Virus record (IMG/VR): IMGVR_UViG_3300042332_001447
Location: 1 to 64,000 of that record
Length of the DNA stretch: 64,000 bases
DNA from: a virus
Reading direction: 5' to 3' (one strand)
Shown here: positions 1-64,000 of the stretch, piece after piece
How the letters are laid out: each line of letters opens with the position of its first letter
How positions within the stretch are numbered: the stretch's first letter is position 1
The notes under the pieces: model-generated
What the model saw: the letters and a program-made list of their open reading frames with translations, nothing else
The model's database searches: none
What the model was told of the DNA's origin: nothing
Made by a program: the position numbers and the translations under genes

Positions 1-144
1 TTCATCGGCAGGAACTGCCGATTACAGACATGGAGCTAAAATAAGACTTTTAAAGCAATTTAAAAGCAGCGGCTATGAAGTGTCTAAAAAGAAAGAACAT
101 TTATGTTCTGAAGCCGAACGATCTTTAGTCGTTCGGTAGTTCAC
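1..144 (+). ncRNA. TnpB omega-RNA scaffold / IS200-IS605 right end (copy 1, truncated by window start)
   Basis: 141/144 identical to 15009-15152 and homologous to the tnpB 3' end (about 22136-22288). Hairpin CCGAACGA-TCTTTAG-TCGTTCGG, ends GTAGTTCAC. Frame 2 is open to TAG at 139 and resembles the TnpB C-terminal tail (SSAGTADYRHGAKIR). Confidence 0.85.
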
Positions 145-167
145 TTTAGCATAAATAATACATATCT

Positions 168-974
168 ATGGCTAGCAAAAAAATATCTGAATTTCCAGAA
201 GAACTTTTACCGGATGTTACGGATGTTATACCTATTGTAGGTGGCGGAGCTAATAAAAAAGTAACCATTAGCACTATGGCTAATCAGGTTGCTGTAACAA
301 TGCAAACCTATACCGATAATAGGTTACTGGATTATTACACAAAAGCTGAAACAGACGGTAGTTTTTTACCTTTAAATCAGCTTAACACTATTTCAGATCA
401 AGTGAGTTCTTCGGTAGTAGCTAGTATTAACACACAATTACTCACATACGCTACACAAAACTATGTAAATAGTAACTTTATTAACGTTACAGAGTATACA
501 AATATATATCAAACGGCTAGTACTACTGCTAAAGATTATACAGATAATCAGCTATTAAATTATATTACAGTAAGTTATATTAATAGCACTGTTTATCCTG
601 CGGCGAGTGCAACAGCTAGAGATTACGTTAATACTAATTTTGTCCCGCTTAGTAGTTTAAACACTATTTACCAGACAGCAAGCACTACAGCAGCAACATA
701 TGTACAGAATTACACAAACGATGTTCATACACTTGTAAGATCTAATTCAGCAATTTGGGCCGAACCAACACGAAGATTTGAATATTTAGAGAATATAAGT
801 ACTCAGGTTAACCCGGTTACTTCGTACTCTGGATCTGCATTACCTGGAACGGCTTTAAGCTCGTCAGGTTGGACTATTAGAAGGATTATATACACAAATG
901 TAGGGAGCGTGTTTAATACAGGGATAGCACAAAATGCTATCTGGGATAATAGAACATCTACAATTTACGTATAA
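168..974 (+). CDS. Putative tail fibre / virion structural protein
   Basis: N-terminal KKISEFP...IPIV..NKKVT fibre-type motif, Thr/Tyr/Asn-rich repeats, TAAATA upstream. Confidence 0.6.
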   Translation: MASKKISEFPEELLPDVTDVIPIVGGGANKKVTISTMANQVAVTMQTYTDNRLLDYYTKAETDGSFLPLNQLNTISDQVSSSVVASINTQLLTYATQNYVNSNFINVTEYTNIYQTASTTAKDYTDNQLLNYITVSYINSTVYPAASATARDYVNTNFVPLSSLNTIYQTASTTAATYVQNYTNDVHTLVRSNSAIWAEPTRRFEYLENISTQVNPVTSYSGSALPGTALSSSGWTIRRIIYTNVGSVFNTGIAQNAIWDNRTSTIYV

Positions 975-987
975 ATAATTTTATTAA

Positions 988-3981
988 ATGATTATTACAC
1001 CTCTAGATATTCCTGCATGTGCTTTATGGTTAGATGGAGCTGATCCGTCTACGATGTATCAATCTATAAGTGTAAGTAGAGAAAATCTATTTTTATACCC
1101 CGAATCGTTCTATCAGTGGAATACATTTAACGGGGGCGCTGGTAGTAATTTTTCTGTAGTCGCAGTTTTAACGTCTGATCACGTACCACCTGATAATAGT
1201 TACCCTATAACCAATAGGTTAAGCATAAGCGCAGCTAGTACGTTTGATACCACTTTATATCAAACAGTTACATTAGCTCCATGTGCTTATACTTTTTCTG
1301 TTTGGTTTAAACCTCTAACCTTATCTGCAGTACGGTTAGATATAACACGCTCAACAACTTCTGTACCAGGTGTGCAGGGAGCAAGCTGTATATTTGATCT
1401 ACAAACAGGTACCGTATCAGGTAGTGTAATCACATACGGTGGAGTCTCGTCATCTACTGCTACGATAACTCCTTCTGCAGGTTGGTATGAGTGTACATTA
1501 ACAATCTCTAATAGCACCACTCAAAACTACAATACACAAATTAAATTATTATCCACAGGTTCATTATTAGCGTATGGCGCACAATTAGAACTAAGTGCAA
1601 CGCGTACTGGCTATTTTGTCGGTGCTACAGTTGCTCCGATATTTAGTGACGCTATAACAACAAACCTCTCTGCAGTTGGTTGCTGGCTTGACAAATCTCC
1701 GAGACAACAAGTATTTAGCAACAAGTGGATCCCTGCTTGGAGACCGGTATATATACCTAGTTTGAGCGCAGTTCGCTTTACTGGTCCGTATCTTGCAACA
1801 TCATCAGTAGAGTCACTATCAGCTCAAACTGTATTTATTTTCGGGAGAATATTTGGTGGTAATAATAGTTTGCTTTTTGCACAAGGTGCTATATATCCTA
1901 CATCTAATTACGCTGCAATACAATCTGAACCTATGTATTATACTCCGTTCTATCACGGCGGAGGATGGAATAACACATGGGGCGGTCAATTTGGGTCTGC
2001 TTGGTGGAACAGTCAAGTGTATACCAATGGTAGGTATCAAATTTATAACGCAACACGTGTACGGAATGTGGTAATAAACAGAGTAGACGTGGCGAATATC
2101 GGTGCAACATATACAGGGACGTATATGCAAAACATTAAAACTAATTGCCGAGTTTTAGCGACCGGGATGCAGGAAAACCAATTTGCAGACGTGTGTGAGG
2201 TAATTGTATATAACCGAGAACTAACACCTACGGAAAAATCTGAAGTTGAGTATTATCTAACAAGAAAATGGAGCTCTTTAAATTCAACTATACCTCGTTA
2301 CGTATATGCTACTAAAAACGGTAGTTGGTCAGATTCTACAGTCTGGTCAATTAATACTGAACCTTCTCCTTGGAATGTAATTTTAAGCTCTGATAACGTC
2401 TATTCTAATACTTTTACTGTTACTGCTAATAGTTCTACAAGAGTTAGTACTGTACAAAATGCTGCATTAGTTCCAAATATTGCTGCTGGAGGCTCTTTTA
2501 TTTTATCTAATGATGTTTCTTTGAGTGCAAGCATTATAGGCAACGGTACACAATATTGCATGTTAGCTAACGTACCTAATAGCAATTGTTCATTGTATGG
2601 TAGTTTTTTGCAGTCTTCTGCTCTGAGTAGTACAAATAACAATACAATATACTTGCAAGGATTTACGTTTACTGGTGCAGGCGGACCAGCAAATGTTTTA
2701 GCGTTAAGTTCAAATTTAATTGTTGTTAATTGCGTTCTCCCTGGCAACGTAGGTGGTAGTTTTAGAATACAATTAGGGGGTAGTGCAAATACTAGCTACT
2801 ACTTATCAGCTATAAACTGTAACGTAGGAGACTACAGCGGTTTTGGAAATAGTGGGACGTTAATAAATTTTATTAATAGTTCGCCTATTGGATATTTTAG
2901 AAATTGTAATTTTGGGTCAAGTGGCGGTGGGAATGGCTGGCCAGGTAAAGGTGTTTGGTTTTCTTCAACTAACGGCACTGCGTATGTAACAAATTCTGTT
3001 CTTAGTAGTTATCCAAATACTCAGTGGTCAGGAAATAGTTTTACAATTAATAGCACAAATACTGGTTATTTTGACAATTGCGTTCTCCTTGGCGGCGGAT
3101 CAGCCAATGAAAATTGCTGTGCTATAAGCAATGGTGGATTGATATACATAACAAATTCCTCTCTAAGAGGTGGTACTGCTGGCCACGCTGTTCGTAACTC
3201 TGGGACATGCTTTATTTCAGCTAATAGCTTATTTAACGGGATAGGTGGAGCTATCATAAATAACACAGGGACATTGAGTTTATTTGCCTCAGCATCAGAT
3301 TTAATAGCTAATAATATCACCAATGCTATTATATCAACTGGCAGCTTGAGTGCTACAGTCAGAAACATCATAAACGCTCCAAATGGTTATCAAGCCATTT
3401 TTGCTTCTCGTTATCACGTCTTCCCAGGCACTTCAGCAACTTATACAAGACATGCTGTAAATGGTTATGATTCCTATGTAGATTACTGGACATCTAATGC
3501 AACATTCACTTACCCAGCCTCTTCGGATGTTGTTTTAAATACAACTTATAATAACAATACATTGACAGGATCGATGGCTCTTCCAAATACTTCAGCAGTA
3601 TTCTTAGATTGCCCTGTTGGTTCCACAACAACAACTATTTTTCAAGTTACTACTGGTAACAGATATCTAATTACTTCAAATCCTCTTAACACTAATTTTA
3701 CTCTAGTAGGTGCAAGTAGTAACACACCAGGTACAATATTTACAGCTACTAGCGCCATAACACTATCCACACCTATTACGGCATATAACAGTGATACTGG
3801 TAGAGTAGCACTTCTCGGTACATCAACACCACCCACTGTTGATAGTTTTTGGAATAGAGCGTTATCTGAGCTTACTTTACCGAGTAATACAGCTGGTGGT
3901 AAATTGAAGAATGTTGTAACAACTCAGCAACTTTCAAGCATATATACAGGGTTAATATATACAGTACCAGGGAATTTTTAA
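988..3981 (+). CDS. Virion appendage protein: LamG/ConA-like domain with inserted CBM-like module, beta-helix and shared C-terminal module
   Basis: LWLDGAD...WLDKS...EVIVYNRELT..VEYYL.RKW LamG-like motifs; GAQLE module; C-terminus paralogous to 4294 and 8901. Confidence 0.7.
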   Translation: MIITPLDIPACALWLDGADPSTMYQSISVSRENLFLYPESFYQWNTFNGGAGSNFSVVAVLTSDHVPPDNSYPITNRLSISAASTFDTTLYQTVTLAPCAYTFSVWFKPLTLSAVRLDITRSTTSVPGVQGASCIFDLQTGTVSGSVITYGGVSSSTATITPSAGWYECTLTISNSTTQNYNTQIKLLSTGSLLAYGAQLELSATRTGYFVGATVAPIFSDAITTNLSAVGCWLDKSPRQQVFSNKWIPAWRPVYIPSLSAVRFTGPYLATSSVESLSAQTVFIFGRIFGGNNSLLFAQGAIYPTSNYAAIQSEPMYYTPFYHGGGWNNTWGGQFGSAWWNSQVYTNGRYQIYNATRVRNVVINRVDVANIGATYTGTYMQNIKTNCRVLATGMQENQFADVCEVIVYNRELTPTEKSEVEYYLTRKWSSLNSTIPRYVYATKNGSWSDSTVWSINTEPSPWNVILSSDNVYSNTFTVTANSSTRVSTVQNAALVPNIAAGGSFILSNDVSLSASIIGNGTQYCMLANVPNSNCSLYGSFLQSSALSSTNNNTIYLQGFTFTGAGGPANVLALSSNLIVVNCVLPGNVGGSFRIQLGGSANTSYYLSAINCNVGDYSGFGNSGTLINFINSSPIGYFRNCNFGSSGGGNGWPGKGVWFSSTNGTAYVTNSVLSSYPNTQWSGNSFTINSTNTGYFDNCVLLGGGSANENCCAISNGGLIYITNSSLRGGTAGHAVRNSGTCFISANSLFNGIGGAIINNTGTLSLFASASDLIANNITNAIISTGSLSATVRNIINAPNGYQAIFASRYHVFPGTSATYTRHAVNGYDSYVDYWTSNATFTYPASSDVVLNTTYNNNTLTGSMALPNTSAVFLDCPVGSTTTTIFQVTTGNRYLITSNPLNTNFTLVGASSNTPGTIFTATSAITLSTPITAYNSDTGRVALLGTSTPPTVDSFWNRALSELTLPSNTAGGKLKNVVTTQQLSSIYTGLIYTVPGNF

Positions 3982-4007
3982 CTTCTAGCAATAATTATAC
4001 GTAAACT

Positions 4008-4289
4008 ATGACATCAACAACACCTATTGAATATGACGGAGAAGTATATCCATTATATAGTGCAAATCTTGCAATTACATCTTCATTTGTTAATGGTAAT
4101 ATAGAAGCCAGTGCTGCTATGCGTCTAGTGCCAACTCGAATTGATTCAGACGGTAATGCTGTAACACTTGATTCACAAGCAAAGTCAGTACTCGTTGGTA
4201 CTGTACAAGGCATATCCGGACCTGAACAAGAAGCTATGGCTGCTATCTACACTGCTGTTCAAAACTTTATTAACGCTAAAGGTCTTTAA
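4008..4289 (+). CDS. Small hypothetical protein between fibre genes (possible chaperone)
   Basis: 93 aa, tightly packed in the operon. Confidence 0.55.
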   Translation: MTSTTPIEYDGEVYPLYSANLAITSSFVNGNIEASAAMRLVPTRIDSDGNAVTLDSQAKSVLVGTVQGISGPEQEAMAAIYTAVQNFINAKGL

Positions 4290-4293
4290 TTAG

Positions 4294-7200
4294 ATGGCTG
4301 CTGTATCGTCTCCATTACTAATACCTGGGTGTCAACTTTGGCTGGATGCTGCTGACAGCTCCACGCTGTTTGATGCTACAGTTGGTGGTTCTTTAGTAAC
4401 CACCGACGGTACTGCAGTAGCTCGTTGGGAGGATAAATCTGGAAACGGTAGACATGCTACTCAATCTACTGCTAATGCAAGACCTCTTTTAAGAACAAAC
4501 GTTAAGAACGGAAGAAACGTTTTAAGATTTGATGGTTCTAACGATTTTATATCTGGCTCATCCTTCCCCTCTGTTTCTCAGTATAGTATATTTGCTGTAT
4601 ACAAGCGAACCGGATCGAATACAAACGCGTTTGGTAATTTTACCTTTGTTTTTGGTATAGGGAAAAGCGGAGATGGAACCGCTGCAGGTAGATTAACGCA
4701 CATTCATTACGCGAGCACTCCAAATGCATTTTGGTGGAGTGTTAGAGTTGGGGCTGCAGATTTAAGTATTACTCGGAATGACAATTTTAATGTTCATTCT
4801 TGCATTGCTCCTTTAGGAACAGGAACCGCAAGATATCTATTAAATGGGTCAAATGAACAAACAGTAGACGTTTCAACTCTGAATGGCTCAACAAACACTC
4901 CTCTTATATATAATTTAGGAGCAAATACTTGGAACCAGGGTCAATTCATGAATGGAGACATTTCAGAAATCCTTGTCTACAACACTGCTCTTACAACAAC
5001 TCAACGTCAGTCTGTGGAAGGGTACTTAATGGATAAATGGGGTATACCGTTAGCTATTAATTCTCCAAATGATGTAGTTGGTTGCCAGCTTTGGCTTGAT
5101 GCTAGTGACACAAGCACTCTAGCTATGGCTACTAGTGCTGTACGTACTAATTTGCTTACATATAGCGAAGATTTTGATAACACAGCTAACTGGTCTGTTA
5201 ATGGTATTACTTCAAGAACTGCAAATATAACAGCGTCTCCGTTTGGTTTAATGACTGCAGATCTCATTACTGAGAACACCTCAGCTGGGGCACATGGTAT
5301 ATTTCAAAGCAGAAATACTTACCCTGCTGGGGTTTATACGGCTAGTGTTTATTTAAAATATCACAGTAAGCAATTTGCTAGTGTTAATATTTATTCTGGT
5401 ACGACTAGTGCTACCAGAGTAGGGGTTACATTAGATCTCACAACTGGTACAGTGACTCAGGTAAATACACTCGGAACACCGGGTCTTTCGTCATTTTCTG
5501 TTGATACGACCTATGCTTCTCAAGGCTGGTATAGAGTTACAGCAACTATGCAATGTTCCGCTGTTGGTAACAATACGGGTATTGCAATTAATCTTTCTAA
5601 TACCGGCACACCAACGAGTTTTGTTGCGAGTACACTTGACCCGTCATACACAGGTACGAGTGGTGCTATGTTTATTTACGGTGCTCAGTTTGAAGCTGGT
5701 TCAGTTGCAACACCGTATTTGTATTCTGGTCCAGTTAGTAATAGTGTATTTCGACCGTTGAGCGGTAAAAATGTTACTAATCTTTTAACATTTAGTGAAG
5801 ATTGGGGTAATGGCGTGTGGGTTAAAGATAATCTTACAGTAGCTGCTAATGTGTCTGCGTCTCCAATAGGTACCCTTAGCGCTGATAAACTTTTTGAAAC
5901 TGTTACAGCTTCTCCTGTTGCTCACCGTGTTCTTAATCAATTCAACAGCGCAGCACAGCATATACCTATAACGTTTTCAGTTTACGCAAAACAAGCTGAG
6001 CGACAGTTTGTACAATTAGCTGTAGAAGCAGGTAGTAACTCAAACATATTTACTACTATTTTTGATATTACGAGCGGGGCAGGAGCAGTAGCTGCTTCTC
6101 GGGTCACAGGTACTGCTAGCCTTAGTACATCGACAATAACTCATGTAGGTAGTGGTTGGTATAGATGCTCGATTACCGGTACAAACTCCAATACATCAAC
6201 CACTGGTAATATATTTCCCTACATAAATATAACAGATAGACCAGACTTTACCGGTACTCTAGCATCCACTGTTTACCCAGCTTATATTGGTTCATCTCTA
6301 TCTGGGGTACTCGTTTGGGGTGCTCAACTCGAATACGGTTCACTTTCAACATATGTCTCAACTGGCGCTAGTACTGTTACAGCTCTTATTACTAGCGATC
6401 CGTTAATTGATAATTCTCTTATTGCACATTGGAGTAATAAGTCTGTTAATAGTAGTGTTTCTAGTATTAGCGATTTTACAGATGTCGGAGGTTCGGTTGT
6501 AACCAGACCAGTTTACAAAACAAATATACAAAATAACTACGGTGTCGTGAGATTTAACGGTATTTCACAATATTTAACAGATTATTTTAACGGTACTAAC
6601 TATACTTCTCAAACTGTGTTTGTTGTAGCTACACTCGGAACGAGTACAGGGGGTTGGGATAGATACTACACGCAAAACTCATCTGCTGTTGCTGATTATA
6701 CTATAGGTTCCGGGCATTATATACCTATAATTAGGAACACGACAACTCAAACAGTCGGTTCATACGCCAACGGTATAGCTGTTAGTACATTTACCCCTCG
6801 CGGTACCGTGGTTGCTGATATAATGACGTCTACACATACAGGGTCAGCTATACAGTGTTTTTTAAACGGTTATCCGAGTTCTTCTACATATGCTCATTCA
6901 CTTAACTATAATGTCGTAATGTCGAGACTCGGAGCTAATTTTGATAGTACTATCGGTTCTTACCTAAGAGGAGGTATAGCTGAAGTTATTGTATACAATC
7001 AATGTTTAAGTTTAACAGAACGTCAAGCTGTTGAAAATTATTTAGCGAGAAAATGGAATTTACCTCGTACCGTGCGAGCTCTCCAAGATGGTAACTGGTA
7101 TGATCCTAATACGTGGAGTATTAATGCTGAAAGCTCATCATTTAACGTACCAGCATCTACTGACGACGTATTCGCAAATAGTTTTAATATTAATATAAGC

Positions 7201-8835
7201 TCGAGTGTTATAGCGCAATCTCTAAATACTCTAAACACTCTAAATACATTAAGCCTCACTGGCGCTCTACTCTCTGCTGCATTCTTAAGCGGTGGTACAT
7301 TTAATATAACTCAACCTATTAATGTTGTAACTCTTTCCGGTATACGGGCAGGTAGTACGACTTGTATTGTCGATCATGTCAGCTCGGGTACTGTTTCATT
7401 TACAGGTAACGTATTTGCAGGTAACTTTACTAATGCTGATGGAATTATTAATTTATCCGGTGGTAATATTTCAGTCTTCGGTAATATTACAGGAGGAGCT
7501 GGTATTGGAGCTGATGGTCTTTTGAATCCTTTTGGAGGTAATATTTCTGTTACCGGTAACGTAACTGGTGGTTCAAATACTAATGCTAACGGTATCAATA
7601 GTCTTTCGAGTAATAATATTTCTGTTACCGGTAACGTAACTGGTGGTTCAAATAGTACAGCTTACGGTATATTAAACAATCAAAGCACAACTGCAATTAT
7701 TTCTGGTAATATATTAGGTGGTACCGGTACTGGTGTATGGAGTGGTTCTTTAGGTAATACGCTCATTACAGGTAACGTTACAGGAGGTTCTGGTACTTCT
7801 GCGTTTGGAGCAGTTAATAACTCCACTGGCAGCATTTCGATTTTGGGCAACGTTACGGGCGGTTCGTCTGGATCTGGAGCAGTTAATAATAGTACTGGAA
7901 GTATATCAATAACTGGTGTAACATTGGCCGGATCAGCTGCCAGTGCGTCCGGAGCAGTTAATAACGGAGCTGGTAATGTTACTTTAGTTGGTAATGTGTC
8001 TGGTACCAGTGCGTCTACAGGAGCTCATAATAATGGTTTTGGAAACATTTATGTAATAGGTGATATTCGACCAGGAGCTGGTACGTCTGCATCAGTAGGA
8101 TTACACAACGCGAGTCAGGGCAACGCTTATATTACCGGAAACGTTATAGGGGGTACAATAGCAAGCAATAATAGTGCTGTTGCTAACTCATCGACTGGAG
8201 CTGTCTTGATAGTTGGTAATGTATTTGGAAGCACAGGTAATACTCAAGCAATAAATAACTCTTCTACCGGGACACTTTTAATTTCTGGAATAATTACGGC
8301 TTCTGAGAGTATGCATGGAGTAGTTTCTTCAAACACTGCTGCTAGAAATATATTTACAGGATCATTAGTAAACGGTTTAAGCGGAAGACAAGCAGTATAT
8401 GCTGCTAGATATCTTCTCCGACCACAAATGTTCAATAGTTATACAAGAATAGCTGGTCCTTCGGCAACAAATACCCCGGTATTTTATTACGGACCAGAAG
8501 CCTACGCGTCAACTTACGTGCCACATACCTCTTCAGTAAGAGCTGGTACAACATATGCTGCTGTTTCTTCGTTATCTGAAGTTGCTGTAAACATTCCTAC
8601 CCAGCTTATTGGTACTATGCACGTACCGTCTCCTGCATCAGTATCATTTAATGTACCAGTTGAAAGTACGACTGGTACTGGTATAGTTAGTCCTGCTTCT
8701 CTACAGCAGCTTTGGAGTGTAAGTCTTGATAATATTAAGACAAGTAACTCACTCGGTGCTAGGTTAAAAAATGTAGCTACTATACAAGAAGTCGGAGATT
8801 TACTAGCTTATGGTGTCACTTCTCACAACAACTGA
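4294..8835 (+). CDS. Large virion appendage protein: two LamG-like domains, two CBM-like inserts, Gly-rich beta-helix
   Basis: Two QLWLDA.D motifs; two TNLLT[YF]SED...GAQ[FL]E modules; about 25-aa GNVTGG repeats. Confidence 0.7.
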   Translation: MAAVSSPLLIPGCQLWLDAADSSTLFDATVGGSLVTTDGTAVARWEDKSGNGRHATQSTANARPLLRTNVKNGRNVLRFDGSNDFISGSSFPSVSQYSIFAVYKRTGSNTNAFGNFTFVFGIGKSGDGTAAGRLTHIHYASTPNAFWWSVRVGAADLSITRNDNFNVHSCIAPLGTGTARYLLNGSNEQTVDVSTLNGSTNTPLIYNLGANTWNQGQFMNGDISEILVYNTALTTTQRQSVEGYLMDKWGIPLAINSPNDVVGCQLWLDASDTSTLAMATSAVRTNLLTYSEDFDNTANWSVNGITSRTANITASPFGLMTADLITENTSAGAHGIFQSRNTYPAGVYTASVYLKYHSKQFASVNIYSGTTSATRVGVTLDLTTGTVTQVNTLGTPGLSSFSVDTTYASQGWYRVTATMQCSAVGNNTGIAINLSNTGTPTSFVASTLDPSYTGTSGAMFIYGAQFEAGSVATPYLYSGPVSNSVFRPLSGKNVTNLLTFSEDWGNGVWVKDNLTVAANVSASPIGTLSADKLFETVTASPVAHRVLNQFNSAAQHIPITFSVYAKQAERQFVQLAVEAGSNSNIFTTIFDITSGAGAVAASRVTGTASLSTSTITHVGSGWYRCSITGTNSNTSTTGNIFPYINITDRPDFTGTLASTVYPAYIGSSLSGVLVWGAQLEYGSLSTYVSTGASTVTALITSDPLIDNSLIAHWSNKSVNSSVSSISDFTDVGGSVVTRPVYKTNIQNNYGVVRFNGISQYLTDYFNGTNYTSQTVFVVATLGTSTGGWDRYYTQNSSAVADYTIGSGHYIPIIRNTTTQTVGSYANGIAVSTFTPRGTVVADIMTSTHTGSAIQCFLNGYPSSSTYAHSLNYNVVMSRLGANFDSTIGSYLRGGIAEVIVYNQCLSLTERQAVENYLARKWNLPRTVRALQDGNWYDPNTWSINAESSSFNVPASTDDVFANSFNINISSSVIAQSLNTLNTLNTLSLTGALLSAAFLSGGTFNITQPINVVTLSGIRAGSTTCIVDHVSSGTVSFTGNVFAGNFTNADGIINLSGGNISVFGNITGGAGIGADGLLNPFGGNISVTGNVTGGSNTNANGINSLSSNNISVTGNVTGGSNSTAYGILNNQSTTAIISGNILGGTGTGVWSGSLGNTLITGNVTGGSGTSAFGAVNNSTGSISILGNVTGGSSGSGAVNNSTGSISITGVTLAGSAASASGAVNNGAGNVTLVGNVSGTSASTGAHNNGFGNIYVIGDIRPGAGTSASVGLHNASQGNAYITGNVIGGTIASNNSAVANSSTGAVLIVGNVFGSTGNTQAINNSSTGTLLISGIITASESMHGVVSSNTAARNIFTGSLVNGLSGRQAVYAARYLLRPQMFNSYTRIAGPSATNTPVFYYGPEAYASTYVPHTSSVRAGTTYAAVSSLSEVAVNIPTQLIGTMHVPSPASVSFNVPVESTTGTGIVSPASLQQLWSVSLDNIKTSNSLGARLKNVATIQEVGDLLAYGVTSHNN
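7539..7654 (+). repeat. Exact 41-bp direct repeat (7539-7579, 7614-7654) in beta-helix repeats
   Basis: TAATATTTCTGTTACCGGTAACGTAACTGGTGGTTCAAATA twice with a 75-bp period. Confidence 0.9.
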
Positions 8836-8900
8836 GCGTCAAGGAATTGAAATATATCTTAACACAAAATGGGGGATTTATTAATAAATAAATAAATAAT

Positions 8901-10226
8901 ATGGCGAACGTAAGAGCACTAAGAAGCGGAATTTGGCATGACACAAACCCGACAACGTCTCCATGGGGATCGGGAGGGCAAGTGTTTTTTCCAGCGTCGA
9001 ATGATGATGTCTGGCTAAACAATTTTACTGTTCAATTGACTGCTAATGCTACTGTTGCTTCCATAACCAACGCCTCTGCAACGTCCAGAGCGTGGATTTA
9101 CGGTGACACAACAACCGCTGCTTCTGGAGGAGTTTTAGTTATTGAAAATAATTCTAGTTTTTCGTCTAGTTCAATAGTTGCAGGAACGGCTACTGTTATT
9201 AATGTAGGTGGAGCGAGCGGAGCAACAATTACTGGAAGTATTTGGAATTCTTCTGCTTCATCTCAACCAGCGTTAAGCATCAATACTACTGGTACTGTTA
9301 ACATCGTTGGTTCAGTTGCTGGAGGGGCAGATTCAGGTCGAAACGGAATTAATGTTGTGAGCGGAACAGTGAATATCACAGGAAACGTTAGCGGAGGCTC
9401 TGGTGGTAATCTAAACGGCAATGGGCTGTTTAGTTCTGGAGGAACTACGACGATTACCGGTAACGTTGTTGGTGGAACTCATACTGGTGGAGGAGGATCT
9501 GATATGAGTCACGGCGTAAGAATATCTGGAGGGGTTGTAAGAATAACGGGAAACATAACTGGCCAAGGCCAGTCGAGCGCTGCTCTTGGAAGTGGTAATG
9601 TAGCTGGTTGTGGAGCATATATCACAGGTGGAGCTCTTACGACAACAGGTATCGTTAATGGTAGCAGTTTAAGTTATTTGGCTCCTGGTTTGTTTGTTGG
9701 TGGAGGAACAGTAAACGTAAACGGTAATGCAGTCAGTTCAAACACGAATTCAGCAATTTGGGGAAATACATCGTTCAATTTTTCTGGAAACATTTTAAAT
9801 AGTGCAACTGGAATTGTTGCAATCTATGCCCCAGTTTACAGAATTGATCCAGTCCCAACAAACGGTTTTATAAGACATGCAAGAAACGGTACTGGAGTTG
9901 GTTCAGATGCTTGGCTTTATCAATATACAACTGATTCGTTGAGTGCTTTTTCAATGCCTCCTGTAAGTTCTGTTAGAGCTGGCGTACAATTTGCTAACAA
10001 CACTTTAACCGGTACTTGTCTCGTACCTTCACCTAGCTCTGTATCATTTGGTACGTTAGTTGATAATACATCAGGTACCGCGGTTGTTAGTGTTAACGAT
10101 TTATTTCAAATCTTTAGTACGCCGCTCTCGTCTCTAACTACACCGAATACAATAGGTAGCAGAATAAGAACAGCTGCAACAACTGAAGCAGCTGGAAATC
10201 TTATTGCTTCGTTTACAAACGGTTAA
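8901..10226 (+). CDS. Gly-rich beta-helix virion protein, minimal paralogue of 988 and 4294
   Basis: N-terminal VRALRSGIW matches internal VRALQDGNW/VYATKNGSW; shared C-terminal SSVRAG...VPSP.SVSF module. Confidence 0.65.
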   Translation: MANVRALRSGIWHDTNPTTSPWGSGGQVFFPASNDDVWLNNFTVQLTANATVASITNASATSRAWIYGDTTTAASGGVLVIENNSSFSSSSIVAGTATVINVGGASGATITGSIWNSSASSQPALSINTTGTVNIVGSVAGGADSGRNGINVVSGTVNITGNVSGGSGGNLNGNGLFSSGGTTTITGNVVGGTHTGGGGSDMSHGVRISGGVVRITGNITGQGQSSAALGSGNVAGCGAYITGGALTTTGIVNGSSLSYLAPGLFVGGGTVNVNGNAVSSNTNSAIWGNTSFNFSGNILNSATGIVAIYAPVYRIDPVPTNGFIRHARNGTGVGSDAWLYQYTTDSLSAFSMPPVSSVRAGVQFANNTLTGTCLVPSPSSVSFGTLVDNTSGTAVVSVNDLFQIFSTPLSSLTTPNTIGSRIRTAATTEAAGNLIASFTNG

Positions 10227-10492
10227 CCGAGTCCTGCTGTTTTACTGATGTTAATAGATACTTCAGTTACGTCAAAGTAAATAGTATGATTTTCTCCGCC
10301 GACGTCGATTGAATAACCTTTAATTTTACGCATTTTACCGTTTGAGTACCGTGTAATTCTATCGAGAGTTTGTTCAGTTATAATGCTGTAATTTGTACCT
10401 TCAAATTGCTTACTAATAGCTTGGCGAAGAAATTCATTAATTTCCATATGCCCTACCTGTTCCGGTTTTACGATGTATACTACTGGTTCCAT
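10223..10492 (-). CDS. Hypothetical protein
   Basis: 89-aa ORF in a minus-strand cluster. Confidence 0.55.
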   Translation of the reverse strand: MEPVVYIVKPEQVGHMEINEFLRQAISKQFEGTNYSIITEQTLDRITRYSNGKMRKIKGYSIDVGGENHTIYFDVTEVSINISKTAGLG

Positions 10493-10521
10493 ATTTATTA
10501 TAAATTATAGTAAATATTAAA

Positions 10522-10953
10522 TTAGTCAAGCCCGTAATAGGTATTAAGGATCTTTATATGTTCTTGTTTATTCTTTACAAGATACGCAAAATGATACTTT
10601 CCCCAAATTTTGCTATCTACGTATCTACACCACAATTTTCTAGCTAAACGGTCTATCTTATTTTCAACTCTAAAAGCAATTTCTGTATTTGTTATTGCGC
10701 CGAAGTGATATGGTTTCCACCACCCTCTTTTACAGGCAATATGATGTGCAAATTCATGAAAAAAAGTCTGCAATATACGAGCTTTAGTTAATCTACTACA
10801 AATATAAATAACTTTTGTTTTATTATGATATGTACCGTCTACGTATATACCTCTACTATTATAAGTTACCCTACTAACACCGTTCGTTTTTGCTAAACAT
10901 TTTATGTTCTGTTTTAAACAAACAAGAGACATACGTTTAGCAAATACTTTCAT
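10522..10953 (-). CDS. HEXXH metallopeptidase-like protein (ImmA/IrrE-like)
   Basis: TFFHEFAHH motif. Confidence 0.55.
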   Translation of the reverse strand: MKVFAKRMSLVCLKQNIKCLAKTNGVSRVTYNSRGIYVDGTYHNKTKVIYICSRLTKARILQTFFHEFAHHIACKRGWWKPYHFGAITNTEIAFRVENKIDRLARKLWCRYVDSKIWGKYHFAYLVKNKQEHIKILNTYYGLD

Positions 10954-11684
10954 AATTCCTTAATTATATCCTGTTTAAACACCTTAGGTGCCTGTTCATA
11001 CGATTTCAAATCTTCATCTTTTGCGTTTTTTGTGTATTGCCAGTTCCATGAAAGAATATCAGGTACTTTAAACCCATAAAATTCAAGCACATGTTTTTGT
11101 ACCTTAACAACTTCTTGACCGTTCCAGTTTTGACCGATGAAAATAACACCTGATTCTATATTTTTCAATATATTTGATTCCTTAAGTGTTGTGTGTCTAT
11201 TTTCTAACCATGACAATCGCTCTATAAGTTTCTGATAAATAGCGTTTGTTTGTCCCCATCTTATTGATCCGAAGAATAAGACAACATCGCTATTAAAGAG
11301 TTCTTTTGATATCTTCCAGAGCTCGTCATCTTTATTATTAATTGACGCCCAACATCTATGACAGCCTGTTGGGTTTTTTTCTTTATCTTTTAATGCAGAG
11401 TTTTTTGTGCCGCAGTGATTTCCTTTGAGAGAATCACTTACATTACCTTCGCAATCGTAGATATTAAGCTTTGAAACATCTATCAATGTCGTTTTACCGA
11501 TCAGTTTTTCTTCAAACAATCTCGCTAACTGCGTACTTTTTGGTGTATCATCTGAACCTTTCCATCTATTGCTCGTACATAAAAGAAGTATTTTCTTCTT
11601 TGTAGAGAGATACTCTATCATACTTTTTAGCTGTGTTTGCTGTTTAGCTTCAGCTAAAAAATAATGCATTGTAATATCGTTCAT
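10950..11684 (-). CDS. NAD(P)H-dependent FMN reductase / multimeric flavodoxin family protein
   Basis: TSNR...STQLA, IYDCEGNVS, DDELWKI, SDVVLFFGSIRWG flavodoxin-like motifs. Confidence 0.75.
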   Translation of the reverse strand: MNDITMHYFLAEAKQQTQLKSMIEYLSTKKKILLLCTSNRWKGSDDTPKSTQLARLFEEKLIGKTTLIDVSKLNIYDCEGNVSDSLKGNHCGTKNSALKDKEKNPTGCHRCWASINNKDDELWKISKELFNSDVVLFFGSIRWGQTNAIYQKLIERLSWLENRHTTLKESNILKNIESGVIFIGQNWNGQEVVKVQKHVLEFYGFKVPDILSWNWQYTKNAKDEDLKSYEQAPKVFKQDIIKEL

Positions 11685-11730
11685 TTAATTAATTATTCGA
11701 ATTTTATGTCTGTACGCTTAAATAACATAA

Positions 11731-12030
11731 ATGATACCTGATGATTATAGTTTTAAAACGAGTGGGGAGTTCCCGGTGCCTATTAACTTAGCTCCTCCTG
11801 TTAAAAAGATCTTACCATTTCCACTAGAAAATATTGAAGAAGATCTTGGTAATATATATTTTGAATTAGACAAAGTGCGCAAACGCATAGAGGTTACTAA
11901 ACGTAATAACACTGCTAATCTTGCAAAAGCGAGACTCGAAAAACTTAAAAAAATGCAGTTTAAAATTAATACTGCAATGAGTTTTGTGAGAAAATTAGTT
12001 TTAGACCTCGATGATTTTTGGATTAACTAG
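11731..12030 (+). CDS. Hypothetical coiled-coil protein
   Basis: 99 aa, TAAATA upstream. Confidence 0.55.
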   Translation: MIPDDYSFKTSGEFPVPINLAPPVKKILPFPLENIEEDLGNIYFELDKVRKRIEVTKRNNTANLAKARLEKLKKMQFKINTAMSFVRKLVLDLDDFWIN

Positions 12031-12466
12031 TCTGAATAATTTCAGGTATTACCACCTTTTCGAGAGGTACAGTTATTTGTGTTGAGAAGAACTGCATCTT
12101 AACCCCGTTAACTTGTTGACAAGATTCGCATTTATACCTATTTTCGTTATTAAGCACGATAGGTACTGAATTTGAATTAGAACAGTATGCACAGGTAAGC
12201 TTAATGACATACTTAGACAAAGCATTTAACTGATCTGTTGTAATTTTTGCTTCAGTTTCTTCATCTTTTTTTTGAAGAATAGTATTAAGCACGAAAAACA
12301 ACACAAACTGACAACCGAAAGCGATGAAAAACGTGCCCCAAAAGTTATTAAAGAGTATACTACCACCCACCCCTATAACTCCACTAACTACTAACGTGAA
12401 ACATAGAGAGAGTAATATTACAACAATTTCCGGGGAAGCTATAAAGTTTTTTATTTTAGCGAACAT
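12023..12466 (-). CDS. Membrane protein with zinc ribbon
   Basis: Two hydrophobic N-terminal segments; CAYC...CESC. Confidence 0.6.
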   Translation of the reverse strand: MFAKIKNFIASPEIVVILLSLCFTLVVSGVIGVGGSILFNNFWGTFFIAFGCQFVLFFVLNTILQKKDEETEAKITTDQLNALSKYVIKLTCAYCSNSNSVPIVLNNENRYKCESCQQVNGVKMQFFSTQITVPLEKVVIPEIIQTS

Positions 12467-12477
12467 ATTTAAAGTAT

Positions 12478-12705
12478 TTATCGCTTACCAAAATATTTTG
12501 AATAGATATTATCTGTTGCTTTTTCAACATAATCAAAAATATCTAAAGGATTTAGTTGGATAGATTCAAAATCAAGTTTCCTGTCTTCGCATTTATCACC
12601 AATGATGTTTACAGCTTCTTCAAGAGCTGTCCACCTGCAGAGCTGGTAGAGAGAGTAGGTGTTAATATCGATGTTTGTTAGTTTACTTGTTTTTGTTTTG
12701 TTCAT
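12478..12705 (-). CDS. Hypothetical protein
   Basis: 75 aa with a sigma70-like promoter 6 nt upstream. Confidence 0.6.
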   Translation of the reverse strand: MNKTKTSKLTNIDINTYSLYQLCRWTALEEAVNIIGDKCEDRKLDFESIQLNPLDIFDYVEKATDNIYSKYFGKR

Positions 12706-12711
12706 TAATTG

Positions 12712-12740
12712 AATATACAGCTTTTAGTAGGAACTAGCAA
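12712..12740 (-). promoter_or_regulatory. Sigma70-like promoter TTGCTA-N17-TATATT
   Basis: Canonical 17-nt spacing; -10 ends 6 nt before ATG at 12705. Confidence 0.55.
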
Positions 12741-12751
12741 GAAAAAAAAAA

Positions 12752-13015
12752 TTATTCTTTAGCATTTGCTACACAAACTTCAAACACATCTGGTGGTAAG
12801 CATTCCACCCATTCAAAAAGATTGGTTACTATTCCGCTGTTAAAATCATCTACGGTAACGTAAAACCGTGTACAGTCTGGTAATCTCATAAACTCAAGAG
12901 TTTCATCGTTTTCTTTTTTTATAAAGAGTACGAAATCTCCTCGTCTATACTTAGTTATTGCATACACCCCTCTCTCTTTAGGGGTATGAAACTTTTTCTT
13001 AAAAATACTAAACAC
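12752..13015 (-). CDS. Hypothetical protein
   Basis: 87-aa ORF. Confidence 0.5.
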   Translation of the reverse strand: MFSIFKKKFHTPKERGVYAITKYRRGDFVLFIKKENDETLEFMRLPDCTRFYVTVDDFNSGIVTNLFEWVECLPPDVFEVCVANAKE

Positions 13016-13038
13016 TAAATTATATTATGCTAGAAATT

Positions 13039-14550
13039 CTAAAAATTCCACAACCTTACTGCTCTTGTCGTACCATTTACGTTTAGAAGGAGAAAGTCTC
13101 CAGTAGCTGTAACTGGAGTTGTGAAAGTACTAAGTTCACTTGTAAGTGTGAGATTTGCAGGTTTTATGTCGAGGGTTTGTAAGCTAAACGAGTTTGCAAA
13201 TATAGTACCTGTTGCAGAAATATCCCCTGTAACTGTTAGAGGTCTATTAGGAGCAGGGGTGTTTATACCAACATTACCATCTATAAATACATTTTTCGTT
13301 GCAGACAAGGTGCTATTAACAACGAAAGTGTTACTCGGTAAGGTAGGCCAAACTCCTGTAGGTATATCTACGTTAATACTCACATAATTATCATCTGTAT
13401 TAACATATAGAGCTTTCTGCCCTATATTGAGATGTCTAGTGGCGGATATCTCTCCAGACACTGTTAATTGCTTGTTTGGGGTTGTGCCTATGCCAACGTT
13501 ATCATTTACTGTTAGGTTTTGAGAAACTAGTGCACTACCTATGACATGTAAATCAAACAACGGGGTTAAAGTATTAATACCTACTCTACCATTTGAACTC
13601 TTAACATGTAAAACATTACCTGCTACAGTTAGGTCTTTTTTGATTGACGCGTCACTATTTGCTAAAAGAGAACCACTTAACGATACATTTGTAAGTACAT
13701 CAAGTGAATTATCAATTTTTGTGTATGCGTTTGTATAAAAATTTGTTAAAGAAGGGTTATAAAAGAAACCAGGTCCACTAAAAACCCCATTTGACACGTT
13801 AATTTTACCGGTACCAGATATGTCTCCAACAACAGTTAGATCAGCATTCGGTGTTATGGTGTTAATACCGACTTTATTAGACGTAGAATTAACAAAAAAC
13901 GTATTATTATCCACTCTAAGAGATTTACCTACTACTAATTCCCCATTAAGTAGTGTGCTCCCGTTTACTTGCATGTCACCACCAAATACGACAGCAGTCT
14001 GTATAGTGAAAGAGTTGGTGATGAGAATATTGTCACACGTAATATTTTTTACGAGTGTGCTTCCGTCCTCAATATATAAAGCCCATTTAGGGCTATTGAG
14101 TATTAAAGCGGTATCTGTATTATGGGAAATCTTTGCAGAGTGAGTTTCTTTTGGTGAGTTTGCAGATAACACTCCCTGTAGAACAAAAGGTCCTTGAAAC
14201 GGAGAATCTGGGGACGCAATCGGATCGTACGATGAGTCTGGGTATCTTGGATCAGGGCTCGGATCAGTGTGATGGTTGTGTCTATGGAATTTACTCCTGT
14301 ATACCCAATTTTTTTATATAAGCTAGATTATATTGGGAGTGGACTATATCATCAACCTTACGGTTGCGGGGCGCTATTGAAGTCTTATTGTTTGGCTACT
14401 CAACTTCTAGTCTCTGCACCTTCTTAGTACTCTGTGCCTTCCTAAGCTTGGCTCAGGATTAAGTTTCTCAACTCTTCCCCTGAATTCACCCCGTTTGCAT
14501 ATACTATTACTAGTATAAGCCACTATAAATTAATGGAATCTTGTTGACAT
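13039..14550 (-). CDS. Intron-split fibre-like beta-repeat protein: join(14550..14533, 14295..13039), 424 aa
   Basis: Exon 1 ATG TCA ACA AGA TTC CAT joins in frame to AGT AAA TTC CAT AGA CAC AAC CAT CAC (MSTRFH|SKFHRHNHHTDPSPDPRYPDSSYDPIASP) and runs into the tracked ORF 13039-14172; VGIN/GDISATG repeats. Confidence 0.85.
14296..14532 (-). ncRNA. Group I self-splicing intron, ORF-less, 237 nt, IC3/trnL-like core
   Basis: P1 exon CCAU pairs with GUGG (U-G at the 5' splice site); P2 TATACTA/TAGTATA; P3 CGGGGTG/CGCCCCG; P AATTCAGGGGAA; Q AATCCTGAGCCAAG; R GGTGCAGAGACTAG; S ATGATATAGTCC; terminal G at 14296; P10 AATTTAT with exon 2 GTAAATT. Confidence 0.92.
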
Positions 14551-14795
14551 AAATTATAAAAAATACTTCTCCTTTGTTATATTTAATCATATTTTATAAA
14601 AAAAACGATTTTGTCTCCTCGGTTTCATGTATAATTAATATTAAGCTTATGAATAAAAAAAGAGAAAAAAAATGTTTTCATGTACCTGTTAACTGTAAGC
14701 AGTGCGGAGATATAACCCATCATAACAAGTATTACTACAAAAAAATGAATGGCGTAGTATTTTGTTCTCAGCGTTGTTGCGTTTACATTTCAGGA

Positions 14796-14840
14796 CTGAG
14801 TTTCATCTGAGTGACTAAAGATCACTCAGATGAAACTCAG
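14796..14840. repeat. Perfect 19-bp inverted repeat with 7-nt loop
   Basis: CTGAGTTTCATCTGAGTGA-CTAAAGA-TCACTCAGATGAAACTCAG. Confidence 0.95.
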
Positions 14841-15008
14841 CCTTGCAAAAGATAAATAAAAAAGATAAATAAAAATAACCCCTTCAATGGAAACAGATCT
14901 AAAACAAATAATAAAAAGACCTTTCAGTGGCGTAGCAAGGAAGACTCCGTCTTCCTTTTGGATGCTGATACCAAGTAAATCAAAGGCACAAAGAAACTAC
15001 TTTGGAGT

Positions 15009-15152
15009 TTCATCGGCAGGAACTGCCGATTACAGGCATGGAGCTAAAATAAGACTATTAAAGCAATTTAAAAGCAGCGGCTATGAAGTGTCTAAAAAGA
15101 AAGAACATTTATGTTCTGAAGCCAAACGATCTTTAGTCGTTCGGTAGTTCAC
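15009..15152 (+). ncRNA. TnpB omega-RNA scaffold (copy 2); predicted guide begins at 15153 (ATTATGTATATCTTAACGGA)
   Basis: Covarying hairpins relative to the tnpB-linked copy. Confidence 0.8.
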
Positions 15153-15336
15153 ATTATGTATATCTTAACGGAAGAAACATACTACAGATGAAAGACGTCT
15201 ATCAGTTAGATACAGAAAAGGATCTCTATTTAAAAAGAAAGTATGATACATATAAACATATCCAACGGTTTTATGAAGATAAAGATAATACAAAAAAATT
15301 TCCTGTAATAGAATAAATAATGGTAGTACACCTCTT

Positions 15337-15972
15337 ATGGACTTTACCCCGCACATTTTACCGATATTAGCAGCGTTCTTTACAGGTATTGCAGGCCCTG
15401 TATTAGTCGCCTTTGTAAAACATAGACTTAGCATTAAAAAAATAAACGAGATACAGAAAAGACGTACAGATTTTAATATAACTATTGACACACAACAAAA
15501 AATTAATAGATCTATCAACCAGTTTCAAACAAAGCACGATTTAGATAGAATTTGGATTGCACAATTTCATAACGGTGGTAATTTTTACCCAGGTAACAAG
15601 AGTATGAAAAAACTTTCTGTTACGTTTGAATCTACTAGACCTGGTATATCGACTGATATAATGAAAATGCAAAACTTACCGGTATCGTTCTTTAGTACTG
15701 TTTTGCAGGAAATGAACGTAAAACAGACAGGGTATATTATTGAAACTGCTGAAACAGAGGATAACGCATTTAAGGGATTCTGGGAAAGTCGCGGTATAAC
15801 TAGAACATATTTATTCCCTGTGATATGTATAGAAGGTGGGTTTATTGCTATTTTCGGTGTAGATTTTATTCACAGAGATGAAAAATTACCGGATAATGTT
15901 TTTAGGGAATTAGAAATAGAGTCGAAGCATTTATCGGGGTATATTGCTACTGTTTCTGTAGAAAAACATTAA
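15337..15972 (+). CDS. N-terminal TM protein with GAF-like domain (holin/antiholin-like)
   Basis: Single TM, DRIWIAQFHNGG motif, first gene of the lysis cassette; architecture recalls T4 holin T. Confidence 0.5.
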   Translation: MDFTPHILPILAAFFTGIAGPVLVAFVKHRLSIKKINEIQKRRTDFNITIDTQQKINRSINQFQTKHDLDRIWIAQFHNGGNFYPGNKSMKKLSVTFESTRPGISTDIMKMQNLPVSFFSTVLQEMNVKQTGYIIETAETEDNAFKGFWESRGITRTYLFPVICIEGGFIAIFGVDFIHRDEKLPDNVFRELEIESKHLSGYIATVSVEKH

Positions 15973-16000
15973 AACGCGAAAAAATAACATAAATAATTTT

Positions 16001-16597
16001 ATGTTATTAAGATATATTTACACAAGTTGTTTATCTATGCTTTTCTTAACGTCGTGTACTGTGTACACAGAGAAGCAATCTGAAGCGTTATCTCGCTCTG
16101 TATATGCTACAAAAGATTCAATTGATTACGCCCGAATAGATTTAGCGGATTATTATATTAGTGAATCTATTAGACTTGTAAGACCACCGAAAGAAAGAGT
16201 GTCTATACAATCAGTGTATAAAAAAGACGAGGTATCTACTAAAAAAAAAGTAGATACTGTAGTTAATAAACAGAGAGTGCTTTTAATACCAGAAAAATAT
16301 AAAAGTGATACGGTTGTTACGATTAACTCTCAAGAATACGAACAATTAATAAAAAATAAAGAAATATCTGTTCAATTAGAAAAAGATTTTGCAAATATAG
16401 CAAAAACAAAACAGTTAGTGGATACAGAGTTAACTCGTCAGATAGAGTATAGTGAAAGAATGATTAGAGATTTAAACACTATGCAAAAAAAGCTAGTGGA
16501 AAAAGACTTAGCTATATTACAAAGAAATATAATAATTGTTGCTTTATTAGCATCAATAGGGGTAGGAGTTTATTTGAGAATGAAAGGAGTATTATAA
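16001..16597 (+). CDS. Putative unimolecular spanin (lipoprotein with C-terminal TM)
   Basis: Lipobox LTSC at residues 16-19, coiled coil, C-terminal hydrophobic IIIVALLASIGVGVYL. Confidence 0.55.
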   Translation: MLLRYIYTSCLSMLFLTSCTVYTEKQSEALSRSVYATKDSIDYARIDLADYYISESIRLVRPPKERVSIQSVYKKDEVSTKKKVDTVVNKQRVLLIPEKYKSDTVVTINSQEYEQLIKNKEISVQLEKDFANIAKTKQLVDTELTRQIEYSERMIRDLNTMQKKLVEKDLAILQRNIIIVALLASIGVGVYLRMKGVL

Positions 16598-17028
16598 TGA
16601 TACCTGCTCTTAAAGATATTATACTAACAGCAACTGCTTTTTTGAGTAGTAACCGAGTTCCTCCAAATACACTACCGGAAGATTGCGAGAGGTTAAAGTC
16701 AATAAACCACATGGAATCTAAAAAATTTTTTATTGTTTTAACATCTGTGTTTATTCTTGCTTTTTTTTATTTTGCTAGTGTTGGAGTGTTATTCTTGTTA
16801 CCACATAATGCACCAGAATTTGTTAGCGGTTTTGTGACACTGTTCTCAAAAACAATTGAAATTTTAGCTGTTGTTATAGCGTCGTATGTTGGAGCACAAG
16901 CTGTTGTTGATTTAAAATACGCAAGTAACTCTAATGCTTCTTTAGCTGGTACAACCCACACTGAAGACATACAAAATGTAACTGTTATACAAACAAACAT
17001 AAAAGAAGATGATTATGAACTCAATTAA
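16597..17028 (+). CDS. Putative holin (2 TM)
   Basis: Two hydrophobic segments, directly upstream of and overlapping the endolysin. Confidence 0.5.
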   Translation: MIPALKDIILTATAFLSSNRVPPNTLPEDCERLKSINHMESKKFFIVLTSVFILAFFYFASVGVLFLLPHNAPEFVSGFVTLFSKTIEILAVVIASYVGAQAVVDLKYASNSNASLAGTTHTEDIQNVTVIQTNIKEDDYELN

Positions 17029-17632
17029 ACCGTCTAAAAAAACGTTAGATCTCTTACTTCAATACGAAGTCGGTGGTGGTAAATTGTACTACGAAAAACA
17101 TCTTTCAAAATTTACCTGGCCTGGCGGAGCATCAGGGCCAACAATCTCGATCGGGGTAGACTGTGCATATTATTCAGAAGCTGAATTAGCAGAAATATTT
17201 TCTTTTTTACCTGATGATCAAATAAAACAAGTTCAGGGTGCTTCAGGTAAAACCGGAGAAAAAGGTAAACAATACACTGTTATACTGAGAGCTGCAGGAA
17301 TTACTGTGAGTTGGGATAAAGCACTTGAAATTTTTGAAAAGTTAACTTGGCCAAAATTTACCAAGCTAGCTGAGAAGACATTTCCGGGATTAGCTGATTT
17401 ACACCCAGATGCTTACGGTGCAATCGTGTCTTTAGTCTTTAACAGAGGAACGAGTCTTTCTGGAGAGAAAAGAAAAGAAATGGCTAATATTAAAACACTA
17501 ATTCCTAAAAAAGATTATAAGAAAATCGCTAAAGAGTTTCGTAATATGAAGCGAATTTGGATAGGAAAAGGTCTTGATGGATTACTAGAAAGAAGAGAAG
17601 CTGAGGCTAAATTGATTGAAAGTGTGGTCTAG
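17009..17632 (+). CDS. Endolysin, lysozyme-like (GH24/pesticin-like muramidase)
   Basis: LLQYEVGG, WPGGASGPTISIGVD, AIVSLVFNRG, GLLERREAEAKL. Confidence 0.8.
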   Translation: MIMNSIKPSKKTLDLLLQYEVGGGKLYYEKHLSKFTWPGGASGPTISIGVDCAYYSEAELAEIFSFLPDDQIKQVQGASGKTGEKGKQYTVILRAAGITVSWDKALEIFEKLTWPKFTKLAEKTFPGLADLHPDAYGAIVSLVFNRGTSLSGEKRKEMANIKTLIPKKDYKKIAKEFRNMKRIWIGKGLDGLLERREAEAKLIESVV

Positions 17633-17817
17633 TGTATAGTTTCCCGGTAACAATACAGAGTCTCTCTTGAGTTTAGTTTAAAATAACGATCTTACCATAG
17701 TTTTAAAATACAACCATTCTCTGAGACATAGTAAATAAACAAATGTAGGGCTCTTCTTAACGTAAAAATACATTAACCAAAATAAGAATAGTGCATTACG
17801 CATAAATATAATTATAT

Positions 17818-18345
17818 ATGGGTATTAAAAAATTCGACATTCTTGTAAACAGTATCTTACAAGAAGGAGAAATCTTAACAAATGCTGAAGATGTTAACAA
17901 TCTAACATCTTACGATACAATAGTGAGTATTGTTAATAGAATGATCGAAGATCCAAGAGAGCTTTTACCGCCTGTTGATCTTAAAAAATTTATTATAAAA
18001 GATCCTAAGGAAAAAGACGGCTATAAGTTTACTTGGCGGTACGGTAATAGTATCTTTGTCGAAATTAAAGTAACACCGAGTAATATCTATATATACGATA
18101 TAAAGAGTGATAAAGTATTATTTAGTACACCTACTACTGAGAGCCCTGTACATAGTGTCGAAAACACAATTTTCACAGAGATTGAAAAGTTGATCGCAGC
18201 TGATAAACAAAAAGATGAATTAGGAGTCTCTACACCTCTTGAGCTCGGAGATATAAATAAATCCGCTTTACCAGGAGCTGAGAGAGAAGCTAATAATAAA
18301 GCTCCTACATCGAAAACGAGTGAGTATTTAAAAGGTCTTAGATAA
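17818..18345 (+). CDS. Hypothetical protein
   Basis: 175 aa, CATAAATA upstream. Confidence 0.6.
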   Translation: MGIKKFDILVNSILQEGEILTNAEDVNNLTSYDTIVSIVNRMIEDPRELLPPVDLKKFIIKDPKEKDGYKFTWRYGNSIFVEIKVTPSNIYIYDIKSDKVLFSTPTTESPVHSVENTIFTEIEKLIAADKQKDELGVSTPLELGDINKSALPGAEREANNKAPTSKTSEYLKGLR

Positions 18346-18505
18346 CAAAATCTTCGGGATCTATTTCATCGATCTTTTGTTTAAGATATTCTAAAGCGTA
18401 TTCTATATCAGTAATTTTTGTAAAATTACCTGCTATTGCTATTTCTATAATATCTTCAACCGCTGTATCTATTACGGATTCAATTTCGCTATGTTTTTGT
18501 GACAT
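18338..18505 (-). CDS. Small acidic hypothetical protein (likely start MSQKHS at 18505)
   Basis: The shorter start avoids overlap with phoH. Confidence 0.45.
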   Translation of the reverse strand: MSQKHSEIESVIDTAVEDIIEIAIAGNFTKITDIEYALEYLKQKIDEIDPEDFVI

Positions 18506-18587
18506 AAGTGTATAAAACGTATTTATACATCTCGGTAATATTTTTTGCGAACAGGAACCAGCAGTGGTCGCGATTAAATAATATAGA

Positions 18588-20510
18588 GTGAAAACTAAAC
18601 GATCACCAAAGCAAACTGCGTCAAAGCAGAACGCATCAGACGTATCATCTGATATAAGCAAAAAAGATACTTCTCCAAGAGTGCATCAAAGAGAAAAAAT
18701 AAATTTTAATCTCAATATAAAAGGACTTGATTGGACGGAGAAACAAAAAGCATTTATAGAACTTGCTACTCACAAAGACACTAGAGTTGTATTTTTAAGT
18801 GGTCCTGCCGGTACAAGCAAGGCACAGCCTCTTGATGCTAAATTATTAACACCTAATGGATGGCGTTTAATGGGAGACATACAACCAGGGGACAAGGTAT
18901 ATGGTAGAGACGGCACACCTGTTAAAGTAATAAGTATACATCCTCAAGGTATACAGGATATTTTTAAAGTAACGTTTTCTGATGGCACATCGACAGAATG
19001 TACTGATGATCACTTATGGCTTACTAAGACATACTATGATCGTACTTTTGAGAAAACTAGAGAGACTGTCAGGTTATCGCGTCAAAAAAGAGGTTTACGT
19101 GAATTAAAGCATAGTCAAGCAAGAATTGACTCCTCTAAGAACGGTACTGTAAAGACTCTAAAAGAAATTAGAGAAACTTTGTATGTCGGTGGTAGCGAGA
19201 ATATTAATCACACGATACCTATTGTTGATGTTTTACAATTTCCTGCTCGGGAACATATAATACATCCGTATATTATGGGTGTATTATTGGGTGATGGATG
19301 TTTACGTACTCGTATTGGTATAACGAGTGCTGACTCCGAGCTTGTTGAACGGGTAAGAGAGTTTTTACCGAGTGATATGCAACTCAAGTATCTAGACAGA
19401 CCGTACGAATACAAGATCATGGGTAAAGAGAGAAGCACTAACTATTTCTTAAAAGAATTAGCTCGAATGGAATTAAGAGGTAAGTATTCATACAATAAAT
19501 GTATACCTGATGAGTATCTTTTTGATTCACAAGAAAATAGACTGTGGTTACTAAAAGGTTTAATGGATACAGATGGTTTCGCGGTTTCAAAACAAAGCTA
19601 TGTAGGTTTTTGCAGCACGTCTGTTGATTTGATGGATGGTGTTCGTTTTTTGGTAGAATCTCTCGGTGGAGTATGTTCAGCGGGCCATGCCTCTGATGGT
19701 AACGATTATATGTATAATGGCGAATTACGTAAAGGTAGACCGTCATGGTCGTTTTTTGTAAACTTACCTGTAAATCCGTTTAGTTTGAGTCGTAAGCAGG
19801 TATTAGTGAAGCAGCGAACTAAATATTTTCCACAGCGATACATAACAAACGTGGAATATGTAGGGCAAAAAGAAGCTCAGTGTATTTTAGTGGATAGTGC
19901 AGAACACTTATATCTCACAAATAATTGTATTGTTACACATAATACCGCGCTGGCAGTATTCTGCGCTCTTCAATTAATAAACACAAAGAGAGCTAGTGAG
20001 TTAGTTTACGTTAGATCATTAGTCGAGAGTGCATCCCAGAGCTTAGGTTCTCTACCTGGAGAGATGGGTGAAAAATTTAAACCGTTTGCTATGCCTCTTA
20101 TAGATAAATTAGAAGAGTTTCTATGCACAGGGGATATAAAGAAATTATTCGCTGATGAAAGAGTTAAACCTACACCTGTTAACTATCTTAGAGGTGCTTC
20201 ATACAACGCAAATGTAGTTATTGTAGATGAAGCGCAAAATCTCGATTTTAATAAAGAGCTCGTAACTGTTATAACCCGTATAGGTAAATTTAGTAAATTT
20301 TTTATACTCGGGGATCCTATGCAAACAGATCTTAAGCATAAAGAGCAGTCCGGATTTAAGCCTATGTTTGATCTCTTTAATGACGAGCAATCTCAAAAAG
20401 AAGGAATATATTGTGTAGAATTCACTAAGGATGATATCATGCGTTCTGAACTTCTCAAGTTTATCGTAGAAAAAATTGAAAATTATCAAGCTATAAAGAA
20501 ACAAATGTAG
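18588..20510 (+). CDS. phoH: PhoH-like ATPase containing an intein (about 266 aa mature)
   Basis: GPAGTSK|T P-loop, LGSLPG, YLRGAS, IVDEAQN, GDPMQTD, DIMRS. Confidence 0.92.
   Translation: MKTKRSPKQTASKQNASDVSSDISKKDTSPRVHQREKINFNLNIKGLDWTEKQKAFIELATHKDTRVVFLSGPAGTSKAQPLDAKLLTPNGWRLMGDIQPGDKVYGRDGTPVKVISIHPQGIQDIFKVTFSDGTSTECTDDHLWLTKTYYDRTFEKTRETVRLSRQKRGLRELKHSQARIDSSKNGTVKTLKEIRETLYVGGSENINHTIPIVDVLQFPAREHIIHPYIMGVLLGDGCLRTRIGITSADSELVERVREFLPSDMQLKYLDRPYEYKIMGKERSTNYFLKELARMELRGKYSYNKCIPDEYLFDSQENRLWLLKGLMDTDGFAVSKQSYVGFCSTSVDLMDGVRFLVESLGGVCSAGHASDGNDYMYNGELRKGRPSWSFFVNLPVNPFSLSRKQVLVKQRTKYFPQRYITNVEYVGQKEAQCILVDSAEHLYLTNNCIVTHNTALAVFCALQLINTKRASELVYVRSLVESASQSLGSLPGEMGEKFKPFAMPLIDKLEEFLCTGDIKKLFADERVKPTPVNYLRGASYNANVVIVDEAQNLDFNKELVTVITRIGKFSKFFILGDPMQTDLKHKEQSGFKPMFDLFNDEQSQKEGIYCVEFTKDDIMRSELLKFIVEKIENYQAIKKQM
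18822..19943 (+). mobile_element. Class 3 intein (374 aa) with LAGLIDADG homing endonuclease
   Basis: Starts AQPLDA; block B DDHLW; block F AQCILV; ends VTHN|T; MGVLLGDG and LKGLMDTDG motifs. Confidence 0.9.
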
Positions 20511-20512
20511 AT

Positions 20513-20905
20513 ATGAAAGCTCTTATAGACGAAATATACACCGAACAAGAATGTTCACATATTAAAACGTTCTTTAGTGAAGATTCATCTTTAAGAGATA
20601 TTATAAAAAAAGCTATAGGGGATAAAATAATACTGAGTAGCGAAAAAATACTACTCAGTAGCCCTTTGGATATAGTCTACCTAATTTGCTTGACAAGTAA
20701 ATTTGCAACTTCTGATGATGAGTGTCATCGAGTTGCTATTACCGTGTTTCAGTTTATTGAAAAGATCGATGATTCACTACCCTATTTGAGTGAGGATGGT
20801 TGTACATTACTTTTTGCAAGTAAGGTTCTTATGGCGTTATCATTCAGAGTAAAAGCTATTGAACATCGTTGGAAGTATCGTGGTGCACCTTCACCTAGTT
20901 TTTAC
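20513..20905 (+). pseudogene. Hypothetical gene interrupted by the tnpB element; probable C-terminus at 22290-22361
   Basis: ORF reaches ...GAPSPSFY at TTAC; an NNGQADIAKHHEQWEGFLGELLV* frame follows the right end. Confidence 0.55.
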
Positions 20906-21030
20906 ATGTTAGGACTGAGTGAAAGCTGAGTGATCTTTAGTCACTCAGATGAAACTCAGCCTTTAAAATATTTGTAAAGAAATTAATATTTTCATTAGAA
21001 AAATACTTCCGCTTTGATTAAATATAATAA

Positions 21031-22272
21031 GTGGAAGCACCAAAGACATATTTTAAAGCGTTCAAGTTTAGACTTGATCCCAAAGAGGATCAACTCACCT
21101 TGCTTTCAAAGCACTTTGGTTGCACAAGGTTTCTTTATAACTATTTCTTAGGTGAAAAGATTCGTCACTACAAAGATAACGGAACTACTTTGAACTTTAA
21201 CAACACATGTATATCTCTAACTTCTTTAAAAAAACAAGAAGAATACGAATGGCTTTCAGAAGTTAACGCTCAGTGTCTCCAAGGCTCTTTGAAGAATTTA
21301 GAGAACGCATATCAAAGATTCTTTAAAAAACAATCAAAGTTTCCTCGTTTTAAGTCAAAGAAAGTTAATAGTGACTCGTTTTGTTGCCCTCAGCATGTAA
21401 CCATAGAAGGAAACAAAATCTTCGTTCCTAAGTTTAAAGAAGGCATTCCTTTCACAAAGCACAGAGAGATCAAAGGAGAAGTAAGAAGTGCAACGTTTTC
21501 TAAAGTCCCTTCTGGAAAGATGTACGTTAGTATTCTTTGCGAGTTGCCTTTAGAGACTCCTCTAAAAAAGACAGGAAAGAAGATTGGAGTAGATTTAGGC
21601 TTAAAAGACTTCTTGATAACCTCTGATGGCAAAAGATTTGCTAATCCAAGATTTTTAAAACAATTTTTAAAAGAACTTAAAGACCAACAAAAACATTTTA
21701 ATAGAAAACAAAAAGATTCGAAAAGAAAAGACAAACAAAGACTGAAAGTAGCTTGTTTGCATGAGAAGATAACCAATTCTCGTACTAACATGCAACACCA
21801 GATCAGCTCTTTTCTTGTTAAAAACTACGATCTAATAGCATTGGAGAGCCTTAATGTAAAAGGAATGATGGCTAACCATAGGTTAGCACAGTCTATTAGT
21901 GATGTAGCATGGAGTGGCTTTGTCTCCAAGTTAGAATACAAAGCAAAATGGTATGGAAAGGAAGTCATTCGTATTGAAACTTTCTTTCCATCCAGTAAAA
22001 CATGCAGTTGTTGCAATCAGGTCAAATCCAAACTAACTCTCAAAGAAAGAGATTGGACGTGTGTTTCTTGTAACACAAAGCATGACAGAGATATTAATGC
22101 CGCAACAAATATTTTGCAAAGAGGCATTACGATCTTATCGTCTGGAACAGACGATTACAGACATGGAGCTAAAATAAGACCCGTCAAGGAGAAATCTTTG
22201 AAAGGCACAAGCGTTGAGATGTCTAAAAAGAAGAATGTGCGCAAGTACATTCTGAAGCCGAACGATCTTTAG
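21031..22272 (+). CDS. tnpB: RNA-guided endonuclease TnpB
   Basis: N-terminal AFKFRL..HFGCTRFLYN, RuvC-I GVDLG, RuvC-II ALESL, Zn finger CSCC/CVSC, RuvC-III DRDINAA; catalytic D-E-D intact. Confidence 0.95.
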   Translation: MEAPKTYFKAFKFRLDPKEDQLTLLSKHFGCTRFLYNYFLGEKIRHYKDNGTTLNFNNTCISLTSLKKQEEYEWLSEVNAQCLQGSLKNLENAYQRFFKKQSKFPRFKSKKVNSDSFCCPQHVTIEGNKIFVPKFKEGIPFTKHREIKGEVRSATFSKVPSGKMYVSILCELPLETPLKKTGKKIGVDLGLKDFLITSDGKRFANPRFLKQFLKELKDQQKHFNRKQKDSKRKDKQRLKVACLHEKITNSRTNMQHQISSFLVKNYDLIALESLNVKGMMANHRLAQSISDVAWSGFVSKLEYKAKWYGKEVIRIETFFPSSKTCSCCNQVKSKLTLKERDWTCVSCNTKHDRDINAATNILQRGITILSSGTDDYRHGAKIRPVKEKSLKGTSVEMSKKKNVRKYILKPNDL

Positions 22273-22288
22273 TCGTTCGGTAGTTCAC
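22136..22288 (+). ncRNA. TnpB omega-RNA scaffold (copy 3); predicted guide begins at 22289 (AAATAACGGTCAAGCAGATA)
   Basis: Overlaps the tnpB 3' end and right end; hairpins with GAAA and GCAA loops. 5' boundary approximate. Confidence 0.8.
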
Positions 22289-22397
22289 AAATAACGGTCA
22301 AGCAGATATCGCTAAACATCACGAGCAATGGGAAGGATTTCTTGGAGAGTTGTTAGTTTAAACTTGATTTTTAGTTAGGAAAATAATAAATTTTTAA

Positions 22398-22892
22398 ATG
22401 GAAAATTATAGTGCTCTACAAGCTGAATTATCATCTACACTTTTTCATCTTAGTAGTTCAATCCAAGCTTTTAGCGACACACTAACATCTATACCACAGC
22501 ATCCTTATGATGCAACAAAGGCGATGTATTTTCCTGTGGATTATAAATTTCCAACGGTATACGATGTTAATGTACCAGAGGACGTATGCTTAAACACTAT
22601 TATAAAGGGGTTCGATACAGTACATCATAGATATCAAGAAAAAATACTCGATTACCTATCTTGCCCTAGTGAGTACGATTTAACTGATGCAGGTAATCAG
22701 TTTACTATACTAGCAGAACATCTCGGAGAAAATAAATATATTGTAACTGAAGACAAATATCGAATGTATCTAGAAGCGTTAGAGTTAATTCAGGGTATAG
22801 ATATAACAAGTGTTAATGAAGATAACTGTGTGGAGTTAATACATAAAATATGTTTTACTGTTTTACAGGCTTTACAGAAAAAAACAATCTAA
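22398..22892 (+). CDS. Hypothetical protein
   Basis: 164 aa; TTGATT-N17-TAAATT ends 5 nt upstream. Confidence 0.6.
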   Translation: MENYSALQAELSSTLFHLSSSIQAFSDTLTSIPQHPYDATKAMYFPVDYKFPTVYDVNVPEDVCLNTIIKGFDTVHHRYQEKILDYLSCPSEYDLTDAGNQFTILAEHLGENKYIVTEDKYRMYLEALELIQGIDITSVNEDNCVELIHKICFTVLQALQKKTI

Positions 22893-24427
22893 GGGTTAAC
22901 TCTTAAAGAGAGTACACCTAGTATACTACTCCCCATCTTACTAAAGATGTTTCCGCCTGGTTCAGATATACCTACAGGTGCTATTGCTTCTTTTTGCTTT
23001 GCGTTCTTTCTTACTTCATCAGAAGAGTTCATGAGTTTAATGTTAGGTACAAAGCTATCGTGACTATGTGCACCATCTGCAAGGGTGTGATGATGAGGAA
23101 AATTATATATAGGTATAGGTGCAGGGTTTGTAGATGTACCATTTGCGCCTACCACGACGCACTGTCCGGGTAAGATTACACCTGTTGGCTGAGTCTCTAT
23201 AGGTAATGCTTTTTTTGCAAGAGACATAGCTTCCTGCTGTATGTTTTTCATACCACGCGGGCTTAATAGCACTGAAGTAGGGTCTGCTAACTGCACTGTT
23301 ACTTTTCTTATAAAATCTGTTAGTGCGTTAGCTGCTCCTGTATAACTCCACTGTGCCGGACCAGTAACTTGATTAGGATCTGAAGATACTCTCGATCTTT
23401 CAACACGACCTGGACATGTTGCAGAATTGAATGATAAGTCTCCATCAATATGTGCACCTCCGCCTATAATAGCGTTACCAGCTGTATGCATAGTGCCTTG
23501 TACGGTTACCTGACCGTTACCTGCAGGGTCTGGAGTAAGTGCTATACTCTTACCTGTTATTTGTACGTGATCTCCTTCTAAGGATATAGGACCGACACTT
23601 GAACCTATAGTTACTTCTGGACCTATAATCTGAGTAATACCTCCTTTTATAGTTACTGGTCCTACAGAAGTTAAATTAATACCTTGTGCTCCTGTAAACA
23701 CGCTAAATTGATTACTGCATTTAATGTGATAATGACCACCTGGGGTTGCAAGTGGGTTCGTACCTACTACACTAGAGCTTTTTTTATACACTGGTATAGT
23801 AGCTTTTGATTCTATTTTACCACCGGAAGGAGATACTTGACCTTCCTTAACAACTTTATACGATTTAGAGTCATTAAAACCTAAACCTATTTCTAACATA
23901 TCATCTCCAACTATTAGCTGATGTCTATTGCCACCTAATGGCCCGAGCTTACTCTCTAGTTCAAGTATTTCTTTAGATTCTTTTTGAGCGACTTCTGCTG
24001 CTTTTTGAGTTTGTTTAGTTTGATCTGTTTTGTCTTCTAATTCCGCTTTACCTTCACATGTCGGGCACTTTTTATCAAAAAGACTTTGCTTGTCTTTCGG
24101 TCCTTTAAAAAGAGCACCTATGATAGGTATTCTAGCAGCAAAGCCTGTATTACCTGTATATCCCTCTAATGTTTCTTCTTTTTGCTTATAATCATTTACA
24201 AGCATTTTTCCTGAACAAGTCGGGCACTGTACACTAGTCTTTTTTTGTTCTGATGCTTGCTTACTTCTTGATTCTTTATCAGCAATTGCATCGTCTAAAG
24301 CTTCTGTACTTGATTTACCAGATGTTAAAGAGTTATTATACGCTTCACTAAATTTAGGATCTTTTTCTGATATCTTCGATATCATAGCTGCATTTTCAGC
24401 TCTTGTTTTTGTTAATTCGTCAGCCAT
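22889..24427 (-). CDS. Baseplate spike-like protein (gp5 C-terminal beta-helix-like) with Zn finger and His cluster
   Basis: CPTC twice, Gly/Ile/Val beta repeats, HHHTLADGAHSH; downstream of the gp5-like gene. Confidence 0.55.
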   Translation of the reverse strand: MADELTKTRAENAAMISKISEKDPKFSEAYNNSLTSGKSSTEALDDAIADKESRSKQASEQKKTSVQCPTCSGKMLVNDYKQKEETLEGYTGNTGFAARIPIIGALFKGPKDKQSLFDKKCPTCEGKAELEDKTDQTKQTQKAAEVAQKESKEILELESKLGPLGGNRHQLIVGDDMLEIGLGFNDSKSYKVVKEGQVSPSGGKIESKATIPVYKKSSSVVGTNPLATPGGHYHIKCSNQFSVFTGAQGINLTSVGPVTIKGGITQIIGPEVTIGSSVGPISLEGDHVQITGKSIALTPDPAGNGQVTVQGTMHTAGNAIIGGGAHIDGDLSFNSATCPGRVERSRVSSDPNQVTGPAQWSYTGAANALTDFIRKVTVQLADPTSVLLSPRGMKNIQQEAMSLAKKALPIETQPTGVILPGQCVVVGANGTSTNPAPIPIYNFPHHHTLADGAHSHDSFVPNIKLMNSSDEVRKNAKQKEAIAPVGISEPGGNIFSKMGSSILGVLSLRVNP

Positions 24428-24434
24428 ATAACTA

Positions 24435-26648
24435 TCAATCTTTAAGCATTTCTTCGTTAATTTTTTTTACTTTTTGAGTCAATTCTTCTATTACCTTGAT
24501 ATTTGCTTGCGTGGGTGTACCTACAACTATGTATTGATCTCCTATTGTAACTCTATTATCAGTGCCTTGAACCCATTCTTCTTTATTTAAACAATAACTG
24601 AAACGATTACCACCGATTTGTTCTACATGCTCGTTTGGGGAGTAATGTATTGTACCTGTTGCGTGTAACTCGTGAAAACCGCCATTAGCATGAGCTATTT
24701 TTATACTTCTATAATCCTTTTCATCAGTAACAGTACCGTTAAATTTTATCGCACCACAACTATTAGGTCTCAAAGTAGCTTCATTGTTTATAGTGGAAAT
24801 ATCGTTTTCTTTGGGGTAGTAAAGAGGCGGAGATTGCTGAGTGTATACACTTGCCCACTCAGCGGCACCATAAGAAGCTGCAAAATACACCGGGAATAAA
24901 GGATTACCTTCTCTAAAAAATACCCATAAGAGAGCGCCAGGATTAGGAACAGAAAACAGACCTTGAGCCATACCAGTTGTGTCTAAGGGTGTTGCTTGCG
25001 TACTCGTTGTATGTTTGCTTATATTGGAATTGTAATCCCCTTCTATACCGTTATTTTCGTCATTAGCTCTAGCTGAAGCTGTTGCGAGCACGCTTCCGTC
25101 CTTACCGAGTAAAGAAGCATCCGCTACTCCTGCGCTAGCTAATTTTTGTTTGCCTTGCTCTGTTAATCTCATAACAGTAGTTGTTTGACCTGATTTATTT
25201 AAATAACCTTGTACGTCGTCTCCTGATTTCCACGAATGCCATTGACCATCTAAATACACTTGAGCGTGACCGTAAGCGGTACCTCCTTTATTTTTTTGAT
25301 GTACGAGTACATCTCCTTGTTGTGGTTTATAATCACTACCGACTGTACCTCCATTAGCGTAATCTCCTTTCTTTGTCCAGTACCCGTTCCTTACAGTATC
25401 AGCTGTTATATCAGTACCGAAACCGGTATTTGAATAATATGAATCCCCTAAAGCTAATCCAACTGCTTTTCTCGTGCCTTGTCCGCACAATGTTGTACCA
25501 CTCGCACTCTTTAAGCCAGAAGCTCCCTTTAAAACATTACTTTTAAAAGCGTTAGCAAACCCCGGGCTCGACGTTGTACTCTTACCAGATACTGTACCTG
25601 TTATACCTTGCCCACCGCCTGATACAGTTGTACTCACATTTACTCCATCAGACGGTACTTGAGAATTAGTAGTATAATCTCCTCCCTCTGCAGTACTTTG
25701 CGGCATCGGTGGCGCTGTTAACGAAGACGGGTCAGGGTTACTTGCCGGTTGATTGATATTAGGTGCTTGCTTTGAACCTGATAAAAATGCGTTAGCTTTA
25801 CTGTCTTGACCAGGTTTATGGCTTCTCCCACCTGGTAGACTCGGCCACTTACCTTTTAATAGAGCGTTAGCTGTTGCGTAATCCCCTCTCGAGGCAGCTG
25901 CAGCTGCTTCAGGTCTATAAGCTTTTATATATAAAGCAGTAGCTCTGGCTTGCTGTTCGGGAGTATAATTACCTCTACCTCCACCGTTATTCATTGCAGA
26001 TGCAATGTCTCTCGGTACACCTAATCTTACGGCGTGCTCGACATCGTTTTGATTTGTTTGAAAGTAGCCATAATCCCCGTATTTTGCTTGAGATTGCTCA
26101 AGGGTTAATCCTTCCTTATTAACACCTCTTGCCACATTTGAATTATAATAACTGCCATTTTTACCTGGTATAGTAGCTGTGCCGTTGTAGTAGTCAGAAT
26201 TAGCTTCAGACGTATCGAAACTTGTTTCTCTAGCTCCTATACTCATAGTGTATCTTGCTAAATTCTCATCGATGTTTTCATCAATCTTAAAATTTGCTGA
26301 AGAAGGAGTTAATGCAGCATTACTATTCTCAGTGTAATTTGTTTGATTGTATGTACCGTTAACCGGGTTAAAGGAACCTGCAGTAGACGTACCAAAGACA
26401 GGTGAAGCACATTCCGCCCATGGTAGAATACTTCTTAGTTTATCGATAATACTTGAATCTAAACCGTTTTGTAAATTGTTACCGACGCAATCAATAGTTA
26501 TATCAAGCCCTGAATCATTCCAACTTTCTTGAAGATCGGGCATTATATGTGGTATAAAGATTTTCACTCTACCACGATACTCTGGATCTCTATTCTCTAT
26601 ACATATACCGAGGTAATTACCGTATTTTTTAAAATCCTCATTAAACAT
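24435..26648 (-). CDS. Baseplate hub gp5/VgrG-like OB-fold protein with inserted peptidoglycan hydrolase-like domains
   Basis: YLGICIENRDPEYRGRVKIFIP...LPWA and GLFSVPNPGALLWVFFREGNPLFPVY OB-fold motifs separated by about 475 aa. Confidence 0.75.
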   Translation of the reverse strand: MFNEDFKKYGNYLGICIENRDPEYRGRVKIFIPHIMPDLQESWNDSGLDITIDCVGNNLQNGLDSSIIDKLRSILPWAECASPVFGTSTAGSFNPVNGTYNQTNYTENSNAALTPSSANFKIDENIDENLARYTMSIGARETSFDTSEANSDYYNGTATIPGKNGSYYNSNVARGVNKEGLTLEQSQAKYGDYGYFQTNQNDVEHAVRLGVPRDIASAMNNGGGRGNYTPEQQARATALYIKAYRPEAAAAASRGDYATANALLKGKWPSLPGGRSHKPGQDSKANAFLSGSKQAPNINQPASNPDPSSLTAPPMPQSTAEGGDYTTNSQVPSDGVNVSTTVSGGGQGITGTVSGKSTTSSPGFANAFKSNVLKGASGLKSASGTTLCGQGTRKAVGLALGDSYYSNTGFGTDITADTVRNGYWTKKGDYANGGTVGSDYKPQQGDVLVHQKNKGGTAYGHAQVYLDGQWHSWKSGDDVQGYLNKSGQTTTVMRLTEQGKQKLASAGVADASLLGKDGSVLATASARANDENNGIEGDYNSNISKHTTSTQATPLDTTGMAQGLFSVPNPGALLWVFFREGNPLFPVYFAASYGAAEWASVYTQQSPPLYYPKENDISTINNEATLRPNSCGAIKFNGTVTDEKDYRSIKIAHANGGFHELHATGTIHYSPNEHVEQIGGNRFSYCLNKEEWVQGTDNRVTIGDQYIVVGTPTQANIKVIEELTQKVKKINEEMLKD

Positions 26649-26656
26649 ACAAGTAC

Positions 26657-27982
26657 TTAACCTGTTTTTGGCGGAATAACAGGCTCAGGTTTCATTATAC
26701 GTACAACTTGACCTGTCGTTCTATCTATATTGTATTGCGGTCCATTCGGTACACTCACAATGGCTGTAGAATTAGGATAATCACTTGTCGCAGGTATTGA
26801 TCTACCTGTATAAAGTGGAGCAAGTATAGGAAATTGATCTGAAAACCCTTTTAGTATACTTGATACAACACCTTGCCTCGATCCTTCTAAAACACTCTGT
26901 AGACCATATCCCATCTTGCCGTTAAAACCGAAACCAGTTATCTTTGAGATAGTTGAAAAATTATTTGCAAGTTCAGTTGGTACAAATTGATTTAAAATTG
27001 TTTGAGGGTTTCTTAAAGTGTACATAGAGCTTGATACCTGGGCAGGCATAAAGCTGTATGCATAATCAAACGGGTTTTGTATAAAGCCGTTTAATTTGTT
27101 AGACATTGTTTGTAATTGAGACGTGTATTGCGTAACTTGACTGAATCCAGAATATATGGATGATATACCAGAAAGCTGATTTGAAAAATCAGCTAGGGCA
27201 GATAAAAATTCCGGTAACCCTGGAGCAAGAGTACGAATAATAGTATTAAACATAAGCTGAACCATTTCAAATGCTTTATCTATTAAATCGTTAATTTGCT
27301 TCATTATATCCATCATACCGTAGTATATATCTGTAACTAAATTAATTGGTACAGCTAATGCAGAATCAATAAGCTTAACCATCTGTTGTAAATTGCCGAA
27401 CATATTTTGTGGTAATTCGGCTAATTTATCTATATTGTATTTTTTAAATGTAGCTTCATATTTTGCAGCTAAAGCAGGATTGGTATTGTTCATCATTGTA
27501 CCTAGTGTGCTTGGTAATGCTTCTGCAGAGCCAATAGGATCTTTTAAAACTCCAGTCATTGTACCTAGTGTTGAGCCCATAAAGCTAGAAATAGGTTTTA
27601 ACTTCTTTTGTAACTCCATGCTAGCTCCACTGACTGCAGATACCATAGTATCCTGTACACCACCTATAGCGCTTGTAGTAGCACCAGCTACAGTAGCTAC
27701 ATAGAGATTTGAATACTGATATCTCAGTCTTCTATAAATTTCAGGGTTTAGTTTTATATCGCCATCAGCTGCAGCTCCAGCTAGACCTGCTCCACTTACC
27801 GCACCTGCAATTCCCTCAACTCCACCTTGAGCTGTATTTAGTGTAGATGCAGCTGTACCGGTTGTAGGAGAAAAGAAAGTCGTTAGACCTTTAATAGCAT
27901 TAGCAAGTGGCGGGGATTGTCTTGCTGCTAGATCGTAAGCTTTTTCTCCAGGTTGGGAATTAATATACCAATTTGAGGGCAT
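26657..27982 (-). CDS. Hypothetical helical protein (baseplate region)
   Basis: 441-aa ORF in the operon. Confidence 0.6.
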   Translation of the reverse strand: MPSNWYINSQPGEKAYDLAARQSPPLANAIKGLTTFFSPTTGTAASTLNTAQGGVEGIAGAVSGAGLAGAAADGDIKLNPEIYRRLRYQYSNLYVATVAGATTSAIGGVQDTMVSAVSGASMELQKKLKPISSFMGSTLGTMTGVLKDPIGSAEALPSTLGTMMNNTNPALAAKYEATFKKYNIDKLAELPQNMFGNLQQMVKLIDSALAVPINLVTDIYYGMMDIMKQINDLIDKAFEMVQLMFNTIIRTLAPGLPEFLSALADFSNQLSGISSIYSGFSQVTQYTSQLQTMSNKLNGFIQNPFDYAYSFMPAQVSSSMYTLRNPQTILNQFVPTELANNFSTISKITGFGFNGKMGYGLQSVLEGSRQGVVSSILKGFSDQFPILAPLYTGRSIPATSDYPNSTAIVSVPNGPQYNIDRTTGQVVRIMKPEPVIPPKTG

Positions 27983-27990
27983 ATAAATAA

Positions 27991-28173
27991 TTATCTCTTT
28001 AACCCGTTAAAAAATGTACCAATAAAATTTACTATATTGTTATAAACAGTGCGTATAGGGGTTGCTGTTTCATTAGTAACAGTTTTAGTTGTTAGTTTAC
28101 CGTACTTTTTTTTAGTATTAGTTTTTTTGTTCGGGGTAGTACTATATTTTCTTTTAGGGCTATATTTTCTCAT
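27991..28173 (-). CDS. Small basic protein
   Basis: 60 aa, Lys/Thr-rich, TAAATA upstream. Confidence 0.45.
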   Translation of the reverse strand: MRKYSPKRKYSTTPNKKTNTKKKYGKLTTKTVTNETATPIRTVYNNIVNFIGTFFNGLKR

Positions 28174-28211
28174 TACTAATATTTAATCAAAAAAAAACAA
28201 CTACAGCAACT

Positions 28212-31200
28212 TTAGCGGCTAATCTCTTCCCAATCCATAGATGCAAACATACCAGAACCATTTGAGGTATCTGATGCAGCAACCAATGTTAATTCAAAAG
28301 GAGTTTTTGTTAAATTGTTTCGTTCTAATTGAAACTTAAACAAAGCTTCTTTGAGAATATCCAAATTCGGAGAACCTTGATTAGAAGAATTTAAGAAGCC
28401 ACTTGCTAAAATTCTTCCCCCCGCATAGCTTGTTCCTGTAATGTTGTATTGAACGGCACTATCAACTCCTGCATCAACCCAACTTCCACCTGTCGTGACT
28501 CCGCTTGCTTTTACCTGCCAGTTGTAGTTTATACCATTTCCTTGTCCGAGTATTGATAAAGCCGTTAAAATAACAATTCCGTCCAATCTGTCTGGAGTTG
28601 CTTTTAATCGAATTGTAATAATTGGGTAAAACGTGCCAGCTACTGCAAACGTTCTTGGTGCAGTTATTGGAATAGAGACTGCTTGTTGTAAGCCTCTTAA
28701 CTCATAACCACCTTCAGAAATAACAGTAGAGCATATTTGCTTCATTGTACGAGAACCATCGGTTGCTCCTTTGTTAGTAATTTCATACCTCAAAGGTAAC
28801 GAAGCAGTTGTAATGTACGTTGAAAAAATTAAGTTTGCATGATGGAATGAGTGACAAAGAATAAACTGACCATTAATTACAAAGCCGGTTCGAACAGTTC
28901 CAACTCCCAACCATTCAATGTCCATCCATTGAATTTGAGCTTTTGTAACATCTAGTTTAAAACCAGACGGACCTGTGCCGTCGAGCTTGTCGCCGTTCCA
29001 AGAAGTTTGCGGTACAATTGTTTCCGAAGACGGAGAACCGTACACCAAACTCCTCTCAACAAAGCTTGGTGTAGCGCTATCTAACTGAAAATAGATTCCG
29101 TTGTCATGACCAAAGTAACCTACTCTTTGAATTACATTTTGAGCAGACGGAGCCATTACAAGCGTATTCATAATCTGCAAAGATTTTCCGGCCTGGTATG
29201 AGAAGACTTTTGTGGTTTCACGGATCACTGAAGAACCGGACAAACTACTAACAGTCATTTCGATTAAACCTTGATTTTGACTAAATGAAGTAGAACCACC
29301 AGCTGCTGTCAAAGAACTCCAAAGATTATTATCTCGATATCTATGAGAAGAATCAAAGAGGGTTAAAGGGCTGGAAACTCTTAAGCGACCGAATGCATCA
29401 GTATTCAGAGCACCAGTTACAAAGGAAACAGGTACCGGGTTTGTTACATTAACATTCAGGGAAGAAGTTGCGGGTACTACTGTAACGTTATTGTTGTTAA
29501 GATCCTTTAAGGTGATTGAGTTAAGAATATTAACGCCCGTAGTTGGGTTAGTGACTGTTATACTAGTTAGTTGATTTGTTAAAGAGACCGCACTAACAGG
29601 GTTTAGCACTGTCACATTACCTGAAACTGCTACCGTGTTTAAAACATCGACTGACGTAACCGGGTTTAATACTGTAATACCGGTAAGTTGATTTGTTACA
29701 GAAACAGCGCTAATCGCGTTAAGAATAGTTACCGAGCCAGATACATCAACGGTGTTATTCACACTCAATGATGTTACAGGGTTAGTGATCGTGATACTCG
29801 TTAGTTGATTTAAAACTGTAATTGCACTAATTGGGTTTAAAACAGTTACGGAACCGGAAATAGGAAATGTCGACGAAGCATGTACGTGTACATCGTCTGT
29901 AATTACGATCCCTGTTAACTGATTTGTTATAAAGACTGAGCTAACAGGGTTTAAGATTGTAATACCTGTTAATTGATTTGTAAGAGAAATCGAACTGACA
30001 GAATTTAAAACTGTAACATATAAAGGTGTACCACTCACTGTACCAAAAATACTGTTAGCTGTAAGTGTCTTTTCTAGAGTTATTTGAATGTTTTGATTAG
30101 ATGTAATCTCGTTTAAGAACGTGTTAGAAGCGGTTAGCAGCTCTTCAACATTGTCTACATTAAGATTTATATCTTGTGCATTTAATGTAATATCATATTC
30201 TCTTGCAGTTAGCGCATCAAGTAGAGTGATAATTCTTTCTTGTTTAACGGTCGTAGAAAATTCAACCCCTGTGAGATACGCTACACCAGTGCTTAATGCC
30301 GTAGTTTTTTCTTCTATATCGTTAACTATAGCTGTAAGACTAGTTAACTCTGTGATACAGTTTGTGTAAAAATTATTTGCTGCAGTAAGTGTATAAATTT
30401 GATTAGTTGCAGTAGCATAGTCTTTTGCTGTAAGAGAGTCTAAAAGAATCTGAGTTTCATTAAATTCTCTTTGATTTAGAGAGGTCAGAGAGTCTATGAG
30501 GATCTGAGTCTCGTTGAATTCATTTTGATTAAGAGCCGTTAATGAGTTTAATAACGTCTCTATCTTTACTGTAGGTAAATCGATACTTGCAACATTTAAC
30601 GTGACATTATATTCTTTAGCTGTTAATGCGTTTAATAAAGTGTTTTGTATCTCTTGGTTATTAACAATTTCATAACCCGTAGTAGTGAGTGTTGATAGCT
30701 GGGTGTTAGTTACGTTGCTACTGGCGGTTAATATAACACTTAACGTATTTGCAGAACTTAAAAGATATTCAATATCATCTGTATTTAAATTAAAATTATA
30801 CTCACTACTTGTTAATGAGTTTAATAAAGTAATAATAGCTGTTTGATTAGTTGCAGTAGCATAATCTTTTGCTGTTAACGTGTTCAATAGAGTCTGAGTC
30901 TCATCGAATTCTTTTTGACTAAGAGCTGTAAGAGAGCTTAAAAGTGTTTCTACTCCATCAGTATTAATTTCGAGATTATCTAAATTAACTTCTAATTCAT
31001 CTGTGTTTGCAGTTAACTGATGTAGCAGTGTAATAATCTGACTCTGTTTATTATCCTGTAACCCAGTTAGAGAGTCTAAAAGAGTTTGAGTTTCGTTAAA
31101 TTCTCTCTGATTAAGAGCTGTAAGTGAGCTCAAAAGAGTCTGTGTTTCGTTGAACTCTCTTTGGTTTAAAGATGTCAGAGAGTCTAAAAGAGTTTGAGTT

Positions 31201-31847
31201 TCATTGAATTCGACCCGTGTCAAAGAAGTCAATGAACTTAAAAGAGTCTGAGTATCATTAAATTCTCTCTGATTAAGAGTCGTAAGGGAGCTCAAAAGGG
31301 TCTGAGTGTCATTAAATTCTCTTTGGTTTAGTGATGTCAGAGAGTCTAAAAGAGTCTGAGTTTCGTTGAATTCTCTTTGGTTAAGAGCTGTTAGAGAGCT
31401 TAAAAGGGTCTGTGTGTCATTAAATTCTTTCTCTAAAAATGATGTAAGAGAGCCAAAGTTAGTGAGATGTACGCGTAAGGAAGATGTTTCAGCGTACACA
31501 GTAACGTTATTACTATTCTTATCAGCTATAGATATTGTATCTATTTCAGGATCTAGATCTTGATTTACAACTCTTAATGCATTGTAGCTACCATCTTCAT
31601 ATGTAAAAGACGTAACATCACATCTAAGAGATGATTCGTTATCCACTATTTCAACACCACCTATACGTATGTCAGCTGCGCATAACGAAAATGTTAAGTC
31701 AGATAGATTAGTTATGTAACATGCTCTAGCGTAAAACTCTCTCGGTAAACTCGTACTTTCAAACGCAACCCACGAAAATGTTTCAGCCTTACCGAAATTA
31801 AACGGCTGAGCTGTAAGGGATGGTACGAATTCAAAAGGAGGTGTCAT
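28212..31847 (-). CDS. Long fibre protein: 18-aa coiled-coil repeats, beta repeats, C-terminal globular domain
   Basis: NQREFNETQTLLxSLTxL repeats; NQLTGITVLNPVS repeats; C-terminal domain beginning DAFGRLRVS. Confidence 0.7.
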   Translation of the reverse strand: MTPPFEFVPSLTAQPFNFGKAETFSWVAFESTSLPREFYARACYITNLSDLTFSLCAADIRIGGVEIVDNESSLRCDVTSFTYEDGSYNALRVVNQDLDPEIDTISIADKNSNNVTVYAETSSLRVHLTNFGSLTSFLEKEFNDTQTLLSSLTALNQREFNETQTLLDSLTSLNQREFNDTQTLLSSLTTLNQREFNDTQTLLSSLTSLTRVEFNETQTLLDSLTSLNQREFNETQTLLSSLTALNQREFNETQTLLDSLTGLQDNKQSQIITLLHQLTANTDELEVNLDNLEINTDGVETLLSSLTALSQKEFDETQTLLNTLTAKDYATATNQTAIITLLNSLTSSEYNFNLNTDDIEYLLSSANTLSVILTASSNVTNTQLSTLTTTGYEIVNNQEIQNTLLNALTAKEYNVTLNVASIDLPTVKIETLLNSLTALNQNEFNETQILIDSLTSLNQREFNETQILLDSLTAKDYATATNQIYTLTAANNFYTNCITELTSLTAIVNDIEEKTTALSTGVAYLTGVEFSTTVKQERIITLLDALTAREYDITLNAQDINLNVDNVEELLTASNTFLNEITSNQNIQITLEKTLTANSIFGTVSGTPLYVTVLNSVSSISLTNQLTGITILNPVSSVFITNQLTGIVITDDVHVHASSTFPISGSVTVLNPISAITVLNQLTSITITNPVTSLSVNNTVDVSGSVTILNAISAVSVTNQLTGITVLNPVTSVDVLNTVAVSGNVTVLNPVSAVSLTNQLTSITVTNPTTGVNILNSITLKDLNNNNVTVVPATSSLNVNVTNPVPVSFVTGALNTDAFGRLRVSSPLTLFDSSHRYRDNNLWSSLTAAGGSTSFSQNQGLIEMTVSSLSGSSVIRETTKVFSYQAGKSLQIMNTLVMAPSAQNVIQRVGYFGHDNGIYFQLDSATPSFVERSLVYGSPSSETIVPQTSWNGDKLDGTGPSGFKLDVTKAQIQWMDIEWLGVGTVRTGFVINGQFILCHSFHHANLIFSTYITTASLPLRYEITNKGATDGSRTMKQICSTVISEGGYELRGLQQAVSIPITAPRTFAVAGTFYPIITIRLKATPDRLDGIVILTALSILGQGNGINYNWQVKASGVTTGGSWVDAGVDSAVQYNITGTSYAGGRILASGFLNSSNQGSPNLDILKEALFKFQLERNNLTKTPFELTLVAASDTSNGSGMFASMDWEEISR
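31059..31436 (-). repeat. 7 x 54-bp in-frame coding tandem repeat
   Basis: 378 bp equals 7 units of 18 codons; further degenerate copies near 30430-30560 and 30875-30950. Confidence 0.9.
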
Positions 31848-31848
31848 C

Positions 31849-33159
31849 TTAAATTATTTCAGCGTCTGCTATATAATGATATTGTAAAATTTTACCGTTC
31901 GCAATAGGTACCGATGTTGTAATTGTAGAAATTCTCGTTTCTGTGCTCTGTGTACTTGTTACTGTGTAAATACTACCACCTGTATCTATAAATTTATTAG
32001 AAGACGGTGCTGTTCCTGTGGGGTTAAAAACTGTAACTTGCGGAGCTTTAAACTTACGTGTTAAAAAGTTACCACTAGAGCCGTAAAGCGTATTACTTAA
32101 ACCTGGTATTGCGTACTGTACAGCTTCAGTGGTTGCAGCTGTACCAGGGGCTTGATCTAAATCGTAGCTTTTTTCGAAATATCTCTGACATAAATCAAGT
32201 TCGTAACCTATAGCTCTATACTCAAAAGGTGTTACAGTTACACCTAATTCAAACTGTACCCCAGTTATGTAAAGGGTTTCATCAGCTCCTGCTGATCCTG
32301 CTTGTGGAGTATACTGTATAGAAAAACCGATTTCTTTGACATTATTTGCTATACTAACTGTTTGTGTTATTCTTTGCCAGTTAAACGAAACTGGTATTAC
32401 AGAGCTTGCTTGAGTGTTAATCCCGGTCCATGAATTACCGTGTAAACTCGTTATACCTTGATTTTCACTAACCCCTGTGTATACGTAAGATGTAAGATCT
32501 GTACTTGTAAAATCTGTACCTCTTTTAACAAAGAAAGAAAGTGTTGCACTCTTACCACTAAACAGCAAGCAATCTTTTGCTTCTAGTACATAAATTAATT
32601 TCACAGTTTGCGTACTAGTATCTCCAGCTACTCTTTGTATTTTCATACAACTAGTAAAATTATCAGGATCCGAAGGAAACTGCGAGGGAGTAGTTGTATC
32701 TTTCGTAACTGTTAAATTTGTTGAACCTGTACCTATCCCGCTACCGCCTCTTGTTACTAAAAAACGATCTGCTGTAAAATAGTTTGAACTTGTGAATGAT
32801 GTACCTCTTTGCCATATTTCAAATGCACCGTTAATTACCTTATTTCTATGGCTTAAAGAACCGCCGTCAAATGCTAATTTACTTGTTGTAACATTGGAGT
32901 CTTTTATTTTTGCAGTTTCTACGGCATTATCTCCAAGTTCTATTACAGATACAGATAACGGGTTTAACGATGCGCTAACAACTCTTGTAGCAGGGTTAAA
33001 TGTCATCGCTATAGTAGACGTGTTACTTACTCCTATACCGGTGGATGATAATGCACATACAGCATTATCGAGATTAGAAAAATTTTGATTAATAATTGCA
33101 CGGGAATCTCCAATACAATCTGTTCCGTTAATTGATACTGTATAGTTACAAACGCTCAT
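31849..33159 (-). CDS. Tail fibre protein with CBM-like domain
   Basis: N-terminal CIGDS..IN.NF; RNKVINGAFEIWQRG...GVQFELG..TPFE.R...ELDLCQRYFE. Confidence 0.7.
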   Translation of the reverse strand: MSVCNYTVSINGTDCIGDSRAIINQNFSNLDNAVCALSSTGIGVSNTSTIAMTFNPATRVVSASLNPLSVSVIELGDNAVETAKIKDSNVTTSKLAFDGGSLSHRNKVINGAFEIWQRGTSFTSSNYFTADRFLVTRGGSGIGTGSTNLTVTKDTTTPSQFPSDPDNFTSCMKIQRVAGDTSTQTVKLIYVLEAKDCLLFSGKSATLSFFVKRGTDFTSTDLTSYVYTGVSENQGITSLHGNSWTGINTQASSVIPVSFNWQRITQTVSIANNVKEIGFSIQYTPQAGSAGADETLYITGVQFELGVTVTPFEYRAIGYELDLCQRYFEKSYDLDQAPGTAATTEAVQYAIPGLSNTLYGSSGNFLTRKFKAPQVTVFNPTGTAPSSNKFIDTGGSIYTVTSTQSTETRISTITTSVPIANGKILQYHYIADAEII

Positions 33160-33165
33160 CAGTTA

Positions 33166-33173
33166 TATTTATA
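33166..33173 (-). promoter_or_regulatory. T4-type late promoter TATAAATA
   Basis: Exact T4 late consensus 6 nt before ATG; also at 970-977 (+) and 37482-37489 (-). Confidence 0.65.
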
Positions 33174-33198
33174 GGTTATCCTTTGAAATTCATTATTT

Positions 33199-34236
33199 TT
33201 ACTCCTGTATGATAGGATCTCCACCTTCTTGTACTATAGTGTTTCCTTCTTCATCAAAAATACTGTTACCACCAATGATAGAAACGCTCGATGCATATAT
33301 ACCTGCTCCTAGGACAGGTGGTGGAGTTGCTGCTTGAGGAGCTGCAGAAAGCACTGGTATAGGTACGCCTTCTGGAGTAAAGTTAGTGCGTAAGTTTGCA
33401 AAATTTAAATTTACTTCCCCTGTAGTTGCAGCTTCATGTATTGAAAAACTCGCTAAAAAGTTCGTTTTAACTTCTTGAATTTGATTTATTTTAACGTTTT
33501 CGTTATTTTGTCTATCTTCAAAACTTAAAAAATACGAAACAATATTGTTTTTTGGAATAAATCCTAACGATTTTGCCTTTGGAGTGACTTCTATTACATT
33601 AAAAATATAATTATTAGGTATAGAATTACAAAGCATAGTACCAACTGCTCTTAATATATCATCATTATTATATGCTAAGTATCTTACTCCTGCATTAGTC
33701 TGTATACTGAAACTGCAAGTATTACCTTGATACGTACATGTAAACCTTTGTCTATATAGATCTGCACCGCTAAACGAATCTTCTGATAAATACACAGTGA
33801 ACGGGTAATTTGGCTCTATCTGTAAATATTCATTATCTATAAGTACCTCGACTTCGGAAGTACCAGGTACTGGTCGAACGTGTATAAAAGAGGGGGTGTT
33901 GCTAATGGTAACTCTTTTGGTTAAAGGCTCTTTAGCTGCAAAAAAAGACGTGGAATTATTAGGTTGTATTAGTATTGTACCTGGTATTGTGTTCAGTTGA
34001 TTTTGTGTTAAGCCTCTAAACACACTACTTAATTCTGTATGAGATGTTAAAACTAAACAGTTACCTCTATTTTGTACAGTGTCTTGAAAGTTATTAAATG
34101 CCTGTAAACTCTCAATACGTAATCCGCCGACATACATTGTGCTCGTTTTGTTAAGCTCTTCGTCATTCTTATACTCGTATCTAAGCTTTACAGGTTGTAA
34201 AGAGCTTAATGAAGAAATTGTAAGTTGCGGTATCAT
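33199..34236 (-). CDS. Hypothetical structural protein
   Basis: 345-aa ORF in the structural operon. Confidence 0.6.
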   Translation of the reverse strand: MIPQLTISSLSSLQPVKLRYEYKNDEELNKTSTMYVGGLRIESLQAFNNFQDTVQNRGNCLVLTSHTELSSVFRGLTQNQLNTIPGTILIQPNNSTSFFAAKEPLTKRVTISNTPSFIHVRPVPGTSEVEVLIDNEYLQIEPNYPFTVYLSEDSFSGADLYRQRFTCTYQGNTCSFSIQTNAGVRYLAYNNDDILRAVGTMLCNSIPNNYIFNVIEVTPKAKSLGFIPKNNIVSYFLSFEDRQNNENVKINQIQEVKTNFLASFSIHEAATTGEVNLNFANLRTNFTPEGVPIPVLSAAPQAATPPPVLGAGIYASSVSIIGGNSIFDEEGNTIVQEGGDPIIQE

Positions 34237-34255
34237 TAGGTGTATGTATACTTAT

Positions 34256-35269
34256 TTACGGAAATACTACAAGTCTTATACCACAAAATTCTGCGCTGTA
34301 GTTACGCGTACTTACTCCGTTATTAGTACTACCTGTAAAGCTTGTAACATTACCCATATCTATAACCCGTATAGTAGCCGTGTCACCTACAGAAACTAAG
34401 CCTGCATGTACTGCAGCTGTGTTAATATCTGAGTCTGCTGTATATGGATTACTACCCCAGACGTTCCCTGTGCTAGTACCAGTAACAGTAATAATGAAAG
34501 GTATAAATCCGCATGCTCTCGTAGATGGGGTAACAGTCGGGGTCGGGGTGGTTGTTGGTGTGCACGTTGGGGTAGTTGTGATCGTCGGGGTTATCGTCGG
34601 GGTTACTGATGGAGTAGGAGTGTTTGTTGGTGTAACAGTATTAGTTACTGAAGGTGTTATAGTTATTGTAGGGGTGTTTGTAGGGGTCGGTGTTGGTGTG
34701 AGATTTCGTGTAAGAGTTGGAGTTGGTGTTACCGTAGGAGTTGGTACTGGGAAATTGTTCTGTACACTAGTTGTGTAATTGAACATGGTTGTGCTCGAAG
34801 GTAGTATGTAAAAATTACTGATAGAATTTGTTTTTATCAAATCATTAAAATCTACAGATAGGGATGTTAAGGAATACGTAGCACTAATGCTATTAATACT
34901 AAAAGGCATTACTATATTATATGTATCAACAAAACCGGTAACCGAACATAATTGCTGAGTGAATACTGCTGATATTGACGTATTGACTGGGTATTGGGCT
35001 AGAGCTACATAATTAACTATCGTAGAACCTGGTGCAAACGTTGCATTTAACGTAATAGTATTAGGCGGTGTTACATACAGTGTACATGTCTTGTTGTATT
35101 GCGAAAAAAAGAAATTATACGCACCGTACGGGTATGCAGATGTATTGTAAGTGTGCGGAAGTGTAAATAAGCCTAGATTTATCGTACTACCACCAGTGAG
35201 AGGCGAAAAGGTAACATTTGCGGATTTACCAGTGTAATTAAGAGATTTAAATTTTATCACAGTAGACAT
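34256..35269 (-). CDS. Thr-Pro linker protein with C-terminal LCCL domain
   Basis: VWGSNPYTADSDINTAAVHAG...FTGSTNNGVST LCCL motif after the TP repeat. Confidence 0.75.
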   Translation of the reverse strand: MSTVIKFKSLNYTGKSANVTFSPLTGGSTINLGLFTLPHTYNTSAYPYGAYNFFFSQYNKTCTLYVTPPNTITLNATFAPGSTIVNYVALAQYPVNTSISAVFTQQLCSVTGFVDTYNIVMPFSINSISATYSLTSLSVDFNDLIKTNSISNFYILPSSTTMFNYTTSVQNNFPVPTPTVTPTPTLTRNLTPTPTPTNTPTITITPSVTNTVTPTNTPTPSVTPTITPTITTTPTCTPTTTPTPTVTPSTRACGFIPFIITVTGTSTGNVWGSNPYTADSDINTAAVHAGLVSVGDTATIRVIDMGNVTSFTGSTNNGVSTRNYSAEFCGIRLVVFP

Positions 35270-35275
35270 ATATTG

Positions 35276-37474
35276 TTATATATTTACACTCCAGCCTCTA
35301 CTTGCTAGTGTTAGTATATCTGCTGCTGCTGTTGTACTCGCAGTAGATGAACCTGGGTTACCAAACAGGCTTAGTGTTCCGTTATTTTTGTTAAATACGA
35401 CAAGTTTTTGTATAATATCTACAATATCAATTGATTGCATCGCGCAACCATGAGCTGCAATACTCGTGAGATTACTACAGCCGGTTATATCTAGACTCGT
35501 TAAAGAGGTATTAAAATAAGCGGTTATATTTTGTAGTGCTGAGCAGTTAGTTACGTTTAGAGTTGTTAAGTTAGCTGATACGTAGCACTCGATACTTGTA
35601 AGTGAAGGTGAATTGGAGTGATTGACTGTTTGCCAACCGAACGGAGCTGTTCGTGCTTTAATGAGATTGTTCATCCCTGCAAAATTACCAGTAGCTAAGT
35701 TACCAGGAGAGAGGGGTAGAAAAATTTCAGTAATACCGTTTACATTATTTGTCAGTATTTGAGTGTTTCTATACCACACATCAGTGCCTGGTGTTCTTGT
35801 AAAGTTACTGTTTAATGTAAGATTTAACGGGGCGTTATCTACGATTACCGTGCCAGCTCGGTTTGACGGAGTCGGGGTAGGGGTTATAGTTGCAGTCGGG
35901 GTTATTGTAGGAGTGATTGTTGGGGTTGGGGTTGGGGTAATTAGTGGGTTTAATTCAAAATCCAGATCGCATAGAGGTGGCGGAGTCGGTGTACGGGTAG
36001 GTGTTGGCGTAGGTGTCGGCGGAATACAAAGAGGTACGTCACAAGATGTGTTAGCTTGAGGTGGTGGATAGCCGGTACCTGGGTTACCCTGATACACTAA
36101 CGGTAAGTTATTTACACAGTTACTTAAAGCGTTCGGTGGGGTAATGTGAGTTGATGTTCCGCTATTGCTTATACTAGGTATATTAGGATCTTCAGATCTT
36201 ACAAACCCGACACTATTCTCTACCTGTACAGTGTATACTACGTCATTGTTCTTATTTCTAGCTCCTAATAAACGGGAGACAGGCTTTGTAATAACGCTAC
36301 CTGTATTGACTACATTCACTGTTTTTGGTACTTGAGGATTAATAGGTCCTAATACAGTAGAGCTTGAATTACGAGAATCTGTATTACAGCTATGAGCTGT
36401 AATCGATGGGAAAAACATATGATAGCTATTAGCAGAGCGTATGTAGTTATGAACTACATCATAGTTTCTTGGATCATTTACATCATTAGGAAATATATCC
36501 GTGTATGCAAAATACTGTGGATCAGGTGCTGCGTGTCTAGATACTGTTAGAAGCGGAGTTTCATCTCCAAGATCCCATACTATTTTTTCAAAAGGAAAGC
36601 TACCAGGTACACTATATCTTGCAGTAATATGCGCGCTTAAAGGAGCTGTGCCGTGAGTCGGTGATGATAGTATACAAACTTTTGCAGTTGGTAGAATTTC
36701 TTTTACCTCTATTAAAAATGTCTGTAAATTAGTCTGCGTTGTAATATCTGATACCTCTTCAAATTTAAAACCTGTAGGAGTCTCACAATCAACAGCGGGT
36801 GGTTCATATTTCCATAATTTGGAAAATTCAGCAGACGGGTAAGTTTTATCCCATTTAACAGGGTTTCTACCGACTTCTTTAAGCTCAGTCCAGCTCCAAT
36901 CTTTACAATGTGTTTGTAAGCACGCAGTTTGGTTGTCCCAAGTTCTTGCTACTCTCCCGTTGAGTATACACGAAGCATCATCCCATGATACTCTGTTTTT
37001 TATATCAACAGCGTTGCACGTGATTTTATCCCAGTACCATAAAATATCAAAACTACCTATACACGGGTTACCTTCTTCTATAAAATTCTGCTTACGTTTA
37101 ACTTCGTACTGAGTTAGCTTTACTGTGTAAATTCCTGGCATTACATATATATGGTCGATGTAATGATTCGGGCAGCTTACTCTTACTATATTAGTATCAT
37201 CGTTATAGTAGTCTCCAAAATCCCATTCAAAATACGTTGATGTTCCATTTACAGGCGGATTTGCTTGAGATGTACTATGAAACTGTACAATCAAGCCAGG
37301 GGAATAACCAGAGGTATAACTAGTAGTTAGATAAGCAGGTGTTATAGGAGCTCTATTAACTGAACTCGGTATAGAAGAAGGAAATGAACAGGATTGAACA
37401 TTAGGTACACCATGATCCCAAGAGTATGTATTAAATACTGTTGAACTCGATACTATGGTAAACCCTGTTGTCAT
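35276..37474 (-). CDS. PKD-domain protein with Cys/Trp-rich segment, TP linker and LRR-like C-terminus
   Basis: WDFGD..PGIYTVKL; WDLGD; LTTLNVTNCSALQ and LTSLDITGCSNLT. Confidence 0.65.
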   Translation of the reverse strand: MTTGFTIVSSSTVFNTYSWDHGVPNVQSCSFPSSIPSSVNRAPITPAYLTTSYTSGYSPGLIVQFHSTSQANPPVNGTSTYFEWDFGDYYNDDTNIVRVSCPNHYIDHIYVMPGIYTVKLTQYEVKRKQNFIEEGNPCIGSFDILWYWDKITCNAVDIKNRVSWDDASCILNGRVARTWDNQTACLQTHCKDWSWTELKEVGRNPVKWDKTYPSAEFSKLWKYEPPAVDCETPTGFKFEEVSDITTQTNLQTFLIEVKEILPTAKVCILSSPTHGTAPLSAHITARYSVPGSFPFEKIVWDLGDETPLLTVSRHAAPDPQYFAYTDIFPNDVNDPRNYDVVHNYIRSANSYHMFFPSITAHSCNTDSRNSSSTVLGPINPQVPKTVNVVNTGSVITKPVSRLLGARNKNNDVVYTVQVENSVGFVRSEDPNIPSISNSGTSTHITPPNALSNCVNNLPLVYQGNPGTGYPPPQANTSCDVPLCIPPTPTPTPTRTPTPPPLCDLDFELNPLITPTPTPTITPTITPTATITPTPTPSNRAGTVIVDNAPLNLTLNSNFTRTPGTDVWYRNTQILTNNVNGITEIFLPLSPGNLATGNFAGMNNLIKARTAPFGWQTVNHSNSPSLTSIECYVSANLTTLNVTNCSALQNITAYFNTSLTSLDITGCSNLTSIAAHGCAMQSIDIVDIIQKLVVFNKNNGTLSLFGNPGSSTASTTAAADILTLASRGWSVNI

Positions 37475-37516
37475 GTATTACTATTTATATAAATCTTATC
37501 TTTGAAAGCTATATAT

Positions 37517-37765
37517 TTATAATTCTTTTTTTAAAAGAAAGCTTTGAAATTCTTCTTCAGAGATTTCTTGAGCACCAGCTTTAATGAACCCCTCTGCAAT
37601 CTCAGGCATTGCTGCAATGAGAACGTTACCTTGTTCATCCATTGGGGCATCAGTTACTGGAGCAAACCAAGTCTCAGCTTCATTGGAAGGATATCCAGAA
37701 GCTTTATCCATTGTGTCTCTAATTGTTTCGTATGTTACTGAATTAGTTTTGAAGTATTTGTTCAT
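37517..37765 (-). CDS. Small hypothetical protein
   Basis: 82 aa, overlaps the stop of the upstream gene. Confidence 0.55.
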
Positions 37766-40700
37766 ATGTTTTGGTATAGTCTTGTAATTTCAGCTTGTGT
37801 TAAATTTCTGTTGTAGTAAAGAATTTTGCTAATACTTCCTGTAAAATAATTTGTAAAATATGTAAAATTTCTATATCTGCCAATTTCTGCTGTAGTATAG
37901 GTAGTTGTATCAGAGACAGTATAATTAGCATTAGTTACGGTTTGAAACTGTCCATTAACGCATAAAACTCCTGATAACGTTCCTGTCGTACTTGGAGCAA
38001 CGTAACTCACTGCACAAAAGTTCATTCTATTGGCACTTAAGGATGCAGCAGACGTCAAAGTGTATTCATAAGGATGAGCACTGTGTGTGTTTGCAGTGTA
38101 TTGAAGTTTATTGCTTCCTACTTGAATCGTTCCGTTGCCAGTACTAGTTGAGGTACGCTCATTTGAAATGAGAGCTCGACCATTTCCACTAGTCATGACA
38201 ACAAACGTGCCGTTTGAACCTCTGCCCATATTCAACGAAAGATTGTTAATAGAGTCAAAAAAACTCGTCGAACCGTTAAAGAACAGAGCACCTCCGCTCT
38301 TAGTTGGTCTGTTGTTAACGGTTCCTTGAATTGCATGTCTATTGTTTCCAGACTTATCAGCCCAGCGAGCAACAGCAGAACCATCAGCAGTCACCAAAGA
38401 ACCACCAGCAGTTGCATCAAAGAGAGTAGAGCTATCAGAAGCATCAAGCCAGAGTTGGAGACCAGAAATAGTAAGAGGAACTGGTGTAAGAAAGTTTTCA
38501 GCGTTCCGAGTAGGTATAAAAATTGTAGGAGACTTTATTCTATTTAAAGTGTTACCAATTAAATCTGAAGCTGTACCCGAAGGTGCAATATACTGATTGT
38601 CCGTAGATCTGTTTAAGTAATTTTTAAATAAAATAAACGAGGTTAGTACAACATCTTTATTTAAATTCATATTACTATATGTTTTCGGGTATCTAGTAGA
38701 ACTAAACGTACCGTTATCAAAGCTATATGTTACCGGGGTTGTGTTATTCCATTGTATAACCGGTGGAACTCCATCGTCATCTCCGAGTTTAAATATATAA
38801 CGACCACTTTGTAGTTGATCAGTAACATAACTGCCGACCCAATCTGCCCCGTTCTTCATAGCCCATGAGAGAGTGCTACCTGGAGCTTGTACAAAGCTGC
38901 TTCTACCGAAAATAACAGTACCATCGGTACTACTCAAACTCGGAAGAATAGTGCTGCTGTAATCATCATATGAATTAACAGCAGATAGTAAATCTAAGCC
39001 TAGAAATAAATGCTGACTTTGAGATGTAAGCTGTACATTTGTTGTTATACCAGAAAGAGTGCAAGATGTATTGTCTTTACATGTTATACCTGGAACACCG
39101 AAACGATCAGTTATTAGCGTACCGTTTCTGGCTATTATAGGTGCTGTATCAACGCTCGTGTATATTATATCATCACTATTGCCGCTCTGATCATAAAGTT
39201 TAGTTACGTAAACTGTATCTGTACCTGCCCAGCTTATTAAGTCACCACTTAAAACGCTTACTGCAGTAAAATTAACAGGTGTTATAAGGTCTGTATCTTT
39301 TACACATTGAACAACATTTGTCGCTGACCATGATAAATTAAAAAGAGCGTAACAACTAACAACACTATCTGGAAAACGTGAAACAATATACGCTGGTCCA
39401 CCGACAAGAACACTATCAGTTAAGCTATTTACATTATAATATCTATTTGCTACAGAAACATTAGCTCTAACAATCTGTCCGTTTACAGCACTACCTGGTA
39501 TCCAATTCGTTGTTGGTGTACTCGTTAAATCTAACCATATCGTGAGTGATGAGCTATCTCCCACTTGCCACGTCGAAGATACGGGGTAGTATGCGTTACT
39601 CCAGGCTGGTATTATATTAATAGCGCTATTACATTCAAAGTAAACACTATTAGAAGTTAATAGAAGCGTGCCAGTTAATACTGGGGCAGTTGGCGTCGAA
39701 GATGTCGAAAAAGCTAAGACACTACTAACTGAATTAACTCCAGCAGCTACATATCTAATAGAGCTTCTGTATAAGCTTTCACTACTTAAAACAAACACAT
39801 TATTATTAATATCTCCTACTGTTGTCCAAGTTGGGGTAGTAGCTGACAAAGGTGATACTTGCCATACAGAGCCTACACTATCTGCAAGACTCCATGTAGA
39901 ACTACCCGTGAGAGTGTAATAACCTTGAGCATCATAAGCTGTTAATACGGTTAGTGCCCTGGGTATAGGTAGATCATACGACCTTATGCTGGAGCTGTTA
40001 ATTATAGTGCTACCAAAGGGGTTACTTGCAGACACACTGTAGCGTAAAAAGGATGAAAGATCAGATGTTGTTGTGGTATACGTGAGTCCAGATGCACCTG
40101 GTATAGTGCTCCATAGAGTAGGTAACGCTACACTGGCTTTTTGCCAATTTGCACTGAGTGTATCAACATTTAACCACGTACCAGTTAATGCAGTTACAGT
40201 ATCTAGATTTTGTAAATCTGTTGTTGCGGTTATACTTTGTAAGGCAATAGGTGTTTGCTGTATCGTTCTATTCCACTTACTTTGTAGTATTTTACAGATA
40301 GTTATAATTTCTTTATTTGTTAATAAAGAACTTGTAGAAAAATACTCACATATATCACTATCACTAAAGTATTCAGTGTTATTGAAGGATAGTTTTCCGA
40401 ATGTATTATAACCTGTTATTGAAGTAAACAAAACAGGTTCGCCGTTTATATTACTGGTTTCAGAAAAAACGCTGTTGTTAAAAGTAGCAGGGCTACCATC
40501 TTGAAATAATATTGCAACTGTATTAATACTGCTATTGTTAAATATATCACTCTCTGTAAGAGTGTTTTGAGTTTTAATTTTTAACCTACTATCATCTGCA
40601 TGCCATACCGAAAAAACGGAGTTGTTTTGAGCGTTAGCAAAACCTATATAATTGTTATTTCTTCTATAAACAGCAAAGTGTGTACCTTTAGAGTTACCAA

Positions 40701-41871
40701 TTTCATTTTGTAAACTTAAAAATCGATTTGTACCACTAAAACTCAAAGCGTAATTATTGTATATATTTTCTCTAGATAGAGTCGGTCTTGAACTTAACAC
40801 TGTTTGAGTTAATGTAAAGTTACCTGTTACTCTATCATTCCATCTTGCTATTCTTTCTCCTATATTATTAGGGGTAGTTGTACCCTCTATATCTGTAAAA
40901 TACGTGCTACTATCTTCAGTGCTATACCATGTAGTAAGCTGTGGTATATCTATTGTATTGTTAACGCTTATATTCAGTGTATTTGAGTCTACAGTAACCG
41001 TGTTCATCATGTTTACACCGGTTACTGTGAATATGAAATTGCAGTTATTAAAATCACTAACATCTACGTTTAATACTTGAGATGATAATAATGTCCAGCC
41101 GTTTGTATTTGTGCCGCTTACTTTCCAATTATATGTTAGCGCAGGTTCAGGTACACCGCTCCATACCCCGAGAGTTGACGAGAGATTAAAAACAGAAGTT
41201 CTTGTTATAGACGGCGCTGTTACATTAATAACAGAGGCTACATAGGTAGTTGTTGGAGTGGGGGTGTTTGTAGGTGTAACTGACGTAGTAGGTGTAGGTG
41301 TCGGGGGTTCAGGAGTACCTGAGGGTGTCGGAGAGTTAGTGGGAGTGCTCGTGGGAGTTACTGAAGGAGACTGCGTAATAGTAGGAGTTACCGAAGGTGT
41401 TATTGTAAGGGTAACTGAAGGGGTTGGAGTAGAAGTACTAGTAGGTCTCGGTGTTATGGTAGGAGTTACTGTAGGAGTCGGGGTCTCTGTAGGAGTTGGA
41501 GTCGGGGTAGGCGTTGAAGTTTCTGTCGGAGTAACAGTGGGTGTCACAGAGCTCGTTGGTGTTTGAGTGGGAGTTTCTGTCGGGGTAGGAGTTGGAGTCG
41601 GGGTCTCGGGTGTACCAGATGGTGTTAGCGAAGGAGTCGGAGTCTGGGTTGTAGTCGGGGTAGGTGTTACAGGGTTTACAATTAATTTAACAACCTGCTG
41701 TACTGTTACTCCGTTATCTGTAAACAATATAGGTATTTCATATTCTCCAGGTTCTGTCGGAGCTGTACCAGATAGAAGGCTAACGTATGCTCCAGGAACG
41801 AGCGTGTTAGATTTTTCAATACTAACCCATTCAGGAGAATTAGGATCTAAATTAAAAGGAGTTTGAGACAT
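37762..41871 (-). CDS. Large appendage protein: long TP/TET linker, Ig-like and LamG-like domains
   Basis: About 140-aa TP repeat; [15 protein letters not shown]-terminal LamG-like domain. Confidence 0.7.
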
Positions 41872-41877
41872 ACTAGA

Positions 41878-44049
41878 TTATGAAAGAGAAAACTGCTGGG
41901 TGGGCGGAGTAAATGTATTAGTGTACCTCGCAAAATCTTTAGTAACTCTAAAATTATCAATATAACCTTTAAAAGAATTAGTAGCGGTTTTATACGTCCC
42001 TATACTCAAAGATGTAGCGATTATAGGATGTTTGTATAGAACATCTGTTGTAAATTTTTGAGAACCATTTAAAAAGAAAAACATTTGTCCGTTTTTTCTC
42101 GTAACAGCGATATGTTGCCACGAACTTACTACGTTTGTTGCATTTACAGGCATGATTACATCATGACCAGTATAAGTGCTATTACAAACACGTAACACGT
42201 AAGCGCCTACTGCAGGGGTAACGGAAAGCGATAAACCAGTATTAAAATCGCTGTTATAACCTACATCCGTATAAGATGTTTGAAATATACCAGTTTCTTT
42301 TAAGTTATCTACTTCTTCCCATTGTAACCATGTCTCTACTGTAAAGTCTCCGTTAAAAGTGAGCTCATTAATATCAAAAGGATTTACTACAATGAAGCTA
42401 CTCGATCCTGTGAATTTATAACTATTTGCTTGAAATTTTTTAATACTACTTGAATCTTCAACTGTACCGTAGATTTTGATGTCGTTCTTTGCACTTTTGT
42501 CGTACGCTTGTATATTATCAAAGTTAAGATATAAAGATGTGTTTGATGTTACAGGTGACGCTGTGAGTTGCGGTGTAAAGGGTTGAAGCCAGTCAGTACT
42601 TGCGTTACAAATTACGTTATTTTTAATAGCGGTATTAGAAACTCTAGCACCGGACACATACCCTTTAAAGAAGTCTACATAATTAGTATTTACCAATTTT
42701 GCGCCAATGGTAGAGTAGTAACTATTAACAACATCGTAAGTAAAGTCTGTACTCGGTGACATGACCGGTGCCCCGTTTAGATACATCATTAACACAGTGT
42801 CTCCAGGAGAGTAGGTACCAGGACCGTGATCAAGAATGTTATTTTTAAATATAACACATAATTGAGACCAGGTACTATCGCTATAATCGAACCCATCTAA
42901 TGCAAACATTCTACTGTATAATTCAGTGTTTACTCCTTGATATTCAAATGTTATAAAGTCTGTATTGGTACCTATATCTTTCTGTAGACCTATTGTTATA
43001 CCTGGGGTATTATTACCATCCCCTCCATATGTTGTGAACAGTGTTTGTGTGGGGTTACTACTCGTCAAACCGTGTGGATTAAACCACATATCTATACTCC
43101 AACTACTAACACCGAAATTAAAATTACTTGTCTGTGATATTAAACAGCTACTACCATCTAACAGAACGCTGCCCCCGTGTATAGATGGAGTGTAGTTCCG
43201 TGTTGGTGGATATGGAGCGTAGGGTGTTAATTGAGTACCTTGCACTGAAAGAGATGTATTAAACGTTAAAGGTATCTTACCTCCTTGCTGCAAAGTATTT
43301 GTAGTGCTGATTATTTTACTATGATCTCGAAATATAGGTCCTTGGAACAATAATAATGTTGTGTTAATATCTGGTATAAATTTACTTGAACTAAGGTTAA
43401 AATTATCTTCTCCGTATCGGGCTATTTTTGAAACACGAAAGTTTGACATATACCCTATAAAAGAAACAGGGAAAGTACTATCTGTAGAATTAAACCCACC
43501 TATTGTCGGTGCTGTATTGCACGTGATATCAATGCTCTTATAAGTATCTGTTATTTTTTTGCCGTTTATATGTACAATAAACCGTACACCTCCTTTACGA
43601 GTAACAGCTATATGAAACCAATTTGTTGTTAAAGCCTCGGGTATTACACCCACTACGACGCTTTCATTATTGTGAAAAAGTGTTATAACTGTTTGGGTGC
43701 CTACTATATTGTTTCCTTCATTAAGTTTAAGAGTAATATATAAACCGTTATTAGTTTGTTTATCGTAACTTGAAAAAATACAGTAACCTGTTGTGTCCCC
43801 GGTCTGAGAATTTACAGAGTTATACGTATCTATATTAACCCATGTTTCAATTGTAAAATCGTTTCCTCTAAAGCTAAAGTCGTCGTTTCTTTGGTTTATG
43901 TATATAGGTGACGTATTCTTATTAAAACGCATCGACCAATTTTCATAACTATAAGGAGAAACGCTCGATTGAACTGGCTGTCCAAATGGTATTACGGAGA
44001 CACTATTAGGCGACGTATCTCTAAAAACACTATTTGTTATAAGACTCAT
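41878..44049 (-). CDS. Multi-LamG (ConA-like) virion protein
   Basis: DFTIETW, WFHIAVTR, GYMSNFRVSK, FKGYIDNFRVTK. Confidence 0.8.
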   Translation of the reverse strand: MSLITNSVFRDTSPNSVSVIPFGQPVQSSVSPYSYENWSMRFNKNTSPIYINQRNDDFSFRGNDFTIETWVNIDTYNSVNSQTGDTTGYCIFSSYDKQTNNGLYITLKLNEGNNIVGTQTVITLFHNNESVVVGVIPEALTTNWFHIAVTRKGGVRFIVHINGKKITDTYKSIDITCNTAPTIGGFNSTDSTFPVSFIGYMSNFRVSKIARYGEDNFNLSSSKFIPDINTTLLLFQGPIFRDHSKIISTTNTLQQGGKIPLTFNTSLSVQGTQLTPYAPYPPTRNYTPSIHGGSVLLDGSSCLISQTSNFNFGVSSWSIDMWFNPHGLTSSNPTQTLFTTYGGDGNNTPGITIGLQKDIGTNTDFITFEYQGVNTELYSRMFALDGFDYSDSTWSQLCVIFKNNILDHGPGTYSPGDTVLMMYLNGAPVMSPSTDFTYDVVNSYYSTIGAKLVNTNYVDFFKGYVSGARVSNTAIKNNVICNASTDWLQPFTPQLTASPVTSNTSLYLNFDNIQAYDKSAKNDIKIYGTVEDSSSIKKFQANSYKFTGSSSFIVVNPFDINELTFNGDFTVETWLQWEEVDNLKETGIFQTSYTDVGYNSDFNTGLSLSVTPAVGAYVLRVCNSTYTGHDVIMPVNATNVVSSWQHIAVTRKNGQMFFFLNGSQKFTTDVLYKHPIIATSLSIGTYKTATNSFKGYIDNFRVTKDFARYTNTFTPPTQQFSLS

Positions 44050-44077
44050 GCATATAATTATGGTAAACTCTCGAGAA

Positions 44078-44536
44078 CTAAAGCGAAAGAATTAAGCCAG
44101 TATACATGTTGTTGTTATATAGATAAGGTGTATTATACGAGTTGAGTAAGAATGACGTACGTGGTTGACGAAGTAGTATGGATGTATACGTTGGTATTGC
44201 TACTTCCTGATTTACCTCAGGGGATTCCGTAACACCGGCTACTGTTAGACTGAACGGTGTACCAGCTATTGCGGTTATGGTTAGTGGAGTAGTAATGTTT
44301 ATCGGTACTGCTGCTCCGTTTGGAGTAAACACGCACGCCCTCTCTAAACTGTATATATCTGTTCTTTTTATTCTTAATTCGATTATATGTTCCTGAGAAA
44401 GATTGTTTCTACCTATAAAAGAGTATACTACCTGTTTTTTAAGAGTATCGTAACTTATAACGGGTCTATCAATTTCAATGAATTTAAAATTAGCAAGTTG
44501 TGCTAAAAGCGTACTGTCATTTGTTATATTTGTCAT
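44078..44536 (-). CDS. Hypothetical protein
   Basis: 152 aa, coupled to the upstream gene (ATGA overlap). Confidence 0.5.
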   Translation of the reverse strand: MTNITNDSTLLAQLANFKFIEIDRPVISYDTLKKQVVYSFIGRNNLSQEHIIELRIKRTDIYSLERACVFTPNGAAVPINITTPLTITAIAGTPFSLTVAGVTESPEVNQEVAIPTYTSILLRQPRTSFLLNSYNTPYLYNNNMYTGLILSL

Positions 44537-47500
44537 ACAGGGAACACTCTTTCTAAAGTTTCTTTTGAAATATCAAGCTCGTAAATAGTTGGTAGTACAT
44601 TACTTCCACTTAACTCACATACGCTTACTAATACAATTTTTTGTTCTGGAAAAAACCACGTATCTCCAACTACAGCTAAAGGTGTACTTGCTAAATTTAT
44701 TCGTGCAAATTCTCTACTGAGATTAGTAGTCACAGGGCACGGTAATGAGAGTGTGTGAGAACTATCTACAAAACTGTAAATATTATCATCCTCGTAGCTG
44801 TATATTATTTTTTCAAAAATAACCGTGTTTGTAGTTTCGATATAGAGCGTGTCAAAAAACACATCTATTTTCTTAATACCATTACCTGTTAAATCAGCAT
44901 ATACACTTAACCCTTTATATGTATCAAAAACAGAATCTAAAGCAATATACGCTGGCTGTACGATTTGAGAATTTTTTCTTACCCATAATTCCCCGAGAAC
45001 ATTTTTTTGAGAGTAAAAATCAACTCCTGCTATATCTTTAAAAAGAGCGTACTGATTACCAAAAATATCTGTAGACCAATTATATATTCTTTTTTTTGTA
45101 TTTTTTAATTGCTGAGAATCAACCCAGTTATCTATATTGAATACCCCTGTGAAGCTTCTCGGGGCATTAAGAGAATCTATCCACTTTTCATCTCGAGTAC
45201 CACCCCAGGGGGTTAGCTTACTATTGGTTGTTACAAGCCCGTATTGTTTGTTTTTTACAGATTCTGAACTAGGTTGATATGGTATAAATTTTTGATATTT
45301 TTTAATTGCCTCTCGGTTTACGTTACCTGCAAGTTCCCCGGTAATAAACGAATCTTTTAACCATGTTGCGTTTTCTTGTAAATCTTTATAAGGCGTTATG
45401 TGATCGTGTTTTGACACACTTCTACCTGCAAAATGTACATTAACATCTTCAAAATCACTGGTAAGAGCGCTAGAGGTTGTACCGAGATTGAATGTATAGT
45501 CTTTAGAGTTGTACAAACTCGTACCTAGATTATTAGGTAGAAAGTATCCGCCAGTATCTTTTTGAGCGTATATACTCTCAAGAGTAGGCATACGCGCAAC
45601 TGTAGGTGTAAATCTATTAGCAAAATGTGCCCATGGACGAGTAGCGTTGTAGCTTATATTTGCTGTATTTTCTGTAGTAATGGTTTTAAGTACTTGTGGT
45701 ACAGCTGTTATATTCCATGTAAATGTGTTTATCGCGTTATAATAAATCTCTACAGGTTCGTTGTTAACAATATTTGTTAACGTTATAGGCGAAGGACTTG
45801 AAAGCGGTATTACTACTAAATCAATGTTATCTCTTAGATTATCAATAACCCCTTGTAGCTTTGTAGTACTCGTGACTGTGAAATTAAGCGTGCACCATTG
45901 TTTTTCGTTAACCTCTATTTTTCTTTCTAGAGGTTGTTTCCATACTAATAGATTGTTATACTTTCTTTCATATTCAACATATTGACCTGTCTCAAGCAAG
46001 ATAGTTGAAATGTCAGGCTGAGTGATAAAATTATATGTGTCGTATACTTTTATCGGTATGCCCCAACTTTCTGTACCCTTAAAATCAGTTTTATTCGATT
46101 TATCTGTATAAGCTTTTGCCCAGAATGGTCTTGCACCTGGAGTTGTTGTAAATTTTTGCGCAAATGAGTTATAATCCCAACCGAAGAGATCAGTGTTTAA
46201 AATAAACCCTGGAACCGGAGTGTCTATAGCTGTTAAGGATGTTGCTTCCTGTAATAAAGGTACAGCAGTTATAGAGGGTATATTATTAAAAGTATATAGC
46301 CCAGTTGTACCGGGTGTATATATTGCACCTCCAGTAGCGTTAAATGTGAAAGTTGTCTGGTTACCTGTTAACGCTACTACTGAGACCTTATATTCACCAG
46401 TAATAACCGGAGTAAACGAGAATCCAGCTACGTCATTATAAGTTGCTACCGTGCCAGATGGATCGGTTAAACTCCAGCTCTTAACGCTTAAAATACGATC
46501 TCTATTTAAAAGCGGTATCCCTCCAGGTATAATTGCTGCAGCTGCAGCTGGGTCTGTAAAAGAGTTATTAGGGTACGTTACGTAAACTGTCTGGGTAATA
46601 TTTGTAATAGGACTGCTAGGGTCTACAATAGTTAAATAGTCGTAGTTAGACCATAGGCTTCCTTTATTTTCTGTTATTGTTAGTTGTTGAAGGTTATTAC
46701 CTGTAATCTGGAAAGAAGTCGTACTCGCTTTTTCGTATATAAGTAAGTCTTCTTGATTTAGGATCATATCAGAAGCGATCCCGGTATTATACCAAACATT
46801 ATCTACTTTCTTTGCCTTTACCCAGGTTTTTTCTCGAATGTCTGAATATTTGTGTCTTAGCGTGAGAGATGGTAAATTACTTGTACTATTATCTATAGCT
46901 TTTAAGTTCGGTCTATAAAAACAATACGGCTTACCTTTTACCAATCTTGGTATACCGCCAGGTATACCAGATATCCACTTACCGTCTCCGAAACCTGTTT
47001 TACTGTTCGTTTTATACCATGCAAACGCTAAACTGTTTTTATAGTTATTATTAGCTGTATCTCTCCAATCAAGAAGTACAAACACGTCTTCAAGTTTTAA
47101 AATTCCGGTATCTTCAAAGATAATATCTGCATAGCTGTTATTATCTGTTACTGTTGCTCCTGCGTGACCGAATGGCGAGAAATGCACTGCTCCGCAGGTA
47201 CATTTACTGAAATCTGTATACGTTAAAGTTTTATCTGTTACATACGGACAATCATCTTGATGAGCATAAGTTTTAAAGACTGTGTTTATATCCGTCTGAG
47301 TCGTACCATCCCATATAAATCTCGTGAGGGTACCTGCTTCTCCTATGAGATTTAAACTAGTCTGTCTTGTAAATATAAAACCAGATTGTTTTATATTTAC
47401 GCCTGATAGCCATGCACACTCCGTGGCTTGTTCTTTAGTGTGTTTGTAGTTTGTGATCTTATACACTACATCTGCACTAGTTATAGCGTCAGAGGCTGTA

Positions 47501-49098
47501 CTAAAGGGCAATTCTATACTCGTGAGCGATTTTTGATTGCAAATAAAAACATCTTTCGGGTAATAATCTGGAAAAGTTTCTTCTTTATTAACTCTCTCGT
47601 ATGGCCAATAAATAACGTTTTCTCCAGGGGCAATCGGTATATCAGTACGGGTAAACCGGTACAGCCAAGCTTGATTCGATTCTCCTTTATAGGATGATTC
47701 AAACGTATATGGCGGTACTTGCCATGTACGCATCTTATCAGCATTTGTGTAATTGGTACTCGCAAACGCCTTACAGTCTATTAAGGAGGTATTATTTATT
47801 GCTACCGGTACTACTGTCGTAAGTGTGTGATTGAAATTCCAATACGCATACTCAACACTTTTTTTAAAAGAATTATCTAGGTAAAAAAACTCCGAAGTAA
47901 AGGTCATAGATGGCCCTGTCCATTCCATATTTTCGCTTGACAGTCCGTAACCTGGATACGGAAAAATAAAGGATGTTTTTTTGCTACTATCGATATATGA
48001 AATCATATCGACGTCTACGGTGTTATACTGTTTTAGCTGTAACCACGCACCTTCTACTCCGTTCGCTGTCTTAACAAAAATAGTATCTGCACCTTCAATA
48101 CTTACCCCTGCTGTACCTAATGTTTCTATATCCGTAGCTGTTAACGGCTGAGGCACATATCTTGTATCACTAATGACCTCAGATCTATAAACTCCCACTG
48201 GCCACAAAAAGAAATTATTACCTGTATTAATATCGATACTATAATTCTCTACGTTCTGGGTTTGATTTATTAGATCGCTTATGTAGTGATCTTGACCTGC
48301 GTATTTTGCTAAATACTCCGTAGCAATATCTAGTCCTGTGTCTGGGTTAAATAAGTCTCCTGTAAGGGTGATATTATTAGTAAATAGCCATTCAAGCTCA
48401 GGCAAATTAAGATCTTTTGTTTTAAAAAACTTCTTTGTAGTAGAATCATTTAAATCAAAATACGCAGAAACCGGCATCGTACTACTATGATCAAAATAGC
48501 TATGATCATCGTAAATTTCTTCTACCTGGGCAACTAAGGTATCTTTTGTAGCACTTAAATCTGGTATATTTGCGAAAATATAGGAAGGGATATGTAATGT
48601 GTTGTACTCGGATTTTGAGAAGTTACTAAGTACATGTTCCTTTGAATCTAGAATAAACCCTGTACCTGTACCACCTATGTTATATTGTAGTTTTGATCTT
48701 TTAAGTTTTTTACGTAGTTCAATGTAATATAATGATATTTCTTTTAATTTTTTTGCAAAAAAAGGTATAGCTAGTAAAACTTCTCGTTCGCTACTAAAAT
48801 TAATAAAATTATACCATTTTTCTTTTTCTTCTTGCGTAAAAAAGACCTGTAACTGTTTTAATAATGATAAATAGCGAACTTTAAGATCATTAGTTTTTTC
48901 ATTTATAAAAGTATCTTTTTTCGCTGTATACCAATCGGTGAGGTATTGATTGTATAGCGTGTACTCTTGACCCGGTATAATACCAACTCTCGTATTAACC
49001 CAATCTTTAAACGACAAAGGATCTTCTATATCGTGAGCTTTTGCCGTTGTGCTTATCGGGGCTGCATAAATTGAGAGATGTTGTTTATTAGTTTCCAC
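44533..49098 (-). CDS. Very large hypothetical (baseplate/structural) protein
   Basis: 1521-aa ORF in the structural operon. Confidence 0.65.
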   Translation of the reverse strand: METNKQHLSIYAAPISTTAKAHDIEDPLSFKDWVNTRVGIIPGQEYTLYNQYLTDWYTAKKDTFINEKTNDLKVRYLSLLKQLQVFFTQEEKEKWYNFINFSSEREVLLAIPFFAKKLKEISLYYIELRKKLKRSKLQYNIGGTGTGFILDSKEHVLSNFSKSEYNTLHIPSYIFANIPDLSATKDTLVAQVEEIYDDHSYFDHSSTMPVSAYFDLNDSTTKKFFKTKDLNLPELEWLFTNNITLTGDLFNPDTGLDIATEYLAKYAGQDHYISDLINQTQNVENYSIDINTGNNFFLWPVGVYRSEVISDTRYVPQPLTATDIETLGTAGVSIEGADTIFVKTANGVEGAWLQLKQYNTVDVDMISYIDSSKKTSFIFPYPGYGLSSENMEWTGPSMTFTSEFFYLDNSFKKSVEYAYWNFNHTLTTVVPVAINNTSLIDCKAFASTNYTNADKMRTWQVPPYTFESSYKGESNQAWLYRFTRTDIPIAPGENVIYWPYERVNKEETFPDYYPKDVFICNQKSLTSIELPFSTASDAITSADVVYKITNYKHTKEQATECAWLSGVNIKQSGFIFTRQTSLNLIGEAGTLTRFIWDGTTQTDINTVFKTYAHQDDCPYVTDKTLTYTDFSKCTCGAVHFSPFGHAGATVTDNNSYADIIFEDTGILKLEDVFVLLDWRDTANNNYKNSLAFAWYKTNSKTGFGDGKWISGIPGGIPRLVKGKPYCFYRPNLKAIDNSTSNLPSLTLRHKYSDIREKTWVKAKKVDNVWYNTGIASDMILNQEDLLIYEKASTTSFQITGNNLQQLTITENKGSLWSNYDYLTIVDPSSPITNITQTVYVTYPNNSFTDPAAAAAIIPGGIPLLNRDRILSVKSWSLTDPSGTVATYNDVAGFSFTPVITGEYKVSVVALTGNQTTFTFNATGGAIYTPGTTGLYTFNNIPSITAVPLLQEATSLTAIDTPVPGFILNTDLFGWDYNSFAQKFTTTPGARPFWAKAYTDKSNKTDFKGTESWGIPIKVYDTYNFITQPDISTILLETGQYVEYERKYNNLLVWKQPLERKIEVNEKQWCTLNFTVTSTTKLQGVIDNLRDNIDLVVIPLSSPSPITLTNIVNNEPVEIYYNAINTFTWNITAVPQVLKTITTENTANISYNATRPWAHFANRFTPTVARMPTLESIYAQKDTGGYFLPNNLGTSLYNSKDYTFNLGTTSSALTSDFEDVNVHFAGRSVSKHDHITPYKDLQENATWLKDSFITGELAGNVNREAIKKYQKFIPYQPSSESVKNKQYGLVTTNSKLTPWGGTRDEKWIDSLNAPRSFTGVFNIDNWVDSQQLKNTKKRIYNWSTDIFGNQYALFKDIAGVDFYSQKNVLGELWVRKNSQIVQPAYIALDSVFDTYKGLSVYADLTGNGIKKIDVFFDTLYIETTNTVIFEKIIYSYEDDNIYSFVDSSHTLSLPCPVTTNLSREFARINLASTPLAVVGDTWFFPEQKIVLVSVCELSGSNVLPTIYELDISKETLERVFPV

Positions 49099-49111
49099 GC
49101 TATATAAGTAT

Positions 49112-52100
49112 TTAAGTGTCGGGGAATAAATTTTTTGTTATAAGGTAATTAAAAGTGTTTTCTACAACTCCGGTTTCGCTATACCAATCTCTTTTACTAG
49201 ATAAATTATAGCTTAAAGCAGTGTATTCATTATTCCAATCTATTATATTTTCTATGTATACTGCATTACCTTCTATTTCTGTAGACGGGTAGACGGGAAC
49301 GTAATCATAAAATAAATAATTTACTGTTATTGGTTGTGCAAACCCTGTTCCGTCTAACGCTGTTAGCGGGTATACAGTTAGTCCTGATAATAACGGTATA
49401 GTTATTAGTGTGTAATCTGAACTAAATTTATTTTGTAAAAATATTTTCTTCCCCGCAGTTAATATAGCGGTTTCTGTGTTTAGAATTTTTCCAACACTCT
49501 TTGAGATAATAGGTATTGAATCTTTAACTCCGCGTATCTTTTCTTTAGGTACAGAAAAGAGGTCTAAAGCTTTTTTAATTTCTGCTGGAAGAGCGTGGGT
49601 GTATTCTATATTTTCTACATCTGTAGCGTTACAGTGAGATATAAGCTGCTCGACAGAACAAACGTCTAAATCCGCGTGCTGCGGTACAAAGCGAGCTATC
49701 CTTTCGTAAATCTTTTCACCTAAATCTTCGTTTACACTTGGTACACTATTACCTACAACTGCTCCAAAAAAATCATCAAATAAAAAATCATTACTTTTTA
49801 AGTGCTCAGGTAACGCCAGATCTTTATATTCTTTTGCCGTGTTAAAATTTTCATCTACTGTTTTTACTCTAAAACTGCTATTAAAATCGTACACAGTAAA
49901 AGGATCTGATACACCTGTTAAAAAAGCATCATCTGCTCCATATTTCTGTAACCACCTATTACCTGACCAATCACCAGTGGCTTGAGCTGATTTGTAATAT
50001 GGACTAGATAAAACAGTTGTTATTGCAGTTGTAATGTTAGGAGCGTAACCTATGATAGAATCTGGTAAGATCTTTATTTGTTTGCCTGTTAAGGTTGCTA
50101 TAGTTGTCGAGTCCGTGGTGAGTAAGTGAACTATATTTTTTTGAGAATCTATTACCCAGAGTCTATTGAGAGCGTCTATTGTGAGACCGCCTAGCTCTTC
50201 ATCTTCGGAAATGTATAGATCTATATTAGGGTTAGGTATAGGTATCTGTTTAAAACTATCTAATATTCCGTTTGACGTTAACGTCCAGGAAGAAGTCGCA
50301 TACGTAGTTGAGTCTATATAACCTAATTCTCTAAACCCGTGTGTAAACCACGCATTTGCATCTTTATCTAGCATTATATAACTCGGTCTCGAAAACCCGG
50401 TTATAGTGTTTACAAGAGTGCCGTCACTCTTGTAGTATTGTATATTACCCCCCGTTGGAGTGGAGTGCATGGTGTTTGTCACCCATACTCCATTGGACGG
50501 AGAAACAGCAACTCCTACAGGTATGCTGTTTATCGGTAAGTCGATTTTATATAACACGCTACCGAACTGATCGTATTTAAAAAGAGCACTACATAAGGGC
50601 TGAGCGTAAGTTACCCATATGTTGTTAAGTTTATCTGTTTCTGCAACTGGGGGTTTAAAAAGCCACTCATCTTCCTGTATAATATTGTACCCGTCATTCG
50701 GGCATGCAGCTAAAAGATAATTAAAATCTTTATCAAATTTAAGCACAGATACTGAATTAAAAAGCGTAATCCATATATTGTAGTTTTTATCTATACTCAA
50801 ATAACTAGGAGTTAACGCAATATCTTCCTGATAACCTATAGCTAGCGTACTACCGGTGCTTGTAACTATACCTGAACCGTTAGAGAGTGTTAGTCCGCCG
50901 CTTGATATTCTTAATTTTAAAGCACTAAGTAGAACTCCAGAGCTATTATATTTATAAATCGTATCACTCTCTGCATCTGCAGCTAATAGGTCTTGCTCTC
51001 TTATATCAACTGCTAAACCATAGACACCTGAAAAACCAGTGAGATTATAATTTTCTGTGCTCGTGGAGGATATAAGCGGTACTCTTGTTGTAAGCATCGC
51101 ACCATCAACCAAAGATCCGTTATTTTTTGCAGCTTTTATTGCGGAACAACTCTCTGTGTACGGTACAACCGTAACTCTATGAAGAGTGTTCGATTCAGGG
51201 TTCGATACCCATGTGTAGGTTGGTATACTGTAACCAAACGGTTTGGAGAATTTTGTAGCTGTTAAATTTAGATTAGAGGTTACTGTTGCAATAACCGCGG
51301 TATTAGTTACGGGTTCTAAAGGTATAATATCTGCATAAACATATCCGCCTGTATACGAGCCGTTTGCATCTGTAGATTGAAAATGTATAGATGGTTGAAC
51401 AACTTTATACGCAGAAGCTGGTACTCCTTGTAAGGACAAATCAACACTCGTTTTCAACCCTCTAGCGTTTGTGCCTGGGTGAGAGTATAAAATACCAGAT
51501 TGACCAGCAGATAACTGTACTTGATCTGTTAAGTGACTGTGAGATGTTATTAATACCGGTATTTTTTTATTAACCCATTTTACAGGGTGTACCTTATCTA
51601 AATAGTTACCAGTGACTTTGAGATAATCAGGTGGCACTGGGTTAACCTGCCATAATATAGTGGTGTATGTAACTTTACTGTTAGCAAAGCTAGGGTATAT
51701 ATACCTCGGAGAATCAGTAGGATTGTAGAAACTTGACGGTAAGAGTGTTAGAGTGAGCATTAGTGCACAATCTCCGTTAAGAGGATCGACGCCTAGATCA
51801 TCTATATAATAAAATTCTGCAGTACCTGTAGATCCTACTATCTTAGAATTACAATAAACAGGTGTCGTTTTGACAGGTAATTCAGTTATTATTTGATGAT
51901 TTGAATCTGTGAATCTCCAAGTAGGAACTAAAAATTCCCATTTTTTGGAAACAAAATTATACGGGGTAGAGTTTGAATTAGAGGAAAATAACTGTATATG
52001 TAGAGTATCGCTAATTTGGGCAGAAGTAACTGAAACTACAAACGGTTTCGTAGTTGGTATACCTGGTTTAGAGAATGTCGGGGGTATTTGAGTAATTTCT

Positions 52101-52372
52101 ATTAAATCTCTAATAAAATAATCCGCGGTAACGGATAAAACACTCGTACTCTGTTGCCCGCTTGAGTCTGTAGCTTGTAACTGTACGTTGTAGATGCCCG
52201 GGTAGGTGTAGGTATGAGTAACCGCATTGGTGTTATACGTAACATTACCGTCTCCGAGGTCCCAAAAATAGTTAACAACTGGTAGAGTGCTTACCGTTGT
52301 ATCTGTAAACACAAAATCAGTACAACCAACAATACCTGTAGTAAAATTTGCACTAAAGTTAGCAGCAATCAT
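49112..52372 (-). CDS. PKD plus beta-propeller (NHL-like) baseplate-associated protein
   Basis: WDLGDG..HTYTYPGIYNVQL; repeated D..NIWVT propeller blades; follows the gp6-like gene. Confidence 0.7.
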   Translation of the reverse strand: MIAANFSANFTTGIVGCTDFVFTDTTVSTLPVVNYFWDLGDGNVTYNTNAVTHTYTYPGIYNVQLQATDSSGQQSTSVLSVTADYFIRDLIEITQIPPTFSKPGIPTTKPFVVSVTSAQISDTLHIQLFSSNSNSTPYNFVSKKWEFLVPTWRFTDSNHQIITELPVKTTPVYCNSKIVGSTGTAEFYYIDDLGVDPLNGDCALMLTLTLLPSSFYNPTDSPRYIYPSFANSKVTYTTILWQVNPVPPDYLKVTGNYLDKVHPVKWVNKKIPVLITSHSHLTDQVQLSAGQSGILYSHPGTNARGLKTSVDLSLQGVPASAYKVVQPSIHFQSTDANGSYTGGYVYADIIPLEPVTNTAVIATVTSNLNLTATKFSKPFGYSIPTYTWVSNPESNTLHRVTVVPYTESCSAIKAAKNNGSLVDGAMLTTRVPLISSTSTENYNLTGFSGVYGLAVDIREQDLLAADAESDTIYKYNSSGVLLSALKLRISSGGLTLSNGSGIVTSTGSTLAIGYQEDIALTPSYLSIDKNYNIWITLFNSVSVLKFDKDFNYLLAACPNDGYNIIQEDEWLFKPPVAETDKLNNIWVTYAQPLCSALFKYDQFGSVLYKIDLPINSIPVGVAVSPSNGVWVTNTMHSTPTGGNIQYYKSDGTLVNTITGFSRPSYIMLDKDANAWFTHGFRELGYIDSTTYATSSWTLTSNGILDSFKQIPIPNPNIDLYISEDEELGGLTIDALNRLWVIDSQKNIVHLLTTDSTTIATLTGKQIKILPDSIIGYAPNITTAITTVLSSPYYKSAQATGDWSGNRWLQKYGADDAFLTGVSDPFTVYDFNSSFRVKTVDENFNTAKEYKDLALPEHLKSNDFLFDDFFGAVVGNSVPSVNEDLGEKIYERIARFVPQHADLDVCSVEQLISHCNATDVENIEYTHALPAEIKKALDLFSVPKEKIRGVKDSIPIISKSVGKILNTETAILTAGKKIFLQNKFSSDYTLITIPLLSGLTVYPLTALDGTGFAQPITVNYLFYDYVPVYPSTEIEGNAVYIENIIDWNNEYTALSYNLSSKRDWYSETGVVENTFNYLITKNLFPDT

Positions 52373-52374
52373 AA

Positions 52375-54195
52375 TTAATATTCTACTTGCTCAAAAGAAC
52401 CAAACGATGAGTTAACCTGTATTCTTGTGTGTAGATTTTCTAAGTCGTGGAAAAACGGGTATTCAAAATATTGCATTAAAACATCATTTCTTGTTACTTG
52501 TATATCATTCTCTGGATAAGACGGGTTCCATATTAAAAACGATACACCATCTACTGATTCACCTGTGTCATCTCTAACTGTCTTAACTTCACCGACTCCT
52601 GGTATGTCCTTTATACCTTGATTTATTTCTCTTAAGTTAATAGTTTGCCCTAACCTTGTATCTACTCTGTTAAAGTATTTTTTTATAAATTCGACGACAT
52701 CATTCACGATCATATCATCATTTACTCGTATATTTGGAGATTTACGAATTACAAGTTTACAAATATCTCCATCAATAGACGCTATATCCGTATCAGATGA
52801 TTGTACACCAAAGCTTACTGCTTTATATACAGGGTCTACAAACGTTGTTTCAGTAGTAGCCATCTTGGTACTCAACATAGAGGAAGTTATTAATTCTTTC
52901 TGGGCAGGAGTTAAATAGTTGTAATTATTATTAACTGTTGCTCTAGGCACTATAATGAGGTATACATTATTAAAACTACAACTATCCGCATATAAGACTT
53001 GATTAAGAAGCGCTCTATCTGTTGCATAGGGAGCATTTAAACCTATATCATAGAAATATTTCATATAGCCAGAAGCGTAGGACCAATTATTTACAGCTTT
53101 GACATCAGATATTAAATTCGTAAAATTAGCTTTTACAAAAACTTCATAATCGTTTACTGTTACTAGTCTGTACTGGCTTCGATAGACTGCTGGTGCAAGT
53201 TGCCTTATATCGTCAGCAGTCTCTGGTTCTTTAGGTAAAGTCGAGCTTGCTGCGTTTTTAATTAAAAAGCTTGGTAATTCGTTAGATTCAAGATATGTGA
53301 GCTTTTCGTTATTAACATCATTAATGATACTATCGTACTGTGGTGTATTATATCTTCTAAGCTCAGATGTAGTAAACTCTTCACCTACCACTCCACTGTC
53401 GCCGTCACTTACAAGGTAGTAAATAGCAACTATATCTCCTTCCTTTAAACTCTTACCGTTGATATCGTTACCGAATTTTAATTCGTATCTTTTATTACTG
53501 TTAAATCTTATTTCAAATTTTTCTGCTAAACCATCTTCAAGGTAAAGATTAGTTGTTTTACGGTATTGCTTCCACAGTCCAGTTTGGACAGATTTTACAT
53601 AAACATCAATATTGAAATGATCTACTTTATTGTCTGTGGTGTTTATAATTAAAATTTCATTACCTTCCCCGGTTGCAACATACTGGGGATATTCTTGATA
53701 CTGACCTTGAAAAAGAAGTTTAAGTCTTGATAGTTCTAATAGCTCCTCTGTTGTACCGCTAACAGTCTTAACAACTGATATATCTTCATTAAATGAATAC
53801 GCTATACCGTTCATGTTAACAGTGGTATAGCGAGGTATTGCGTAAATACCTTGTGGTAAATTGCTTACTGAAACTGAAATAGATAAAGTGGATGTTTGAA
53901 AGCCGATGGGGTTATAATCTAGAAGTTTAACAATACGATTCATGTTCTCGTATAATTGACTTTCTGTGAACATCGATTCCGTTGATGTTTTGTTGAGATA
54001 GTAGATAAGAGTGTGAAAAGAGTAAGCTACTATATCTATAATTGAAGCTAAATTACTACCTATAAAATTTTGATCTGTAAAAACTTTTTGTTCGTTGAGT
54101 CTACTTACTATTAGCTGTCTTAAAGATAGTGCGTCAAACGCAACGTAACCATCCTTTGGTATACTATAAACGCTGGAATCTGTTATATTACTCAT
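52375..54195 (-). CDS. gp6: Baseplate wedge subunit (T4 gp6-like)
   Basis: FDALSLR..FTDQNFIGSNLASIIDIVAY; LKFGNDINGK; ETADDIRQLAP..QYRLVTVNDY. Confidence 0.85.
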   Translation of the reverse strand: MSNITDSSVYSIPKDGYVAFDALSLRQLIVSRLNEQKVFTDQNFIGSNLASIIDIVAYSFHTLIYYLNKTSTESMFTESQLYENMNRIVKLLDYNPIGFQTSTLSISVSVSNLPQGIYAIPRYTTVNMNGIAYSFNEDISVVKTVSGTTEELLELSRLKLLFQGQYQEYPQYVATGEGNEILIINTTDNKVDHFNIDVYVKSVQTGLWKQYRKTTNLYLEDGLAEKFEIRFNSNKRYELKFGNDINGKSLKEGDIVAIYYLVSDGDSGVVGEEFTTSELRRYNTPQYDSIINDVNNEKLTYLESNELPSFLIKNAASSTLPKEPETADDIRQLAPAVYRSQYRLVTVNDYEVFVKANFTNLISDVKAVNNWSYASGYMKYFYDIGLNAPYATDRALLNQVLYADSCSFNNVYLIIVPRATVNNNYNYLTPAQKELITSSMLSTKMATTETTFVDPVYKAVSFGVQSSDTDIASIDGDICKLVIRKSPNIRVNDDMIVNDVVEFIKKYFNRVDTRLGQTINLREINQGIKDIPGVGEVKTVRDDTGESVDGVSFLIWNPSYPENDIQVTRNDVLMQYFEYPFFHDLENLHTRIQVNSSFGSFEQVEY

Positions 54196-54198
54196 ATA

Positions 54199-54702
54199 TT
54201 ACTTAGTTAATGTATCTGTAGATAGGGATATAAAGCTTTGCTCTTTCGTATCTATTGCAAAGCTTGATTTTATAAATTGACTTAAAATTCTTATAGTGTA
54301 GTAAACATCAATTATATATGTATTATCGTCAGGTATTGCTGTAATTTCTATATTTTCAACATTGATTCGTGGTTCATACTTCTCTATACCATGAAGAATA
54401 GCATTACCGATAGCGTCGCCATTAGTCTCGTTAATCTGTACAAAAACATATTTTAAAAGATCTACCCCATATTCAGGAAATAAAAATCTCTGCCCAGGTC
54501 TTGTATTAAAGAGATTTAGTAGGGAGTTTGAAATAGCTTTAGCATCTAAACTTACCTGTATATCTTTACCGGGTACGGATTTACTAAATCCGCTTTTAAG
54601 TGTTTTTTCTAAACCAATATCTAATGACAAATCCTTATACACGTACTGCTTGACACTGTACTGTTCAGAAAGATCTTTAAGAGATTTAACTTTGATTGCC
54701 AT
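54199..54702 (-). CDS. gp25: Baseplate wedge subunit (gp25-like)
   Basis: AISNSLLNLFNTRPGQRFLFPEYG...IEKYEPRI. Confidence 0.88.
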   Translation of the reverse strand: MAIKVKSLKDLSEQYSVKQYVYKDLSLDIGLEKTLKSGFSKSVPGKDIQVSLDAKAISNSLLNLFNTRPGQRFLFPEYGVDLLKYVFVQINETNGDAIGNAILHGIEKYEPRINVENIEITAIPDDNTYIIDVYYTIRILSQFIKSSFAIDTKEQSFISLSTDTLTK

Positions 54703-54792
54703 GTATAATAATTAAGCAAAAAAATTTGAACTGTAAGTAATTTGTTTCGTGAAGTTTGTTGGGTTCTGGCATAAATATAATACATACGTAAT

Positions 54793-55353
54793 ATGAAAAT
54801 GAACTTTAATGCCCTATATAATAAAATGCTTTCAGAGCATGTACTGGAAAGAGATCAACAAGGCGGATTTCAACTCGGGGATAGAGTCGTTTTCAAAAAA
54901 GACTGGCAAAAAAATAACTATTTTGACGGTAAAGGTGCAAGTTTTCTTGAAACTATAAAGAGCTGTAGCTCGCCAGGGTTTGACTTACCGCTACGTATAA
55001 GTTCTTTTACAACATTAAAACCTACTAGTCTTCAAGATGTGGGTTACGGTAAAGTAAGTACTACAGGAATATTGGTTGATATTGTAATTGAGTACGCTCC
55101 AGGGCTCTTCCGCAACCCAATGACTGTTCCTATCGAAGTTCTCGAGAGACAAGATGATGGTATAAATACAGGGCCACGTGTTGCTAGCTGGACTCGTAAA
55201 TCGAGAGTTCACAGCCCTGAAGAAATTAAAGCAAAAGGTGCAGAAAATTTTGATGTAAATCTTATAAACAAAAATACTGTCTTACCTACAGCTACAAAAT
55301 CTCGAGACGATACTAAGCCGTCTAAAAACTGGAAACCTTTTCCGACTAAGTGA
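54793..55353 (+). CDS. Hypothetical protein
   Basis: 186 aa, CATAAATA upstream. Confidence 0.6.
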   Translation: MKMNFNALYNKMLSEHVLERDQQGGFQLGDRVVFKKDWQKNNYFDGKGASFLETIKSCSSPGFDLPLRISSFTTLKPTSLQDVGYGKVSTTGILVDIVIEYAPGLFRNPMTVPIEVLERQDDGINTGPRVASWTRKSRVHSPEEIKAKGAENFDVNLINKNTVLPTATKSRDDTKPSKNWKPFPTK

Positions 55354-55404
55354 ACTACCGATTAACTAAAGATCTCCTAATCTCTGAGAGTAGGCTTTCT
55401 TATT

Positions 55405-56097
55405 TTAACTTATTTTCCAAAATTCAGCCTGTCCACCTAAACTCGTTAAAACGGTGTTTGTGTTGCTAGCTTTTTGCTGTACTCCGTAAACGGTGCTTGT
55501 TGATGTTACTTTTATCGTACCTTCTAGTGTTAAATGATGAGTGGTATGTTGCAATGGTGTATTAGATGCACTCCCCGCATTTGTCATATTATCAAGCATA
55601 GGGGTAAATTTTATAAATTTAACTGCTGTGCCTTCAACAAACTGCACGGTTGTTGTATAGTATAACCCGCTCGTGTACACTAAGTTATCTTTGAGATGAC
55701 AGGGAAGATGAATTTTACATTGATATACACCTGTAGATTTAAAGTTAAAATTACCTGATCCTTGATTATTAATAAAAGAAATAGATGTTTCTTCTAAACC
55801 ACTGTACACTCTGTTTTGAAATGTTGTTCCAATACTTACATTTGCTGAAGCTAGATTTTCATAAAGTCTAGCGTAAGGGTAGCTTCCGAGATTATTCATA
55901 ACAATAGTATTTAATGCATTTAAACTAGCGGATAGTGAAGAAATTTTTGTTTGTAGTGCTATATCAGTAGCATCAAAATGATTAAAGTTTGCATTAATAA
56001 CATCTAAAGAATCTCCCATGCACCATTCTTGATAAATTCTATACGGTACATTAGGATATGGAGTTGAAGGTAGGACTGTCGTGTTAAAAAGAGCCAT
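55405..56097 (-). CDS. Short fibre-like protein
   Basis: CMGDSLDVINANF motif shared with 31849-33159. Confidence 0.55.
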   Translation of the reverse strand: MALFNTTVLPSTPYPNVPYRIYQEWCMGDSLDVINANFNHFDATDIALQTKISSLSASLNALNTIVMNNLGSYPYARLYENLASANVSIGTTFQNRVYSGLEETSISFINNQGSGNFNFKSTGVYQCKIHLPCHLKDNLVYTSGLYYTTTVQFVEGTAVKFIKFTPMLDNMTNAGSASNTPLQHTTHHLTLEGTIKVTSTSTVYGVQQKASNTNTVLTSLGGQAEFWKIS

Positions 56098-56116
56098 AAG
56101 AATTTATATATTATAT

Positions 56117-56638
56117 TTATTCGTTAATTTCTGTTATGGATGTGTCTATAACTTGTATATCCTCTAATTGATCTACTTTTTGTACAATATCATCTTGTAT
56201 TAGTGCTTTAAACATCTCACTCCTTGAAGCTATAACTACATTAGTATTATTAACAGTGTTTGTACCTGGTAACAGAGCTGCAACTTCTTTTCTATTTTCA
56301 AGCTCCATTATTTTAAGTTCTTTTGTAGCTTCGTTTTTCTTTTTAAGTAAAACCATTTTATTTAAAGCTTCTATAGCTCCTGTTGTAGAGGTAATCAAAC
56401 TCGCTAAAGCATCTATTTCATCGGGGTTTTGACCCTGTACTATATAATCTCTTAAATCAGATACAGAATCTAGCCCTGCATTAATTAATGCTTCAGAGCT
56501 TTTAATGACAAAGTCAGTTACGTTGTCTTCGGTTATCTCGGTTTTTCTTGTTTCTCTGGTTCTAGGAACCGTAATAGGTGGAAAGTTAAACCCTGAAAGC
56601 TCGTCGAGTAAAGTATCTAAACCATCATTCTCTGTCAT
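56117..56638 (-). CDS. Possible terminase small subunit (gp16-like)
   Basis: Helical core and C-terminal TVNNTNVVIASRSEMFK resemble T4-like gp16 tails. Confidence 0.45.
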   Translation of the reverse strand: MTENDGLDTLLDELSGFNFPPITVPRTRETRKTEITEDNVTDFVIKSSEALINAGLDSVSDLRDYIVQGQNPDEIDALASLITSTTGAIEALNKMVLLKKKNEATKELKIMELENRKEVAALLPGTNTVNNTNVVIASRSEMFKALIQDDIVQKVDQLEDIQVIDTSITEINE

Positions 56639-56696
56639 TTAAGTACTTATATCTTTTGAGTTGAAAAATCCTCTCTCTAATGTAATATAGTATCGT

Positions 56697-56861
56697 ATGA
56701 ACATAACTATTCAAACTAGAGAAGGTACGTTTATCGTACCACCTGAAAAACAAGACCAACTCGTTGCTTGGCTATCTGCTAACGCAGTAAAAGTAGGGCA
56801 ACAGACTGTTGGTGAAATTAGAGAACCAAACTTCACTGGTAGACAATTTATTACCGAATAG
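56697..56861 (+). CDS. Small 54-aa protein not in the ORF track (MNITIQTREGTFIVPPEKQ...)
   Basis: Fills the intergenic gap; TTGAAA and TAATAT/TATAGT promoter-like sequence just upstream. Confidence 0.6.
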   Translation: MNITIQTREGTFIVPPEKQDQLVAWLSANAVKVGQQTVGEIREPNFTGRQFITE

Positions 56862-56862
56862 T

Positions 56863-57654
56863 TCATCTATGCTTTTTTGTTTTCCATATACCTGTTTGCA
56901 GATAAGATAGAGCGTTATTTCTTCTCGTTTTAAGCATCTGTTGCACATTAGGGTGTTGGCTTTTTGTTTTTAAAAAAATTAAAAATTCTTGCTCTGTCAT
57001 ATTTGCTAATTTTAAATCTCCTTTTTTGCCGTTTTGATTACCCTTTAGCTTATCAGATGTAATTCTTCGACCTTCATTATTTTCTTTTGTTTTACCTAAA
57101 TGTTGTTTTCTTATTTTTTCATTAATTTGATCGCGATATTTTGTTTGAGTTTCTTTAGAGCGTATAAGAGCAATTAACGGCAATCTTTTACCTTTCATTC
57201 TTTCACTATGTTCCTTATCAGCTCTAATTCTTATTAAAGATCTGCCTTTTTTGTATTTTGTTTCAGCGCCTCTCTTTTGAGCTTCTGTGCGCTGATCTCC
57301 TTTTAAAAATACTTTGTAGTGAGATATTCTGTATTGTTCTGGGGTATAAATTGCGCTCACAGTTGTCCATTTAGCATTACCATTAATACGGTTGTAAAAT
57401 TTTGGGTTATTTGACGCGTTAACTTTATGTAAGTATTTTTCTTCAGCCGTAATAGCTTCTTTTTCTGTTTCATAATATCTAACAATAGTTTTTTTAAAAA
57501 ACTGTATTCCGTACTTTTGTATATCTTCTTTAAGATATTTACTACTACTGTAATAATTACCATTATCTTTTTTAATTGTTTTATATCCAAAATAAAATTT
57601 AGGTCCTGGCAATTTATTATTTCTAACTATAATATAGGTGTATGCTTTCATCAC
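56863..57654 (-). CDS. Free-standing GIY-YIG homing endonuclease (Seg-like)
   Basis: YTYII...YFG, YYSSSKYL..DIQKYG, EAITAEE, FYNR; basic C-terminal region. Confidence 0.8.
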   Translation of the reverse strand: MMKAYTYIIVRNNKLPGPKFYFGYKTIKKDNGNYYSSSKYLKEDIQKYGIQFFKKTIVRYYETEKEAITAEEKYLHKVNASNNPKFYNRINGNAKWTTVSAIYTPEQYRISHYKVFLKGDQRTEAQKRGAETKYKKGRSLIRIRADKEHSERMKGKRLPLIALIRSKETQTKYRDQINEKIRKQHLGKTKENNEGRRITSDKLKGNQNGKKGDLKLANMTEQEFLIFLKTKSQHPNVQQMLKTRRNNALSYLQTGIWKTKKHR

Positions 57655-58124
57655 ATAATACTTATAACACCTCGGTAGACATTATTAACAATAAAAAACC
57701 GTCTATAAAGTTTGCTAAAACTCACAAAGACGCGCATTTACCTTCAAGAGCACATGAAACTGATACAGGTTACGATTTATATTGTGTTGAAGATATTACG
57801 ATAAAATCACGATTTCATGGTGTTGTACCTGTGGGGTTACAAGTTGCAGATATTACTCCGGGGTATTGGTATCTCATCTTACCAAGAAGCGGTCTTGGGT
57901 TTAAACATCAATTACAGCCACATCTTGGCGTTATAGATTCAGGGTATCGGGGTTCTTTAGACGTACAGATTTATAATTTTAGTGATAAAGACTATACCTT
58001 TATAAAGGGTGACAGAGTTGCACAACTAGCTTTTTATCCTCTTATTAGCATGGAAACTTCATTTATTGAAGAGGTAATACCTGCTGATAGAGGTAATAAA
58101 GGTCTTGGATCATCTGGTAAATGA
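57642..58124 (+). CDS. dut: dUTPase (trimeric)
   Basis: TGYDL, PRSGLG, GVIDSGYRG, GDRVAQ, RGNKGLGSSG. Confidence 0.95.
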   Translation: MLSSHNTYNTSVDIINNKKPSIKFAKTHKDAHLPSRAHETDTGYDLYCVEDITIKSRFHGVVPVGLQVADITPGYWYLILPRSGLGFKHQLQPHLGVIDSGYRGSLDVQIYNFSDKDYTFIKGDRVAQLAFYPLISMETSFIEEVIPADRGNKGLGSSGK

Positions 58125-58133
58125 TGGTATAAT
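58105..58133 (+). promoter_or_regulatory. Sigma70-like promoter TTGGAT-N17-TATAAT with extended TGn
   Basis: -10 ends 6 nt before ATG at 58140. Confidence 0.6.
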
Positions 58134-58139
58134 ATATGC

Positions 58140-59069
58140 ATGTTTACTGAACTTTTTGTAGAGCGTTACAGGCCAAAAAAACTCGAAGACCTTGTCTTAA
58201 GTGACGAAGATCTAAATTTTTTTACATCTTTAAAAGATAAAAAAGAAATACCTAATTTACTTTTTGCAGGTTCCCCTGGTACAGGTAAAACAAGTCTCGC
58301 TAAAATTATTGTTAATGATATTTTAAAGTGTCAGTATCTTTATATTAACGCGTCTGATGAGAACGGGATTGACACTATAAGAAATAAAGTTATCGGGTTC
58401 TCACAGACTAAGTCCTTTGATGGTGGTATTAAGATAGTACTACTTGATGAGGCAGATTCTATATCACTAGAAGGATCAAAGGCTCTTCGAAATGTTATCG
58501 AGGAATATTCTGAAAATACGAGATTTATATTTACGTGTAACTACCTCTTTAAGATAATACCCGCACTGCAATCAAGATGTCAGATTTTTAATCTTGTTCC
58601 TCCTCTCGATAAAGTCATCGGTAGAGTTGTGTCTATCCTCAAACAAGAAAATATTAATGTACCTGTTGAAGAGAAGCCTAAATTACTTGAATTAATTCGC
58701 TCTGGTTACCCAGATATACGGAGAATTGTAAACGACTTGCAAAAATTTTCTTTTACTGGTACACTACATATTAGTAGTAATAGAGCGAAGAGTGTCGCTG
58801 ATAAGGTAATACAAAAACTTAACGATAAAATTAATATTACCGATATACGTAAATATGTTATTGAATCAGAACAAGATTTCTCAGGGGACTATATGCAACT
58901 TCTAAAAGAAATGTTTGAGTGCGTGTATAACCTACCAGATTCCTTTGTTACTAAAGGAATCTGGTTATTAACCATATCTGAAGCTCTTTACAGAGATGCA
59001 ATTGTAATTGATAAAGAAATAAACTGGTTTAGCTGCTGTTTACGTCTTAGCGGCCACAGCATCGTTTAG
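58140..59069 (+). CDS. gp44: Sliding clamp loader AAA+ subunit (T4 gp44/RFC-like)
   Basis: FVERYRP, GSPGTGKT, INASDENGID, LLDEAD, ALQSRC. Confidence 0.92.
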   Translation: MFTELFVERYRPKKLEDLVLSDEDLNFFTSLKDKKEIPNLLFAGSPGTGKTSLAKIIVNDILKCQYLYINASDENGIDTIRNKVIGFSQTKSFDGGIKIVLLDEADSISLEGSKALRNVIEEYSENTRFIFTCNYLFKIIPALQSRCQIFNLVPPLDKVIGRVVSILKQENINVPVEEKPKLLELIRSGYPDIRRIVNDLQKFSFTGTLHISSNRAKSVADKVIQKLNDKINITDIRKYVIESEQDFSGDYMQLLKEMFECVYNLPDSFVTKGIWLLTISEALYRDAIVIDKEINWFSCCLRLSGHSIV

Positions 59070-59322
59070 GCGGAGTAAACTCTGGAGCCGGAGTTGCTAC
59101 TGTTTCAGTAGCTGGTGCTTGAAAAGTAGTTGTATTTGTAATATTTTGTTGCAGCACTGTTTCATTAGATGTATTTTGCAAAAAGCTGTTAACATCTGTA
59201 ATAGCATCAGAATGACTGCCATATCCTACAGTACGATACACTGCTTGGTTAGAAGTTGTATCATGTACAGTACCGAAGAATTGACTGTCAACACGTTCAA
59301 TAGAAGTAAAATAATTTTTCAT
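59047..59322 (-). CDS. Hypothetical protein ending RCCGR
   Basis: 91 aa, TAAATA upstream. Confidence 0.55.
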   Translation of the reverse strand: MKNYFTSIERVDSQFFGTVHDTTSNQAVYRTVGYGSHSDAITDVNSFLQNTSNETVLQQNITNTTTFQAPATETVATPAPEFTPPKRCCGR

Positions 59323-59353
59323 ATAAAATAATATTTATTTCAAGTAATGTGAA

Positions 59354-61096
59354 TTATCTAGCTCTTTCAAAGTTGTTATCAATTGTACCTACAAACTCTA
59401 CAGGTAATTTATCGAATCTATGTGTTTTAATAGCTGTAATTTCGTTGTAGTATATCTCTCCTTCAAAAACATGTTTAATGCTTATAATGAACCATTGTCC
59501 GTAAAATTTATCATTATGTGGAGTTTTATCTGCTCCCTCTGTACGATCTATCGCTATAAATCTCCCAATCTCTCTGCTCGGTAAACCGAGTGTTCTAAAG
59601 TGTATACACGCATTATGAAATAGACCGGTGTATAATAGTTTCTTAATACCATCACATTGTCTTAGTATAGGGTCTTCTCCGTATAGAGAATACGTCGGAG
59701 TTAAACTTAAATTGCGTTTATCTTTATCGAGAGTAATTAAGAACAGATCTTCTAAATTTGAATTGTTATTTTTATATACCCCTTTAATATATTGTTTAGA
59801 TATAAACTCTCTTGCTTTTTTAACAGTGTTATTTTCAAATTCAATATTGAATTTTCTTTCAGCGAAATTAAAAGAGTATACGGGACGAGTACGAAACACG
59901 CTAGAGTTTGTTAGAGGGGACATATCTACAAATCTATAATTTGTTATTAAACTATGTCTACCGGATTTTAAATCTACTTTAGAAGATTCTCCGTTACTTA
60001 TTGGAGCATAATGTCTTTTAGTAGCACCGTCACTGTTATCTGCATAGCCTTGTAAGAAGAAATGCTCAATCTGCATTGGACCTGGAGACTCTTTACTACT
60101 ACCTGCTTGATTGAAGTACCAAGAAATCGGTTTTAAAGTGAAATAACCAACATCATACGGAGTCGGGCCTTTTTCTATAGTTAAAAGACTTAGATCATTA
60201 ATTTGTGTTCCAGCACTTTCTATTTTTGTATTACTTGCATGATACCTATAAACATATGATAGACAATCATAAGCAGACATGTACGCAGGAGCTGTAAAGA
60301 ATATACTACTACCACCATCTTCCCACTCTTCTGCTGAACCTACTAATTGTTTCACATTTAAACTTAAATCAGTAATACTACTCTCTATTATTTCTTTTAT
60401 AGCAATACCTGTAGGTATAGAGTTATCTTTTTCTGCAAGGGACGCTTTAGATGCAACAGGAGAAAGTGCTGTAGAGTACTCTATTAAATTAGAGTTCATT
60501 TTTTGATACCTTATATCGTAAAAATAAAGCTTTAAGCATTTAATATCAGCTGAAGCTGCTCCAGTAGAGCCTACAGGTTTATCTATTTCTTCTACATCAT
60601 AAATTGCAAATAAATGAGATAGAGACCAAAATTTATCATTTGCATCTACAGTGTAACCTGCATATTGGGCGGTACCTTCTTCTTTAAGATTTGAACTATC
60701 ATCAACTTTAGGTGTAATTTTTATACGGAGTAAATCATCTCCGTCATTACGAAATATGTATCCAAAAAACTGAGCGGGGTCTCCTTTGCTATTTTTTTTT
60801 GAAAGCTCTGCAGGATCGATAACTTTTTTAGTATGAGCAGGTAACGCATCGGTGTGTTGCCCTGTTATATTGTCTATGCCGCTATCATTTGCATTAGGGC
60901 TATACATATATGTTAAAGTACCTCTTGTAACCCAGTCAGAAAGATCACTCTCAATAGATAAGTTAACTATAGAGTTCGGGTTAATTGGAAACTTTCTTTC
61001 AGCAGAATCCCCGTTACTGTTATCTAAATAGATTTCAATAGTGTGACGTAATTGATTGTATTTTGTTTCATAAACAAATTGAGATGGTGCTGGCAT
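59354..61096 (-). CDS. Baseplate hub-like protein (gp27-like)
   Basis: C-terminal G..SREIGRFI...YGQWFIISIKHVF motif; position next to the gp53-like gene. Confidence 0.55.
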   Translation of the reverse strand: MPAPSQFVYETKYNQLRHTIEIYLDNSNGDSAERKFPINPNSIVNLSIESDLSDWVTRGTLTYMYSPNANDSGIDNITGQHTDALPAHTKKVIDPAELSKKNSKGDPAQFFGYIFRNDGDDLLRIKITPKVDDSSNLKEEGTAQYAGYTVDANDKFWSLSHLFAIYDVEEIDKPVGSTGAASADIKCLKLYFYDIRYQKMNSNLIEYSTALSPVASKASLAEKDNSIPTGIAIKEIIESSITDLSLNVKQLVGSAEEWEDGGSSIFFTAPAYMSAYDCLSYVYRYHASNTKIESAGTQINDLSLLTIEKGPTPYDVGYFTLKPISWYFNQAGSSKESPGPMQIEHFFLQGYADNSDGATKRHYAPISNGESSKVDLKSGRHSLITNYRFVDMSPLTNSSVFRTRPVYSFNFAERKFNIEFENNTVKKAREFISKQYIKGVYKNNNSNLEDLFLITLDKDKRNLSLTPTYSLYGEDPILRQCDGIKKLLYTGLFHNACIHFRTLGLPSREIGRFIAIDRTEGADKTPHNDKFYGQWFIISIKHVFEGEIYYNEITAIKTHRFDKLPVEFVGTIDNNFERAR

Positions 61097-61098
61097 AC

Positions 61099-61452
61099 TT
61101 AATTCTCCTGTACTGTAATCTGCTCAATTATAGACTTAACAACCTCAGATTTGAGTAAACGAATCTTTGTGCCTGTTACTAATTTACCTGTAGGATTTAT
61201 AATATCGTTAGCACTAACTATTACCCACCAGAGATTTGGTGTACGATAGGCTTTATAAGAAATATAAGGCCAGGTATCTTCCTCTTGTATAACATATTCA
61301 TTATAATAACCTTTCGGTAAATTACTCGGTACTACAACTGTTTGTAATATATTATAAAAATATTTTGAATCTTCATCTGAATACACGTTAAAAATATTTT
61401 CAAGATTTTCTACTTTAAGATTTTTTAAATCGTTTATTTGATTCTGCTTCAT
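61099..61452 (-). CDS. Baseplate wedge protein gp53-like (LysM-like)
   Basis: YVIQEEDTWPYISYKAY.TPNLWWVI..ANDIINP; likely start MKQNQ at 61452. Confidence 0.75.
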   Translation of the reverse strand: MKQNQINDLKNLKVENLENIFNVYSDEDSKYFYNILQTVVVPSNLPKGYYNEYVIQEEDTWPYISYKAYRTPNLWWVIVSANDIINPTGKLVTGTKIRLLKSEVVKSIIEQITVQEN

Positions 61453-61453
61453 A

Positions 61454-62425
61454 TTAATCTCCTCTTCCAGGGCTTTGTAATTTTGTAAAAACTTTAGGAT
61501 TTTCAATTTGTTGAAATAGGTTTTTACTCGGCATAACCATATCTGTTAAAGTTATAGTTACGTCGTACGCATCCGGTACAACACAACTCATATTTTTATC
61601 TAACAAGGGTAATTTTCTCATATTGCCTTTATTACCTATCGTAATATTTGTAACACAGGATGCATAACTATAATGCTGACCTGGTACGAGTACTTCATAG
61701 AAAACGGGCGGTAAACTGGTTATTAAATCTCTTTTATTATATAAATTCTGATTTACTAGTAACATACATAGTTCTCTGTTTAATATCCAGTCATCAGGTG
61801 CAAGAGTATTAAAGAGTGAAAATTTTATATCTATACTTCTTTCGCTATGGGATTCCCACATTTTCGGTCTGTCCGTAGCGCCAACCTTTGGATAACCACC
61901 GAGAGTTGCAAGACCGGTACCGAGTGCTTGTTTGAGCATCTCAGCACCCGTACCTAATGCATTTGCAGCTTCACTGCCAGCTATTAACCCGGTTAACCCT
62001 TTTGCAGCTTTACCTATACCTTCTACCTGATCTAAAGCTGTCCACTGAGCTGTTGTTACCTGAAAATTGATATCAGAAAAATAAGGCATGTAATATTTAA
62101 ACCCTGTAGGATTGTCTTTAGGGAACAAATTTTGATAGGGTTCTAACGGATCGTCTTGACCGAAAAGAGAATATTCTAAAGCATTACCCGCACCTCGAGC
62201 GTATCTATACGCAGCTCTCTTAAGAGTTCCCTCATTGAATTCATACTCTTTTAATATAACATATGGAGTATCTTTTCTTGCTTCTTTCGGTGCAAGAGTC
62301 CACGGAAAATCGTTCGTTACGTTTATATCGCTACCGTAATCACTAGGGGTATATAGTTTTGCAAGCCCTGCTTGGCCTTGACTCCAAGTCATACTTTGAT
62401 CTCTCTCTGCGTATATTTTTTTCAT
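61454..62425 (-). CDS. Tail tube initiator / baseplate junction protein (gp48/gp54-like)
   Basis: ERSIDIKFSLFN...PP..YEV...VTNITI...DVTITLTD tube-fold pattern. Confidence 0.55.
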   Translation of the reverse strand: MKKIYAERDQSMTWSQGQAGLAKLYTPSDYGSDINVTNDFPWTLAPKEARKDTPYVILKEYEFNEGTLKRAAYRYARGAGNALEYSLFGQDDPLEPYQNLFPKDNPTGFKYYMPYFSDINFQVTTAQWTALDQVEGIGKAAKGLTGLIAGSEAANALGTGAEMLKQALGTGLATLGGYPKVGATDRPKMWESHSERSIDIKFSLFNTLAPDDWILNRELCMLLVNQNLYNKRDLITSLPPVFYEVLVPGQHYSYASCVTNITIGNKGNMRKLPLLDKNMSCVVPDAYDVTITLTDMVMPSKNLFQQIENPKVFTKLQSPGRGD

Positions 62426-62433
62426 ATATTATT

Positions 62434-64000
62434 TTAAGCTACTGCAAAATTAGATCTAACTGCTCGAATAGGGTCAAAGTTGTTACTAGCTATTTGAGAC
62501 ATTGAAGGAGAATTGTTTTGGGCTTGTTGCTGAGGTATAATAAGAGGTTGTATAGAGGGTGTTTTAGAGTTACCTAATGCCCCTGCAAGCTTTAGAATAG
62601 CCTGTGTCAGATTTGCAATTTGACTATTGGTATTATTTGTGTTAGCTGCAATTGTTTCTAGTATTGCTGAAGATTTATCTGTTACTGGTTTAGCGGGTTC
62701 CTGAATTGGTGTGAATTTTTGTGCTGGCGTATCAGCTGGTAAGACCGTAGGCGGTGTAGGTGAAATACTAGGTACATCTTCAGTCATATTATTTACTTTA
62801 GAAACTTCAGGAGATACAGTCTCATTATTAGCGTTATATGCGTCTCGTCCAGCTATTAAAGCATCTAAGCCAAATGACGCTGCAGTACCGTAGCCTGGTA
62901 TAGTACTTGCTGCTCCTGAAGCAAACTCCAGGCCTGCTCCTGCCCAGTCGCCACTTAATGCTCTTTGTGCACCAGCACCTATTCCAGCAACCAAGCCAAC
63001 ACCCGGTATTTTTTTAAGTAAGGATTTACCTAATGCTTTGGCGCCTACTTTAGCAGTTTCTTTACCAGCAACTTCTGTACCTGCTTTAACAACCTCTTTA
63101 TCCATTACTTCTTTTCCAACTGACTTAGTACTAGTCTCTAAAACTTCTTTTGCTCCAACTTTAGTACTTTCTTTACTAACAGGTTTTGCTTCAGTTTCTA
63201 ATGCTTCTTTTGTTTCGGTTTTAACTTTCTTTTTATTAGCTGTCTTTGCTTCCGGCTCTGAACCTTCTTTTTTCACCGGCTTAACATTCTCTTTCTTAGA
63301 GGGAGCTGTAGATGTTTTCTTACTAGACGGTTCTTTTGTGGTTGGTCTCGTAGAACTAGGTTTACCTGGTGCAGGTATCTTAGATTTAAATAAATCTTTT
63401 AAATACTTAATACCCACTAGTGTACCTAATATACCTGAGCCTGAACCTGAGCCTTCTTCTTCATTACTTGTTTTTTTAGCTGCTGTTAAGGATGATCCTA
63501 CAGCTTTTGATAAACCACTTTCAATTGCAGTTTGTATGTTCTTAAAAACATCGGGGGATATTTTATCTATAGATACGCTTTGAATTGATTCTTCATCTTT
63601 AATTAAATCTAACTGCTGTTCATTAGATTCGTTATCATTAACTTTAGAGCGTAGCGCTTCGAGTTTATCGTTATCTACTTGTACTTCTTCAAGTTTTTTA
63701 GAATATTTTTCAAAAGGTTTAAATAATTCTTGCATAATACCTTTTGCATTATCCAGAGGGGTTTTACTCGTAGCAGATTCTTTTAATTTATTAAAATATG
63801 ATGTTTTTTCACCATTTGCTGTCTCTCTTTGTTTGAGAAGAGCTTGTGTGATACCTATTAAACCTTTATCTTTTTCTTTTAAAAGTTGCTGAAAGATATT
63901 TTTTGGCTGCTTGTCACTTGATGTAAACTCAACAGGACGTTCTTCAAGAAATTTATTTGATTTTTCTTTAGCAGGTTCATATTGAGAAACAGCTTCTTCT
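62434..64000 (-). CDS. Tape measure / gp29-like protein, 5' end beyond the window
   Basis: Frame stays open from 63735 to the window end; KALGKSLLKKIPGVGLVAG..GDWAGAGLE motif. Confidence 0.6.
   Translation of the reverse strand, partial: EEAVSQYEPAKEKSNKFLEERPVEFTSSDKQPKNIFQQLLKEKDKGLIGITQALLKQRETANGEKTSYFNKLKESATSKTPLDNAKGIMQELFKPFEKYSKKLEEVQVDNDKLEALRSKVNDNESNEQQLDLIKDEESIQSVSIDKISPDVFKNIQTAIESGLSKAVGSSLTAAKKTSNEEEGSGSGSGILGTLVGIKYLKDLFKSKIPAPGKPSSTRPTTKEPSSKKTSTAPSKKENVKPVKKEGSEPEAKTANKKKVKTETKEALETEAKPVSKESTKVGAKEVLETSTKSVGKEVMDKEVVKAGTEVAGKETAKVGAKALGKSLLKKIPGVGLVAGIGAGAQRALSGDWAGAGLEFASGAASTIPGYGTAASFGLDALIAGRDAYNANNETVSPEVSKVNNMTEDVPSISPTPPTVLPADTPAQKFTPIQEPAKPVTDKSSAILETIAANTNNTNSQIANLTQAILKLAGALGNSKTPSIQPLIIPQQQAQNNSPSMSQIASNNFDPIRAVRSNFAVA

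Follow-up and report, generated by a model that had tools for sequence, protein, structure and literature searches.

TnpB-only IS200/IS605 elements and their gene-less, guide-RNA-bearing miniatures in a T4-like freshwater phage

Elements and guide-RNA scaffolds in the window

The window is the whole stretch of 64,000 nucleotides analysed here (positions 1 to 64,000 of IMG/VR record IMGVR_UViG_3300042332_001447), part of a 95,773-bp contig from a lake (freshwater) phage related to T4. It contains one full element, one complete mini-element, the right half of a second mini-element and one degenerate remnant, with the following features:

1..144, + strand: right half of a gene-less mini-element (scaffold and right-end hairpin), copy 1; nhmmer E 7.7e-49, model positions 26-168
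145..164, + strand: predicted guide of copy 1, from the flank; intergenic, just upstream of ORF 168-974, contains a CATAAATA box
14783..14786, + strand: TTAC target motif (TAM) directly left of mini-element 2, from the sequence
14787..15152, + strand: complete 366-bp PATE-like mini-element, copy 2; nhmmer E 1.6e-53
15153..15172, + strand: predicted guide of copy 2, from the flank; 3′ end of the small Cys-rich ORF at 14649-14810, displaced by the element
20513..20929, + strand: phage gene cut short by the full element; 131 native residues, then 7 residues and the stop from the left end of the element
20902..20905, + strand: TTAC target motif (TAM) left of the full element, from the sequence
20906..22288, + strand: full IS200/IS605-family element of tnpB-only type, 1383 bp; left-end hairpin at 20911-20961
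21031..22272, + strand: tnpB, 413 aa, GTG start; Pfam domains and alignment to a solved TnpB
22120..22288, + strand: guide-RNA (omega-RNA) scaffold overlapping the 3′ end of tnpB; nhmmer E 3.9e-40
22289..22308, + strand: predicted guide of the full element, from the flank; same letters after TTAC in a related population
22290..22361, + strand: orphaned 3′ end of the gene at 20513-20929, 23 codons and stop; protein 100% identical to the C-terminus of the intact homologue P0001
55350..55452, − strand: degenerate scaffold and right-end remnant between convergent genes; nhmmer E 6.9e-4, model positions 72-168

The ORF at 21031-22272 matches OrfB_IS605 (2.4e-24), Cas12f1-like_TNB (4.1e-23) and HTH_OrfB_IS605 (3.8e-13), and its product aligns with the solved TnpB of Deinococcus ISDra2 (8h1j/8exa) at E 7e-79. 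In the sequence and in the alignment, the RuvC triad is intact (D188, E272 and D354) and the CxxC...CxxC zinc ribbon is present. The tnpB stop codon falls within the loop of the right-end hairpin, and the left-end and right-end hairpins have a common loop, TCTTTAG. As in the IS200/IS605 family, both ends carry subterminal imperfect palindromes and there are no terminal inverted repeats. Direct repeats are likewise absent from the flanks, and insertion occurred 3′ of a short motif, which reads TTAC in six, TTAT in three and CTAC in one of ten left flanks (those of the mini-type left ends and of the window's full element). The target motif of ISDra2 is TTGAT, whereas here it appears to be TTAC or TTAT.

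A Y1 transposase (PF01797) was not found in the four contigs of this phage (see below), including the 95,773-bp record, nor was a serine recombinase, so that no TnpA of either type is present in them. PF01797 also had no match in five other phage contigs carrying the element family, and TnpA is absent across ~430 kb of phage DNA that carries the family. The initial annotation had counted one tnpB and no tnpA in the window, and this is borne out for the whole record, in which the ORF at 21031-22272 is the only OrfB_IS605 match. For Y1/HUH mobilisation, tnpB-only elements rely on TnpA in trans. Judged from its sequence, the element is a member of the IS200/IS605 family of the tnpB-only (IS1341-like) type. 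A TldR-type nuclease-dead regulator (PMC10705468) was rejected, since the catalytic residues and both transposon ends are present, as was an IStron (PMC4227781), since the sole Rfam group I intron (14323-14542) lies on the opposite strand, outside the element. Among bacterial and archaeal genomes, the right-end module also occurs in distant MAGs (Methanohalobium, Saccharibacteria), one of which encodes a Y1 TnpA; host assignment via the right-end motif was rejected, as only these distant MAGs match and they are uninformative on the host.

The three scaffolds of the window all terminate in GGTAGTTCAC, at 144, 15152 and 22288, and are followed by different guides (TTTAGCATAAATAATACATA, ATTATGTATATCTTAACGGA and AAATAACGGTCAAGCAGATA, respectively), which confirms the positions and sequences first annotated. 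In the core scaffold, identity is 97.5% between copies 1 and 2 and 74-75% between either of them and copy 3, the scaffold of the full element, in keeping with the divergence described initially. The 25-nt right-end core has three exact matches on the + strand and one match with three mismatches on the − strand (55350-55374), against none expected from shuffles. As in OMEGA systems, the structured scaffold overlaps the 3′ end of tnpB and ends at the right end, after which the guide follows; the view that the cassettes are omega-RNA scaffolds with flank-derived guides, and that the minis have no nuclease, is upheld.

Window position 1 is base 1 of the contig and lies inside copy 1, the left end of which is cut off by the contig start and is absent from the record. 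Copy 2 retains both ends: its left-end hairpin (14792-14842) is a perfect palindrome, after which come a pair of GATAAATA boxes (at 14851-14858 and at 14864-14871) and a variable hairpin, and the guide-RNA scaffold then runs from 14986 to 15152. Its insertion truncated the small Cys-rich ORF. An 86-aa protein encoded by the minis was considered and rejected, its frame being broken in three of eight copies. With both ends in copy 2, no intact gene and 11 distinct copies in the phage, the minis have the make-up of PATE- or MITE-like elements and, on these features, are non-coding, PATE-like derivatives of the tnpB-only lineage. PATEs are palindrome-associated gene-less IS200/IS605 derivatives described in Haloquadratum (PMC3119063) and Geobacillus stearothermophilus (Meers et al., PMC10055086).

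Copy number and scaffold fold across the phage contigs

Together with three sibling contigs from the same metagenome, the 95.8-kb contig amounts to ~196 kb, and the CheckV completeness estimates of the four add up to about 90%. Elements contain seven of the eight contig ends and account for all similarity within and between the contigs, except for a 419-bp repeat in one sibling contig and an intragenic tandem repeat; the contigs thus illustrate how such repeats fragment phage assemblies. With nhmmer, we found 15 scaffold matches in the four contigs, 14 of them distinct, and two remnants. Three of the distinct scaffolds accompany an intact-looking tnpB and 11 are gene-less. Most copies are oriented in the same way as the adjoining genes, and several are located within genes or at gene 3′ ends. 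A tandem right-end/TTAC/left-end joint occurs in run X1. Positions 14000-23000 had no megablast match among GenBank phages.

The divergence of copy 3 had led to the suggestion that a second cognate TnpB may lie upstream of the window. Nothing lies upstream within the record, as the window starts at its first base; two more tnpB genes do exist, both in one sibling contig, but neither has a mini-type scaffold. The mini scaffolds are 69-77% identical to the copy 3 scaffold, and 58-62% and 63-72% identical to the two tnpB-linked scaffolds of the sibling contig. Since the minis share no more than 58-77% identity with each of the three scaffolds that accompany a TnpB, cross-loading is not assured.

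We then considered the fold of the scaffold. In a covariation analysis, 96% of cells are paired over 50 pairs, 17 pairs show changes on both sides (shuffles, 6.5 ± 1.7; slid controls, 2-5), and G-U pairs are numerous on the sense strand. The single-stranded blocks TGGAGC, TAAGAC, AAAAAGA, CTGAAGCC and GGTAGTTCAC are invariant in 15 of 15 copies. The minis diverge by up to 13%, with three compensated versions of helix 1 among them, and in two copies one internal hairpin has been swapped for a different one. As the fold has been kept by compensatory changes, use of the scaffolds in trans by a TnpB is plausible. These observations bear on the possibility that the minis are inert debris, that is, decaying deletion derivatives whose RNA is neither made nor used and which are too recent to have been lost. 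Decay does occur, as demonstrated by the two clear remnants and by one mini in a sibling contig that has lost its left end, and sigma-70 promoter-like sites and terminators around copy 2 are no commoner than in shuffles. However, the compensated stems, the exchanged hairpin and the invariant single-stranded blocks, in minis that differ by as much as 13%, make debris a quite improbable explanation.

The minis could also be mobile promoters or terminators, whose likeness to a guide RNA would be incidental. Each bears one or two GATAAATA boxes, the orientation of most copies agrees with that of the neighbouring genes, and in this phage NATAAATA is strongly linked to ORF starts (≤60 nt upstream of one at 45 of its 119 sites, versus 6 of 119 for the reverse complement). 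GATAAATA outside the elements, however, is only weakly tied to ORF starts (3 of 13), several copies sit inside genes or at their 3′ ends, and the conserved, covarying part of the minis is the TnpB scaffold with the transposon ends rather than the box region, so that a regulatory role as the basis of these cassettes is very hard to credit.

The interrupted gene, its element-free allele and the guide matches

The full element has cost the gene at 20513-20929 its 32 conserved C-terminal residues; intact homologues from close relatives, compared as proteins, have 163 aa and 90-97% identity. A contig of run X4 omits positions 20907-22286 and reads ...TTTAC followed by AAATAACGG..., the joint being seen in a single contig of depth 6 that aligned at 85% likeness. 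This empty allele of a related population thus carries TTAC and the guide of the full element, which is the predicted target of its TnpB. The occupied allele additionally lacks 26 nt relative to the empty one and hence did not arise by simple insertion. The site is element-free in three syntenic relatives; in two relatives, Ala or Ser replaces the Thr whose codon completes TTAC. With the truncated gene as a query, no relative was found among viral or metagenome contigs, and an exact scan for 23 letters of the empty allele found none in the viral and metagenome contig collections.

The search for empty sites in related phages succeeded for copy 3 only. The relatives examined for copy 2 do not have the entire surrounding region, and so offer no target for its guide there, and the small Cys-rich ORF had no homologue in the protein collection, so that no empty allele is demonstrable for a mini in the window. 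For copy 1, ORF 168-974 has a homologue in a relative, but at 33-43% identity it is too diverged for the site to be compared. When guide matches within three mismatches were sought in the phage and the fetched relatives, the sole exact match of each guide was its own flank; matches with one or two mismatches were few, and none was preceded by TTAC or TTAT. No guide has a second TAM-flanked target in the phage contigs. Guides aimed at other loci of the phage or of the fetched relatives were rejected for lack of TAM-flanked matches, and each predicted guide is merely the DNA adjoining the right end.

The initial annotation had proposed that the phage may carry a distributed multi-guide repertoire, fed in trans by nuclease-less mini-elements, for homing against or competition with co-infecting relatives. 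As a weapon adopted by the phage, the dispersed guides would cut co-infecting relatives at many loci and would be selected for the advantage given to the carrier, by marker exclusion or interference competition. One genome does hold 14 guides and three nucleases, relatives have the element-free allele with TTAC and the guide, and scaffolds persist where the left end looks unfit for transposition (the perfect palindrome of copy 2, at 14794-14842, and the sibling-contig copy without a left end). There is precedent in the T-even homing endonucleases (PMC13565253) and in a mobile intron aiding phage competition (10.1101/2023.09.30.560319). Against this, the insertions damage phage genes, with the loss of 32 conserved residues from one and the truncation of a small ORF in another case, which fits selfish elements better than a weapon of the phage. 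Moreover, the guides follow automatically from the insertion sites, being whatever flank adjoined the landing site, the target region of copy 2 is wholly missing from relatives, and selfish homing predicts an identical pattern. A repertoire serving the phage is not supported, and we regard such a weapon as unlikely.

Selfish homing and comparison with known systems

With the anatomy, copy number, target motif, RNA fold, catalytic residues and element-free allele established, the reading we favour as probable is one of selfish, PATE-like elements with guide RNAs that the phage TnpBs use in trans for homing or retention. One tnpB-only lineage and its miniatures would have colonised the ~200-kb T4-like freshwater phage, each copy inserting 3′ of a TTAC-like motif and retaining the right-end RNA scaffold. 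The RNA of each copy would end with 16-20 nt of adjoining phage DNA as a guide, and the three intact-looking TnpBs would bind their own RNAs as well as those of the minis. Such a complex may cut the element-free locus (TTAC, then the flank), whether arisen by excision or present on a co-infecting relative, and the phage recombination machinery would repair the break from the element-bearing genome, whereby the element is kept or copied in. In this scheme, we infer transcription, trans loading, cleavage and homing. Insertion at new sites would have needed a Y1 TnpA; as none is encoded in the four contigs, it was probably supplied by the host or by the unassembled remainder of the genome. The window's TnpB1, for which GTG is the only start and no obvious ribosome-binding site is seen, counts against the homing model.

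More tentatively, the family may persist in T4-like phages mainly as a transposase-free, RNA-guided homing network, in effect a distributed gene drive, a possibility that we consider less likely to be true than false. In such a network, a small number of TnpB genes would provide the nuclease in trans for numerous gene-less cassettes, each of which would drive the locus that it occupies into co-infecting relatives devoid of the element. This would explain the survival of scaffolds in copies with ruined or lost left ends, as well as the missing TnpA in ~430 kb of family-carrying phage DNA.

With three nucleases and eleven guide cassettes that lack one, and with occupied and empty alleles coexisting in nature for at least one locus (the empty allele carrying the predicted target), the phage is a natural test case for TnpB homing. 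In a 2026 review (PMC13565253), TnpB homing into co-infecting phages figures as no more than a theoretical mode. Since the element type and the idea of its use in trans have already been published (PATEs, PMC10055086), this is a selfish element of a known kind in a host that is unusual and densely colonised, and its value is that of a well-characterised example rather than of a new principle.

The TnpB is a close homologue of that of ISDra2 (PMC8612924; 8h1j, 8exa), with the same catalytic residues, an RNA scaffold that overlaps the 3′ end of the gene and a guide corresponding to the right flank. As in the case of PATEs, on whose omega-RNAs TnpBs from other elements must, in the published model, act in trans (PMC10055086), the minis keep both ends and the omega-RNA, have no protein gene and occur in many copies beside tnpB-only elements. 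Unlike PATEs, they reside in a virulent T4-like phage rather than in a cell, no TnpA was found in about 196 kb, and they form a scaffold lineage of their own. ISCaje1-4, five IS200/IS605 elements of mostly tnpB-only type in the T4-like Campylobacter phages CP220 and CPt10 (PMC2853527), likewise place several such elements within T4-like genomes. They amount to five elements in two genomes, one with TnpA, and gene-less guide-RNA miniatures are not described among them, whereas three full elements and 11 minis are found here in a single genome. The expected outcome, cutting of the element-free allele in a co-resident genome and its conversion by recombination, is that of the seg and mob genes, the free-standing and intron-borne homing endonucleases of T-even phages (reviewed in PMC13565253), and that of the spread of IS605 through plasmid populations driven by TnpB (PMC11870625). 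Unlike in homing endonucleases, the target would here be recognised by RNA and, in the case of the minis, the recognition module would be located at a different locus from the nuclease.

Full and miniature elements

In the window, three right-end scaffolds end in GGTAGTTCAC, at 144 (copy 1), 15152 (copy 2) and 22288 (copy 3), and each is followed directly by a different 20-mer guide; the positions, ends and guides reported in the initial annotation were thus confirmed. The 25-nt right-end core has three exact matches on the plus strand and one with three mismatches on the minus strand (55350-55374), compared to none in shuffled sequences. A hairpin preceded by TTAC, the target motif, lies upstream of tnpB, which makes copy 3 a tnpB-only IS200/IS605 element of 1383 bp. 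From a left-end module of the same type, also with TTAC before it (14783-14786), to the end of copy 2 the distance is 366 bp; copy 2 is therefore a complete gene-less miniature.

Features of the two elements
20906-22288: full tnpB-only IS200/IS605 element, 1383 bp (copy 3), with left-end hairpin and right end
20902-20905: TTAC before the left end of the full element
20911-20961: subterminal left-end hairpin AGGACTGAG...CTCAGCC, loop TCTTTAG, upstream of tnpB
14787-15152: complete gene-less miniature (copy 2), left end and right end both present

The loop TCTTTAG is common to the left-end and right-end hairpins, and the tnpB stop codon lies inside the right-end loop. The 413-aa ORF at 21031-22272 (TnpB1), for which GTG is the only in-frame start, matches three Pfam domains of TnpB, contains residues D188, E272 and D354 as well as the zinc ribbon, and has a close homologue in the solved ISDra2 TnpB (E 7e-79). 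No other OrfB_IS605 match occurs anywhere in the 95,773-bp record, in which we found neither a Y1 transposase nor a serine recombinase, in agreement with the earlier observation of one tnpB and no tnpA in the window.

From left to right, the miniature has its left end, A-rich DNA holding two GATAAATA boxes, a variable hairpin, what remains of a tnpB 3′-end, and the scaffold. The 86-aa frame inside it is broken in three of eight copies, so the miniatures are non-coding. In copy 2, the left-end hairpin (14794-14842) is a perfect palindrome, the left arm being the reverse complement of the right arm and the loop being inverted (CTAAAGA, not TCTTTAG), and owing to these palindromic arms the left end is probably unfit for TnpA.

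Other rearranged forms were seen in stretches of sibling contigs from the same metagenome. One miniature (L012:2599-2905, minus strand) has no left end; its boxes are still there and its scaffold is intact. Another (L015:4965-5338, minus strand) is a mosaic, with a left end and leader of the miniature type, a central hairpin like that of the window's full element and a right-end hairpin like that of the second full element, which points to recombination among element lineages. A 51-bp solo sequence (L013:2350-2400; sibling contig 22350-22400), in which the 5′ part of the left end is fused to the right-end hairpin via the shared loop, has the same left-flank letters as the third full element and looks like the footprint of a left-end by right-end recombination that deleted the interior. 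In a contig from the public sequencing run X1, a right end directly abuts TTAC and a left end (joint 15152 to 20902) at single-copy depth, which points to a tandem pair of elements in a stretch of the genome absent from the assembly.

Scaffold copies, fold and lineages

The record is an IMG/VR contig with a CheckV completeness of 45%, and exact matches to the right-end core occur in three further contigs of the same metagenome (9.1, 57.7 and 33.5 kb; completeness 5, 27 and 13%). Similarity within and between the four contigs is confined to the elements, save a 419-bp repeat within a sibling contig and a tandem repeat within a gene. Since, in addition, all but one of the eight contig ends fall within an element, and the first 127 bases of a sibling are the last 127 of the record, in a scaffold variant present nowhere else, these features indicate that the contigs are complementary parts of a single ~200-kb phage, broken at repeats. 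The 419-bp repeat (L012:694-1112 and L013:3266-3684, 98% identity, same sibling contig) is unrelated to the TnpB elements; the diverged tandem repeats (window 31066-31452, ~108-nt offset, 74-82% identity) lie inside a 1211-aa ORF (28212-31847, minus strand).

A profile search of the four contigs hit 15 scaffolds (14 distinct) and two remnants. Of the distinct scaffolds, three accompany a tnpB gene (one in the window, two in one sibling contig) and 11 are gene-less; none of the contigs encodes TnpA. Over the four contigs, the genome-wide count proposed at the outset thus comes to 14 scaffolds, three tnpB and no TnpA. The sibling-contig proteins, TnpB2 and TnpB3, are 420 and 419 aa long, with 61% identity between TnpB1 and TnpB2 and 88% between TnpB2 and TnpB3. 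Beside the miniature-type left ends and that of the window's full element, the left flank is TTAC in six cases, TTAT in three and CTAC in one.

An alignment of fifteen scaffolds yielded a common fold of nine helices (paired cells, 96%), with 17 pairs changed on both sides, compared to 6.5 +/- 1.7 in shuffles and 2-5 when the partners were slid. On the sense strand, G-U pairs are frequent, and helix 1 has three compensated versions among the miniatures alone. The single-stranded blocks TGGAGC, TAAGAC, AAAAAGA, CTGAAGCC and GGTAGTTCAC are unchanged in every copy. The miniature scaffolds, the one mosaic copy left out, are 87-100% alike, compared to 69-77% with the scaffold of the window's tnpB, 58-62% with that of TnpB2 and 63-72% with that of TnpB3; the miniatures are a separate lineage, nearest to copy 3. 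The suggestion that a second cognate TnpB lies upstream of the window holds only in that two further TnpBs exist: their scaffolds are too little like those of the miniatures for either to be the cognate, and the first base of the window is also that of the record and falls within copy 1, so nothing can lie upstream in it.

Guides, insertion sites and empty alleles

No guide has an exact match outside its own flank, and the few matches with one or two mismatches elsewhere have no TTAC or TTAT before them; the guides are a by-product of each copy's landing site. The gene left of the full element (20513-20929) is cut short: homologues have 163 aa, four of them from other samples at 90-97% identity, and the 138-aa form was seen in this contig only. 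To the right, 22290-22361 holds 23 orphaned codons whose protein is identical to the C-terminus of the closest homologue. A contig from run X4, from a related population in another study, skips 20907-22286 and carries 23 letters there, which code for the missing RQLSKQIFT. In the empty allele, ...TTTAC is thus followed by AAATAACGG..., that is, target motif plus guide, and the proposed search for empty sites in relatives succeeded for copy 3. The full element is also absent from the syntenic site in three more distant syntenic phages.

The occupied allele lacks the 26 nt between the two TTTAC pentamers of the empty allele (joint 20906 to 22287), so the insertion came with the loss of a short stretch and with a frameshift in the target gene. 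The loss either occurred after the insertion or reflects slippage from one pentamer to the other while the element was being copied in. In P0034 and P0035, close homologues of the truncated gene, Ala or Ser replaces the Thr whose codon finishes the TTAC ahead of the guide; these would be alleles without the target motif, though the position is variable in general.

At the copy 2 site, all of 14287-15331, group I intron included, is missing from the relatives examined, and in run X4, 109 other letters replace the intron, a small Cys-rich ORF and the miniature. This stretch is a variable island flanked by conserved genes. A homologue search with the small ORF truncated by copy 2 found none, so no target allele emerged for this copy. 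The left flank of copy 1 lies beyond the contig.

The intron (Rfam group I; 14323-14542, minus strand; 80.8 bits, E 5.9e-19) lies just upstream of a tail-fibre-like ORF (13039-14172), 245 bp from the miniature and on the other strand, and is absent in the X4 population and in the relative L019. The PhoH gene (18588-20510, plus strand) contains an intein (Hint and LAGLIDADG matches, residues ~96 to 360); in the relatives L019-L021, PhoH has no intein and residues ~5-79 and ~440-638 are contiguous. Of 119 NATAAATA sites across the four contigs, 45 fall in the 60 nt ahead of an ORF start, usually 6-14 nt from the ATG, compared to 6 of 119 for its reverse complement; the motif resembles a T4 late promoter unusually near start codons.

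Mode of spread and known systems

Judged by known IS200/IS605 and TnpB biology (PMC8612924, PMC10055086) together with their anatomy, the elements most probably work by selfish homing or retention, for which we infer transcription, loading, cleavage and homing. TnpB from the three full elements would associate with the scaffold RNAs, including those derived from miniatures, the complex would cut TTAC-plus-flank alleles without the element, and recombination would then restore the element into the cut allele. Insertion at new sites must have relied on TnpA from elsewhere. TnpA is also absent from five other phage contigs with this element family; distant MAGs of archaea and bacteria contain the right-end module as well, and one of them encodes a Y1 TnpA too.

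The initial annotation had proposed a distributed guide repertoire serving the phage. Against it, the insertions cost one gene 32 conserved residues and truncate another, the guides are arbitrary flanks, and the pattern is no different from that of ordinary selfish spread. We consider this reading unlikely and favour selfish homing or retention. Two copies keep an intact scaffold despite a ruined or missing left end (the palindrome at 14794-14842 and the sibling-contig copy), which leaves room for a homing network independent of transposase. Homing into co-infecting phages is a theoretical mode in a 2026 review (PMC13565253), and one report on plasmid populations describes TnpA-independent spread there (PMC11870625).

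Gene-less IS200/IS605 derivatives with omega-RNAs are known from bacteria and archaea (PMC3119063, PMC10055086), several tnpB-only IS200/IS605 elements have been known in T4-like phages since 2010 (PMC2853527), and a single tnpB has been studied in a cyanophage (10.64898/2026.02.14.705889). Particular to this phage are the density of 14 scaffolds in ~196 kb, the separate lineage of miniatures, and the existence in nature of both an occupied allele and an empty one that carries the predicted target.

Follow-up and report, generated by a model that had tools for sequence, protein, structure and literature searches.

The window analyzed here comprises 64,000 nucleotides (positions 1 to 64,000) of the IMG/VR record IMGVR_UViG_3300042332_001447, which has a total length of 95.8 kb and a CheckV completeness of 45% and stems from an uncultured T4-like freshwater phage. 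The window encodes baseplate wedge subunits, further tail-fibre and virion proteins, a lysozyme, a clamp loader, and an IS605-type transposase. A 413-aa ORF at 21031-22272 (plus strand) matches the PHROG transposase family phrog_506 (E 1e-125), and a 640-aa ORF at 18588-20510 (plus strand) has matches to both PhoH-like ATPases (E 2e-53) and large terminases (E 2e-36).

The gene of interest lies on the minus strand and is split by a group I intron. Exon 1 (14550-14533) consists of the ATG at 14550 and five further codons (MSTRFH), and its last base, U14533, is the 5′ splice-site uridine. The intron (14532-14296) is 237 nt long, starts with an in-frame TAA (14532-14530), and terminates with G14296. 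Exon 2 (14295-13039) opens with AGT AAA TTC CAT AGA CAC (SKFHRHNHH...) and remains open for 418 codons up to the stop at 13039, such that the ligated product of 6 + 418 codons would specify a protein of 424 aa. The predicted exon junction is TTCCAT|AGTAAA (the bar marks the splice site), and the spliced RNA would read ...AGATTCCAT|AGTAAATTCCATAG.

The host protein has a conserved, histidine-rich N-terminal region of 45 residues, followed by VGINTxxPNxxLTVxG repeats. Among its relatives (75 homologues), the other parts vary, and some harbor tail-collar or endosialidase-chaperone domains. This architecture fits a fibre with a conserved anchor, and two PHROG tail-fibre families are matched weakly (E 1.6e-8 and 1.6e-7). 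The designation as a late virion gene derives from these weak matches, and late expression is likewise presumed. A Pfam search with the host protein gave no match, as did tblastn against deposited phages. A PDB sequence search returned one marginal match, the ESM Atlas returned unnamed viral clusters only, and the AlphaFold2 model, with a mean pLDDT of 46, is of insufficient quality for fold comparison.

The intron is recognized by a covariance model, and its borders are defined by homology. The Rfam group I intron model RF00028 has a single match above its gathering score of 50 bits across the window, at 14542-14323 on the minus strand (80.8 bits, E 5.9e-19, full model positions 1-253). The Rfam alignment stops short at 14323, and the 3′ end at 14296 is set by homology, because homologues of the host protein run uninterrupted across the MSTRFH|SKFHRHNHH junction. 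The exon 2 protein has 58 homologous loci (17 from IMG/VR and 41 from metagenomes), and 49 of these (33 distinct DNAs) carry the uninterrupted start M-x-x-R/K-F/L-H-x-K-F/H-H-R-H-N-H-H. The closest full-length IMG/VR relative (L003) reads MATRFHSKFHRHNHHTDP, and the joined exons of the window read MSTRFH|SKFHRHNHHTDP. Exon joining, with the terminal G14296 in place, thus restores the host gene with a junction as in the 49 uninterrupted homologues. The original prediction, made from the letters of this DNA, had placed a 237-nt group I intron at these positions, with a TAA right after codon 6 in the unspliced message and a fusion of MSTRFH to SKFHRHNHH into a 424-aa protein. It had also proposed an Rfam search and a search for intronless homologues with an MSxRFHxKFHRHNHH-type start, and both searches bear it out.

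Other borders were considered and rejected. A 3′ splice site at G14323, where the Rfam alignment ends, would join the exons to CTT ATA TAA and hence to a stop. The in-frame G14305 would add the residues VYR, which are found in no homologue. A longer exon 1 from the ATG at 14590 is in another frame and stops within the intron or, if spliced, right after the junction. A second RF00028 match, located outside the window (G000:C1:93390-93549, equivalent to L002:1501-1660), scores 20.7 bits and is attributed to chance; an unbroken ORF of 416 aa surrounds it, and a direct scan does not reproduce it.

Neither the Rfam model nor our own intron model detects a group I intron at any of the 58 homologous loci, including L258, which encodes a protein 85% identical to that of the window. 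The intron is therefore a presence/absence polymorphism at a conserved target, present in the window phage and absent from the 58 homologous loci. The insertion-site DNA, AGATTYCAY|AAYAAATTYCAYAG, is common to very different phages. Homing elements exploit conserved targets of such a kind.

The secondary structure is that of a complete group I ribozyme, in which all pairs proposed for P1 to P10 are standard pairs. The core elements named in the original prediction (P1 with its U-G pair, P3, P10, and the terminal G) can all be written in this way, and the two motifs that it had quoted are present, AATCCTGAGCCAA at 14460-14448 and GGTGCAGAGACT at 14420-14409 of the minus strand. P1 (14536-14520) is formed by 14536-14531 and the internal guide 14525-14520 (CCAU|UA with UAGUGG), with the U14533-G14523 wobble at the splice site. 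Of 102 relatives, 66 have U-G and 10 have C-G at the splice-site pair; the 10 introns with C-G (columns 2/19 of alignment A2) are mostly from tRNA-Gln(CUG) genes. P2 (14517-14500) has 7 bp and a GUAA tetraloop (14510-14507). P3 pairs 14493-14487 with 14373-14367 (7 bp) and encloses P4 to P6 as well as the 5′ strand of P7. P4 is formed by 14483-14478 and 14458-14453, P5 by 14474-14470 and 14465-14461 (5 bp, GAGA loop), P6 by 14452-14451 and 14419-14418, and P6a by 14446-14442 and 14427-14423. P7, the predicted guanosine-binding helix, spans 14414-14341, pairing G14414 and 14412-14408 with 14346-14341, bulging A14413, and forming a pseudoknot with P3. An extra 29-nt hairpin with a 6-bp stem (14407-14379) occupies the P7.1 position between P7 and P3′, and is followed by P3′ and P8 (14366-14353, 5 bp, GUAA tetraloop). 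The 3′ part comprises P9 (14337-14332 with 14309-14304), which has an AU-rich interior and lacks a GNRA loop, and P9.0 (14339-14338 with 14298-14297), a 2-bp element just 5′ of the terminal G. In P10, bases 2-8 of exon 2 (GUAAAUU, 14294-14288) form seven standard pairs with 14531-14525 after one A-A mismatch. P9, P9.0, and P10 are read from this one sequence.

The minimum free energy (MFE) fold of the intron recovers P2, P3, P4, P5, P8, and P9 (z = -2.7), and the extra hairpin is likewise taken from it. Covariation was assessed in alignment A2, which contains 104 related introns (102 distinct). In the 102 introns, P2, P3, P4, P6, P6a, P7, and P8 are paired at 93-100%, with both-side changes in 44 of 53 pairs. 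The paired fraction is 93.5% for P2 (compensatory changes in 7/7 pairs), 97.3% for P3 (both-side changes in 5/7 pairs), 99.2% for P4, 100% for P6, 96.2% for P6a, 99.2% for P7, and 96.5% for P8, which also shows compensatory changes. The covariation score is 0.409, in contrast to 0.117 after shuffling (0 of 500 shuffles reach the observed value) and at most 0.11 with slid partners, for which pairing reaches a maximum of 45%. The test covers P2 to P4 and P6 to P8, as P1, P5, and the extra hairpin fall into poorly aligned or insert columns, those of P5 being unaligned in A2. The covariation of P3 and P8 is independent of the alignment because neither helix is in the structure of the model (R1) that made it.

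Two class-specific models were employed to assign the intron to a subgroup. R1 was built from 40 tRNA-embedded introns only (alignment A1), and R2 from the core region of tRNA-Leu(UAA) introns of the classical IC3 type, eight in number and all cyanobacterial. The window intron scores 121.6 bits on R1 over the full model length and 47.2 bits on R2 (E 2e-12); both scores are inflated, because the training introns of R1 and R2 were selected for the same two motifs that the window intron carries, and the 47 bits on R2 are also conservative, because its RNAalifold structure mispairs the 5′ strand of P3 with the P7′ region. In contrast, three IA2 introns of T4, used as negative controls, score 105, 40, and 36 bits on the Rfam model, at most 14.4 bits on R1 (filters off), and at most 15.5 bits on R2. 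Because the two models score the window intron high and the T4 introns low, a tRNA-type rather than a T-even-type ribozyme is supported. More than half of the viral group I introns are stated to be of the IA2 subgroup (PMC11835236). Paired P7.1 and P7.2 elements characterize IA2; at this position, the window intron has one hairpin only.

The structural hallmarks of IC3 are shared in part. P5 is a 5-bp hairpin and the P5abc-type extension is absent, in agreement with the lack of P5a-d in IC3 introns (PMC11835236). In contrast, P7 is not directly followed by P3′ due to the 29-nt hairpin, and P9 lacks the GNRA loop, whereas GAAA is invariant in the tRNA-Leu set (alignment A3). An insert between P7 and P3′ is also found in many tRNA-Gln, tRNA-Asn, tRNA-Arg, and tRNA-His introns (A1) but is absent from nine cyanobacterial tRNA-Leu introns (A3). 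The original prediction had likened the intron to the tRNA-Leu IC3 type as opposed to the T-even IA2 type. The kinship with tRNA introns and the distinction from IA2 stand, and the identity with canonical IC3 does not; because of the P7-P3′ hairpin and the missing GNRA loop in L9, the intron is better termed IC3-like. The highest-identity sequence among the matches listed is the tRNA-Asn(GUU) intron of a Patescibacteria contig (L142; 75% over 180 nt); the other nearest sequence among the matches listed is a tRNA-Gln intron from Cyclobacteriaceae. In a tree of 104 introns, the window intron is placed without support, and its nearest neighbor by path is an intron in a viral terminase gene (L095).

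Introns of this class are widespread. A motif scan (CCTGAGCCAA, a gap of 10-40 nt, and GGTGCAGAGACT) of viral contigs and of bacterial and archaeal genome contigs gave matches on at least 117 viral and at least 120 cellular contigs. On the basis of ARAGORN, 98 of the 120 cellular matches listed are located in tRNA anticodon loops, as opposed to 8 of the 117 viral matches listed. The tRNA hosts among the matches listed are mostly Gln(CUG) but also include Asn, Leu(UAA), Arg(CCG), Ser, Thr, Tyr, Met, His, and Asp. At least 109 non-tRNA occurrences of the core motifs lie on IMG/VR viral contigs. R1 gives at least 123 matches in at least 100 viral loci, and several of these loci harbor four to seven introns in succession. 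The flanking ORFs encode a 45-member major-head-protein family (phrog_1357), an SU10-type major capsid protein, large terminase, family A DNA polymerase, helicases, and neighbouring HNH endonucleases. This distribution shows that cellular tRNA genes share one compact tRNA-type ribozyme class with numerous protein genes of phages. The rarity implied by the original prediction is not supported, since at least 109 IMG/VR contigs have this class in genes for capsid proteins, terminase, polymerase, and helicase.

Among these viral loci, L051 (11150-11620, minus strand) and 44 IMG/VR loci of the same cluster have an intron of this class that ends 1-2 bases before the ATG of the major head protein, an ORF of ~391 aa (phrog_1357, E 1e-17). 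No exon 1 ORF is seen upstream, and the intron seems to sit in the 5′ leader and not in the coding sequence. Tandem arrays of four to seven R1 matches within about 2 kb are found on the viral contigs L057 (3637-5846), L097 (3450-5787), and L083 (2491-3901). The core motifs also occur on contigs labelled Pacearchaeota or Woesearchaeota (L144, L152, and L216), and in L144 and L152, ARAGORN identifies tRNA-Asn(GUU) genes with 258- and 423-nt introns. Archaeal group I introns have been described from rRNA genes only, in a study whose authors distrusted their two IC3 hits (PMC6125680).

The intron does not encode an endonuclease, as had been predicted. Its longest internal ORF has 38 aa within 237 nt, such that it is not an intron with its own homing endonuclease. 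The Pfam domains HNH, HNH_3, and GIY-YIG are found neither in the 95.8-kb record nor in ORFs neighbouring the intron. The intron most likely arrived at its site by recombination with another phage, or by endonuclease-assisted homing from one, at a highly conserved sequence.

Taken together, it is highly probable that the element is a true group I intron that lacks an ORF, has an IC3-like core, interrupts a tail-fibre-like gene behind its sixth codon, is spliced to yield the mRNA of a 424-aa protein, and is carried as a near-neutral passenger. Transcription would pass through the intron, and the end of exon 1 (CCAU) would pair with the internal guide to form P1 with its U-G wobble. Free guanosine bound in P7 would attack after U14533. 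The terminal G14296 would then take the P7 site, aided by P9.0 and P10, and the exons would be ligated. The unspliced RNA would give a hexapeptide only, because the first three bases of the intron are TAA. Since no homing endonuclease is encoded, the intron is expected to persist as a phenotypically near-neutral passenger. A Shine-Dalgarno-like AAGGAG 18 nt upstream of the ATG is rather distant and counts against this proposal. A ribosome engaged in initiation would occupy the exon strand of P1 and might thereby impede splicing.

This geometry also underlies an alternative in which the intron is kept as an expression switch, with ribosome loading and ribozyme folding excluding each other. Fibre synthesis would then need conditions that favor splicing, such as the GTP level or a late uncoupling of transcription and translation. 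P1 lies 15-20 nt after the AUG, with its exon strand at bases 15-18 and its guide at bases 26-31 of the coding sequence. The 45 viral contigs in which introns of the same class end just before the major head ATG imply that extreme 5′ positions in late genes recur, and a stop codon that opens an intron has been discussed as a means of keeping ribosomes off the ribozyme (PMC3984707). However, 49 homologues manage without the intron, and a selfish, passenger-like existence accounts sufficiently for ORF-less introns. A switch is therefore considered unlikely.

A dead relic would not be spliced, and the gene would give a 377-aa, N-terminally truncated protein from the GTG at 14172 or no protein at all. 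Gene callers do begin the window gene at this internal GTG, and the resulting shortened ORF of 377 aa (P0001) is recorded from two contigs. An 81% identical homologue of 390 aa (P0003), located on a 9870-b JGI contig, is also called from the equivalent GTG (VLSANSPKELH...). In addition, with an exon 1 of only 18 nt, ribosomes could disturb P1. These points are set against intact core helices with standard pairs throughout, an in-frame exon junction exactly as in the 49 homologues, and the coding sequence between the 3′ splice site and the GTG. The latter comprises 41 codons that are open but contain no in-frame start codon. Compared with the intronless L258, 37 of the 41 residues are identical, with a dN of 0.10 and a dS of about 1.5 (a pairwise value in which both lineages are summed), a ratio indicative of purifying selection. 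This segment, which a GTG start would lose, is the most conserved part of the family, and its residues 7-47 would be translatable in the window phage solely after splicing. A relic is thus very unlikely. The intact core, the exact junction, and the conservation and apparent selection of the 41 post-intron codons point to a functional intron, and from them we infer that the window intron is actually spliced. The P0003 gene may contain the same intron as the window gene and constitute a second intron-bearing allele.

An assembly chimera, in which the insertion is real in no phage, is extremely improbable: the record is an uncultured IMG/VR contig of 45% completeness, but the insertion is base-precise and in frame between the correct exons, two contigs have the truncated ORF P0001, and a chimera would not produce a perfect fit of P1 and P10 to the host gene.

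Beyond the functional, near-neutral intron favored here, a broader and rather unlikely hypothesis can be formulated. IC3-like ribozymes might constitute a single pool, carried by phages, that moves again and again between the tRNA genes of bacteria or archaea and the 5′ ends of late structural genes in phages. Insertion at or near the start codon (codon 6 in the window and pre-ATG in the 45 contigs) would then be selected because initiation depends on splicing.

The consequences for annotation are more immediate. The 377-aa miscall from the internal GTG loses the histidine-rich N-terminus, and the same type of miscall must affect many phage structural genes with ORF-less introns. The range of genes that host tRNA-type group I introns is extended by a tail-fibre-like gene of a T4-like phage. 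The mechanism is not new. Phage structural genes interrupted by short, ORF-less group I introns have already been published. No description of IC3-type introns in phage protein genes, as such, was found in the literature searched, which is a descriptive gap. The most interesting open angle is the site itself, which is preceded by only 18 nt of coding sequence and at which the loading of ribosomes should compete with P1 formation, together with the recurrence of the class at the 5′ ends of late genes.

Several known systems share features with the window intron. The td, nrdB, and nrdD (sunY) introns of T4 reside in nucleotide-metabolism genes, and most of them carry homing endonuclease ORFs. 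Similar to the window intron, they occur in a T4-like phage and have an in-frame stop shortly downstream of the 5′ splice site. In contrast, they belong to the IA2 subgroup, score at most 15.5 bits on the tRNA-type models, and interrupt genes of nucleotide metabolism and not a tail-fibre-like gene.

Bacterial tRNA group I introns of the IC3 type, exemplified by those of cyanobacterial and plastid tRNA-Leu(UAA), Azoarcus tRNA-Ile, and Agrobacterium tRNA-Arg, contain the core blocks AAUCCUGAGCCAAG (J5/4-P4′-P6) and GGUGCAGAGACU (J6/7-P7) that are also found in the window. Both have a GNRA loop on P2, a short P5 without P5abc, a length of ~200-260 nt, and no ORF. The window intron differs from the bacterial tRNA introns in its host, a protein-coding gene, and from the tRNA-Leu introns in the extra 29-nt P7-P3′ hairpin, a P8 that is a short GUAA hairpin, and a P9 without a GAAA tetraloop.

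Among phages, the huge gut Jug phages harbor 2513 short ORF-less group I introns of ~206 nt in terL, and splicing was confirmed by metatranscriptomes in 37 of 76 cases (PMC12880540). In crAss-like phages, MCP is among the core genes that contain group I introns (PMC7886860). As in the window, these introns are ORF-less, reside in essential or structural genes, and lead gene callers to fragment their hosts (PMC12880540, PMC7886860). The window intron is distinguished by its freshwater T4-like phage, its tail-fibre-like host gene, and an insertion site that follows only 18 nt of coding sequence.

A blastn search of 50,697 deposited phage records gave a single match, an intron of Pseudoalteromonas phage pYD6-A (69.5% over 118 nt). 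This intron, located in the DNA polymerase gene of an N4-like phage (NC_020849), belongs to the same class, with scores of 115 bits on R1, 45 bits on R2, and 88 bits on the Rfam model. It likewise splits a phage protein gene, and its CDS is already annotated as joined. It differs from the window intron in that its host is a replication gene and an HNH endonuclease ORF adjoins the ribozyme.
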